From: Candidatus Cloacimonadales bacterium
GTDB taxonomy: Bacteria > Cloacimonadota > Cloacimonadia > Cloacimonadales > JAIOQZ01
Length of the DNA stretch: 64,000 bases
Assembly: GCA_963665815.1 (NCBI GenBank)
Contig: OY762463.1
Location: forward strand, 2,080,001 to 2,144,000
Direction of reading: 5' to 3'
In this document: piece by piece, positions 1 to 64,000 of the stretch
Position numbering within the stretch: position 1 is the first letter of the stretch
Layout: the number at the start of each line of letters is the position of its first letter
The notes under the pieces: generated by a model
Told to the model about the DNA's origin: nothing
Database searches by the model: none
The model's input: the letters and a program-made list of their open reading frames with translations, nothing else
Position numbers and translations under genes: made by a program

Positions 1-1088
1 TCTTTATCAGTTTCAGCGTAGTTTCGATTATCAAACCAGATCCATTCTGCTTTAACTTTTTTCAGATCATTCTCTTGAATTGGATTATCATGAAGCCAGA
101 CCTCTTTCATTTCTCTAAGATTATTGAGCGCATCAAGGTTGTTTACTTTGTTATGATTCAGGTATAGATATCGAAGTTTACTTATATTAGACGCCGGTAA
201 CAAATCAGAAACTCGATTGTTGTTTAAGTCAATGGTTTTCAATATCTTGAGATTTTGAAGACCTGAAATATCTGCTATTCTGTTGAACGGAGCTCTTATT
301 TCCTCAATCTTCAGATTCGAGGCTATCTGAGAAAATGATACAATCTCATTATTGCCTATGTGTAGTATTTCCAAGTTCGGTAAGTCATTAAGGAATGACA
401 AGTCAGCTATATTATTATCACTCAGATATAGTTCTTTAAGTTGAGGAAGGCTTGATAGGAAAGAAACATCTTTCAAGTCGTTTCCAGAAAGATCTAGATA
501 TTCAAGATTAATAAGATTGGTGATGAAGTCAATATCTTGAATATCATTTGCTGCCATAGACAAATGAGTTAACTGAGTTAAATTTCCTAAAGGAGTAAAG
601 TCTTCAGCACAAATTGCATCCAGATAGAGTTGTCGCAAATTATCGCAATCGGAAAGTACCCTAAGATCCATAATTTTACTTCTTGAAAGATTTAAGGAAA
701 CTAATTGATGAATCAGGGGGAAATCTGGTATTCCAGATATAAGGCTACCCTCAAGATTAAGATGCTTTAGATTCTTAAAGTCTTGTAGTTGTAATAAGGA
801 AAATACTTCCGGATAACCTTCATTGTAAGAAAACGTATAATCAAGATTCTCAATTTGTGGTAAACTACTTATTAACTCTAGATCAGGAAGCCCATACTCA
901 ATTAAATAGTTCATGTTAACATCTCGGATAGAGTTCTTGTGGATCAGAAAATCAGATTCATTAAGTATTTCATTACGCAGAATACAAAGATATTCCCTTA
1001 ATTTATTGTTATTCAATGCATTACCGTTTACTGTAAGTGCTAGCATAAGCACAATACAAAACAGATTCATTTTTTTAAATATCATCAT
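1..1088 (-). CDS. Leucine-rich repeat (internalin-like) exported protein, putative immunity protein for the toxin at 1102-2220; runs off the window start
   Basis: Absent from the ORF track because no stop lies in the window. Manual translation from ATG 1088 (RBS AAGGAG) gives MMIFKKMNLFCIVLMLALTVNG, then LRR units such as LEYLDLSGNDLKDVSFLSSLPQLKELYLSDNNIADLSFL. Starts 13 bp after the toxin stop. Confidence 0.85.
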   Translation of the reverse strand, partial: MMIFKKMNLFCIVLMLALTVNGNALNNNKLREYLCILRNEILNESDFLIHKNSIRDVNMNYLIEYGLPDLELISSLPQIENLDYTFSYNEGYPEVFSLLQLQDFKNLKHLNLEGSLISGIPDFPLIHQLVSLNLSRSKIMDLRVLSDCDNLRQLYLDAICAEDFTPLGNLTQLTHLSMAANDIQDIDFITNLINLEYLDLSGNDLKDVSFLSSLPQLKELYLSDNNIADLSFLNDLPNLEILHIGNNEIVSFSQIASNLKIEEIRAPFNRIADISGLQNLKILKTIDLNNNRVSDLLPASNISKLRYLYLNHNKVNNLDALNNLREMKEVWLHDNPIQENDLKKVKAEWIWFDNRNYAETDK

Positions 1089-1101
1089 TTTTGCTCCTTG
1101 A

Positions 1102-2220
1102 TTAAAAACCCCAATTCGTTCTATTTGATGATGGGAAGAAATCTCTACCACAAGGATCAATTCTTAACATTGTCCCATCAGGATATCTCCATGTAGAATC
1201 AAATCCGTAATAGTCTCTATAATAGTTTCCAATACTATATCCCATTTGCCCCATTATGTAATTGCATGATCCAACTGCATCCTGTTCAATAGAGGGGCCT
1301 CCTATACTTTTGTTAAGATCCATTCCTAAATCTTTCAATAAAAATGAATGACCTCCTTTCCTGTCCTGATACTCATGAACCAACTCGTGTGTAAAATTCT
1401 GAAAGGGAGTCTGGGAACTAACTTCACTAAAGGCAGGTATTCTGAAAACTGGTGAGGTAATTATGTGCTCATTGTCCCAGACAATTAAGGACTCATTCCC
1501 ACCATTATAAAAAGATAAGCCTTTATACTTTGTTTCATTTAGAGGAGTTTTCGCGAAATACAAAGTATGGTCATCATAATTAGTTCCCTCCTTCGTAAAA
1601 CTGCTGTTTGTAAGAATCTCATTCCTCATTAAAGTACTAGCCTGACCTGCACAAAATAGATTGAGAGTAAGGCTTTTAGCAACGTCAATTGCAAACTTAA
1701 ACTTTTGCTCCTCGGACTCACCTCCGCAGAATTCAACAATTGCAAATCGGTGGAAAGGATGTTCCCCTTCTTCCGAGTTTGATGATAATCCATATTTTGA
1801 GATGAACTGAGTTGCAGAATCTATTCCAGCATCCGAAAGTTCTGAAACAAACATATCCATCAAATGTTGTAATGTAATAGTATAGTCATCAATACTCAAT
1901 GAGCGATCACTATCTGTATCAGATTTCATTGAACGAATCCTTCTTCTAAGTGCTTCTTTGTCTTTTTCAGACCCATTATACACTCCTTTCACTCTCTTAT
2001 CTTCTCCGTAAATCTTGTTTAATTTTTTAATTGCAGATTCTAAATGCCAATTAGCAAAATACAATATATGTTCATATTCTATATAATCAAAATATGATTC
2101 AAACTCAGCCACATAATCCCAGCCATCGCCACTGGTCTGTATATTGCTTGGTATAAGGAACTTACTGGCATACTTAGCATACTGTTCCTGACGATATGTT
2201 AATGAGAGTGCTCCGTCAAG
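1102..2220 (-). CDS. Orphan RHS C-terminal toxin tip with HExxH zinc-metallopeptidase motif
   Basis: The frame is open from 2220 (LDGALSLTYRQEQYAK, matching LDGAISLSYRQEQYAK of the 3317-aa RHS). Contains FTHELVHEYQD and a downstream EQDAVGSCN. An in-frame TAG at 2221-2223 sits at the hairpin-insertion junction. Confidence 0.8.
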   Translation of the reverse strand, partial: LDGALSLTYRQEQYAKYASKFLIPSNIQTSGDGWDYVAEFESYFDYIEYEHILYFANWHLESAIKKLNKIYGEDKRVKGVYNGSEKDKEALRRRIRSMKSDTDSDRSLSIDDYTITLQHLMDMFVSELSDAGIDSATQFISKYGLSSNSEEGEHPFHRFAIVEFCGGESEEQKFKFAIDVAKSLTLNLFCAGQASTLMRNEILTNSSFTKEGTNYDDHTLYFAKTPLNETKYKGLSFYNGGNESLIVWDNEHIITSPVFRIPAFSEVSSQTPFQNFTHELVHEYQDRKGGHSFLLKDLGMDLNKSIGGPSIEQDAVGSCNYIMGQMGYSIGNYYRDYYGFDSTWRYPDGTMLRIDPCGRDFFPSSNRTNWGF

Positions 2221-2224
2221 CTAT

Positions 2225-2295
2225 GAGCTCGCAGGACGAAGTCCGAGAGTCTCCACTCCGAAGTTCGTAGGATTCCGATCCGAGAACCATAGGAG
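2225..2295 (+). repeat. GNA/GA hairpin element, 2 units
   Basis: GAGCTC-GCA-GGAC-GAA-GTCC-GA-GAGTCTC followed by GTTC-GTA-GGAT-TCCG-ATCC-GA-GAAC. Confidence 0.9.
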
Positions 2296-2380
2296 ACACC
2301 TTATTTATTAGCAGGATTGTTACCGCAATATACATACGGACTGTCAAACTGCTCTGCCGGGTCAAGAGAATGCCAACAAA

Positions 2381-2407
2381 GAGCTCGGAGCCTTAGGCGA
2401 GAGTCTC
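2381..2407 (+). repeat. GNA/GA hairpin element, 1 unit
   Basis: GAGCTC-GGA-GCC-TTA-GGC-GA-GAGTCTC, inserted at the G-R-W codons of the stub. Confidence 0.85.
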
Positions 2408-2507
2408 CCAAAACCTATTTGCGGGTCAAGGAACCGTTTTCCCCAATATATCCAGTTCAAGCCGTGTTCGTCAATAATTTCTCTGTTTTTCAAAACCTGG
2501 AGAAGAT

Positions 2508-2530
2508 AAAGCCTGCACGTGGCAGGCTTT
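2508..2530 (-). terminator. Probable intrinsic terminator after 2535-3815
   Basis: AAAGCCTGC-ACGTG-GCAGGCTTT inverted repeat just past the stop codon. Confidence 0.55.
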
Positions 2531-2534
2531 GGAT

Positions 2535-3815
2535 TTATTGTTTTGTTCTTTTATTCTCGGTGTCAAAGAAAATTGGCACATCGGCAGTATAGATTTTTAC
2601 ATAGCCTTTTCTGGACTTTTTTCTGAACAAATTAAACTTACTGTATTTCTTAAAAATTTTGAATACTTTGGTACCCCTATACTTTGTTGGCACTGGTAAG
2701 TAATAGCGGAGTCTCAAAAATTTCTGTCTAGATTCAATGAGCTCAAAACTTTCCGAATAACAAACTTCCCAATATTCCTCATCTTCAGACAAGAATTTTT
2801 TTTCTCCGATGTATCCCCAATCATACATTGTATTGAATGAGAAATACAAATTACCATAGAGGTCAATATCTATGAGTGATAGATTGTCAACATAGTTAGT
2901 TTTTTCTCTTTTCTCAAAAACAATATTACCATTCAAGTCAATTTTCAATAAATGTAAATGTCCATCATCTCTTCCTCCTCTTGCAGAAAACATGTACAAA
3001 AGGCTATCTGGTCCCATAATGAATTGTGTAAAGTCATTAAAGCAAACAGGTATTACCCTTTCCCATTGCAGTTTTCCATTTTCACAATATTTTCTAATAT
3101 TCCTAAACAAGGATCCATCAACAACCTTGTGTCCGGGTTCAGTAAAAACGGGATAGCTAAAATACAGATTATCATGTTTATCAACAATGATTGATAAGTG
3201 AGAATTTCTAAATCTTGTGAATATAGTATATTGCCACAGCGTGTTCAGTTCATTGTCTAACTTCAATAATATTGTGTCATCATCATCTAATTCCTCATTA
3301 TAGCTGAATCCGGCAATAATGTAATTGCCTTTATTATCTAATTTTACTTCTCCAATCTCTTGAACATTTTCGGTGATGTTTTTAATCCATTTGATATTGA
3401 GCTTGTCATCTGTTTTTAGCAAAACACAGTTTTCGGTCAGGTTATCATAAGTCATTATAACTGTTAATGTATCATTGAGGTTGATAGGACTGCTATAATT
3501 AATACTGAAATAATAACTATCTGAATCAGACCCATCTCTGAAACATTTTATATTAGTTGCATTTTGGGAACGCATAATCAATTTATTGTGTTTCCAACCT
3601 TTATCGAGACTAAGAGTATACTTCATGAGATATTCAGTCTTATACTTTTTTTTACTAACTCCTTCAAGCTTACTGCATATTAATCCTCTATCATCTGCAA
3701 ATAGTACTTTAGCTCCAAAGTTTAGATTAACATTATGTATTTTCTTTTCCAAATCAGTATAGCGCCAGGAAAATAATAGTGATATGATTGAAACTGATAT
3801 GTACAAAGTTTTCAT
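2535..3815 (-). CDS. Exported beta-propeller-like protein, putative cognate immunity protein of the 3317-aa RHS toxin
   Basis: Starts 3 bp after the toxin stop; hydrophobic N-terminus; repeated 'LLKxD.xxN..W' blade-like motifs; AT-rich. Confidence 0.65.
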   Translation of the reverse strand: MKTLYISVSIISLLFSWRYTDLEKKIHNVNLNFGAKVLFADDRGLICSKLEGVSKKKYKTEYLMKYTLSLDKGWKHNKLIMRSQNATNIKCFRDGSDSDSYYFSINYSSPINLNDTLTVIMTYDNLTENCVLLKTDDKLNIKWIKNITENVQEIGEVKLDNKGNYIIAGFSYNEELDDDDTILLKLDNELNTLWQYTIFTRFRNSHLSIIVDKHDNLYFSYPVFTEPGHKVVDGSLFRNIRKYCENGKLQWERVIPVCFNDFTQFIMGPDSLLYMFSARGGRDDGHLHLLKIDLNGNIVFEKREKTNYVDNLSLIDIDLYGNLYFSFNTMYDWGYIGEKKFLSEDEEYWEVCYSESFELIESRQKFLRLRYYLPVPTKYRGTKVFKIFKKYSKFNLFRKKSRKGYVKIYTADVPIFFDTENKRTKQ

Positions 3816-3818
3816 ATA

Positions 3819-6800
3819 TTAGTTTCTCCAATTTTGAAATGGGTTACCATAAATATCTCCTCTATAATAATGTTCATATATTTGATGTACAGTATGAGAT
3901 GTTCTAAGATCATAATTACTACCAAGATCATGCTTTCTATAAATATCATTGTGTTTTATATTTGAGTTCTTAATATTAAGCATTATCTGATTTGAGTTAA
4001 GCATTGCATATTGCTCTTTTTTATCCCCTGTACTGAATATGCCGAATACAGGCTTGTGTTTTTCTCTATCTACTATATAAAAATTAGTCTTTCTGTTAAA
4101 TGTATACCAGTGACCTGATTTCCATATATTAGATCTATCAGCATTGCCAGTTAAATCCTGAATATGTGAAAGCTCATGAGTAACAGTTCTTACGTTTGAA
4201 AGAACTTTTCCAGCAGATGTATACGTATTATGAAAGTCTAAGCTAAGATCGAACATGTTATCATCTCCATTAGGTCTAACACAGTTAATTGTACTTGCAG
4301 CGTTTTTCCCTAAACTGGCGTCATGAAGAGTGATAATACTTCCTTTAGCAAGAGCACCAAAAATATCATTCAGAAGTTTTTTCCCTTCTGGTCCTCCTTC
4401 TCCTGCAATTGTTCCAATGCTGTCAACAAAATCGTCAACGAATTCTGCACTATATTGTGCATTGAAATCAAGAAAAAGCAGAGCAAAATCGTCCGCAGTA
4501 TATGCTGTTCCATCTTCCTTTTTAAATCCTTCTTCCTCTAAACGATTTGCTAAGTCAGCGTGTAGTTTTTCCATCTTATCTTTTGACGTTGTACTTGTAT
4601 CTGCAGTTCCATTTCTCCAACCTAGGTTTCTTTTATCAACGAGTGAAAATTCATCATCATAAGATTTCTTTGCTTCCTGCTCAGCCCAAAACAATTTCTC
4701 TTCAATCTGTTCTCTCCTTACAGAAGCACTCCATTCTACATAGCCACCACAGGCATCAATTTCATAATTCAGCATCTGCAATTCAAAATTTTGTGCATAA
4801 TTCCAATCATCCTCAGCATTTAATGACATTCCCCTAAACCCCCGGTACAAACTCTGTAATTTAGCATACTGCTCCTGACGATATGATAATGAGATTGCTC
4901 CGTCAAGCTCTACAAAGTTTGCAGGATTGTTACCGCAATATACATACGGACTGTCAAACTGCTCTGCCGGGTCTAATGAGTGCCACCTACCTATTTGCGG
5001 GTCAAGGAACCGTTTTCCCCAATATATCCAGTTCAAGCCGTGTTCGTCAATAATTTCTCTGTTTTTTCCAATAAATCTGTACTCCGTACTCTGACTGCAG
5101 AGCATCGGTACTTTCATACCAAACGGATAGAATGTGTTATTCTGGATTACCAAAGCAGTACCGTCAGTATTCTCGGTAAACACTACCCGGATATTGCCAA
5201 GGTGGTCTTTAAGTTCATATTCGTATCGCCACTGCTGTTCTCCGACCTGAGCTGTAAAGTCTCTTACCTGCCTTCCGAAAGATGTGTTAATTACAATCTC
5301 ATCCTCAGAAGCAGTGTCTTCTGCATAGTGAGTATATACAAGACCGTTCACATAGTTAACTTTCTGGGTTACTCTGTCGTCTGCTGTAACTATCTTCTGC
5401 AGTCTTTCTCCTGTTGCAGAATACACAAAGCGGATTCTGTTCTTCATATCGTCCGCATCATCCGTGCGCTTAATCATCAGTTCCGGCAGATTAAACAGAT
5501 TGTAGCGGATATCAAATCCCTTGTTCCTGTCTTTAATCATGTTACCGTTTGAGTCGTACAGATATTCGTCTTCCGTACTGCTGCTGAAACCGTCAATAAA
5601 GCCTGTTCCTGTTATGGAAGCATTGTCTGTAACACCAATAAGCCTGTTGCCGCTGTAGGAGTAGGTGAGATCATCTATAGACTGTCTTACACCGTTTTCG
5701 TCCCGAGCAAAACGTCTTAAGCTCTGAATATTGCCATTCTCATCATAGTGCATATTCTCTATGCCGAAGTAGTTGTTTGTATCCCAGGTACTACCGTTCA
5801 AATAAGTGAAATCAGCCTTTTTCATCCTGCCAACACTGTCATAGGAATAAACGTAAGCCATTTTGGAGTAATACTTATCATTCGAGAGTCCCGGCAGCCC
5901 AAAGTTGTCTGCGGTATTCCAGATCACCGCATTAACTCTTCCATCGTGGAAGATATGATCACTGAACGGTTCCATATAGCTTGTAAGCTTTTCACGCATA
6001 ATCTGCATACCAAACAGGTCGGTACCTGTCAACCGCGGATTGTTTATCATTTCCAGTCTGCCGAGATAGTCATATTTAAAGTTAACTGTCTGCAGACCTC
6101 TTTCCTGAAAGTCATAATGGTGTATTCGGGAGAAATCCGTATTAAACGCATCTGTAATAACGGTATCATGAACATGCTTATTAACTGCCGAAACACGACC
6201 GAACTCATCATAATCATATTCTTCTGCCAGAATCTCTTCATCGTTATCAATCTTACAATATGATTTCAGTAGATTTCCAGTTCTGTTGTACACAAATGTC
6301 TTTCTGGTTTCAATATAGGTGTTTTCCACCTGCTGAACCTGCATGGATTTTGTAAGCTGACCGGCCCAGTTATACTCGTTGGTAACTGTCTGCATTCCTG
6401 CCAGATTGTTGTTCTGCGTGTGGATTACCTGTCCTTTCTTATCATAGAATATCACATCTTCAATCCAGCCTGTTCCAAAATATGTCATATCGATATCGGT
6501 TCCAATATCGGCAATCTGTTCTCCGAACATCTCAAAACCAGGACCAATATCTATGGATGATCCTTCGATAATGAATTTCTTGTCAAATGGACAAATATCG
6601 TATATGCCTTCAGGGTACTCACCCAGCTCCATTACTCTTACTTTTGTCATTGTAATTTGACCGGAAGGATATTTGAGGGCATTTCCCGTGTCAAGCTGCT
6701 GAACGGGAGTGAATGTATTGTCGTCAGTTCCGTTTCTGTCACAATCATAGTTATCGTAGTAATTAACACTCCAGATAAAGCAGTTATTGATGTCCGGGAA

Positions 6801-9800
6801 CATATAGTTTGTATATCCCTGCTGGATAACAAAGTTTATCCCTGAAGGAACTTCGTACATATCACCAGTATAGCTGTCGCAATAATTCTGCAGACTGTCT
6901 CTGGAAAGCTTATCGGGATTTTTGAATATACCGGACAATATTGTTCTGCCGTATTGATCATACTTGGAGAATGACCAGTAATCCATTTCTCTCAGTCTGT
7001 TATCCTGTTTCAGAACTATTCTGCCGTAACGGTCATAGACAACGTCGATTCTCAGATTTCCGGGAAGAGTTTTGCTTATCTGTCTGTTTTTCTCATCGTA
7101 GCGGAATGTAGTCATATACATTTCCTGCTGAGCCTGTGTAATCTCGGTTGCACCGGATAGACTGAGAATCTGAGATAATGCAGGGGATATTTCTCCGCAT
7201 AAACGCCCATATTCATCATATATGTAGCTTCTCTCAAGAATTGCACTGCTGGTAAAGGTAGTCTTGGAAATAAGCCTGCCAATTCTATCTTTCTGAATAA
7301 CGACTCCGTTATTATCTTTGTCAATAGTATTTGAATATGAAAGTTCATCAGGTTCGAACAGTCTTGATTTTACAAATGAACTGTCACCTTTGGTCCATCC
7401 CATACTGCAGTTGCTCTGAGTTCCATAATATCTATTTACATAGTATTCACTGATGGATAATGTAGGTTTTTCTGATCTTGTAACTCGCATTCGCAAAGAT
7501 TTTTCATACTCGAAATTCGATGAGTAGTTTATCGCATTGTAGTAATTATCATAACAAGGCTGTACGCAATTATCTTTTACAAACCTGCCATTGAAGTATG
7601 AAATTGGAACAGGTGGATATTTTTCTTTTTCCACTCCATTAAGATCATAAACATGTTTTTGAAGAATATGTTTTGTATCATCTTCCATGTTATATTTAAC
7701 TGATTGTGTTTTTTTACCGTAACATGTCATAAACTCAAAGCTTAGTGACGGATTAACAAGATATGCAATATTATCAATTCCGGTGTTTTGTCCGGTAATT
7801 ATAAAACCTGTTATGTCACAATTATAGTCTGCCTTGTTAAGCTCTACATCTGCATTAATACATGTACCGTCAATATACAGGTCAATCATGTCATAAGCCG
7901 TACTGGAATCAGTTTTTCTGATCACGAACATATAATGGTGCCATTCATCCGCAGGCAGGTTAACTCTATATGGAACGCTGGTTTCTCCGCTGTACCAGAG
8001 AATTTCATTGTTTGCAGTTCTGCTTATCTTCTGACCGGGACCGTTATAAATGACTTCAACAGCATCTGTATTATTTTCACCTCCGAGTGTCGCTTCGAAT
8101 TCGATTATCAGATTTTTGTTAACAGTACTGAAATTCCTGTGCAGCAGTCCTATGTTTTCTACCGAGGAGCCATGCAGGTATTTCCTTAATGAGTCTATTT
8201 CCGGAGTACCATCAATATACCAGTCTTCCGTCCATTTATTCTGGTCGAAAGATTCGTAGAAACCTTTGTCCAGAGTGGAAGCGGAGATACCTAAATTTTT
8301 ATTCAATTCAGCGTATACTAAACTTGGATTGGAACAACCTGCAGGAACGTATATCTGGGTGTTCTTTGTTTGATTCATAAAGACATTTGTTGATGAATAA
8401 GGAACACCATCTGTGTCCAGAGTATGACACTTTTCATCAAGATAATTGTACGTTGTATATGTAATGTGATTATGTGAGTTGGTTGTAGATGTGTGTCTGC
8501 TAAGCACATTATCACTAGTGTAAGATGATAGTCTGGCATCAACAGGAGCAATTCTCAGGTTATCAAGCAACTGATAATCGCCCTCGCTTGCCTGATCAAG
8601 TCCTATTTCAATAGTCACATACGTATTTTCTAAAGGGCAACTCTGGTTATCATGAGTATAGAAAAACTCTTTCAGTTCCCACTCCAGTTCCGATATTGGT
8701 GATGAATTGAAACTTGCAGTCACACTACCTGTATACGTATCCGTTAATATTAACTCTATATCTTTGTCAGATGCAGTATTATGTTTTTTCTGCCAGTAAG
8801 AAATCTTGTATGTTTTACCATAATAGAAATTCATCTTAAAGAGATTTCCTGTATGACTTACTTTCATTGATTTCTCTCCGGTCTTACCGGATCCATATTC
8901 TATTTCAAAAGGGCTTCCAGTCAGCATATATGGTGTATGATCAATAACCAGATTGTCCGGATACTCAAAACTCTCAGCAAGGACTTCTTCCGGTTCACAT
9001 ACTTGAGACGTAAACAGAGGCAGTCCGTTTTCCTGATTATAGAATATATTAGATTTAATATGATTATCTCCAATTTGGCTGACAGGCCTCATATGTTCAT
9101 CATACTCCAGGATTAAACTCTTTCTGTGCCAGTCACCGCAGAATTCCGGGTAATTGGAAGGTATGGATGGCAAATATGACAGTGCGTCAGGATCACCTTT
9201 ATACTTGTAAGTAGCTTTTATAGCCCACTTTCCGTCAAACAAATCCCAGGCAATAAATGAGTCAGAAGTAATTCTGTTGTCTGTTTTGGTTGTAATCTGT
9301 ACAATGGAATTGGAAATCGGAGCACCGGGGTCGCTATACACTTCGTCCCAGTATCTGTTTGAAACAATGACTGTCGGATAACCGGTTCTGTATTTCTCAA
9401 CTTGTGTAAGTCTTCCGTTAGTTTCATCGTATCTGTACATAGATGTTTCAGGATAACCATCAACAGTAGATATTTTCTTGTGTAATACAATTTTTTTTCT
9501 TCCATCAATATAAAGTAATCGGTAGAAGTTCTGAGTTTCCGAGAATAAATTGTCATCATCATCGTAGACAAGAGAGTGCATCTTTTTTCCTCTCAGCAGG
9601 TCTTTTCTGTGCAGGGAATCTACAAGTGAAGCTGATGGAAAATTCTCATATCCATTGTAGTATCTTGTCAGAACATACCCAAGATCATCATTAACCTGCT
9701 TTTTTACTTCGCAGTAAGAAGCGTTTGTTCCCATAACATTCATCTTGGCAGTGTCGCAATTGTAATCGTAGGTGATTTTCTTTACACGCACTGAGTTGTT

Positions 9801-12800
9801 ATCATATAAATAGATACTTGCAACAGCAATATCTTTCTGGAGGTTACTAATTCCATTCTCGTCCACAACAATATCCGGCATATCCATATTCGTTAGTCTG
9901 GTAATCCAGAGAGAATCATTGCCAAATCTTTTTCCATCATCCTGAAGAATCGTGTCAAAATAAAACTCTCTCAGTACAGCATTTTCAGGTGTACCATCAA
10001 GGTCCCAGATAAATTTATCAGATGAGTTGCTGAACAATATGCTTCTTACAATATCCTCATTCCTGATAAATCCTATTTTTGTTCTGTCACCGGGAGTGTT
10101 TGCATCAATCAGAAAATGATTATTACTTGTGTGCGACAATTTAACGCCAATATCAAAATAATCGTTGAATGTAAGGTCGTAAATTGTGTTATATTTTTCG
10201 TTTAATACTCTGTTAGGGTGTTCTTCTTCATCCTCTGGGAAGGTCGAACTACTCAGAATATCAGCCCAGTTAATAACATGAACTCCTTTCCAGAGTCCAT
10301 ATCTGTTATGAAAAGCAATTCTGCTGAAAGAATCATAACTATTTAGATCGTAATCATTTATAGTTATATGATTAGATGCATTGGCTATTGCACCTATCCT
10401 CCCGGTCTTGTTTTTAAACGAACTATATGCCCCAAATTGACCTACATTCGTAGAAGGCCAGTATTGAATATCAGAACTATCATCTTGAGCGTCTAACCAA
10501 TTCTGATGAAAATCAGGAAACATTGATATAGGGTTATTGGGATCAATATTATATGTTCGGTTAAAAAGATGATCTACATCTCCCCAAAAGAATGTATAAC
10601 CAATTGAAAATGACTTATCATTTATCATGAACTGATGGGGAACTTCCTTTTCGGTATATCTTTGACCAAACAACCAGCTATCCTGAGATCTATGCTGTAC
10701 ACTGCAATTATAGTTTATTCCAAAGGATTGTGTATATTCTCTAATTCCTTTATCAAGATAGTAATTCTCTACGGATGTAATAACAAAATCATTAGTAGCA
10801 TAAGTTATAGCAGGACCAGCCAAATCACTTATTTTCATATTGTAACGTCCTGAAGCAATAATATTATCCTCGTCTTCAACAAGATCAACAATTCTTCTGA
10901 AAGTAGCATAGTTCCCATTTGCTGGAATCTTATATTTACCGGTAAGAACAACATAATTGGTTCCTGGCGTTAAGGTTAATTCTATACAGTCAGTTGCTGT
11001 TAAGTGTGATCCATAAACACAATACTCACTCACTTCAGGGAAAAGAGCCTGAATATCAGTTCCTCCTCCTGTTCCAATTGCAGTGCTATGAATACCATTA
11101 AACAACTGAACTTTGACAAACTCCCCACAACTATTTCTTCTGAGAACTAAAGGATTTGCGTAGAAATATTCAGTATCGGTTGCTGCTGGGTTACTTGGAT
11201 CTTTAAATCTGGTCATGATGCCATAAAAATCAGGTTCAGCAACTAACTCATAATTTGATATATAATAATTAGAATAAGTTGTAGGCTTTAACTGCCAAGA
11301 GTTGTTTTCCTCATTCCAGATATAAAGTTTATGGAAATTCCAGTCATCCTGAAAGAAGACAAAATAGTCATCACCAGAACCACAAACGAGTTTTCCCGGA
11401 ACTTCCAGACTGTCTACCAGTTCCTGTGTAATTTGATAATTGTTTAGATTTATATCGAAACTAAGTCCTCCCGTATCTTCTGAACTATCATAGCCGATAC
11501 TGAGCTTATCCCAAGTATCAGTTCCTGTATTCTTGTGATAAGCAACTGCATACCTATCTTCATTACGATCGGTAATTTCTACCGGATCATCCTCTTCTGC
11601 AATTGATTGCCCATTCACCCTCATTAGAAAGAAGTCTGGATTCAGGTCAAAAGAAATATCCGGATAATAGTGAACCATGTTAGGTTGAGGATCAAAATCG
11701 AAATAGGGTTTACCTGAGTAAAATGATTTGTAGAAATTGATACTATCTTCATCCGAACTGCAAGTTGTAAACTCCTTGGGGAATTCAGTAAACACCGACT
11801 GAGGATCTTTTCTAACGCCATAAAATATTCTTAAACCATAATGGTAAATACTGTCCGTTAGAGAATAGGTAACTACTGGTCGATTTGGTGTTGTGCAAAT
11901 CGAATCACCATTAAAATTACTTATACAATATTCGAAGCTATAGTGGTAATAATTGTATTTATCAATCGTATCACCCTCAACAACAATATAGTTGTATTCA
12001 CTATCATCAAAAATGTAATTAGTCAATGCAGCTTCACTCCAAAGAGAATCAACTTCATTTTCAGGACTGTCAGTATAAATTATTTCATCTATATACTCAC
12101 TCTCCCATTTATATTGAGCAAAATATCCTGAATTAATACATGTTCCATTTTTCAAATATATATTATCCTCAGATTTATATCTCCTGTTTGATTTCTTTTT
12201 CCAGTTTGCAATATACACTTCATCAAGGAAAGTAGTCTTCCAGTAGCCATCCCATTCATAAAGTGTCAAATGCATATATCTGTCTGAACTTACCCAGCCA
12301 ATAATCCCATAATCCGAATAGAACCACGACAAATAGTATCCGTAATCTCTTTCCGGATTTTCTGTGGAGACAGGTCTTGTAATCATCAATGTTTTCTGAC
12401 TGTTAGTTATTGTATTCACCTTATAGTTATAATCTATTGATGCTCCCATCTTATTCGAAATGCTTCTAAGTAGACCAGGCATAACAGACTGTCCACCATC
12501 GCTTTGAATGGTAGCGGATGACTGATAGTATTCAAAATCAAGGTAAGACTTTTCTGCATTTCTTGAGCTGAAACTGCTTATTTTTGTAAGATATCTTTTC
12601 TTAAGCTCATTATCAAGCTTATTATAGTTTTCAGCAGCATAATTGTTTATAGCTGCAATAGCAGCATCTGGGTAGCTGTCATAAGTGGACAACTCCGGGT
12701 TAGTTGTCATGCTGTATGCTGAAAGATAAGAGTATAGATTATATGAATTGAGTTGATACTCAAATCTGATTGTATTCATAACCAAATCGTTTTTCTGAAC

Positions 12801-13772
12801 GACAATGTTTGACAAGTATTTTGTCTGGAAAATCTCCTGATAGGCGTCTCCAACCGGGAGATTGTTTTCGTCATAGTTTGCAGGATCTATGTTTTCGGAT
12901 CTCATCTCCTGATGGGGATCTATATACTCACATGTATCTTTTTCTTCATAGTTAAAAATAATTTCTTTACCATAAACATCAGTAATTTTCTTCAAGTACA
13001 TTGCCTTGGTGTAAGCAATTGAACTTTCCCCGACTCTTTCTTTTATCTGCATATACTCATAGTTTATTTCATCTCCCCAGTAATGGGTTTTCTTCGATAA
13101 ACACCATGAAGTTGTAAATAAATCTTGATTAACATTTACCTGATTCCCTGTATAATCGAAATATGAGAAACTTTGTTTTACTGTTGCTCCAATCCAGTCT
13201 CCCCATTTTATGGCACTTGTTCTCGCTTCGGGAGTATTCCCAAACTCTAATATATTGCCATTTTTAAGATCAATTACCCACCTGTCGTCTTCAGGGTAGA
13301 ATTTCAGAATCCAGGACTTATGCATTTTGCAGGTATAATTATGAACTGAGACCTCATTATTATTTTCGTCAAGCTCTGTATCTGTACTTGTTTTCTCTAT
13401 CTCAATGAATGCTCCATTCAGACTAAGATAGTAGTCATCATCGTAAGCTTGAGCAGTCTTTTTATGATTGCGGATTATTCGGTCTATACCAAATGACCAT
13501 CCAACTCCCAATATACCCGTGTAACTGTCTTGGTTCCATGTTTGAATCTGCTGCTGCACATTACTATTATATGTAGCATTCAAATTAACATCCAGTCCAT
13601 TTCGACCTTCAATATTTAACAATGGCACATTGAGATTAACATCTCCGGTAAATTCATTAACTGAGTTCTGGACAAGACTTTGAATATCTGTATTTAACGC
13701 ATTCAGTGAACCAAAGAATAGTAATCCCAGAAAAAACACAATAATGTGTTTTGTTTGTTTAAAACTCCACAT
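3819..13772 (-). CDS. Giant signal-peptide RHS/YD-repeat polymorphic toxin (SpvB/TcB-like half fused to RHS/TcC-like half, HExxH C-terminal tip)
   Basis: Signal peptide; VNEFTGDVNLNVPLL..LGVGW N-terminal motif; YD repeats; core KDHLGNIR..FYPFG..RFLDPQIGRWHSLDP..YCGNNP; about 360-aa tip containing VTHELSHIQD. Confidence 0.9.
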   Translation of the reverse strand: MWSFKQTKHIIVFFLGLLFFGSLNALNTDIQSLVQNSVNEFTGDVNLNVPLLNIEGRNGLDVNLNATYNSNVQQQIQTWNQDSYTGILGVGWSFGIDRIIRNHKKTAQAYDDDYYLSLNGAFIEIEKTSTDTELDENNNEVSVHNYTCKMHKSWILKFYPEDDRWVIDLKNGNILEFGNTPEARTSAIKWGDWIGATVKQSFSYFDYTGNQVNVNQDLFTTSWCLSKKTHYWGDEINYEYMQIKERVGESSIAYTKAMYLKKITDVYGKEIIFNYEEKDTCEYIDPHQEMRSENIDPANYDENNLPVGDAYQEIFQTKYLSNIVVQKNDLVMNTIRFEYQLNSYNLYSYLSAYSMTTNPELSTYDSYPDAAIAAINNYAAENYNKLDNELKKRYLTKISSFSSRNAEKSYLDFEYYQSSATIQSDGGQSVMPGLLRSISNKMGASIDYNYKVNTITNSQKTLMITRPVSTENPERDYGYYLSWFYSDYGIIGWVSSDRYMHLTLYEWDGYWKTTFLDEVYIANWKKKSNRRYKSEDNIYLKNGTCINSGYFAQYKWESEYIDEIIYTDSPENEVDSLWSEAALTNYIFDDSEYNYIVVEGDTIDKYNYYHYSFEYCISNFNGDSICTTPNRPVVTYSLTDSIYHYGLRIFYGVRKDPQSVFTEFPKEFTTCSSDEDSINFYKSFYSGKPYFDFDPQPNMVHYYPDISFDLNPDFFLMRVNGQSIAEEDDPVEITDRNEDRYAVAYHKNTGTDTWDKLSIGYDSSEDTGGLSFDINLNNYQITQELVDSLEVPGKLVCGSGDDYFVFFQDDWNFHKLYIWNEENNSWQLKPTTYSNYYISNYELVAEPDFYGIMTRFKDPSNPAATDTEYFYANPLVLRRNSCGEFVKVQLFNGIHSTAIGTGGGTDIQALFPEVSEYCVYGSHLTATDCIELTLTPGTNYVVLTGKYKIPANGNYATFRRIVDLVEDEDNIIASGRYNMKISDLAGPAITYATNDFVITSVENYYLDKGIREYTQSFGINYNCSVQHRSQDSWLFGQRYTEKEVPHQFMINDKSFSIGYTFFWGDVDHLFNRTYNIDPNNPISMFPDFHQNWLDAQDDSSDIQYWPSTNVGQFGAYSSFKNKTGRIGAIANASNHITINDYDLNSYDSFSRIAFHNRYGLWKGVHVINWADILSSSTFPEDEEEHPNRVLNEKYNTIYDLTFNDYFDIGVKLSHTSNNHFLIDANTPGDRTKIGFIRNEDIVRSILFSNSSDKFIWDLDGTPENAVLREFYFDTILQDDGKRFGNDSLWITRLTNMDMPDIVVDENGISNLQKDIAVASIYLYDNNSVRVKKITYDYNCDTAKMNVMGTNASYCEVKKQVNDDLGYVLTRYYNGYENFPSASLVDSLHRKDLLRGKKMHSLVYDDDDNLFSETQNFYRLLYIDGRKKIVLHKKISTVDGYPETSMYRYDETNGRLTQVEKYRTGYPTVIVSNRYWDEVYSDPGAPISNSIVQITTKTDNRITSDSFIAWDLFDGKWAIKATYKYKGDPDALSYLPSIPSNYPEFCGDWHRKSLILEYDEHMRPVSQIGDNHIKSNIFYNQENGLPLFTSQVCEPEEVLAESFEYPDNLVIDHTPYMLTGSPFEIEYGSGKTGEKSMKVSHTGNLFKMNFYYGKTYKISYWQKKHNTASDKDIELILTDTYTGSVTASFNSSPISELEWELKEFFYTHDNQSCPLENTYVTIEIGLDQASEGDYQLLDNLRIAPVDARLSSYTSDNVLSRHTSTTNSHNHITYTTYNYLDEKCHTLDTDGVPYSSTNVFMNQTKNTQIYVPAGCSNPSLVYAELNKNLGISASTLDKGFYESFDQNKWTEDWYIDGTPEIDSLRKYLHGSSVENIGLLHRNFSTVNKNLIIEFEATLGGENNTDAVEVIYNGPGQKISRTANNEILWYSGETSVPYRVNLPADEWHHYMFVIRKTDSSTAYDMIDLYIDGTCINADVELNKADYNCDITGFIITGQNTGIDNIAYLVNPSLSFEFMTCYGKKTQSVKYNMEDDTKHILQKHVYDLNGVEKEKYPPVPISYFNGRFVKDNCVQPCYDNYYNAINYSSNFEYEKSLRMRVTRSEKPTLSISEYYVNRYYGTQSNCSMGWTKGDSSFVKSRLFEPDELSYSNTIDKDNNGVVIQKDRIGRLISKTTFTSSAILERSYIYDEYGRLCGEISPALSQILSLSGATEITQAQQEMYMTTFRYDEKNRQISKTLPGNLRIDVVYDRYGRIVLKQDNRLREMDYWSFSKYDQYGRTILSGIFKNPDKLSRDSLQNYCDSYTGDMYEVPSGINFVIQQGYTNYMFPDINNCFIWSVNYYDNYDCDRNGTDDNTFTPVQQLDTGNALKYPSGQITMTKVRVMELGEYPEGIYDICPFDKKFIIEGSSIDIGPGFEMFGEQIADIGTDIDMTYFGTGWIEDVIFYDKKGQVIHTQNNNLAGMQTVTNEYNWAGQLTKSMQVQQVENTYIETRKTFVYNRTGNLLKSYCKIDNDEEILAEEYDYDEFGRVSAVNKHVHDTVITDAFNTDFSRIHHYDFQERGLQTVNFKYDYLGRLEMINNPRLTGTDLFGMQIMREKLTSYMEPFSDHIFHDGRVNAVIWNTADNFGLPGLSNDKYYSKMAYVYSYDSVGRMKKADFTYLNGSTWDTNNYFGIENMHYDENGNIQSLRRFARDENGVRQSIDDLTYSYSGNRLIGVTDNASITGTGFIDGFSSSTEDEYLYDSNGNMIKDRNKGFDIRYNLFNLPELMIKRTDDADDMKNRIRFVYSATGERLQKIVTADDRVTQKVNYVNGLVYTHYAEDTASEDEIVINTSFGRQVRDFTAQVGEQQWRYEYELKDHLGNIRVVFTENTDGTALVIQNNTFYPFGMKVPMLCSQSTEYRFIGKNREIIDEHGLNWIYWGKRFLDPQIGRWHSLDPAEQFDSPYVYCGNNPANFVELDGAISLSYRQEQYAKLQSLYRGFRGMSLNAEDDWNYAQNFELQMLNYEIDACGGYVEWSASVRREQIEEKLFWAEQEAKKSYDDEFSLVDKRNLGWRNGTADTSTTSKDKMEKLHADLANRLEEEGFKKEDGTAYTADDFALLFLDFNAQYSAEFVDDFVDSIGTIAGEGGPEGKKLLNDIFGALAKGSIITLHDASLGKNAASTINCVRPNGDDNMFDLSLDFHNTYTSAGKVLSNVRTVTHELSHIQDLTGNADRSNIWKSGHWYTFNRKTNFYIVDREKHKPVFGIFSTGDKKEQYAMLNSNQIMLNIKNSNIKHNDIYRKHDLGSNYDLRTSHTVHQIYEHYYRGDIYGNPFQNWRN

Positions 13773-13786
13773 ATTTCCCCCGGGAT

Positions 13787-14890
13787 TTAGTTTGTTTTTT
13801 CTTCTAAGGTTTGTAACTGAGCTTTTACCTGTTCAAGGACTTCATTCTGTTCATTATTTCTTTTTTCAAGTTCAATAATATATAGGGTAAGTTCTTCTAT
13901 TTTTTTGAGCAGTACAGCTTGGTTTTCAACAATATCTATACCATTTTCTTTAATATCTGATTGTGTCGGTACGTTTGGTAAATGATTATTCTCTGAAACA
14001 TAATTGTTCAGTTCATGTAAAGGCATAAGTTGGTAGTCTTCCTTAAAAACATAGTCCGGCCAGAAAGTTGTGTCATCAATTTCTCTTACTTTCAAGTTTG
14101 TTGCTGCAACTGTTCCTCTGAAAAAATATGTCATAGGCATGGGGGTTGGTAAAACACCAGTCTGAATAAATCTTGGTAAATATGTGTAACTATTCTCTAC
14201 CCCTGTTATCTCACCACTTTCATTATACATCGGTTTGCCAAAAGAATATGTATAAGTGTACCCAGAAATATCTGTACCGGTTGATTTGAAAATTGATAAC
14301 CCTGTGTCTCTATTTATTGTAAAGGTATTATCAGCTTGTGAATCATAAAATTTTAGTAAACTAATGTCTAGATGAGAGTATTTGGTGCCATCCTGTTCAT
14401 TGAATAATTTAAGTTTCTGATTATCAAGGTATGAGGATATTTCTCCCTCTTCTTCGGGGTCGCCATTATCAAAAAACATATATGTTCCTGTTAAGGCTAA
14501 TTTAGGTACAACTGATGAAGCTACACTAGTGTTCCAATCTCCAATTACTAAACCTCCAGGGAAGAATTCCATAGATGATTTTACACAATCTGCATTTTCA
14601 TCCCAAAATCCAACTGAAAGTTGATTAACGTTATCATGAAAGAATCCACATTGTCTATCACCTTCGTCATCCCAACCAAACTTTATCCTACTGGCATTGA
14701 ATAAACCATATCTTTCTTCTGAGGTCTCTGTTTCTTCTAAAACTTTGACATTCCCTTTGGTTTCAACATTCTCGTCTGGATCTAATATTCCTATCCCAAG
14801 TTTACCATTAATTGTCACATCATCCGGGTCATCCGCAAATACCATGATTGATATCAGTAACATAACTCCTAATAAAATACTTTTTTTCAT
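13787..14890 (-). CDS. Exported fibre/chaperone-like protein with WPDYVF and C-terminal coiled coil (paralogue 1)
   Basis: Signal peptide; GKLGIG..P; C-terminal [29 protein letters not shown] followed by a coiled coil, resembling tail-fibre intramolecular-chaperone-type C-termini. Confidence 0.75.
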   Translation of the reverse strand: MKKSILLGVMLLISIMVFADDPDDVTINGKLGIGILDPDENVETKGNVKVLEETETSEERYGLFNASRIKFGWDDEGDRQCGFFHDNVNQLSVGFWDENADCVKSSMEFFPGGLVIGDWNTSVASSVVPKLALTGTYMFFDNGDPEEEGEISSYLDNQKLKLFNEQDGTKYSHLDISLLKFYDSQADNTFTINRDTGLSIFKSTGTDISGYTYTYSFGKPMYNESGEITGVENSYTYLPRFIQTGVLPTPMPMTYFFRGTVAATNLKVREIDDTTFWPDYVFKEDYQLMPLHELNNYVSENNHLPNVPTQSDIKENGIDIVENQAVLLKKIEELTLYIIELEKRNNEQNEVLEQVKAQLQTLEEKTN

Positions 14891-15206
14891 TTTTCCTCCA
14901 ATATTGATGCATTATATTTGAATTAAGTTTTTATTTTATTTCCTACATAAATTTTACCTTCATTTTTGTTTGTTCTAGTTATTAAAAGTATACATTGAAA
15001 TGTCAATATTTTTTTAAATTGCAAATTTTAAGGCTTAATGATACATTTTAAAGAAATTGTTATGTCTTTATTATAGTATTGCTGCTCTAAGTTAAATTGT
15101 ACAAATGGAATTCCAATAATTGCACCTTATCACAAATTATTTATGACTTGGGATCTTCACTATTTCTTACATCGAGCATTATACAATTTTTTCCTCATCA
15201 GAAATA

Positions 15207-15234
15207 TTGACTTCAAAAACACTTTTAATATTCT
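15207..15234 (+). promoter_or_regulatory. Candidate sigma70 promoter of the secretion operon
   Basis: TTGACT-16 nt-TATTCT, then GGAGGA RBS at 15245 and ATG at 15254. Confidence 0.4.
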
Positions 15235-15253
15235 TTGCAATATTGGAGGAATT

Positions 15254-15667
15254 ATGAGAAAATATAACATGATTAACTCAAATAAAGGTTTTTCATTGAT
15301 GGAAATTCTGATAGTTATTGTCATTATCGGAATACTTGCCACCCTGGCAGTACCTAAATACATGAGTATAACCAGAAAAGCTAAAGAAGCCGAAGCAAAA
15401 CTAATGCTTAATCAGGTGCATACATTGCAGGAATCATATTATTCGGAAAATGATGTTTATGCTGACACTATAGAAAAACTGGGCTTTGAACATGAAAAAC
15501 TGATCTCCGACGGTGGTAAGGCAAGATTCAGAATTGCTATAGAAAAAGGAAACATGGAATCTTACAAAGCAACTGCAACCTCAATTGTTGACTTTGATAA
15601 AGACGGTAATTTCAGTGTATGGGAAGTAGACGAAGAAGGCAAAATCACAAACGTTAATCCAGACTAA
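15254..15667 (+). CDS. Major type IV pilin / pseudopilin
   Basis: Class III signal KG|FSLMEILIVIVIIGILATLAVP. Start moved from 15143 to ATG 15254 because of the RBS. Confidence 0.9.
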   Translation: MRKYNMINSNKGFSLMEILIVIVIIGILATLAVPKYMSITRKAKEAEAKLMLNQVHTLQESYYSENDVYADTIEKLGFEHEKLISDGGKARFRIAIEKGNMESYKATATSIVDFDKDGNFSVWEVDEEGKITNVNPD

Positions 15668-15670
15668 TCA

Positions 15671-17011
15671 ATGAGAATATCATCCCAAAGAGGCAGCGCT
15701 CTCATGAGTGCTTTGTTTATTCTGGCAATAATTACCATTGTTGTTGTGCTGATTCTTTCACTTGATCTGTTTCAGGTAAAGATGTTCCGAAAGGATAACA
15801 ATAGACTTCAGGCAATTTATAATGCTGAATCTGCAGTCAATCAACTGCTTGCATCCGGAGAGAAAGTTAAGATTAGCACAGGAGAACCAAACAGGGTAAA
15901 ACTTGACTGGGGAGATGAAGCAGATGTTTCTTTTCAGACATTTGGAGCGTTAATAGGTTTTGAATCTATCGGTTATTGTAAGACCAGTAAGCAATCTATA
16001 TCCGGGTACATCGGAAACAAAGAACTTGATGTAATGGAGAACGCACTTGCAGTTTATAACAGCAGTACTGACTTATCTCTCACTGGAGATTTCAGTATAA
16101 ACGGAGATATGCTTCTCAATAGACGATATGCAAAAAAATCTCTCAAAGGTATAGGATTCAAGGGACATGTCAACTCTGTAGTAAAGAAGCTTACTACTGA
16201 TTTTCCGGATATTGATTTTTCACAATTAGATGACTTCAAGAGTAAACTCGTGCGGGACTTCAGAGCTCCAACAGATGGAGTTAAGAATCATGCACTTTGG
16301 GGAAGAAAAATTTTTTCGACATCGAATGATATAACATTGAATAGCAGGTCATCTCATAAATCAGAGCAGGCAGGAATTATAATTACAACAGGGAAACTCG
16401 TTATAGAAGGATCATACAGATGCACTTCAGGCTGTATCTATATGGCAGAAGAGATAGTCCTTCAGGACGAAATTGAGGGGAACTACAATATATTTTACGC
16501 TACTAAATCCCTAATTGTAAAAGATGAGGTAAATCTGAGTGCTCAGTTAATATCAGAAGGAACAATCACAATTGAGGACAAAGCAGTTCTTGTATATCCG
16601 TCTCTGGTTCTGGCAACAAGAGAGAAGACATCTAAAACTCCTGCTCAGTTAATCCATCTTAAAGGTGAATCTCAAGTTAACGGATCGGTAATATTTTTCG
16701 ATAAGTCAACTCGAGTGAACAACAGAGTCAGAGATATTCTAATCGAGGATACGGCAACTGTTAATGGATTGGTGCTTTGTAATAGTCTGCTTGAGATGGG
16801 GGGAATTGTGCAGGGATCTGTTATTACTGCTAATGCCGGTTTTTATGAATCACCTGCATACTATGTTAACTGGATCAGAGCCGGAGCAATAAACAGACCG
16901 GAGAGAATGAACTCCTTGACTTTACCGGCAATGTTCTCTGATAGTCCGGGAATGGAAATACTGACACTTAGGAAATCGGATAACCCCGTGAAGAAGGCTG
17001 CAGATGAATAA
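15671..17011 (+). CDS. Large minor pilin (PilX/GspK-like)
   Basis: QRG|SALMSALFILAII lacking Glu5; QAIYNAESAV motif; beta-helix-like C-terminal part. Confidence 0.75.
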   Translation: MRISSQRGSALMSALFILAIITIVVVLILSLDLFQVKMFRKDNNRLQAIYNAESAVNQLLASGEKVKISTGEPNRVKLDWGDEADVSFQTFGALIGFESIGYCKTSKQSISGYIGNKELDVMENALAVYNSSTDLSLTGDFSINGDMLLNRRYAKKSLKGIGFKGHVNSVVKKLTTDFPDIDFSQLDDFKSKLVRDFRAPTDGVKNHALWGRKIFSTSNDITLNSRSSHKSEQAGIIITTGKLVIEGSYRCTSGCIYMAEEIVLQDEIEGNYNIFYATKSLIVKDEVNLSAQLISEGTITIEDKAVLVYPSLVLATREKTSKTPAQLIHLKGESQVNGSVIFFDKSTRVNNRVRDILIEDTATVNGLVLCNSLLEMGGIVQGSVITANAGFYESPAYYVNWIRAGAINRPERMNSLTLPAMFSDSPGMEILTLRKSDNPVKKAADE

Positions 17012-17351
17012 TCGAGGCTCAACTCTCATTGAAATTGTAGCATCAATAGCTATACTGACAATTGTAAGTGTAATATCTCTTAGTGTTCTTGTCAAAGTAG
17101 TTCGATCAAAGAAAACAGAGAAGCTATTAAGAAACAGGATTCTGGCGACGCAGTGTCTGGAGGAAACACTTTATACCGAAGCAATTTCAGATACAACTTA
17201 TTCTGAAGGAAGGTATATCATAAAAAGAGAGATAGAAAAGAAGGAAAATCACATCAATATAATGGTTAAATCAATATGGAAAAAAAACGCATCAACTGAG
17301 GTAAAACTGTGTTACACAAAACCGATAAAAATCACAACGGATTCACATTAG
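17004..17351 (+). CDS. Minor pilin (PilV/GspI-like)
   Basis: NRG|STLIEIVASIAIL. Confidence 0.8.
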   Translation: MNNRGSTLIEIVASIAILTIVSVISLSVLVKVVRSKKTEKLLRNRILATQCLEETLYTEAISDTTYSEGRYIIKREIEKKENHINIMVKSIWKKNASTEVKLCYTKPIKITTDSH

Positions 17352-17821
17352 TTGAAATTGTTGCTGTAATTGCCCTGATCGGCATAATTACAGTACTTTC
17401 CTTTATGGTGTATTCCAGAGTGCACAGTAGTTTTTACTCATGGAAACAGTCGAATTTGCTAAATGCCAGAGTATCGAATACTATTACTCAGTTGCAGAAT
17501 GATTTCTCTTTTATTGAGAAATCCGAACTAATGCAGAACGACCTGAAGCTAACAGTTAACTCTGATGTGACTCACTATGTTTATATGGATTCTACTCTAC
17601 AAAGGAATAGTCGACTCCTTACCTCAGAGGATGTGGAAATATCTGATTTATCAGTTATATTTCATGAAAATAACAAAACTTTTAATTTCTGTTTGACTGA
17701 TTCATCGGATATGGAACTCTTAACTTTAGACAACATTGAATTTACAGAATTCAGTATTATCGCGAAAACTAAAAATGATACGGTTTCTTATTCAGGAGCT
17801 GTGAGAAACAAATACAAATGA
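17309..17821 (+). CDS. Minor pilin (PilW/GspJ-like)
   Basis: NG|FTLVEIVAVIALIGII. Confidence 0.8.
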   Translation: MLHKTDKNHNGFTLVEIVAVIALIGIITVLSFMVYSRVHSSFYSWKQSNLLNARVSNTITQLQNDFSFIEKSELMQNDLKLTVNSDVTHYVYMDSTLQRNSRLLTSEDVEISDLSVIFHENNKTFNFCLTDSSDMELLTLDNIEFTEFSIIAKTKNDTVSYSGAVRNKYK

Positions 17822-18900
17822 GAATTAACAAAGAAAAACAAAGCCGAATGAGCCTTCTGAAAAAGCTGAAATCAGCAAAGATTGTGCTTGATTTTACTAA
17901 AAGTCTGTCAGTGCTACTTAATGCCGGCATACCTCTGGTAAAAGCTCTAACAACTCTGATGCAGCAGGCAGAAGATTCTGATTTCAAGCCTGTTCTGAAA
18001 AGTATCATTAACAGGGTGAATAAAGGGAAGACCTTTTCAGAGGCTTTGACAAAGCATATAGAATACTTCGATGCAATGTACATACATATTGTTTCTGTTG
18101 GAGAAAAGACAGCAAAACTGGGACTTGTTCTGGAGAAGCATGCTGACTATCTACTCAAAATCCGCAAGATGAAACAGCGTCTTATGTATGCAATGCTGTA
18201 TCCGGCAATAATTATTGTATTCTCATTTCTGGTTGTAACCTTTCTGATATTGTTTCTTTTCCCAACAATCAGTGAAATATTTACTGAGTTCAACACTAAG
18301 ATTCCTACAATCACAAAATTTATTCTTCAGATAAACGAGAACTTCCCGACAATATTGTTCTCAATCATTGGTATTATAGTAATAAGTGTACTGTTTTTTA
18401 AGTATAACAAGCTCTCACCCGAATCAATCGCAAAACTCCATAGATTTCAGATGAGGATTCCCTTAATCAATAACATTATCCTTCAGAATACTATGTCTCG
18501 TCTATGCAGGACAACCGGACTTTTGATAGAAAGCGGTGAATCACTCAGTCAGTCATTGAGAATAGGTCTGAGAGTTATAAATAATCAGTATCTGAAGAAG
18601 AAAACAAAGATTATTCAGAAACAGGTTAAATCGGGATCATCTCTCAACAAAGCATTCGCAAAGACAGGCATTTTCCCGCAAATGGTATTGCAGATGGTAG
18701 AAGTTGCCGAACAAAGTGCAAACTTGAGTGAAATACTTGTGTATATTGCAGATCAGTATGATTCTGAACTTGACAAAACAATAGATGCATTAAGTTCTCT
18801 CTTAGAACCAATATTGATATTATTTATTAGTGTAATTATAGGAGGAATAGTAATCGCTCTGTATCTGCCGTTGTTTGATATGGTAACGATTGCTGCGTAG
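17818..18900 (+). CDS. GspF/PilC inner-membrane platform protein
   Basis: FTKSLSVLLNAGIPL, GKTFSEAL, AMLYP, LLEPILI..IALYLPLF. Confidence 0.93.
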   Translation: MRINKEKQSRMSLLKKLKSAKIVLDFTKSLSVLLNAGIPLVKALTTLMQQAEDSDFKPVLKSIINRVNKGKTFSEALTKHIEYFDAMYIHIVSVGEKTAKLGLVLEKHADYLLKIRKMKQRLMYAMLYPAIIIVFSFLVVTFLILFLFPTISEIFTEFNTKIPTITKFILQINENFPTILFSIIGIIVISVLFFKYNKLSPESIAKLHRFQMRIPLINNIILQNTMSRLCRTTGLLIESGESLSQSLRIGLRVINNQYLKKKTKIIQKQVKSGSSLNKAFAKTGIFPQMVLQMVEVAEQSANLSEILVYIADQYDSELDKTIDALSSLLEPILILFISVIIGGIVIALYLPLFDMVTIAA

Positions 18901-18907
18901 GAGAATT

Positions 18908-20062
18908 ATGAAAATTTCAGTAATACAGAAAGTTAACAAAATAATTTCAGAAGCTGTCAGTAAAAGGTCAAGCGATATTCATTTCGAGTCATACAGCAGT
19001 TCTTTCAGAGTTCGCTACAGAATAGACGGAGCATTGCAGACAATTGAAACATTGCCATTACGACAGAAAGAGGAGTTCATCTCAAGAATAAAAATCATGG
19101 CTGATCTGGATATTGCCGAAAAGCGAAAACCTCAGGACGGTAAATGTACATTCAAGTATGATAATCGTGATATTGATATCCGTGTGTCTGTTTTTCCAAC
19201 TCAGTATGGAGAAAAGGTAGTTCTCAGGATTCTTGATAAAAGCAGGATGCAGATCACTCTTGAATCAATTGGGATGAATGCGGAAGAGCAGAAGGTTTTC
19301 CGGAAAGCAATCAATAACCCTCATGGAATGATTCTGGTGACAGGACCAACCGGAAGCGGTAAGAGTACGACAATTTATTCAGCTATGAAAGAACTTAATG
19401 ATGATGCTGTGAATATAACAACGATTGAAGACCCAATTGAGTATAATCTTGACGGAATCAATCAGTCACATGTCAGACCGGATATAGGATATACATTTGC
19501 CACATCTTTAAGATCAATACTCCGACAGGACCCAGATATCATCATGGTTGGAGAGATGAGGGATCATGAGACTGCTGAGATAGCTGTTCAGTCATCTTTA
19601 ACCGGTCACATGGTGATTTCCACATTGCACACAAACGATGCTGTTTCCACTATTACCCGTCTGATCAATATGGGAATAGAACCATTCCTTGTGGCTTCAT
19701 CTGTTAAACTGATAATTGCCCAGAGACTGGTTCGGACAATATGCCCGGATTGTCAGGAAGAATATAAACCTGAGGAACACATTCTGGAGAATCTGGGATT
19801 AAGCGTAGACAGAACATACATACACGGGGCAGGATGTGAAAAATGTAATAACACCGGTTATTACGGTAGAACAGCAGTGTTCGAAATGATGCCGGTTAAC
19901 AATGGAATTGTACAGTCAATATACAGTTCCTATAATGAAAACGTTATAAAAGAAATTGCTTTGAAGGAAGGAATGAAAACACTTCTGGATAATTCAATAG
20001 AAAAGATAAAGCAGAATATTACAACACCGGATGAAGTTGTAAGAAAGATTATATCCGGATAA
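18908..20062 (+). CDS. GspE/PilB assembly ATPase (short, without N-terminal N1 domain)
   Basis: SDIHFE, RYRIDG, Walker A GPTGSGKST, TIEDPIE, LRQDPD, STLHTND, CxxC..CxxC; AGGAG RBS before ATG 18908. Confidence 0.95.
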   Translation: MKISVIQKVNKIISEAVSKRSSDIHFESYSSSFRVRYRIDGALQTIETLPLRQKEEFISRIKIMADLDIAEKRKPQDGKCTFKYDNRDIDIRVSVFPTQYGEKVVLRILDKSRMQITLESIGMNAEEQKVFRKAINNPHGMILVTGPTGSGKSTTIYSAMKELNDDAVNITTIEDPIEYNLDGINQSHVRPDIGYTFATSLRSILRQDPDIIMVGEMRDHETAEIAVQSSLTGHMVISTLHTNDAVSTITRLINMGIEPFLVASSVKLIIAQRLVRTICPDCQEEYKPEEHILENLGLSVDRTYIHGAGCEKCNNTGYYGRTAVFEMMPVNNGIVQSIYSSYNENVIKEIALKEGMKTLLDNSIEKIKQNITTPDEVVRKIISG

Positions 20063-20067
20063 ATGAG

Positions 20068-22155
20068 GTGCAGATGAAAAGAATTTTAGCATTGATAATT
20101 CTCGTTATGACTCTGAACATGTTTGCTGCTGATGATAAAGGCTTAACTCCGATCATCAATTACAGGGACTTGAAAAAGAGAGAGGCAGAAAAGAAAAAAG
20201 AGACTCCGAAGGTAGTTAAAAAGGAAGTAAAGAAACCAGCTAAGACAGAGCCCAAAAGAGAAAAAGTTAGCAGAGATAAAATTAAGAAAACTGATTTGCT
20301 TGATCTGGATAAACTACCGGAAAATGTTTTCTATAAAATAAACAGGCTGAACGTCAATGATCTGAACATTAAAGATGTTCTTCGTGGAATTGCAGTTGAA
20401 TACAAGATTAATCTGATTGTTGAGGAATCCATTAACAAGAACATTACAATTTCTCTCTCTGACATCAGCGTTATAGACTGCATTCTCTTTTTATGCGATG
20501 AGTACAACCTTGATATTCACCAGAACAGAGCAATACTGAGAATTACTGATGCTGTCATTGAGAAAGAAACTATCGGAGAGATTGAGCCTAATGAAATTAT
20601 CATTCACAATGATACTCTGACAGTTGATTTCAAGAATAAAGATGTCCAGCATGTACTTAAGACTATGTCAAAACTGAGTGGAAAGAATATTGTCTTCAAT
20701 AACTCGATTCAAGGCAGAATTAACGGATTTCTCAGAAATGTTGATTTCGAAGCAGGGCTGAAAATCCTTATGGAAAACAGTGGATTTACTCTTAACAAAA
20801 AGAATGGAATCTACTATGTAACAGTTGACGCTCAAGCCCAAAATAAGCAGAGACCAGGGTCCGCTCGCAGATCAGGTGTATGGATTACAGTTAATGAAGG
20901 GAAAATCTCATTTGATGTGAACAATGCAGACATCACCAGAATCATCAATGACATTTCTCAGGAACTCGATATAAGTATTATCACATACGGTTCACCCAAA
21001 GGAACACTTACAGCTAAATGTAAAGATCTGGATATCAATACAGCATTAAATATTATCCTGAAGGGAACTGAATTTACTTATAAAGAGGATAACGGAATTT
21101 ATGTTGTAGGCAATAAAAGCATAAGCAGTCTGATTTCCTCTAAACTGATAAAATTAAAACACATCAAAGCTGACGGGATAACTGCCCTGATTCCTGAGAC
21201 AATCATGAAAAATGCGACTCTCAAGGTAGTTAAAGAACAGAATGCTCTTATGGTAATATCCACCAATGATATTATTTATGATCTTGAAAGCTATATAAAA
21301 CAGATAGACTTACCAACTCCACAGATTCTGATAGAAGCTCTGGTTGTAGACTTTAATACATCGGATATACGTGATCTGGGAGTAATGATGGGCGTAAATA
21401 CAGCCCTCGGAGATTCATCTTCTTCATTCAAAAACTATTCTCTTCTGGATGTTGGTTTTGATAAAGACGGAAGATTATATTCTCAACAGAATGCACACTC
21501 TCTGAATAAAGGTCTTGAGCAGGTAAGTAAATGGGCAGGAGTGAAGAACATTGGAGTACTTCCGTCAAATTTCTATGCCAAGATTCAGGCTTTGGAAAGC
21601 GAAGGAAAAGCAAATGTAAAGTCCAAACCTCAGATTGCAACCTTGAACGGGCATGAGGCTAATATATCCGTTGGTACGACACAGTATTACATACTTAAAT
21701 CTACTACTCCAATAAAAAGTAATGATGATGTTATTACTCAGGAATCGGAGAAGTTTGAAGAAATAACAGCAAATGTCACTCTAACTATTGTTCCCTGGGT
21801 CGGATCATCAGGAGATGTAACTGTGGAGGTTCATCCTGAATTCAAAACTCCGGTAGGTTCATTTAATTCTTCCACTCCGCCAACGATTAACGAACGTTCT
21901 CTCGACTCTACAGTCAGGCTGAAAGACGGTGAAACAATCATTATGGGTGGACTGATTCAGGAATCAAACTCAAAGACATTCAAGAAAGTCCCAATTCTGG
22001 GAGATATTCCGCTTATCAAACACCTTTTCCGTTTTAAAGGACGCAACAACAGCAAGACAGAGTTAATGATATACATTACTCCACATATCTTCTATGGTGA
22101 TGAAAATGATTCTAAAAAATGGGAACTGATAAAAAGCGAATACGAGAAGAAATAA
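20068..22155 (+). CDS. Secretin (GspD/PilQ family)
   Basis: Signal peptide, repeated STN/N0-like domains, QILIEALVV, RLKDGETIIMGGLI, VPILGDIPLIKHLF, ELMIYITPHI. Confidence 0.93.
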   Translation: MQMKRILALIILVMTLNMFAADDKGLTPIINYRDLKKREAEKKKETPKVVKKEVKKPAKTEPKREKVSRDKIKKTDLLDLDKLPENVFYKINRLNVNDLNIKDVLRGIAVEYKINLIVEESINKNITISLSDISVIDCILFLCDEYNLDIHQNRAILRITDAVIEKETIGEIEPNEIIIHNDTLTVDFKNKDVQHVLKTMSKLSGKNIVFNNSIQGRINGFLRNVDFEAGLKILMENSGFTLNKKNGIYYVTVDAQAQNKQRPGSARRSGVWITVNEGKISFDVNNADITRIINDISQELDISIITYGSPKGTLTAKCKDLDINTALNIILKGTEFTYKEDNGIYVVGNKSISSLISSKLIKLKHIKADGITALIPETIMKNATLKVVKEQNALMVISTNDIIYDLESYIKQIDLPTPQILIEALVVDFNTSDIRDLGVMMGVNTALGDSSSSFKNYSLLDVGFDKDGRLYSQQNAHSLNKGLEQVSKWAGVKNIGVLPSNFYAKIQALESEGKANVKSKPQIATLNGHEANISVGTTQYYILKSTTPIKSNDDVITQESEKFEEITANVTLTIVPWVGSSGDVTVEVHPEFKTPVGSFNSSTPPTINERSLDSTVRLKDGETIIMGGLIQESNSKTFKKVPILGDIPLIKHLFRFKGRNNSKTELMIYITPHIFYGDENDSKKWELIKSEYEKK

Positions 22156-23444
22156 TGGTTCCATATTTATCCAAAACTATTACAGCCATATCGTTCGACG
22201 ATAATCTGCTGAGAATTCTTACCTGTAGAAGAACGCTGAATAAAACCGATATTCTTGTTAAAGAACAGGTTGAGCTGCATGATGAGAACCTATGTGAAGC
22301 CGTACAGGAACATGTAAAACTCAGAAACGATTCTCTGTATATGCTGCTTCTTCCTGATTCTCTCGTGGAGACTATGGTTATAGATGTCCATGAACAGCTT
22401 GATGAAGATGAACTTGATGACTGGATTCATGATCACTGGGTTGCAGGAATTACAGAAAATCCTGAGATTTATCAATACAGGTACATGCAGTTAAACGAAG
22501 AAAAATTCCTTGTTGCATTTATTGAGAAAACAATTATAAAGCAGCATACAGAACTGTTCAAAAGAATAGGAATCGATTTGTTTTTCATTGGAGCTTCTTC
22601 TTTAACAATAGGCTCAGTTCTTGCAGAAGACGAAAAACTGAAAAGTAAGCATATCTGTATTTCCAAAGCTATTGGTGAAGACATGTCGTTATACAGCGTG
22701 TTCCATGAAAGTAAACTAATTGATTTTGCTGTTGAGGATAATCAGACCAGAATTACTGATTTTATGCATGTAGACGAACAGATAAAGAGTGACAACCTGA
22801 AGGATCTGGAAATCTCAGGAGTAACAGGTGACTTTTTCTCCAACTACGGGGCAATTCTGGAATACTACAATACAAAATCAGTTAGTCTTAACTTTGCTGA
22901 GGATAAGGACAAGGCTTTTGTCTCAATTGCCAGATTCAACACAACAAAACTCCTGATGCTTCTGGTTTTTGCTTTCGCTGTTGTGTACGGTATCCCCGGA
23001 ATAAGTAATTTACTGCTGAGTAATACTCTCAGTTCACAGTCGGAGCAACTTGCAGTGCTGAAAGACAAAACGTCTCTTCTGAAGAAAGAAGAAAAGGCTA
23101 TTGAAGAAATGAATAATGTCTTCAGGCAGACAAACAAGCTTAGCAATAAGAAATCAGAAATGGCAGCTTATCTGGAAGTTATTGGAAAACATCTACCGGC
23201 AGATACCTGGCTGACTGATCTTGATATAGAAAACACTGACAACAACACTATAGTAACAGTAGAGGGTTATTCCTTCGCAAATACAAAAGTATCTGCTTAT
23301 CTGCAGAATCTGGAGAAAACAGAGATCTTTTCCTCCGTTAAGTTTCAGAAGATGGAGCATATCACAAAGGATTTCCCGGTTGAAGTCTCCAATGCAAGCA
23401 GTATGTACATTTTTACAATTGAGCTGAAGAGAGGTGAAAAATGA
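22155..23444 (+). CDS. PilM-PilN / GspL-like fused alignment protein
   Basis: Cytoplasmic N-terminal part, single TM, coiled coil, then LPADTWLTDL..VEGYS..YLQNLE (PilN-like). ATG overlaps the secretin TAA. Confidence 0.75.
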   Translation: MVPYLSKTITAISFDDNLLRILTCRRTLNKTDILVKEQVELHDENLCEAVQEHVKLRNDSLYMLLLPDSLVETMVIDVHEQLDEDELDDWIHDHWVAGITENPEIYQYRYMQLNEEKFLVAFIEKTIIKQHTELFKRIGIDLFFIGASSLTIGSVLAEDEKLKSKHICISKAIGEDMSLYSVFHESKLIDFAVEDNQTRITDFMHVDEQIKSDNLKDLEISGVTGDFFSNYGAILEYYNTKSVSLNFAEDKDKAFVSIARFNTTKLLMLLVFAFAVVYGIPGISNLLLSNTLSSQSEQLAVLKDKTSLLKKEEKAIEEMNNVFRQTNKLSNKKSEMAAYLEVIGKHLPADTWLTDLDIENTDNNTIVTVEGYSFANTKVSAYLQNLEKTEIFSSVKFQKMEHITKDFPVEVSNASSMYIFTIELKRGEK

Positions 23445-23959
23445 CACATTCAACTCGATTCTGGCAAATGCTTTCCATTGTGGGAGGAGTATTGATCCTT
23501 GTTCTGCTGAAATCATTAGCTATCCCTGAAGTTATTACTCTTACAGGTAATATAAAGCAGATCACTGTTAATAAAAAACTGATTGAACAGAGTATCAACT
23601 GGGAAGAAAACCTGCAAAGTCTGCGAGTCAAGAAGAAAAGGCTTGAGAATAAGTATCAGGATGTGATAAGCAGAAACTCTTTCCGTAACACTGCCGATAT
23701 CCCTGTTCTGATTGATCAGGTATGCAAGAAGAACAACGTCAGCCTTGTAAAGATGCAGCCTGTTTCCGAGACAAAGAAACAGCAATACACTATCGCTGTG
23801 ATAGAAGCCGAGATCAACGGATCATATAAGGATTCCGGACTACTGATTGAGGAACTGGAACAACTCCACGATAATATCTATATCAGTCAGATTGAGATGA
23901 CTACAGAGAGTAAACAGCTTCATACTAAGATTGTGTTTGAGACAACGCTAATATACTGA
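23441..23959 (+). CDS. PilO/GspM-like protein
   Basis: N-terminal TM, coiled coil, IEAEINGSYKDSGLLIEELEQ. Confidence 0.7.
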   Translation: MTHSTRFWQMLSIVGGVLILVLLKSLAIPEVITLTGNIKQITVNKKLIEQSINWEENLQSLRVKKKRLENKYQDVISRNSFRNTADIPVLIDQVCKKNNVSLVKMQPVSETKKQQYTIAVIEAEINGSYKDSGLLIEELEQLHDNIYISQIEMTTESKQLHTKIVFETTLIY

Positions 23960-23977
23960 TGAGAAGGACATACTCTA

Positions 23978-24448
23978 ATGAATAAATACAGAAAATTGTT
24001 CACCGTGTTACTGATAATTGCCGCTATAGTTGTCTGGGGATCGTTCTTTGTGAGAGTAAAACAGGCAAAGGCAGAGGACAGCCAACAGACAGCATCCATA
24101 GACAATAAAGTAATTGAAACCACCAGAACTGACAGCCTGAACATAGATTTTATGGGTAGTTTCCGTGATCCGTTTGCCCACACTCCTGCTCCAGTGGAAA
24201 AGAAAAAAGAAACCCAGCCAAAGCATTACCCAAAACCAATTGTCCAGCGACCAGACATAAATATTACCGGTGTAATAGGTAAAACCCTGATACTTGAGTT
24301 TAAAGGTAAATCCATGGTGCTAAGCCAGGATGAACAGGCAGAATTCGGGCTGATATACAGCATAGAACCTGACTCTGTTATAGTGCAGGTTAAAGATAAC
24401 TTTTTTACCTATAAACTGGCTAAGGACAACAGGATGGAGTTGGAGTAG
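23978..24448 (+). CDS. PilP/GspC-like protein, last gene of the operon
   Basis: N-terminal TM, FRDPF motif, INITGVIG. Confidence 0.65.
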   Translation: MNKYRKLFTVLLIIAAIVVWGSFFVRVKQAKAEDSQQTASIDNKVIETTRTDSLNIDFMGSFRDPFAHTPAPVEKKKETQPKHYPKPIVQRPDINITGVIGKTLILEFKGKSMVLSQDEQAEFGLIYSIEPDSVIVQVKDNFFTYKLAKDNRMELE

Positions 24449-24503
24449 CGGAATAATAATCCCATTAGAATAAAACCACGAAACCCACTAAAAGACACGA
24501 AAG

Positions 24504-24530
24504 AAAAAGCCAGAAAACATGTTTCTGGCT
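24504..24530 (-). terminator. Repeated cassette terminator, copy 1 (may be bidirectional)
   Basis: AGCCAGAAA-ACATG-TTTCTGGCT hairpin, giving a T-tract on the minus strand. Confidence 0.75.
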
Positions 24531-24556
24531 AAGATATTATTACAGCTTAAAAAAGC

Positions 24557-24778
24557 TTACTGCTTTTGTTCTTTGTTGAGCATGCTCTCTAATTCATCAA
24601 AAATACTCATTTCCTTTTCTGAGAAATCAACTTTGAAATTTGAAATTGGATTCATCTCCTTTTTTACAAACCAGCTCTTAACTTTCTTAGTTACATTAAC
24701 ACCTACATCCGTTAGTACTTTTATTCCAGCCTTTATCCCTTTATGACTTACTGAACCCAATCGACAGATTCTAAGCAA
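24557..24778 (-). CDS. Small ORF or gene remnant
   Basis: 73-aa ORF between the DUF5071-like gene and the terminator; no clear RBS. Confidence 0.25.
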   Translation of the reverse strand: MLRICRLGSVSHKGIKAGIKVLTDVGVNVTKKVKSWFVKKEMNPISNFKVDFSEKEMSIFDELESMLNKEQKQ

Positions 24779-25260
24779 GTCATGGATTCCTTTGAAATAA
24801 CAGTATCACGATAAAAATCAATTTCTTTCAAAAGATATTTTATTCCCCCTAACCATTCAATATCTTCTTCCTTTCGTGCAATTGTAATTGCATTTTCAAT
24901 TTTGCTTATATCAATCAATGTTTTATTAGATTCTATTAGTAAGATTATATTTTGTGTCCCTGGCCAGTTTATATCCTGAAACCATTCAAGCAACAAATCA
25001 AAATTCTCCTGAACTTTTTCAAAATCTACTTTCCCTAGGAAAATAGATAATTTATACAATAACATTGTGCCTCGTACGAAAAATAGTTGTCTTAATAAAT
25101 TATCATCCGAACTATTGATCTCATTCAAAAGCTTGTTCATCTGTGAAAGATTATCTAAATCTAATTCTTCAAATTGTTTTCTAATTCTTTGTTTCATATT
25201 GATTATCCTTATCATTTTATGGTTATAGATTGAAGTACTTTTGTCAATGGATGTGGACAA
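24748..25260 (-). CDS. DUF5071-like protein, putative orphan immunity (real start probably near 25198)
   Basis: LLEWFQDINWPG motif; lies behind a cassette leader with no toxin stub. Confidence 0.65.
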   Translation of the reverse strand: MSTSIDKSTSIYNHKMIRIINMKQRIRKQFEELDLDNLSQMNKLLNEINSSDDNLLRQLFFVRGTMLLYKLSIFLGKVDFEKVQENFDLLLEWFQDINWPGTQNIILLIESNKTLIDISKIENAITIARKEEDIEWLGGIKYLLKEIDFYRDTVISKESMTCLESVDWVQ

Positions 25261-25280
25261 GTAAAGCTGTGTTACCTACG

Positions 25281-25344
25281 TACAATCCATCCTCCTTACT
25301 CCATATTATAGCTAAATTGAGCTCAGTAGTGGCAAATGGTCAAG
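25281..25344 (-). promoter_or_regulatory. Repeated cassette leader A (promoter-like, RBS, TTG)
   Basis: Minus strand reads CTTGACC-N27-TATAAT-ATGGAG-TAAGGAGG-ATGGA-TTG. Confidence 0.75.
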
Positions 25345-25395
25345 GAAATATTGTTAAAAAGGGATAATCCCATTTGGATAGAACAACAAAAATAA

Positions 25396-25514
25396 GATCA
25401 GACATAAACATAACCGGTGTAATAGGTAAATCCATGGTGCTAAACAAGGATGAACAGGCAGAATTCGGACTGATTTACAGCATAGAACCGGAATCTGTTA
25501 TAGTGCAGGTGAAG
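25396..25514 (+). pseudogene. Partial copy of the 3' part of the PilP-like gene
   Basis: Matches from 24249 onward, with a 27-nt deletion between two GGTAAA repeats. Confidence 0.85.
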
Positions 25515-25521
25515 GTATACG

Positions 25522-25542
25522 AAAGCCCCTCGAAAGGGGTTT
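25522..25542 (-). terminator. Probable terminator after 25569-25898
   Basis: AAAGCCCCT-CGAA-AGGGGTTT. Confidence 0.55.
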
Positions 25543-25568
25543 ATAAATATTGATAAATTTTACCATAT

Positions 25569-25898
25569 CTAACTACTGAGTGCTTTGTATAGTAGATGGA
25601 CTAAGAACCCCATCGCTCCAATAAAAATTGAAGCTACCACACAAAAAACATAAATCCTCAAAGCAATGATGAAATAATACAATGACTTCCTATCACTTGT
25701 TGAATTTTTACATGCATCCTTAAGTTGTCTGAATGTTGGTCTATTATCAAGAAAATTCGAGGAGTTTAAGTTTTTGAAATCATTTTTATTATTCTTTTGG
25801 CTCAATAAATAAAATTCCTCATCAGTAAAATATATAAACCACTCAATAACAAAAGAAACTATCATCAAAAGTACTGCAATCACAGAGAAAATTCCCAT
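25569..25898 (-). CDS. Two-TM membrane protein, putative immunity
   Basis: Directly after the toxin tip, GAGGA RBS, two hydrophobic segments. Confidence 0.7.
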   Translation of the reverse strand: MGIFSVIAVLLMIVSFVIEWFIYFTDEEFYLLSQKNNKNDFKNLNSSNFLDNRPTFRQLKDACKNSTSDRKSLYYFIIALRIYVFCVVASIFIGAMGFLVHLLYKALSS

Positions 25899-25908
25899 TT
25901 TATAGTCC

Positions 25909-26793
25909 TCAATCTAATTCATTAATAAGTTCTTGATCAACTGTGGTTCCATTCCCAGGTAGATTAACTGGTCCAATAATCTTGTTAGTCAACGACTGGC
26001 AGCTATTTTTAAAGTCATAATAATGTTTTTGAACCTGATAATAGAATTTGGATTCCCAAGAGTATGGAGCATTTTTATCTATTTCAGTCTTTGAATGATC
26101 AATATAAGCACTTGATCCTTTTGCTTTTCCCATACTTATGTTAAAACCAACGTACCATTTATCTAATTCTCTATCACGTATTATGTTCACTTCAGCACCA
26201 AAAAGTTGAATTATCGGATGTTCGGTTAAACCTGATACACCTATGTTTAGACCACGTCCAAGAAGAGAATTGGGGTCATTTGTACCGAAAAGAAATCCAA
26301 AACCTCCAGAAAGACCTACACCTCCTGCATAAGATCCTCCTTTAGAATCTGTACTGAATTGAATACCTTTGAAACCATTATCGTACCCAATTGCTCTACC
26401 AACTAGATACTCTTCAGTGTAACCCACATTCCATCTAGCTGAAGTAAATGCATATGCTACAGCTCTCCCATCCGGGTCAACAAAAATAATAGGATTGTTA
26501 GCACAATACACATAAGGGCTAAAGAATTCATCCGCCGGGTCAACTGCATGCCAGCGTCCTAACTCAGGGTCGTAATAACGCACTCCGTAGTGGTAGCTGT
26601 GAGCTTGCAGGGCATAGCCCGAAAGTCTCCAAAAATGAGCTCGTAGCCTCAGGCGAGAGTCTCCACTCCGAAGTTCGTAGGACGTGAGTCCGAGAACCAT
26701 AGGAGGTACATTATTCCCATCCTCATGCTCTTTTCCGTTATACAGGAACTTGTTGTCCTGCCCGGTATCAGAGGACATTCCACCCAGTCTCAT
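25909..26793 (-). CDS. Orphan RHS stub plus Gly-rich toxin tip (cassette B)
   Basis: FLYNGKE..YHYGVRYYDP..NPIIFVDPDG with a 37-aa in-frame hairpin-encoded insert. The leader TTG at 26860 is out of frame because of a roughly 10-nt duplication at the HYY codons. Confidence 0.85.
   Translation of the reverse strand: MRLGGMSSDTGQDNKFLYNGKEHEDGNNVPPMVLGLTSYELRSGDSRLRLRAHFWRLSGYALQAHSYHYGVRYYDPELGRWHAVDPADEFFSPYVYCANNPIIFVDPDGRAVAYAFTSARWNVGYTEEYLVGRAIGYDNGFKGIQFSTDSKGGSYAGGVGLSGGFGFLFGTNDPNSLLGRGLNIGVSGLTEHPIIQLFGAEVNIIRDRELDKWYVGFNISMGKAKGSSAYIDHSKTEIDKNAPYSWESKFYYQVQKHYYDFKNSCQSLTNKIIGPVNLPGNGTTVDQELINELD
26601..26706 (+). repeat. GNA/GA hairpin element, 3 units
   Basis: GAGCTT-GCA-GGGC-ATA-GCCC-GA-AAGTCTC / GAGCTC-GTA-GCC-TCA-GGC-GA-GAGTCTC / GTTC-GTA-GGAC-GTGA-GTCC-GA-GAAC. 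Confidence 0.92.
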
Positions 26794-26855
26794 ACCAAAT
26801 GGGTAATAGTGGATAATAATGATCTTCCTGTAAATTCGTTACGTTATTTCCTACG

Positions 26856-26919
26856 TACAATCCAGCCTCCTTACTCCATATTATAGCTAAATTGCACTCA
26901 TTAGCTGGAAACGGTCAAG
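26856..26919 (-). promoter_or_regulatory. Repeated cassette leader B
   Basis: CTTGACC..TATAATATGGAGTAAGGAGGCTGGATTG. Confidence 0.75.
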
Positions 26920-26984
26920 AAAATATTTTCGAGATTACAATCCCATGAAGATAGAACCACGAAATACACTAAATGGCACTAAAG

Positions 26985-27013
26985 AAAAAGCCAGAAAACA
27001 TGTTTCTGGCTTT
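26985..27013 (-). terminator. Repeated cassette terminator, copy 2
   Basis: AAAGCCAGAAA-ACATG-TTTCTGGCTTT. Confidence 0.75.
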
Positions 27014-27052
27014 GCAAATTTGACTAAACTAATATTATATTTTATGCTTTCT

Positions 27053-27442
27053 CTAGTCCTTTTGTTTCGCGTAAATCATTTTGATTTTTAAAACTTTATC
27101 ATACCATGGATTATCTTTTCTTGCAATTAAATAATGTATAAATGCAGGAATAGGTGTAATACAATAAATGAGTTTTAAGACTAAACGAAGCAAAATTTTC
27201 TTGTTGCTTATTTTACCTTTTCTCTCAACATCAATTAAGCAAATATTGAATAACATCATGCCAAAAGTTTCCCCTTTTGAAAAAAAAGGCAAGACAATAT
27301 GATTGAAAAAGAAAAGCGAAAAAATGACATAGGGAGGACCAATGAAGTCCTTTGAATATGACTCAATTAAGTGTCCTAAAACAAAAATTATTATTGTTTC
27401 AAGATAGAACAATAAGAATCTTGGAATAAGTTTTACTATCAT
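27053..27442 (-). CDS. RDD-like membrane protein, putative immunity
   Basis: R..LFYLE, GETFGMMLFNICLID, LLRLVLK, WYDKVLK pattern; GAGGAG RBS before ATG 27442. Confidence 0.65.
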   Translation of the reverse strand: MIVKLIPRFLLFYLETIIIFVLGHLIESYSKDFIGPPYVIFSLFFFNHIVLPFFSKGETFGMMLFNICLIDVERKGKISNKKILLRLVLKLIYCITPIPAFIHYLIARKDNPWYDKVLKIKMIYAKQKD

Positions 27443-27446
27443 ATAA

Positions 27447-28293
27447 TTACTCCTCATTTGGCCACAATTCCATTGGAGGTACTTTTAGCTCAACTCCTCC
27501 TCCAACAATTACACCTGCTTTCAGTCCTATACTATGATCTCCCCCCCCAATCATGTCCATAGGAAACTCCAGCACCAATAGTGCCTATATCCCCATGTAA
27601 CCTCAGGGATGATCCATCATCATGGGTACTCTTGATACCAAGCTCTAGAGTAGTTACTGCAGCTTCTGCAGCAAATTTCAAACCACTTGTTCCTCCGACT
27701 GCTTTTCCTTTCAAAGATAATTTTGCGAAGTTTTTATCATAATCAAAATGTGCTCCTTCAGCATATGGATTAATAATTTTCCCCTCTTCCTTTACTGCCT
27801 GAGCTTCAAAACTCCCTTCAAAACCAAGTCTATCAAGACCAATATGAAATTTTATCTCACCTTTTATAACCCATTCCTTTGTAACTGTTCCATCCCAGAA
27901 TCTACTAATATTAATATATTTCTCATCTAATGTAAATGGAATTTCAAAAGCCCCATCCGGATCAAGGAAGTTCACCGGGTCGTTGTGGCAATACACATAA
28001 GGACTAAAGAACTCATCAGCCGGGTCAACTGCCATCCAGCAATGAGCTTGCAGGGCATAGCCCGAAAGTCTCCAAAAATGAGCTCGTAGCCGCAGGAGAG
28101 AGTCTCCACTCCGAAGTTCGCAGGATGCAAATCCGAGAACCATAGGAGGTACATTACTCTCATCTTCAAACTCTTTGTTGTTGTAGAGGAATTTGTTATC
28201 CACACTATTGTTAACGGATAATCCCGGAATCCTCATCCCGAACGGATAGTAATGATCTTTCTGGACTTTTAAAGCTGTGTTTCCCAGATACAA
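27447..28293 (-). CDS. Orphan RHS stub plus toxin tip (cassette C); frameshift in a G8 run at 27541-27548
   Basis: QKDHYYPFG..NDPVNFLDPDG. Removing one G extends the ORF to TAA 27447, adjacent to the next gene. Confidence 0.8.
28044..28149 (+). repeat. GNA/GA hairpin element, 3 units
   Basis: Same 106-nt element; third unit GTTC-GCA-GGAT-GCAA-ATCC-GA-GAAC. Confidence 0.92.
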
Positions 28294-28352
28294 TCCATCC
28301 TCCTTACTCCATAATATAGCAAAATTGCACTTATTAGCGGCAAATGGTCAAG
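28289..28352 (-). promoter_or_regulatory. Repeated cassette leader C
   Basis: CTTGACC..TGCTATATTATGGAGTAAGGAGGATGGATTG (TTG at 28293). Confidence 0.75.
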
Positions 28353-28416
28353 GAAATTGTTCACTTGATTATAATCCTATTAGTATGAAGACATGAACTA
28401 CACTTTAGGACAAAGG

Positions 28417-28443
28417 AAAGCCAGAAAACGAGTTTCTGGCTTT
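28417..28443 (-). terminator. Repeated cassette terminator, copy 3
   Basis: AAAGCCAGAAA-ACGAG-TTTCTGGCTTT. Confidence 0.75.
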
Positions 28444-28506
28444 GAAACAAAATATAGTTATTTAGCTTTATATGCTCCATGAAGCAATTTACGGTTAGTG
28501 TTTGAC

Positions 28507-29217
28507 TTATCGGTAATCAACATCAAAGGAAACATTTCCTTCAAATGTAGTATTTGCTGAAGACATTCTTGTATGTATTGATACTTGTCTAATTTTAAGT
28601 ATATTATGGATAATTTCAGAATTAAAAGTGAATTCTGTAGAATTTTTCATGTTTTCATTTGATAATTCTGATGTACATCCCTCTAGTACAATTAAGCTAT
28701 CAACAGTATTATAAGTATATGAAATAATGGATGATATATTATTATCTGTGACAGATTCCCTAATCAAAATATTATTCCCTTTTCTATTTACCTCATAGTC
28801 ATTTTCTTCTGACAAAATATTGAAGTAGTGTTCAAAAGACAAAACTATATATTCTTGAAAGGCGGTAATTTGATTTTCTATGCTGATATTTACTTGATTA
28901 AGACCATCAGCTTGCTGTTGAGATAGCTTTGATTGCTCTATAAAGAATATTTTTGGAGGTTCGACAATGAAATTCCCATCAACGTATTTTAGAATATAAA
29001 GTATGCTATCTGGTGATTCAATGTTGCCTTTTGCAAATCCATCCAACTGTTTTTCTGTATTAAGATAAAGTCTTTTAATCTCGTTGCATGAAATCTCTAC
29101 ATTTTTGTATTGATTAAGAAACTTCTGATTTAGAACCAGTTTATCTGTTATATCTCTAATATTATCACCATACAGCTTTGATATGAAAATTAACATTATT
29201 AATAATGAGAATCTCAT
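28507..29217 (-). CDS. Exported hypothetical protein, possible second immunity/accessory gene
   Basis: Signal-peptide-like MRFSLLIMLIFISKLYG; start overlaps the upstream stop. Confidence 0.65.
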   Translation of the reverse strand: MRFSLLIMLIFISKLYGDNIRDITDKLVLNQKFLNQYKNVEISCNEIKRLYLNTEKQLDGFAKGNIESPDSILYILKYVDGNFIVEPPKIFFIEQSKLSQQQADGLNQVNISIENQITAFQEYIVLSFEHYFNILSEENDYEVNRKGNNILIRESVTDNNISSIISYTYNTVDSLIVLEGCTSELSNENMKNSTEFTFNSEIIHNILKIRQVSIHTRMSSANTTFEGNVSFDVDYR

Positions 29218-29693
29218 AGAACATCCTTATCGTTTTTTAATAGTAATATGTTTTTGAAAAAATGTCTTAACATAATTACAGTGATTTTGTATCCAGATTG
29301 GTTCGAAATTAATGTATATAGCATAAGAAATGATAACAGGAGTAAAAAAGGAATCCAAAGAGAATACACTATATGGGCACTAAGTATAAGAGAGAAAATG
29401 GAATAAGATATACTCCAATAAAATCTGAAACGCAAAGTATAACTATGCTTCAATCTTATATCTATATTAAAACCGGAAATAATCATATTTTCTGAGGTTT
29501 GAGATGTAATATATTCACCAAAACTTAGATATTGATTATGTCTCTTACCAGAAAAAATGAGCATATTAAAAAGGGGAGGAATCAGTCCTATAAAAATAAC
29601 TAAATTAATGTTGTTTTCTGTTAGAATAGATGCAATGAAACAAAAAATAAGTAAAACCATTGTATCAATTGCGAATGAGATAAATCCTTTCAT
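29214..29693 (-). CDS. Multi-TM membrane protein, putative immunity
   Basis: About four hydrophobic segments, AAGGAG RBS, follows the hydrophobic toxin tip. Confidence 0.7.
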   Translation of the reverse strand: MKGFISFAIDTMVLLIFCFIASILTENNINLVIFIGLIPPLFNMLIFSGKRHNQYLSFGEYITSQTSENMIISGFNIDIRLKHSYTLRFRFYWSISYSIFSLILSAHIVYSLWIPFLLLLSFLMLYTLISNQSGYKITVIMLRHFFKNILLLKNDKDVL

Positions 29694-29705
29694 TTTTTCT
29701 CCTTT

Positions 29706-30500
29706 TCATTTTTGAGGTTCACCAATATTAAGAAAAGACTCCATTGAGTCCAATGCATCTGCAGCAGTAGGAACTACTCCGGGTTCATCAACTTTGATAT
29801 TACCCTTTTCTACCTCTCCTTCATATTTTTCCTGTACTTTTTGAACAGAGTAAGTAATAGCAGCTTCGGCAGTTTTCATGTTAATAACTCCTCCAGCAGC
29901 AACACCCAGAACGAAGTAAGCTTCTTTCTTCATAGGTAAATTAGGATCTTCAGCATCGCATGCTAATGCTACTGTCTCCACAGTTGCACAGGTACCAGCA
30001 GTAGTTCCTGCTAGCATACTAATCATCCCTGCTGCAACTGCAATTGAAGAACCGCCTGTGAGGATTGCTGTTGCTCCACCTGCTATTCCTATCCCTGCCG
30101 CAGCCCATAATGAACCTGCAGTCCACGCTCTTCTAGACTTGCTTACAGTTTCCTTCGCTTTTTCACTAGCAGCCCCATCCGGATCAAGGAAGTTCAATGG
30201 GTCGTTGTGGCAATACACATAAGGACTAAAGAACTCATCAGCTGGGTCAACGACCATCCAGCACCCGAGCTGTGGGTCGTAATAACGCACACCGTAGTGG
30301 TAGCAATGAGCTTGCAGGGCATAGCCCGAAAGTCTCCAAAAATGAGCTCGTAGCCGCAGGCGAGAGTCTCCACTCCGAAGTTCGTAGGATTTGAATCCGA
30401 GAACCATAGGGTGTACATTATTCTCATCTTCAAATTCTTTGTTGTTGTAAAGGAATTTGTTATCCACACTATTGTTAACAGATAATCCCAGAATCCTCAT
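29706..30500 (-). CDS. Orphan RHS stub plus hydrophobic (membrane-active?) toxin tip (cassette D)
   Basis: YHYGVRYYDP..DPLNFLDPDG followed by WTAGSLWAAAGIGIAGGATAILTGGSSIAVAAGMISML. Confidence 0.85.
   Translation of the reverse strand: MRILGLSVNNSVDNKFLYNNKEFEDENNVHPMVLGFKSYELRSGDSRLRLRAHFWRLSGYALQAHCYHYGVRYYDPQLGCWMVVDPADEFFSPYVYCHNDPLNFLDPDGAASEKAKETVSKSRRAWTAGSLWAAAGIGIAGGATAILTGGSSIAVAAGMISMLAGTTAGTCATVETVALACDAEDPNLPMKKEAYFVLGVAAGGVINMKTAEAAITYSVQKVQEKYEGEVEKGNIKVDEPGVVPTAADALDSMESFLNIGEPQK
30308..30413 (+). repeat. GNA/GA hairpin element, 3 units
   Basis: Same 106-nt element; second unit GCC-GCA-GGC, third unit GGAT-TTGA-ATCC. Confidence 0.92.
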
Positions 30501-30573
30501 ACCGAACGGGTAATAATGGTCAAGAAATTATTCTCGAGATTTTTATCCCTTTAGAATGAAACCTCGAAAATAA

Positions 30574-30773
30574 GACCCGACATAAACATAACCGGTGTTA
30601 TTGGTAAAAACTTGATACTGGAGTTTAAAGGTAAATCCATGGTGCTAAGCCAGGATGAACAGGCAGAATTCGGACTGATTTACAGCATAGAACCTGACTC
30701 TGTTACTGTACAGGTGAAAGACAGTTTTTTCACGTATAAACTGGCTAAGGATAACAGAATGGAGTTAGAGTAG
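30574..30773 (+). pseudogene. 200-nt diverged copy of the 3' end of the PilP-like gene
   Basis: Collinear with 24249-24448 through the TAG stop; most differences are synonymous. Confidence 0.9.
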
Positions 30774-30815
30774 TATATTTTCCCTTTTAAGATTTAACCA
30801 CGAAATACACATAAG

Positions 30816-30842
30816 AAAAAAGCCAGAAAACATGTTTCTGGC
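30816..30842 (-). terminator. Repeated cassette terminator, copy 4 (directly after the full-length RHS gene)
   Basis: GCCAGAAA-ACATG-TTTCTGGC preceded by an A-tract. Confidence 0.75.
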
Positions 30843-30873
30843 CTTGAATAATAAGTTTCAAATGAATATTTGA

Positions 30874-33800
30874 TTAATCCCATTCATCAGATTCTCCTGA
30901 CTCTGTAGTCTGCCTAGATGAAGGAGGGTATGCTTCATCGGGGGCATTACTCCTATTGAGTTGTTCAACCTGCAATTTTCGATTTAAATTGTCTATCGGT
31001 GCTCCAATCTTGATTATCTCTTGTCCAATCATATCCTGTTCGAAATATTCTTGATGAGTATATATCTTACTATCTTTTGTGTTAGAAACACTAACTTCAT
31101 GAGAACCTATTTTTTTCAGATTTGCAAATTTTTTCAACCACTTTATCTTACCTATTGGAAGAAGATCGAATGATATAGAAGTCCCTTCACCAGTTGCCAT
31201 AACATCACCGGATTCAGAGCGAATAACATGTCTATGATTGTTAACAAAATAACCATCAGTTATTGTTGTAGTCTCACCTGAATAAACACTTAAATCATCA
31301 TTACTATATACTGTTGATTCAATTGAGATGGAAAGCCCAAATGTATTACCCATGCTTTTACCTTTTGCGAAAGTATCTCGACATTCTGTGTCTGTAGACA
31401 TGTGCCCCCAACTCAAAGAACCTCCAACAAATAATCCCCCACTAATTGTAATACTATATGCTTTAGCAACAGCCCCATCGGGATCAAGGAAGTTCACCGG
31501 ATCGTTATGGCAATACACATAAGGACTAAAGAACTCATCAACCGGGTCAACTGCCATCCAGCGCCCAAGCTGTGGATCGTAATAACGCACACCGTAGTGA
31601 TACCAGTTAAGGTTGTAATCATCTTCGTATTCCTTATTGTTGTAGAGGAATTTATTGGATTTATCTCCATTGGCAGAGGATAATCCTCCAAGTCTCATTC
31701 CAAATGGGTAATAATGGTCTTCCTGCACAAGCAAAGGATCATAGAAGGAAGGACTACTCATATCAGTATCTCTCTTAACGGATGCTCTGGTATTACTGAG
31801 GTGATCTTTCATATCATAAACATACTCAAAGTTATGGTCTGCATTCATTACAATTCTACCCGCAGGCTGTGTTACCTGTTTGATTATTCTGTTATCGAGA
31901 ATTACTCCACCGCAATAGTCGGTTGTACTTGTAATATTGCCATCAGCATCCCGTACATTCTTTCTGAGCTTAGCTCCACCTGCAGAATATATCCATTCTA
32001 TAGACCTGCCATCCTCGAACGAAACGAAATCCGGAAGATTAAGATAGTTGTATGAAATGTTAATACCTTTATTGTGGTCTTCTGTCAGATTACCATTAGC
32101 ATCATACACATATTCTATCTGTCCTGATGTTGAGTAATTATGTCCCCTGTCATTAAAATCTTCACTTTGCAGAGTAGATACAGCGTCATCCACAGCAATC
32201 AGCTTATTACCATCATAATTATATGAAAGCTGGTCAATATAACCGTTTGCTCCTGTACCTTTTCTGTCAATGTGCTTAATATTTCCGTTCAAATCATATT
32301 GTATGTTATCAACATCATATGTACCAAAATTCTCGTAAGGATAAGGATTTTGATCTGTATCATTATTAACTCCGAATTTTGCACTCTCAAGCTGATATGA
32401 ATTATCATAGGCATAGGCATAAGCCATCTTCTGAGAATTTCCAAATGAAGAGCTGGATCGTGTTCTCCAGATAAATTCTGAGATTATACCGGTGTAGTTG
32501 GGAGTTGTATAACCTGTTTCGGTGTTCTCGAAATTAAGCTTATAAGCAAACATATCATTGTCATTGGATCTGAAATCAACATCATTTACTTGTGTAACTT
32601 TCCCCTTAATATTGTACCAGTAATCCACTTTCTGCAGGAAAGCTGCATCTGTCAGAGAAACCGGGTCTGAGCTGAAAAGATCAAAATTTTCATCAAGACG
32701 GGCATCAAGCAGTTTGGATTTCAACTGGTTCATTTCATTGTAATGATTTTCGAGCACAAGAATCGGGTCATCATCATTAACCTGCATATATACTTGCTTT
32801 ATCCCATCATTATGATTATATTCATATCTTTTTCTGGTCACGAGAGTATTATAATCTAAACTTCCGGATACGATCTCTTTAACTGTTACTTCTTTAACAG
32901 GTAAATCAATGAAATTATAGCTAACGGTATTAATAGTTTTCATGTTCATGTGATCAAGAGATTGTGTCTGGATAACATTACCATGTTTATCATAATAAGT
33001 CACTGTTTCCAGCCACTGATTTTCAGGTCCATTTGTAAGAATATCAATACTCGAAGATGCTTCAAGCTGCTGTCCTGGGTGTGTACAGAATCCCGGATTA
33101 AATATGATAGATTCTCCGGAATATTTCACAACTACTTCATCCGGGCAGTAACTATAAGAATGATTTCCATAGAATATTGTACCACCGGGAGTATCTGAGT
33201 TTAATACACGCACTTTGCTGCAAGTCGCTTTACCGGAAACTCTGTCGAATTTTTCCACTTCCGGAAGCTCTGAGCATGGAGCAAAGGTATAATTCTCGTT
33301 CCCCGGGAAATCGTAATTATCATAGTAGTTTACTGAAAGTACCTGACAATTAATAATATTGGGGAAGGCTGCATTTGAATATTCAAAGGCTTCTGAAGGA
33401 TCACGTTTTTCATATAAATCGAATGAGCTTGAGAAAGCCGGATCATCAAACATATTTTGCAGAAATGATCTTGTATGAATTGCAGGACCCTCATAAATCC
33501 CGGACAATATTGTTCTACCTCTGACATCCACTTTTGAGAATGTCCAATGATCCTGAGCTCTCATATTGGAATCTCTGGTTAGTACAATTCTTCCGGTTTT
33601 ATCATATACGGTTTCAATTGTGCCACATTCTGGCAGCGTTTTCTCAATAAGCCTGTTACGTGTATCGTACTTCATTATGGTAGCGTATTTATTAACCAGA
33701 TCAATGTTATTCTGATCTGTTTCTCCTAACTCATATTGATAACTATTGGCTAGTTCAGGTGGTATAATTGCAACCTGGTTTCCCTTATCATCAAAAACAT

Positions 33801-34926
33801 AATAGGTTTCCTTGAACTGATTGCCGGCATCATCAATTGCAGATCTTTTCAAAACTATTTTTCCATTCATGTCAGTGAATGAATATGATGTTAATCCGTT
33901 AGGATCAGTTACAATTTGAATAGTCAGCTTATCATGGCTGTAATAGCTGCTTGTTGGATGACCGTCTTCTCCCCATATTCTTACTTCTCCACCGGGAGTA
34001 TCAGCTTTGTTTGTTGCGGAAAATGTCTTAGTGGTATGACCGTTAGTATTGTCTGCTGCTGGCTGAAATACTGACCCGATTCCTCCCTGTTCGTATACTA
34101 CATCTTCCGGGCATTTGAAGTATTTTTTTACTGCAAATGGAGATGTATCATATGGATTACCTCCCGGATTATTTACACCATAAAAGTTGAGAAGAGAAGT
34201 TTCAGCATTACGCCTGAATCTTCCGTCTCCCGTATCTGATGCGAATGGCAGTAATTGTTTGTATTCTCTGCCAAGCTCATCATATATTTTATGTTCAACA
34301 ATATCCTTAAAACTATCCGAAGCGTTTTTACTGATAATTTGTCTGATTTTACCATCTGGATCAGCATAGATGATTTTTTCAGAAATCTCACCTGTTGAAA
34401 GAGAGCAGATTTCTGTTTCATTTTTCTCCGGAACATTTATAACTTTTGTAGATATTCTGTTTGAAATTGGATTAACACTAACATCCTTAAATAAAGTTAC
34501 ATAGCCACTGCTTGTGCTACTGCTGTAATGAAATTCAATGCTGACATGTAAAACTCCACATCCTGCCTCCTCGATTCCAGAGACATATGGTATTTTGAAA
34601 ACAGGACTCTGCCAGTTTATTTTCTCATTAAGAACTATATTTCCATTAAAGCTGCAAACCCAATTATAAGGAGTGAACTCTGTCTGGTTTACATAAGTAC
34701 CAACAAAGGTTGTATAATAGGCTTTGAATGTATATCCATCAATCTCTGGGTCGTCATCAATGTTTCCACTTTCATCAGTTTCGAGGTAAAAATTCCTATC
34801 AAGATCAAATATCTGAAAAACTATATTATGTTCATTATCAAAATAAGCTTCAACAGAGAAGTCTTCGTATGAAAACATACATACTGTAATTGAAATAATT
34901 ATCATTATTAATATTTTTCTTTTCAT
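30874..34926 (-). CDS. Signal-peptide RHS repeat-associated core toxin (DUF6443-like N-terminus; TcC-like chain)
   Basis: YADPDGKIRQII..YDELGREYKQLLPF; KDHLSNTR..YYPFG..YYDPQLGRWMAVDP..DPVNFLDPDG, then a roughly 200-aa tip. Confidence 0.92.
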   Translation of the reverse strand: MKRKILIMIIISITVCMFSYEDFSVEAYFDNEHNIVFQIFDLDRNFYLETDESGNIDDDPEIDGYTFKAYYTTFVGTYVNQTEFTPYNWVCSFNGNIVLNEKINWQSPVFKIPYVSGIEEAGCGVLHVSIEFHYSSSTSSGYVTLFKDVSVNPISNRISTKVINVPEKNETEICSLSTGEISEKIIYADPDGKIRQIISKNASDSFKDIVEHKIYDELGREYKQLLPFASDTGDGRFRRNAETSLLNFYGVNNPGGNPYDTSPFAVKKYFKCPEDVVYEQGGIGSVFQPAADNTNGHTTKTFSATNKADTPGGEVRIWGEDGHPTSSYYSHDKLTIQIVTDPNGLTSYSFTDMNGKIVLKRSAIDDAGNQFKETYYVFDDKGNQVAIIPPELANSYQYELGETDQNNIDLVNKYATIMKYDTRNRLIEKTLPECGTIETVYDKTGRIVLTRDSNMRAQDHWTFSKVDVRGRTILSGIYEGPAIHTRSFLQNMFDDPAFSSSFDLYEKRDPSEAFEYSNAAFPNIINCQVLSVNYYDNYDFPGNENYTFAPCSELPEVEKFDRVSGKATCSKVRVLNSDTPGGTIFYGNHSYSYCPDEVVVKYSGESIIFNPGFCTHPGQQLEASSSIDILTNGPENQWLETVTYYDKHGNVIQTQSLDHMNMKTINTVSYNFIDLPVKEVTVKEIVSGSLDYNTLVTRKRYEYNHNDGIKQVYMQVNDDDPILVLENHYNEMNQLKSKLLDARLDENFDLFSSDPVSLTDAAFLQKVDYWYNIKGKVTQVNDVDFRSNDNDMFAYKLNFENTETGYTTPNYTGIISEFIWRTRSSSSFGNSQKMAYAYAYDNSYQLESAKFGVNNDTDQNPYPYENFGTYDVDNIQYDLNGNIKHIDRKGTGANGYIDQLSYNYDGNKLIAVDDAVSTLQSEDFNDRGHNYSTSGQIEYVYDANGNLTEDHNKGINISYNYLNLPDFVSFEDGRSIEWIYSAGGAKLRKNVRDADGNITSTTDYCGGVILDNRIIKQVTQPAGRIVMNADHNFEYVYDMKDHLSNTRASVKRDTDMSSPSFYDPLLVQEDHYYPFGMRLGGLSSANGDKSNKFLYNNKEYEDDYNLNWYHYGVRYYDPQLGRWMAVDPVDEFFSPYVYCHNDPVNFLDPDGAVAKAYSITISGGLFVGGSLSWGHMSTDTECRDTFAKGKSMGNTFGLSISIESTVYSNDDLSVYSGETTTITDGYFVNNHRHVIRSESGDVMATGEGTSISFDLLPIGKIKWLKKFANLKKIGSHEVSVSNTKDSKIYTHQEYFEQDMIGQEIIKIGAPIDNLNRKLQVEQLNRSNAPDEAYPPSSRQTTESGESDEWD

Positions 34927-34938
34927 GTTCCAACCTCC

Positions 34939-37900
34939 CTAATTTCCTTTTCCTCTTGAGTATTCATACTCAGATTCACTTATAATATTGCCTTCATCAT
35001 CTCTGGTTCTAATTAACCTGCCCATTTCATCATACTCGAATGAGATTGATAGCCTGTTCTCATCAGTTATTGCAATAAGCTTTCCTGTCAAATCATCATA
35101 AGTGTATGTTGTCATTGCTGCATCTTTTGGATGTATTCGAATCTCATCAAAAAGCACATAACCATCAGGATCATTATTTGTGTTGCTCTGAAAACGTAAC
35201 CAAAACTGCATAGGACCATTTTCCTGAGATATTTCAAACTCAATTTCATGCAGCTCCCACTCTCCGGATCCATAACATGGATGGCTTTCAATCAAGCCGT
35301 AATATCTGTTCTCTCCATACATAAACTGACCATTACATCCTGGTTCTGCCTTGAACCAGATAGATGCAACATAAGTTTTGTTTGGTTTAAAAACATGTGG
35401 ATTGGAAATATTAAAGCCCATTGTTGATCTAATCTCCTTGTCATAATCCAAACCGTCCCATAATTCTGTAAGCTTAATACCTCTTTGACCAACTTTAACT
35501 TCGTCCGGTTCGGAAGTTATATTATTTGGATGTAAGTTCTGAAAGTTGATCAAGTCATCTTGCTCAAATCCACAGGCAAAGGCTTCGAGGTATTCGGCAT
35601 TATCTACTGTTGCAATAACATTCATGCTTGTAACATCATAAATTGTGGATGAATGAACTTCTCTGCTATCAACAACATCTATTGCGTGTCCAAAATTATC
35701 GAACGCTTCAATATTAGACATTCTTTCCCATTTACCGTTTTGAACAAGATCTTCTTCCGGATTATTCTGGAAGTCAAACTCCTCATAATCAAACTTTCCA
35801 CCAACATATTTATACACATCATTTTTTCTGTAAATGCCTTTTGGGGAAGTGTTTAGGTATTCCGGAGTCCAATCTTTCCATGTTGTTACTTCTGCATAGG
35901 TTAAGTACTCATTGATCCAGTTATTAGATTCATACGCTCTTATATCAAAGAAATCCATTGTCTCAGTTGGAGGAATAGAGTATTCTTTCTTACATGCTTC
36001 CTGAGTAAGCATGTTCTTGTTTTCCATTTCTGGATAATGCCAATAAGCAGGAATTATTTCCTTATATAGCTTATTCCCTTTAGAGTTTTCTCGGGATGTT
36101 ATTATTACTTTTCCGCTCAATGCATCATAAGCTTCATTTTTCTGAACAGTTACAGTGGTTCCTGAAACATTATAATCAGCATCAAGATGGTTAACTGTTG
36201 TCGTGATGGAATTCTCGAAAACATTATTTTCCCAGATATGAACTCGTACATCCGGACTGGAGGAAGATTCTTTTGTGTAAAACCTTTGTGACGTCATACC
36301 TAATTCGTATGTATGTGGATTAAGTTCTCCCCTAATGTACGACTTTGCACCGATTAAACCATTTGTAGAGTACTCATATTCTGTTGTGGTTATAGGCTGG
36401 AAAGTACCATCAGGTTTTTCTGCATAAGTTTTGATAGATCTCATCCTGCCATAAACTCCGGTCCTGTTATTAATCCAGACATTAGCGTCATCACCTGCAC
36501 GTTGATGACTTACATCATCGACATATGGCAAATCCTCAGGAGTATAGAATTCATAAACTGTTTTACCATTTAGTGACAGAGTTTCCACACCATTACTAAT
36601 TGATGTCTCAGAAACTTCTACATTATCATAGAACACACCGGGAGAAGGTCCCAAAAGGTTTAAGCCAATTCCCTGAATGTTATTATCTATATAAGGTTTT
36701 GAATAAGCATAATGTCCATCTCCTGTTAAAGAAAGCCTATAATCAAAATACTTCATATCCTCATGGAGTTCATGCTTTATAACTTCTGGAAAACATGACA
36801 GCACACCATTTCCATAATTGTAATTTGTTTTGGAGATTTCACCTGCATTATACAGAGTTATTGATCTAATCCTGTGACCTCCACCATACATGAACTCAGG
36901 GGCAATTCCATATCCAAGAGTAAAACCAATACCACTATATGCATAATAACGTATTTCTGTATCAAGGATTACATATTCAGAAGCTGTATTAGAGAAATCG
37001 ATTGTCACAGGAATGAAAGAATAATTAAAGTTCACTTCAGTAGTTCCCCAACCTTCAATTACTGGTCGAAATAGACAAAATGGAGCATCATCATTGTAAT
37101 TCTGGGAATAATCATTGTATATTGTTGCAAGAGAATCCAAGTTTTCAGACAAAGAGTAAAAATCTGAAGTGGGAACTATACCCCACTGTGGCAAAGTGGT
37201 TGGATGATAATTATACCTATTTTCATAATCATGTGTGAATGTACTGAAAGTGAAGTTTGCAATATTATCTCCTGAACCAAGTTTCTTAATTAAATCAGAC
37301 TCATATTCTATTTCTGTTACCGCTCCGGTTGGACTCACAATTTTATTCAACAGCCAGGCTGAAGCATCTCTGTCTGCAATTTCCTTTATCTGGGCATTCG
37401 TATGTATTTCCTTTTCACCTATAGAAGTATAACCACCCCACATATCCCAGGTAAATTCACTCCAATCCGGATTGAAACCATAATAGAACTTAGTGGAAGG
37501 CAGAGTATTTAATGATCCATTTAAACCTGTTTTCTTTATTGATCTTAAGGTCAACTTACCAGTATCCGCATTTGGGGCTCCCTGCTGTAGAGAATAATCA
37601 TAACTGAAATCAATACCTTTTAAAGAAGTGTTAATGTAGTTTTTGTTATATAATCGTATTTTATCCAGTTTTCTGGCAGAATAAGTTATATCCTCATCAA
37701 ACATTGGCTCTGATGTTGGTTTGAAAAGCTGGAAGGTTAACGCTCTAAGATGTACATTATGAGGAGTTCCAATACCGAACACACTCAAGGGAATGATCTG
37801 AGTACAAATTCCATCGTCAGGACTGTCATTAACCAATTGTGATTCTTCATATTCGTACTCGTAGTTAATTTTCCTTTCATATACATCATTGTTTATATCT

Positions 37901-40104
37901 GGATCTCGATTTACATAAGTTCCACTACTGTCCCAATAATTTAGTCTAGTAAAAGCAAATGTGAGTTTGGCTTTATCAGTTGTATCCCTATGATCTCTGA
38001 AATGAGTGTTTTCTGAAGGTTCAAACGGATAGGTAACTTTATATGCATCATAAACTCCATCCCCTGTAGTGTCTACTAACTTCCATTTAAGGGTAGTGCT
38101 GAAGCCATCAACTGTTGAAGAAACTTTCTTATCTGTTCGAAGTCCATCAATATTCGTTGAGAATTCTGCATAGTGAGTTGCAGTTTCTATACTCTTCAGA
38201 TAAACTCGTTGTGAATATCCTTCAGATGCGGATTCATTTTCCTTATTTTTACTGTCTACTGTATAAGTTACATCACTAGTGCCATCCCAGTACGGAGTTC
38301 TCCAAGGAAGTATTTTGTCTTTTTCGTAATTGAATTTCACCCAGAATCCCCAGTCATCTTCTGAGAGTCCGTCGACCCCCCTGTCCAGATAATCCGGACC
38401 TTTAATTGCTGTCAGCATCCAGGAAGTAGCATAAGGAGTTATCATCAGACTCTCATCATATACCTGATCTCCTTCTCCTCTGTTACGGTATACTACAGTT
38501 TTCGAAGAGAAGGAAAATGTTGGTTGAAAGAACTCATATATCTTGCCATCATCAGCAATAATCCTGAAACCCAGTAATTGTCCAGTACAAAGATCTATCG
38601 CTGGATATATTTTTTTGCTTCCGTAATAGTCATCTCCAATCTGCTCTGCCCAAGGATCAGCATTTCCATCTTCTCCAGCAATAGCATTACCGCCTTTATC
38701 CCCATCAAATCTGAAGTAGATCTCTCCGGAACCTTCAGTCATGGATGCTTCAATAAATCCTTCAGGTCCCAAGAACTCATAGTAACCTGTATCATCATCA
38801 TCAATGTCATATACTTTATACGGGTGCTTAAAATATGGTTTGAAATTGCCGTTAATCCCCTGAACTGAGATCTGATATTGATCTGTCGAAGGTAACATTG
38901 TGTTATACCTATAAAGAGGAGTATCAATTATATTATTCCAAAGATCAAAGAGCTCCTTGTCTAACAATGTGTTACATACTACAGATCTTTCCATGCGGAT
39001 TTCGTCAAAAATACATTGTCCGTTCCCTTCAGTAGACCCATAAGAAAAGGCAGGATAATCTTCTTTTATATCTCCTACAACATTGTCATCAACGTTCCAC
39101 ATTCGATGTACACCATTATACCATTGAATACCAGAATTACTTAAATTATACAGACTATATTGGTGAAGAAGTCCAAATGGAGCCGCATATTCTTCTTCAT
39201 GCAGCCACCATTCCCATTCGTATGAACCAAAATTAAGAGAAAGCCCGGGAACAAATGGAATTGGAATAGAAAAATTTCTGCTGGAAAATTTAGTGTTCCC
39301 TTTTGTTGAAAGATTTGTCTGACTTTGAGCTCCATGTCCTGCAACTGAGAACGAAGCTCCATTTCCACCTGACCCAAATGAGACTCCAGCTAAGCTGAAA
39401 TTATCTGCTTTGGGATTACTGCTTTCTGCAAACAAATTTGCTCCGGCAGAGGCTGAAGTTTTACCATCAAATCCTAAATGAACACTTCCTCCAACAGATA
39501 CTCCAATCCCGGAATCTCCTGCTGCAGACATTCCAAGCCCGAGGCTCATTCCTTGAGTACCAATGCTGGCATTTACACCTACAGGTCCTATACTTGTCGG
39601 AACACCAGCTAACTGCAACAAACCACTAACACTAAGAGATGCATTGACACCACCAAATCCGGTCTGACTATCAAAAGACATACTCATTCCTACCGGACCA
39701 TAACTTATACCGAGAGATAAACCTTTCCCCTTCTGTTTTTTTGCATCAACTTCAGAATAAGTTCTCCCTGCAAAATAATCATCAGGATAACCATTCATGA
39801 ATCTGTTTATAGAACCGGGGTTCAGTGTCCAGCCAAGACCAACCCAGGTTGCCTCTGTATTAGGACCAATCCCTGCATGGTAGCTCATATTTATTGGCCA
39901 GTTTCCTTCGGGACCAGGCACTTCCAGTAGCGGTATATTATAATTAAAATTTCCATTGGCAAGACTGACCATGTCGGACGTGTCTACCGGCTCAAACTGA
40001 GCTGCCTCAGGCTGGGTCGGTGCTTCTCCGGCGTGTAGGAACACCGGAAGTATTGTATTTAACAGCAGAATTGCTGTAATGAATATTGAAAGTTTTCTAT
40101 TCAT
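34939..40104 (-). CDS. Signal-peptide YD-repeat protein, SpvB/TcB-like partner chain
   Basis: MVSLANGNFNYNIPLL..WVGLGWTLNPGSINR; carbohydrate-binding-like domain near the C-terminus; ends FDEIRIHPKDA..YDEMGRL. Confidence 0.85.
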   Translation of the reverse strand: MNRKLSIFITAILLLNTILPVFLHAGEAPTQPEAAQFEPVDTSDMVSLANGNFNYNIPLLEVPGPEGNWPINMSYHAGIGPNTEATWVGLGWTLNPGSINRFMNGYPDDYFAGRTYSEVDAKKQKGKGLSLGISYGPVGMSMSFDSQTGFGGVNASLSVSGLLQLAGVPTSIGPVGVNASIGTQGMSLGLGMSAAGDSGIGVSVGGSVHLGFDGKTSASAGANLFAESSNPKADNFSLAGVSFGSGGNGASFSVAGHGAQSQTNLSTKGNTKFSSRNFSIPIPFVPGLSLNFGSYEWEWWLHEEEYAAPFGLLHQYSLYNLSNSGIQWYNGVHRMWNVDDNVVGDIKEDYPAFSYGSTEGNGQCIFDEIRMERSVVCNTLLDKELFDLWNNIIDTPLYRYNTMLPSTDQYQISVQGINGNFKPYFKHPYKVYDIDDDDTGYYEFLGPEGFIEASMTEGSGEIYFRFDGDKGGNAIAGEDGNADPWAEQIGDDYYGSKKIYPAIDLCTGQLLGFRIIADDGKIYEFFQPTFSFSSKTVVYRNRGEGDQVYDESLMITPYATSWMLTAIKGPDYLDRGVDGLSEDDWGFWVKFNYEKDKILPWRTPYWDGTSDVTYTVDSKNKENESASEGYSQRVYLKSIETATHYAEFSTNIDGLRTDKKVSSTVDGFSTTLKWKLVDTTGDGVYDAYKVTYPFEPSENTHFRDHRDTTDKAKLTFAFTRLNYWDSSGTYVNRDPDINNDVYERKINYEYEYEESQLVNDSPDDGICTQIIPLSVFGIGTPHNVHLRALTFQLFKPTSEPMFDEDITYSARKLDKIRLYNKNYINTSLKGIDFSYDYSLQQGAPNADTGKLTLRSIKKTGLNGSLNTLPSTKFYYGFNPDWSEFTWDMWGGYTSIGEKEIHTNAQIKEIADRDASAWLLNKIVSPTGAVTEIEYESDLIKKLGSGDNIANFTFSTFTHDYENRYNYHPTTLPQWGIVPTSDFYSLSENLDSLATIYNDYSQNYNDDAPFCLFRPVIEGWGTTEVNFNYSFIPVTIDFSNTASEYVILDTEIRYYAYSGIGFTLGYGIAPEFMYGGGHRIRSITLYNAGEISKTNYNYGNGVLSCFPEVIKHELHEDMKYFDYRLSLTGDGHYAYSKPYIDNNIQGIGLNLLGPSPGVFYDNVEVSETSISNGVETLSLNGKTVYEFYTPEDLPYVDDVSHQRAGDDANVWINNRTGVYGRMRSIKTYAEKPDGTFQPITTTEYEYSTNGLIGAKSYIRGELNPHTYELGMTSQRFYTKESSSSPDVRVHIWENNVFENSITTTVNHLDADYNVSGTTVTVQKNEAYDALSGKVIITSRENSKGNKLYKEIIPAYWHYPEMENKNMLTQEACKKEYSIPPTETMDFFDIRAYESNNWINEYLTYAEVTTWKDWTPEYLNTSPKGIYRKNDVYKYVGGKFDYEEFDFQNNPEEDLVQNGKWERMSNIEAFDNFGHAIDVVDSREVHSSTIYDVTSMNVIATVDNAEYLEAFACGFEQDDLINFQNLHPNNITSEPDEVKVGQRGIKLTELWDGLDYDKEIRSTMGFNISNPHVFKPNKTYVASIWFKAEPGCNGQFMYGENRYYGLIESHPCYGSGEWELHEIEFEISQENGPMQFWLRFQSNTNNDPDGYVLFDEIRIHPKDAAMTTYTYDDLTGKLIAITDENRLSISFEYDEMGRLIRTRDDEGNIISESEYEYSRGKGN

Positions 40105-40114
40105 AAAATTTCTC

Positions 40115-40819
40115 CTAAAAATAGTTTAGAATAACTTTTTTGTGTGGAACAGGATTCTTAAAAGTTATTGTACCTGTGTGTAATCCAAATTCCTTTATAT
40201 AAAGAGTAATGTCGTTTTGATCTAATAGTTTTACGTTGTTAAACTCAATTGGGAACGAAAACAGGAATGTCCTGCTCTTTGCCATTCCAAAGTTTCTATC
40301 CATATTATACAAACTTAGCTTCACTTTTCCGCTTTTTTCTGTATGTAGAAATACGTATTGATTCATTGAGAAAAGCAGTTTATTCAGCCATTCGTAGTAG
40401 GGAGTACGTCCTCCCTGCATTGTAGTAAAAACTATATCCTGGTCATCGTTTTCAAAACCGATTGTCAGTTTGAAAAAAATTGATTTATCATAGTTAATCC
40501 TGCTTTTAACAGCTTCTTCCTTTATGTCTGCAATTCTTTCATCGTATTTCTCCCGGGTGATTGTCGAATCCCTCAGAGCATCATCAATCTCAGCTATGGA
40601 ATACTTATACTCATTTACAAGCATCATATCCGTTGGAAGATACTGCAGTTTAAGTTTGAAGCCTTTTTTTGTTATTTTCTGAGCATAACCGGATTTTTCA
40701 CTGTAAAAGTAGTTTTCATACTCCTTCAATGAATCAATTTTTTTTGTACACCCGGTTATCAGCAATATAGCAATAAGGCAGATAACCTTGAGAAATAATC
40801 TAGAATCTACTGTTTGCAT
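40115..40819 (-). CDS. Lipoprotein of unknown function
   Basis: Lipobox ..ILLITG|C; overlaps the Skp-like gene. Confidence 0.75.
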   Translation of the reverse strand: MQTVDSRLFLKVICLIAILLITGCTKKIDSLKEYENYFYSEKSGYAQKITKKGFKLKLQYLPTDMMLVNEYKYSIAEIDDALRDSTITREKYDERIADIKEEAVKSRINYDKSIFFKLTIGFENDDQDIVFTTMQGGRTPYYEWLNKLLFSMNQYVFLHTEKSGKVKLSLYNMDRNFGMAKSRTFLFSFPIEFNNVKLLDQNDITLYIKEFGLHTGTITFKNPVPHKKVILNYF

Positions 40820-41318
40820 ATTTTATAAAATCTGTTGTAATATCTACTTTTCTGTTAGCATGAAGGATATTCCCTCCGGAAACAGTACCAAAAATAATAT
40901 CATAGCCTTTCTTTTCTCCGAATTCTTCCAGAAGGGAGTTCAGTTCATCATAAACCGGCTGCATTAAATCATTTTCAAGCTTAGATGCTTTATCCTCAAT
41001 TGCTCTTCTGTATTTTGCATATTCGCGTCCCTTCTTATCAAGATCTTTCTTTTTATCTGCGAGTTTTTTCTTACCCCATTTGGAACCGTCTGCAACAATC
41101 TCTTCATTCATTTTATTTAATTCAGTTTCCAGGACCTGAATATTCTCTGTCCAGGCATTACTTTTGGTCTCGAAATCCTCTCTAGCTTTTATTGCACCAT
41201 TATATTTCTCCAGCATTACAGAAGAATCAATATATCTGATCTTTGGACTGTTTAAGTATGTATATGCCGAAAAAGCGATTGCTATTACTGCCAGAATTAT
41301 TGCTATGATATTTTTCAT
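40800..41318 (-). CDS. OmpH/Skp-family periplasmic chaperone
   Basis: KIRYIDS, coiled coil, GYDIIF..ILHA..VDIT. Confidence 0.85.
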   Translation of the reverse strand: MKNIIAIILAVIAIAFSAYTYLNSPKIRYIDSSVMLEKYNGAIKAREDFETKSNAWTENIQVLETELNKMNEEIVADGSKWGKKKLADKKKDLDKKGREYAKYRRAIEDKASKLENDLMQPVYDELNSLLEEFGEKKGYDIIFGTVSGGNILHANRKVDITTDFIKYANSRF

Positions 41319-41328
41319 TTATTATCCT

Positions 41329-42432
41329 TTACTGATTATTTTCTTTCAACTCATTAATTTCTTTTTTGAGTTCAATTACGTATAGTGTTAATTCTTCTAT
41401 CTTTTTAAGGAGAACAGCCTGATTATCCCCAACATTAAGTCCTTCCTTACTAACTTGATCTGCAGAAGGAACATCAGGTAAATGATTATTTTCAGCTATG
41501 AACTGCTCAAGTTCTTCCAGAGATTTGAGTTTGTAGTCATCTTTGAAAACATAATCCGGCCAGTATGTACTGTCAAAAGTCTCAACTCTTAACTGGCTTG
41601 CTACAACCTTACCTTTATAATGGAATGTCGGTTCGAAATCAGCTAAAAATCCAAGACTTTCAGTTTCCTGATTATCGTACCTTTGGGCAAATGTTTTTAA
41701 AACAAGTTCAAGTTTATTCGTTGTTTCATTATATGAACAGTCTTGAGTACTTGAAACCTGTATTGAACTGTAGAGAGTTTCAACACTTGTGGGTCTAGTG
41801 AGAGTAAATGTTGTGACTTTATTATTGTATTCATTTTTTAAATTTGTAGTTATAGAATAATTGGGAGAAGACTGAAATGTGTCTTTTTTCTCAAAAATCA
41901 ATCCGCTGCCATCCAAAGAAGTTCTGCAATAATCAGAATTACTTTGCGTAGTATTAAACAAAATTTTATTTTTGTCAAAAGTTGAATAAACTGTGTTAGC
42001 AGATCCATTATCGAATGACAAGTATGTCCCAGTTAAGGCGGATTTCGGTACAACTGTTGAACCTACATTTGTGTCCCAGTCACCTATCACTAAACCACCT
42101 GGGAAAAACTCCATTGATGATTTGACACAACTGGCATCTTCATCCCAGAAACCTACTGATAATTGATTTAGATTATCATGAAAGAAACCACATTGTCTAT
42201 CTCCTTCATTATACCATCCAAACTTCAATCGACTTGCATTAAACAAACCATATCTTTTTTCTGAAGTAACAATTTCTTCTGTAACTTTGAAGTTACCTTT
42301 TGTTTCTAGTTTCTCTGTCGGATCCTCAATCCCAATGCCTAATTTCCCATTAATAGTTAAATTCTCAGGATCATCTGCAAATAGCGCGATAGTCACTAAC
42401 ATTAACATTCCTAATAAAACACTTTTTTTCAT
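41329..42432 (-). CDS. Exported fibre/chaperone-like WPDYVF protein (paralogue 2)
   Basis: Highly similar to 13787-14890 over the first ~143 aa and the last ~95 aa; the middle shows no evident similarity. Confidence 0.75.
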
Positions 42433-42624
42433 TTTTCCTCCAATTATTTTATATGTTGATTATTATATCTAATTAATTTTCCTCTACATAATTATTGCCA
42501 CTCTATATATCACCAATACAAGACATTGAATATACATTAAGTGTGTCAATAAATTTTGAGAAAAATGTTTACAACAAAATCTCTTCAACTTTTGTTGCAA
42601 AAAGCTTAATTTCAGGAGGAATAG

Positions 42625-44277
42625 ATGAGGAAGATACTTTTATTAATTGGTTTATCATTATTTTCAATAATACTAAATGCACAATACTTTTACGAGTGGG
42701 AATGGGTGCGAACGGCAGGTAGTACATATGGAGACGGAGCAATGTTTATTGATAGATCTTTTAATGGAGGCAATGCTATAGGGGGACTATGTTATAATGG
42801 TTGTAATTTTGGTGTCTATACTGCTTCTGGACAATCAACATCATATAAGGGGTATTTTATATCAACAATAAACTCTAATGGTACTTTTACAAGTTTAACA
42901 CATTCAGATTTCACTGATGAATGTCAAATTTTAGCATCAGCAGAAGACTCTGTTGGAAACAGAGTGTATATTGGGACATTTATGGATGAATTGTACATGG
43001 GTTCTCATCATGTTGTTTCTGTCGGAGCCCATAATACGTTTATTGCAAAACGGAGCGCAAATGGAAGCTGGTTGTGGTTAACCTCAATTCAAAGTTCAGA
43101 TACCGTAGTTCCCCATTCAGTAGATATTGACAGCGCAGGTAGAGTTTATGTATCCGGAGAATATCGTGATGATGCTTTGTTTGGACAATATTCGGTGAGT
43201 ATTTCTGGGGAGGATGACGGCTTTGTCGCATGTCTGGATTCTGCAGGTAATTTCCAATGGGTTAAAACATGTAGCGGAACTAACTATGATGAAGCTAATA
43301 AGATCATGGTGCATAATAATAGAATATATCATGTAGGATTCTTTATTGAGGCAGCACAAGTATTCGGTCAACCACTTACAGCTTCTCCGGGACCCTGTAA
43401 TTCTTATATTGCCTGCTTTGACACTCTGGGGAATGTTGTCAGTTTAGACCAGATACCTGGAAACAATATTGTAAAAGATTTTGCTTTCACGGATGATAAT
43501 GATTTATATATTCTTGGAGAATTCTATCAATCATTTACTCTTGACAATCATACTGTGACTTCGAATGGATTGTGGGATATTTTTGTGGCAAAATTAGATT
43601 CCACTGGAACATGCAGATGGTTAAAATCTGAAGGCTCAAGCGGTACTGAACATGTATATGAAATGGAATGTTATAATAATAGGATCTTTATAACTGGACA
43701 TTTAGAAGGTAGGACATACTTTGATAATTATATGGTTTTTTGCTCTTCCCAAAGAGAAAGTTTTGTGGCTGAAATTGATTCTTTATCCAGCTGGAAGTGG
43801 GTAAGAAGTTTGCAGAGTACGAATGATACATTTATAAGATCCATTTACGTTGCTGGTGATAATGAAATCTATGTTGCCGGTTCTTTTCTAGGAGATCTGG
43901 AGGTTGGAAATCAAGTAATTGCCAACAATGGTAGCTATGATATTCTAATAGCTAAGCTCTCTGATCCTTATCATTCAACCGACGACAACACCATAACCTA
44001 CGAACCGATATCTATCACAAACTACCCAAATCCGTTCAATCCGGAAACAACAATTGAGTATTCATTGAATAAACAAAGCAATGTAGAACTTACAGTTTAT
44101 AACATCAAAGGGCAGAAAGTAAAAACTCTCGTATCGGGCACAAAAGATCAGGGATTGCAGAAAGTAATCTGGAAAGGTGACGACAGCTCCGGACATAAAG
44201 TCGGTTCCGGGGTTTATTTTTATGTACTCAAAACACCAGACTCTACGATATCAAAGAAGATGCTGCTTCTGAAATAA
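42625..44277 (+). CDS. Secreted beta-propeller (SBBP-like repeats) with C-terminal FlgD-Ig/sorting-type domain
   Basis: Repeats such as DIFVAKLDSTG..W; C-terminal NYPNPFNPETTI..YNIKGQKVKTL..SGVYFY..KKMLLLK. Confidence 0.85.
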   Translation: MRKILLLIGLSLFSIILNAQYFYEWEWVRTAGSTYGDGAMFIDRSFNGGNAIGGLCYNGCNFGVYTASGQSTSYKGYFISTINSNGTFTSLTHSDFTDECQILASAEDSVGNRVYIGTFMDELYMGSHHVVSVGAHNTFIAKRSANGSWLWLTSIQSSDTVVPHSVDIDSAGRVYVSGEYRDDALFGQYSVSISGEDDGFVACLDSAGNFQWVKTCSGTNYDEANKIMVHNNRIYHVGFFIEAAQVFGQPLTASPGPCNSYIACFDTLGNVVSLDQIPGNNIVKDFAFTDDNDLYILGEFYQSFTLDNHTVTSNGLWDIFVAKLDSTGTCRWLKSEGSSGTEHVYEMECYNNRIFITGHLEGRTYFDNYMVFCSSQRESFVAEIDSLSSWKWVRSLQSTNDTFIRSIYVAGDNEIYVAGSFLGDLEVGNQVIANNGSYDILIAKLSDPYHSTDDNTITYEPISITNYPNPFNPETTIEYSLNKQSNVELTVYNIKGQKVKTLVSGTKDQGLQKVIWKGDDSSGHKVGSGVYFYVLKTPDSTISKKMLLLK

Positions 44278-44296
44278 ATATTTGAACTGAAATCAC

Positions 44297-44370
44297 CCTT
44301 CGACTCCGCTCAATGAACTTAATATACTGTTATTCTTTGCTTTACAAGCTCCCTGAGCGGAGTCGAAGGG
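44297..44370. repeat. REP-like inverted repeat between convergent genes
   Basis: CCCTTCGACTCCGCTCA ... TGAGCGGAGTCGAAGGG. Confidence 0.75.
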
Positions 44371-44653
44371 AATACTTTTATTGCTGAAAAATCAATAAAC
44401 CATAGTAAAATATATAGATGTATCTCTTCACCCATCCTTTAAATCTTAGCGATATGAACACTGAAGCTGACAAGGCAACTAACATAGACATATACACTAG
44501 TAAATCAGCAAAATCTTGATTATCAAACCAGTAACAATGAAAAGAGGTATACTATGTAGTAAGAATAACTTGATCCTTCTATAAATCTCCATTTTCTGCC
44601 TCCTGACGTAGATAATATAAGACATTGTTCCAAGGATAGAAATAAAAATTATA

Positions 44654-45285
44654 TTAATCGATTCTTAATTGATGTTTAGCATCATAGTAATTAAACTTGC
44701 CAGGTAATTTTTCTCCTGAATATTCTAATAGAGATTCATTGAATGAATTACTATTAACATTGAAACCTGAATTAACGCGACCAATTGGTACTAAATTCTG
44801 TAGTTCGTTTGGGTACGTTACAGGATCATCGGGATTATCAGGCAATGCCACAGTAAATTGATGTCTTCCATAAAAAGTAATTGGATTTTTTCCTTTTTTA
44901 ACGTTTAAACCTCTAGCTCCTGTGAATATTTCTTGTCCATCCGGATCTACAAATATAATTGGATTATTTGCACAGTATGCAAAAGGGCTACTCAATTCAT
45001 CTGCAGGATCAGGAGATGTCCAACGTGCAATCTGAGGGTCGTAATAACGTGCGCCGTAATGGTACCAAAGAGCTCGTAGCCGCAGGCGAGAGTCTCACCT
45101 CCGAAATTCGTAGGATGTAATCCGAGAATCATAGGAGGTACATTATTCTCATCTTCGTATTCCTTATTGTTGTAAAGGAATTTATTGGATTTATCTCCAT
45201 TATTAGAGGATAATCCTCCAAGTCTCATTCCAAACGGATAGTAGTGGTCTTCCTGGACTTTTAAAGCTGTGTTTCCCAGATACAA
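44654..45285 (-). pseudogene. Orphan RHS stub plus short or decayed tip (cassette E), frameshifted at the hairpin insertion
   Basis: QEDHYYPFG..NNKEYEDENN in one frame; WYHYGARYYDPQIARW..NPIIFVDPDG in another. Confidence 0.8.
45070..45138 (+). repeat. GNA/GA hairpin element, 2 units
   Basis: GAGCTC-GTA-GCC-GCA-GGC-GA-GAGTCTC / ATTC-GTA-GGAT-GTA-ATCC-GA-GAAT (compensatory ATTC/GAAT). Confidence 0.9.
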
Positions 45286-45344
45286 TCCATCCTCCTTACT
45301 CCATAATATGGCAAAATTGAGCTCATTAGTAGTAAATGGTCAAG
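45281..45344 (-). promoter_or_regulatory. Repeated cassette leader E
   Basis: CTTGACC..TGCCATATTATGGAGTAAGGAGGATGGATTG (TTG at 45285). Confidence 0.75.
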
Positions 45345-45363
45345 AAAATTATGGTTCAGACAG

Positions 45364-45390
45364 AAAAAGCCAGAAAACGTGTTTCTGGCT
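45364..45390 (-). terminator. Repeated cassette terminator, copy 5
   Basis: AGCCAGAAA-ACGTG-TTTCTGGCT. Confidence 0.75.
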
Positions 45391-45415
45391 ATATATATTT
45401 TTTGCAAGAGTTGAA

Positions 45416-46591
45416 CTACTTTTTCTGTTCTTTCAAGTATTTTTCTTTAAGTTCAAGCAATGCTTCTTTTTCTCCCTTCTCATAGAATCTATAATCCAGC
45501 CAATAGTCCCAGTCTCCTGTAAATGTTGAAAAATCCGTTAAAGCTCTTTTAAACCATTTCATAGCCTCTTCTTCATTATTTATGCTATAATTTAAGTAGG
45601 CAAGATGCATAAACATTCTTTCATAATTCTGAAAATAAGTCTTTTTTTTATTGTAACTTTCATCTAAATCTTTCACCAGCTTTGTTATGCAATTTTCTGT
45701 ATTAATAGTCTTACGCAGTAATCTGCTTTCAATAGTTCTATCTGGACCATAATAAAGCCAAGATGTTAAAAATTCATCAATGAGAAAATCATGGGGAAAT
45801 TGAGCTTTCTTAAACTGAAGCTGCATTAAAGCAAAGAAAAATCCAAACATTCCACCATTTACTACTTCATCTTTAGGTTCAAATTGGGTTTTGAAATAGT
45901 AACTGTACATTTCAGGAAATTTGCCTAATCTTCTTAGTGTATAACATTTCATGATATTATAGAAATTAAACTCTTTAATAATTTGCAGGTTAATATTCTC
46001 TGATGAATATATTTCATCATTTTGCTTTTTTCTTAAAGCAATTGCAATTATTCTGAATCTTTCAAGCTCTTCTTCAATAACTTCATATTCTTTCATTTTT
46101 GCAAGATTGAAAAAGAAGTAACGGTATGGGACCAAATTTACTTTAAAGTACTCAGACAAAAGACTTTCTAAACTTTCATTTGATTCTTTTCCTCTTGAGA
46201 GTACATTTTTCCTAATCTCTAATAAATGAATATAGAAATACATGATATAACTTCCGGGATCATTTATGTTATGATAGTACATTTGCACATCATCAACGCC
46301 AAATTCCTCGAAACTGATAGGTTTCACTTTTAAAGTATCAATTCCTGATGCTATTAATCTATCAAGCTTGCTGTTTTCGAAAGTCAATGCTTTCTTAATA
46401 TCTGCATCTGCAATTTGATAATGTTCTATCAATGAATACATCATTTCTCTGTTAGCTTTACTATTATGTGCAAATATTTTTTTCAGTAGGTCAAAATCGT
46501 TCCCAAGATAGTCGTCTCTAATACAGTTCAGTAGAGATGAACAAGATATGATGAATATAAAAGCGACGATTTTTGTAATTTTTTTTCTCAT
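45416..46591 (-). CDS. Exported helical (TPR-like C-terminus) protein, putative immunity
   Basis: MRKKITKIVAFIFIISCSSLLNC signal-like start; HLAYLNYSINNEEEAMKWFKRAL; follows the toxin tip. Confidence 0.65.
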   Translation of the reverse strand: MRKKITKIVAFIFIISCSSLLNCIRDDYLGNDFDLLKKIFAHNSKANREMMYSLIEHYQIADADIKKALTFENSKLDRLIASGIDTLKVKPISFEEFGVDDVQMYYHNINDPGSYIMYFYIHLLEIRKNVLSRGKESNESLESLLSEYFKVNLVPYRYFFFNLAKMKEYEVIEEELERFRIIAIALRKKQNDEIYSSENINLQIIKEFNFYNIMKCYTLRRLGKFPEMYSYYFKTQFEPKDEVVNGGMFGFFFALMQLQFKKAQFPHDFLIDEFLTSWLYYGPDRTIESRLLRKTINTENCITKLVKDLDESYNKKKTYFQNYERMFMHLAYLNYSINNEEEAMKWFKRALTDFSTFTGDWDYWLDYRFYEKGEKEALLELKEKYLKEQKK

Positions 46592-46667
46592 TTCTAATCC
46601 TTTTCTATTAGAGTTTTCCTTTAAAATCATCCCAAATATTGTAATAGAAATTATCTAATCCCATTTT

Positions 46668-64000: not shown

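What the first reader, a model, noticed from the sequence alone, without database searches (positions are those of the whole stretch)
2225..45138. Covarying GNA/GA hairpin element found only inside orphan RHS-core stubs
Fourteen hairpin units occur in six blocks (2225-2295, 2381-2407, 26601-26706, 28044-28149, 30308-30413, 45070-45138). They share one architecture: outer stem, 5'-GNA, inner stem, 3-4 nt loop, inner stem', GA, outer stem'. Stems covary (GGGC/GCCC, GCC/GGC, GGAC/GTCC, GGAT/ATCC; GTTC/GAAC versus ATTC/GAAT). The G and A residues of the internal loop are invariant while N varies (T, C, G), which suggests sheared G-A pairs with a bulge. Several loops are C-GNA-G or GNRA. The structured strand is always antisense to the toxin. 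I found the units only in orphan stubs, at three different conserved core motifs (LNW, GRW, NFVE), and never in the two full-length RHS genes. Inference: a REP-like ssDNA/RNA element that targets or silences cassettes, or that sets where tip-swapping recombination can occur.
Basis: partly seen in the sequence, partly recalled or inferred. Interest (0 to 1): 0.85.

Follow-up and report, generated by a model that had tools for sequence, protein, structure and literature searches.

The report
Hairpin repeat colonising RHS toxin stubs
A small hairpin-forming DNA repeat, known only from one genus of uncultured bacteria, sits in one fixed orientation almost only in leftover fragments of RHS toxin genes and helps rearrange them; it is an unusual variant of known selfish repeats, not a new kind of system.

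Summary
All 14 units in six blocks are real. They are insertions relative to element-free RHS cores and fold as outer stem / G-N-A / inner stem / loop / G-A / outer stem. On 34 distinct copies, 13 of 19 modelled pairs change on both sides and 97% of cells pair. The structured strand is the one antisense to the toxin.

Genome-wide, a covariance model finds 28 copies. Of these, 23 lie within 3 kb of an RHS core hit, which is 2.9% of the genome. Four more lie in orphan-cassette arrays. One is an ordinary intergenic cluster tied to tRNA-Arg and shared by both species.

The element was found only in this genus: 2 of 151 order genomes and 2 of 232 phylum genomes. A sister genus has orphan RHS arrays without it.

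It resembles GTAG-headed REP/BIME repeats, but no RAYT gene is flanked by it. It has no terminal inverted repeats or target duplication, and no Rfam match.

Best reading: a lineage-specific, non-autonomous modular palindromic repeat living in non-functional duplicates inside RHS arrays. It spreads mostly by recombination between paralogous stubs and causes deletions and fusions. A dedicated cassette-recombination or silencing role is possible but unshown.

The parts
2220..2305 (+). Two-hairpin composite (hp1 long type GGAC-GAA-GTCC, plus hp2 GGAT-TCCG-ATCC). It lies between NPAN and LDGA of the orphan stub whose tip ORF is 1102-2220. An in-frame TAG sits directly 5' of LDGA.
   Evidence: 95.9 bits
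2376..2420 (+). Single hp1 unit (GCC-TTA-GGC) inserted at the G-R-W motif of the same stub. Net +34 nt, which shifts the frame.
   Evidence: 31.3 bits
26598..26715 (+). Three-unit cluster A-B-C before (W)YHYG of orphan stub ORF 25909-26793. Net +105 nt, in frame.
   Evidence: (108 bits)
28041..28158 (+). Three-unit cluster A-B-C in stub ORF 27532-28293. The 42 nt encoding YHYGVRYYDPQLG are missing, as expected from recombination between A units at two sites.
   Evidence: (99 bits)
30305..30422 (+). Three-unit cluster A-B-C in stub ORF 29706-30500, in frame.
   Evidence: (99.9 bits)
45065..45147 (+). Two-unit composite B-C in the stub around 44654-45339. The hp2 loop is 1 nt shorter, so the frame is shifted (+68 nt).
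   Evidence: (99.9 bits)
31450..31740 (-). Element-free core of the full-length RHS gene (ORF 30874-34926). This is the 'empty site' reference for core type A.
4890..5180 (-). Element-free core of the full-length RHS gene (ORF 3819-13772). This is the 'empty site' reference for core type B.
47125..47410 (-). Orphan stub core without any element, showing that not all stubs carry it.
24245..24421 (+). 3' end of the intact gene after PilN/PilO (23978-24448). About 170 nt of it are duplicated inside RHS arrays (window 25392-25514 and 30570-30746, and four other arrays). Three of the out-of-window copies examined carry the element (about 2.9k, 1058k, 3358k); the intact gene and the 30.6k and 25.4k window copies do not.

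Best explanation
The units belong to one lineage-specific family of small, non-autonomous, modular palindromic repeats of the REP/BIME kind.

Structure. Each unit is about 30-36 nt. It has a G[T/C/G]AG head at the foot of a 3-4 bp G+C-rich stem-loop, embedded in a second outer stem, so the head and an opposing GA form a 3x2 purine internal loop. Units are strung head-to-tail: A, B, then a terminal unit C or D closed by a further CTCC/GGAG helix.

Where it lives. The family sits almost only in the non-functional duplicated DNA of RHS orphan-cassette arrays, always with the structured strand antisense to the toxin genes.

Shown:
- The units are insertions.
- The structure is maintained by compensatory change.
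- Unit number and hairpin identity differ between copies, and even at the same site of the same cassette in two species.
- Copies recombine with one another, deleting or fusing parts of cassettes.

Inferred:
- New sites arise rarely, at least six in this genome. The mechanism is structure- or single-strand-dependent and leaves no inverted termini and no target duplication, often removing a few target bases.
- Copy number then grows mainly by homologous recombination or gene conversion between paralogous stubs and by duplication of whole arrays. This also explains the constant orientation.
- Full-length genes lack the element because insertions there are selected against.
- No host function is required, but the element is a source of cassette rearrangement.
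For: Insertions. A1 gives empty versus filled sites. The spacing between two conserved core anchors is 144 nt in all 3 element-free cores where both anchors were found. It is 207-285 nt in the 8 element-bearing cores measured. 4 further stubs lacked one anchor and were not measured.

Structure; 13 of 19 pairs change on both sides and 97% of cells pair. As RNA, the minimum-energy fold of the hairpin strand reproduces the architecture at -40.2 kcal/mol (z -3.1, 1 of 200 shuffles as good). The complement gives -33.8 (z -0.9, 41 of 200). As DNA the values are -17.1 (z -1.9) and -13.6 (z -0.5). In 6 of 6 single units the + strand is the more stable. G-T wobble cells number 14 against 6 A-C cells on this strand.

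Distribution. 28 model hits in 3.96 Mb. 23 of 28 lie within 3 kb of RHS core hits, which is 2.9% of the genome. 4 of the other 5 are in orphan arrays.

Lineage-specific invader. Found in 2 of 151 order genomes by the model and 2 of 232 phylum genomes by a unit pattern (reversed-pattern control: 2 hits in total). An exact junction pattern over GTDB species representatives hits only the sister-species MAG. Sister-genus genome G006 has 16 core matches, at least 11 of them covering the query contiguously across the insertion sites, and has no element.

Multiple sites, one orientation. The sites are before WYHYG, at GRW (separately by an A unit and a B unit), NPAN|LDGA, FFSP|NDPVNF, the 3' end of duplicated pilus-gene fragments, and core-less tips.

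Modularity and turnover. All four combinations of hp1 short/long with hp2 C/D occur. The tRNA-linked locus has 5 tandem 30-nt units in G000 and 1.9 in G001. The cassette with the same tip (91.8% identity over 1562 nt) carries A-B-C in G000 but long-B-D in G001.

Element-to-element recombination. The 28k and 1054k stubs lack the 42 nt between two A-unit sites, both of which are filled in 2012k. At 332k, 2059k and 2074k the composite bridges the GRW and LDGA sites. At 1057.8k a core is joined to a pilus-gene fragment. A G001 copy is an hp1/hp2 fusion.

Published kind. GTAG-tagged REPs have degenerate second and third head positions, stems of 5-13 bp, clusters and intragenic copies (PMC3733652, abstract and section 5 read, plus passages). 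The GTAG at the hairpin foot is needed for RAYT binding and cleavage of single-stranded DNA (PMC3479197, passages read).
Against: - No enzyme. The two RAYT-like genes are flanked by other repeats. The model finds nothing near them or near their homologues in G001 and G002 (best 11 bits, E 0.12). The one gene that passes the NCBIfam RAYT cut-off has no match in G001 with this query. No TnpB-type gene was found.
- The confinement to RHS arrays is stronger than a neutral-haven model predicts. Another dispersed repeat in the same genome occupies ordinary intergenic DNA, with 49 motif hits. Some targeting or function may therefore exist.
- Constant orientation over roughly 6-8 independent sites is only marginally unlikely by chance (about 0.03). 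It could equally reflect selection.
- In type-A stubs, length changes are multiples of three in 5 of 6 inferred events (+69, +36, +36, +66, +3, against -1). This hints at selection on an open frame, which a purely selfish element in dead DNA does not predict.
- Single units are only weakly stable as DNA, at -2.4 to -4.7 kcal/mol, with 7 to 115 of 200 shuffles folding as well.
Confidence: 0.55

Rival explanations
1. The hairpins are a structure-specific recombination signal, read on the folded single strand in the way an integron attC site or a REP bound by its RAYT is read. An unidentified enzyme uses it to capture, delete or exchange RHS tip cassettes.
For: - Copies sit at or near the 5' boundary of the exchangeable part: directly before LDGA in type-B cassettes and in core-less tips.
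- Footprints of element-to-element joining exist.
- Upstream and downstream core segments have unlinked histories (Spearman -0.08, p 0.5 over 12 cores). The segment 3' of the element is 91-96% identical between the main gene and several stubs, while the 5' segment is 70-72% identical.
- Strand asymmetry and a conserved head at the hairpin foot.
- A tyrosine recombinase with an HTH_17 gene lies at the distal end of one array.
Against: - No enzyme is linked to the element in either genome.
- 9 of 26 stubs lack the element, and sister-genus arrays have none, so arrays form and diversify without it.
- Mosaic junctions also occur between element-free cores: full31k versus stub47k is 70% upstream and 96% downstream.
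- Positions are scattered over five or more sites rather than one fixed cassette boundary.
- The observed rearrangements are explained by ordinary homologous recombination between 30-100 nt repeats.
Confidence: 0.15
2. The element acts at the RNA or transcription level. One option is a structured module in transcripts running antisense to the orphan toxins, serving as a stabiliser, processing site or antisense silencer. Another is a roadblock in the template strand that insulates orphans from read-through.
For: - As RNA, the antisense strand folds into exactly the three proposed hairpins. The MFE structure has ensemble frequency 0.31 and z -3.1, against -0.9 for the sense strand.
- G-U-compatible changes outnumber A-C changes 14 to 6.
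- Some loops are GNRA or C-GNA-G.
- In array V a convergent pilus operon points into the array. In duplicated pilus-gene fragments and at the tRNA-Arg locus the element lies downstream in the sense orientation, as classical REPs do.
Against: - No Rfam family matches, even at E 10.
- The units have no T-tract, so they are not intrinsic terminators.
- 9 of 26 stubs and all sister-genus stubs do without it.
- Positions vary.
- Unit number varies from 1 to 5, which is unusual for a dedicated regulatory RNA.
Confidence: 0.15
3. The insert is tolerated or selected as coding sequence, as with Rickettsia palindromic elements. Type-A orphans remain translatable, and the element adds a 23-47-residue peptide (…PPMVLG.TSYELRSGDSRLRLRA…) to the RHS core.
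For: - 6 of the 8 element-bearing type-A stubs measured keep one open frame from the core through the element(s) into the tip. One is frameshifted (w45k) and one has an internal stop (G001 104k). ORF tables also show single frames spanning the elements at 2008k, 2010k and 3361k.
- Net length changes of +69, +36, +36, +66 and +3 are all multiples of three.
- In-frame intragenic palindromic repeats are on record (PMC3733652, passages read).
Against: - The events are few and partly non-independent, because the A unit is 36 nt by nature. Adding the two type-B events (+34 nt frameshift; a stop before LDGA) gives 5 of 8, which is not significant.
- Type-B stubs are disrupted.
- Compensatory changes preserve base pairs, not residues.
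- There is no evidence that the stubs are translated.
Confidence: 0.08
4. Chance palindromes, or a by-product of coding constraints in the RHS core.
For: None beyond the weak stability of single units as DNA.
Against: - Absent from element-free cores that encode the same motifs.
- Absent from sister-genus cores.
- 28 model hits at up to 108 bits.
- Copies also lie outside coding sequence.
- The reversed-genome control gives 8, against 51 family units.
Confidence: 0.01

Closest known systems
GTAG-tagged repetitive extragenic palindromes (REP) and their clusters (BIME)
   Same: - Short palindromic units headed by GTAG-like tetranucleotides at the hairpin foot; the second position is degenerate here (T, C or G).
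- Compensatory stem variation and G-T pairs.
- Occurrence as singletons, dimers and tandem clusters, with occasional intragenic copies.
- No inverted termini and no target duplication.
(PMC3733652 abstract, section 5 and passages; PMC3479197 passages.)
   Different: - About 28 loci, not hundreds.
- Confined to RHS orphan arrays rather than dispersed downstream of genes.
- Units are head-to-tail, an arrangement the paper calls absent or under-represented.
- Inner stems are only 3-4 bp, and an outer helix turns the head into an internal loop.
- No RAYT gene is flanked by them.
Rickettsia palindromic elements (RPE) and other intragenic REPs
   Same: Palindromic repeats found inside open reading frames, often in frame, adding 20-30 residues (PMC3733652 passages). 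Here the inserts add 23-47 residues and are in frame in 6 of 8 measured type-A stubs.
   Different: - RPEs sit in many unrelated, functional genes. These sit in one gene family's non-functional stubs, and none was found in the full-length genes.
- There is no sequence relation; I made no direct comparison with RPE sequences.
IS200/IS605-derived palindrome-associated elements (PATE) and Y1 (HUH) single-strand transposition
   Same: Subterminal hairpins, strand asymmetry, no inverted termini and no target duplication. (The features of the family are recalled, and appear partly in PMC3479197 passages.)
   Different: - No conserved 4-5 nt target 5' of the insertions.
- A few target bases are often lost.
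- Orientation does not follow the replication strand inferred from GC skew.
- The genome has only two Y1 genes, both RAYT-like with other flanks, and no TnpB.
Integron attC sites
   Same: A cassette-associated element whose structure, not its sequence, is conserved and which is asymmetric between strands. (attC properties are recalled.)
   Different: - Lies inside or 5' of the toxin cassette rather than at its 3' end.
- Consists of tandem 20-nt hairpins rather than one long imperfect hairpin.
- No integron-type integrase is adjacent: of 4 tyrosine recombinase genes, one lies at the end of one array.
- The R'/R'' core-site consensus was not tested.
Modular pneumococcal BOX-type repeats (recalled, not checked in any call)
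   Same: Built from a few kinds of short modules in variable number, predicted to fold, with no encoded transposase.
   Different: BOX elements are dispersed in intergenic DNA. Here the distribution is restricted to one kind of gene array.

Membership tests
GTAG-type REP/BIME | 20-40 nt palindromic unit with a GTAG-like tag at one foot of the stem-loop | tested here: met
   Units read YTYG[T/C/G]AG-stem-loop-stem-CGARAR. The last G of the tag is paired and an outer helix encloses the tag, which the published families mostly lack (PMC3733652 section 5).
GTAG-type REP/BIME | High copy number, dispersed in extragenic DNA, mostly downstream of genes | tested here: not met
   28 model hits. 27 are in RHS-type arrays and 1 is in ordinary intergenic DNA.
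GTAG-type REP/BIME | A RAYT gene flanked by the same repeats (REPtron) | tested here: not met
   Two RAYT-like genes: window 53689-54177 (48.5 bits, cut-off 80) and G000 3509.4-3510.0k (82.6 bits). Each is flanked by unrelated repeats. There is no model hit within the roughly 3.3-3.6 kb loci fetched around them, or around homologues in G001 and G002.
GTAG-type REP/BIME | Compensatory stem changes and G-T pairs among copies | tested here: met
   13 of 19 pairs change on both sides; 14 G-T cells.
TIR-type MITE | Terminal inverted repeats and target-site duplication | tested here: not met
   The ends are 5'-RAGCTYG… and …GGAGRYACMTT-3', which are not inverse complements. At five sites the target bases are replaced, not duplicated.
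IS200/IS605-derived PATE | Insertion 3' of a fixed tetra- or pentanucleotide, orientation tied to the replication strand, and a cognate Y1 transposase | tested here: not met
   No common 5' flank. Orientation is mixed relative to the GC-skew replichores. There is no IS200-type TnpA or TnpB.
Integron attC | A single long imperfect hairpin at the 3' end of each cassette, with an adjacent IntI integrase | tested here: not met
   Tandem short hairpins lie inside or 5' of the cassette. No integrase adjoins the arrays, apart from one phage-type integrase at the end of array IV. The core-site consensus was not tested.
Any Rfam RNA family | Match to a curated covariance model | tested here: not met
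   No relevant hit at gathering score in the window. No hit at E up to 10 over 26450-26850.
Intragenic in-frame palindromic elements (RPE-like) | Inserted in frame in genes that stay functional | tested here: inconclusive
   In frame in 6 of 8 measured type-A stubs. But the hosts are orphan fragments of unknown expression, and type-B copies break the frame.

The most novel reading that the evidence does not exclude
The hairpin clusters are the cis-acting sites of a dedicated, structure-reading recombination system for polymorphic-toxin cassettes. Folded on the strand antisense to the toxin, they would mark the 5' limit of the 90-135 nt high-identity 'handle' through which an orphan tip is swapped into the expressed RHS gene. 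They would be cut or joined by an as yet unrecognised enzyme. That would be an attC/REP-like solution evolved for toxin-tip switching in one Cloacimonadales lineage.
Probability: 0.12. Interest if true: 0.8.

Novelty: new variant of a known kind. Interest (0 to 1): 0.42.

Why it matters
RHS and other polymorphic toxin loci diversify by keeping silent orphan tips and recombining them into the expressed gene. What controls where and how often this happens is poorly known.

This repeat family appears in essentially one genomic niche, the orphan arrays, and demonstrably mediates deletions and fusions there. If that confinement reflects targeting, the element would be a natural handle on cassette dynamics. 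It would also be an example of a REP-like repeat with a specific target.

If the confinement reflects only tolerance plus spread by gene conversion, the case is still useful. It shows how paralogous pseudogene arrays can act as a reservoir for selfish structured repeats, and that in-frame palindromic inserts are not peculiar to Rickettsia.

The known distribution is one uncultured genus, which limits the immediate impact.

Tried and rejected
- Rfam: no relevant family. The only window hit, SNORD36 at 45755-45824 (31 bits against a cut-off of 30, E 0.59), is taken as spurious.
- Public collections. The exact junction pattern in metagenome contigs gave 0 loci. A second, looser pattern gave 7 loci, and 0 of 7 matched the model at E up to 1. 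The unit pattern in viral contigs gave 3 loci in high-G+C coding DNA without the hairpin, taken as chance. blastn of the 117-nt cluster against plasmids and phages gave no match.
- Expression: no RNA holder is listed for the stretch, so nothing can be said about transcription.
- Laying contigs of four runs on 25600-31800. Related strains in two sediment runs hold the 26k tip. A contig of theirs jumps from 26571 to 28098, inside the element region, but the letters between are 'not known'. I could not read presence or absence of units from it.
- Replication-strand bias. Cumulative GC skew has its minimum at 2.70 Mb and maximum at 0.52 Mb. Arrays with either hairpin orientation occur in both inferred replichores, so no bias is seen. 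Arrays may have moved after insertion.
- Conserved target motif, inverted termini or duplication at junctions: none seen.
- The small ORF on the hairpin strand beside some copies looked like a possible cargo gene. It is the duplicated 3' end of the gene after PilN/PilO.
- Co-occurrence of RAYT genes with the element across 8 family genomes. The bona fide RAYT was not found in G001 with this query. The weaker window RAYT has close homologues in G001 (82% and 50% identity) and only weak ones in the sister genus, but it carries its own repeats. This is not informative.
- A unit-level covariance model was not built, because a model of about 23 nt would not reach significance in a 4-Mb genome. A regex scan with a reversed-genome control was used instead.
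- R-scape was not available.

Full report
**What is in the window**

On the + strand each unit has this form: a 3-6 bp outer stem (GAGCTY…RAG-T-CTC or RTTC…GAAY), then G-N-A, a 3-4 bp G+C-rich inner stem, a 3-4 nt loop, the inner stem's complement, G-A, and the outer stem's complement.

The last unit of each cluster is enclosed by a further helix, CTCC…GGAG. A strict scan finds 13 of the 14 units. The 14th has one mismatch.

The toxin genes lie on the - strand, so the purine-loop strand is antisense to them in all six blocks.

**They are insertions**

Alignment of the stubs with the two full-length cores and one clean stub (A1) shows each block as extra DNA.

- Between two conserved anchors the spacing is 144 nt in the 3 element-free cores where both anchors were found.
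- In the 8 element-bearing cores measured, the spacing is +63 to +141 nt longer. 4 further stubs lacked one anchor and were not measured.
- The window sites are: before (W)YHYG, at GRW, and between NPAN and LDGA.
- At each site a few target bases are replaced. Nothing is duplicated, and the element ends are not inverse complements.

**Structure and strand**

A covariance model of the two-hairpin composite was built (R1, from 20 copies of both species). It aligns 38 hits, 34 of them distinct. On that alignment:

- 97.0% of cells form standard pairs. Shuffles give 87.8% (0 of 500 reach the observed value). Partners slid by 1-3 columns give 26-66%.
- 13 of 19 pairs change on both sides.

These copies are kin and the alignment was fitted to the model, so the figures overstate independence. 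The compensatory variants are nevertheless plain in the raw sequences: GCC/GGC, GGAC/GTCC, GGGC/GCCC, GGAT/ATCC, GAAC/GTTC, GGGT/ACCC, CTC/GAG versus CTT/AAG, and GTTC/GAAC versus ATTC/GAAT.

Folding of the three-unit cluster:

| Molecule | Hairpin (+) strand | Complement |
|---|---|---|
| RNA | -40.2 kcal/mol, z -3.1, 1 of 200 shuffles as good | -33.8, z -0.9, 41 of 200 |
| DNA | -17.1, z -1.9 | -13.6, z -0.5 |

The + strand RNA fold reproduces the proposed architecture. Single units are weak as DNA, at -2.4 to -4.7 kcal/mol, but in 6 of 6 the + strand is the more stable. G-T cells outnumber A-C cells 14 to 6.

The G and A of the internal loop are nearly invariant, not fully. Three or four of about 60 units depart.

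**Genome-wide distribution**

The window is G000:C1:2080001-2144000 of a 3.96-Mb single-contig genome.

- R1 finds 28 copies: 24 composites (55-108 bits) and 4 single units.
- tblastn with the two core types finds 28 core clusters.
- Only 2 of these belong to full-length ORFs (3337 and 1354 residues). Both are element-free.
- Of the 26 stubs or fragments, 17 have an element within 150 nt and 9 have none.
- 23 of 28 model hits lie within 3 kb of a core hit, which is 2.9% of the genome. The nominal binomial P is about 3e-31, but the copies are not independent.

The other five hits are:

- 5.0k and 3358k, in arrays that span the contig ends or lie 3 kb from a core.
- 521.8k and 524.6k, directly 5' of 'LDGAL…' tips that have no core. 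In G001 the same cassettes lie downstream of a 2951-residue RHS gene.
- 3456k, discussed below.

A structure-only scan finds no further family members. Of the 16 G+C-stemmed units outside the 3-kb zones, 7 belong to these loci and 9 match the background. The reversed-genome control gives 8.

**Not core-specific but array-specific**

Some copies adjoin a conserved sequence of about 170 nt on the hairpin strand. This proved to be the 3' end of the gene after PilN and PilO (window 23978-24448). I call it pilP-like from its operon position only; it has no Pfam hit.

Fragments of it are duplicated in at least five arrays. Three of the out-of-window copies examined carry the element (about 2.9k, 1058k, 3358k). 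The intact gene and the 30.6k and 25.4k window copies do not.

The common denominator is therefore non-functional duplicated DNA inside RHS arrays. Orientation relative to the array is constant throughout.

**The one outside copy**

At G000 3456.0-3456.2k there are five tandem 30-nt hp1-like units followed by an hp2 unit. They sit beside a 178-nt sequence that begins with the 3' end of tRNA-Arg(CCT).

In G001 the same arrangement lies directly after the tRNA gene: tRNA-Arg, then 5.1 copies of the 178-nt unit, then 1.9 units, then hp2. In G000 the tRNA itself lies 32 kb away at 3423542-3423618.

This locus is shared by both species, so it is probably old. It shows that the family can exist as an ordinary tandem cluster outside RHS arrays.

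**Taxonomic range**

| Search | Result |
|---|---|
| Model, order level | 2 of 151 genomes |
| Unit pattern, phylum level | 2 of 232 genomes (25 and 8 matches; reversed-pattern control 2 in all) |
| BLAST of the cluster, relatives | 2 of 41 genomes |
| Exact junction pattern, GTDB species representatives | only contigs titled 'Candidatus Cloacimonadales bacterium', which is G001 |
| Metagenome, viral, plasmid and phage collections | nothing real |

The four genomes of the sister genus have RHS cores. One (G006) has 16 matches, at least 11 of them uninterrupted across the insertion sites. None has the element. The element is therefore a lineage-specific addition, not part of how orphan arrays are built.

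**Dynamics**

- Unit number ranges from 1 to 5.
- All four combinations of short/long hp1 with C/D-type hp2 occur.
- The cassette with the same tip in the two species (91.8% identity over 1562 nt) carries A-B-C in G000 and long-B-D in G001. That is far more change than the flanks show, which points to exchange among copies.
- Recombination footprints:
  - The 28k and 1054k stubs lack exactly the 42 nt between two A-unit sites. Both sites are filled in 2012k.
  - Three type-B stubs have one composite bridging the GRW and LDGA sites.
  - 1057.8k joins a core to a pilus-gene fragment through the element.
  - One G001 copy fuses hp1 to hp2.

**Relation to core mosaicism**

Across 12 type-A cores, identity in the 96 nt upstream of the first site is uncorrelated with identity in 75 nt downstream (Spearman -0.08, p 0.5).

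The main gene shares 91-96% identity with several stubs downstream but 70-72% upstream. The element thus lies at the 5' edge of the high-identity tract through which tips could be exchanged. A crossover 3' of it would give an element-free chimera.

The same upstream/downstream discordance is seen between two element-free cores (70% versus 96%). The element is therefore not needed for these junctions.

**Reading frame**

In type-A stubs the net changes are +69, +36, +36, +66 and +3 nt, with one -1. Of the 8 element-bearing stubs measured, 6 stay open through the element. One is frameshifted and one has a stop. ORF tables show three more spanning frames.

Type-B copies break the frame or bring a stop before LDGA. 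The events are few and not independent. I take this as a hint, no more, that some orphans are kept translatable, as published for in-frame intragenic palindromic repeats (PMC3733652, passages read).

**Search for an enzyme**

- The genome has two Y1/HUH genes.
  - Window 53689-54177 scores 48.5 bits against NCBIfam's RAYT model (cut-off 80). It is flanked on both sides by CCATTCGCAAGG-N6-7-CCATTGCGAAGG repeats. These form a dispersed family of their own, with 49 motif hits.
  - G000 3509386-3510015 scores 82.6 bits. It is flanked by its own hairpins, which occur only there.
- The model finds nothing near either gene, nor near homologues in G001 and G002.
- The second gene has no match in G001 with this query.
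- There is no TnpB-type gene.
- Of four tyrosine recombinase genes, one lies at the far end of array IV together with an HTH_17 gene.
- No cognate enzyme can be named.

**Orientation**

GC skew puts the skew minimum at 2.70 Mb and the maximum at 0.52 Mb. Arrays of either hairpin orientation occur in both inferred replichores. The constant feature is orientation relative to the array. Inheritance through array duplication and stub-to-stub recombination would explain this. Over the roughly 6-8 independent sites, chance alone is only marginally excluded.

**Comparison with the known**

The closest described kind is the GTAG-tagged REP/BIME super-family. According to PMC3733652 (abstract and section 5 read), that family has an unpaired GTAG-like tag at one foot, with degenerate second and third positions in some families. 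Stems are 5-13 bp with compensatory variants and G-T pairs. Copies occur as singletons, dimers and tandem clusters, and some are intragenic.

In E. coli the tag at the hairpin foot is required for binding and single-strand cleavage by the RAYT (PMC3479197, passages read).

The present family shares the head, the palindrome, the modular clustering and the lack of inverted termini. It differs in five ways:

- low copy number;
- confinement to one kind of array;
- head-to-tail order;
- very short inner stems enclosed by an outer helix;
- absence of a REPtron.

It fails the tests for TIR-MITEs, IS200/IS605-derived elements, attC sites and all Rfam families (see the membership table).

Literature searches were made for Rhs + orphan + palindromic + toxin (18 papers, listing seen) and for Cloacimon + Rhs (1 paper, listing seen). 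From titles and abstract starts, neither turned up a description of such an element. This covers only the open-access library searched.

**Verdict**

The finding is real and statistically solid. The most likely identity is a new, genus-restricted variant of REP-like modular palindromic repeats that lives in RHS orphan arrays and remodels them (confidence about 0.55).

A dedicated role in cassette recombination or in silencing remains open, at about 0.15 each. Either would be considerably more interesting. Both are testable with population genomics, strand-specific RNA data and simple single-strand binding and cleavage assays.

Noticed in passing
window 53600-54300: A 162-residue Y1/HUH gene (53689-54177, - strand) matches Pfam Y1_Tnp at E 4.5e-10 and the NCBIfam RAYT model at 48.5 bits, below the cut-off of 80. 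It is flanked on both sides by paired motifs CCATTCGCAAGG-N6-7-CCATTGCGAAGG. The motif has 49 hits dispersed over the genome, including window 56189-56230 and 57884-57925. It looks like a REPtron with a repeat family unrelated to the finding.
   Followed up: partly
window 24245-24421, 25392-25514, 30570-30746: About 170 nt of the 3' end of the gene after PilN/PilO (23978-24448) are duplicated inside this RHS array and in four other arrays of the genome. Orphan cassettes therefore seem to have spread together with a piece of this neighbouring gene.
   Followed up: partly
window 24486-24533, 26967-27014, 28397-28444, 30799-30846, 45346-45393: A conserved terminator-like hairpin, AAAGCCAGAAAAC(A/G)(T/A)GTTTCTGGC, recurs between cassettes. 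Stubs also begin at recurrent positions of the core, e.g. …PFTTNELNFAILW… at 25290-25348, 26865-26923, 28298-28356, 45290-45348 and 47433-47491. This suggests a fixed cassette unit rather than random displacement.
   Followed up: no
G000 3423542-3456200 (L024) and G001 C13:268078-271152 (L048): tRNA-Arg(CCT) is separated by about 32 kb from repeats of its own 3' end in G000. In G001 the tRNA is followed directly by 5.1 perfect tandem copies of a 178-nt unit that begins with the tRNA 3' end. This looks like an integration hot spot with an island in G000. A 224-residue integrase frame lies at 3443974-3444471.
   Followed up: partly
window 34926-34939: The 'full-length' RHS locus at 30874-40104 is two genes. 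A 1721-residue ORF ends in TAG. It is followed 12 nt later, after a GGAGG, by the ATG of a 1350-residue DUF6443-RHS protein with a signal-like start.
   Followed up: partly
window 54315-57659: An AAA_15/AAA_21 (AbiEii-like) ATPase gene (54315-56072) and a SatD-family gene (56958-57659) lie beside the RAYT-like gene. This may be a defence-type neighbourhood.
   Followed up: no
G000 2057400-2058850 (L069 4417-5841): A phage-type integrase (SAM_5 + Phage_integrase) and an HTH_17 gene lie at the distal end of the RHS array that includes window 1-13772, next to carboxylase genes. The array may lie on an integrated island.
   Followed up: no
window 45755-45824: An Rfam SNORD36 match at 31 bits (cut-off 30, E 0.59) in a bacterial genome; almost certainly spurious.
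   Followed up: no
window 13787-14890 and 41329-42432: Two paralogous 367-residue genes without Pfam hits (79% DNA identity over 300 nt) lie just upstream of each main RHS locus. At the second locus an OmpH-like gene is also present. They may be accessory genes of the RHS system.
   Followed up: no
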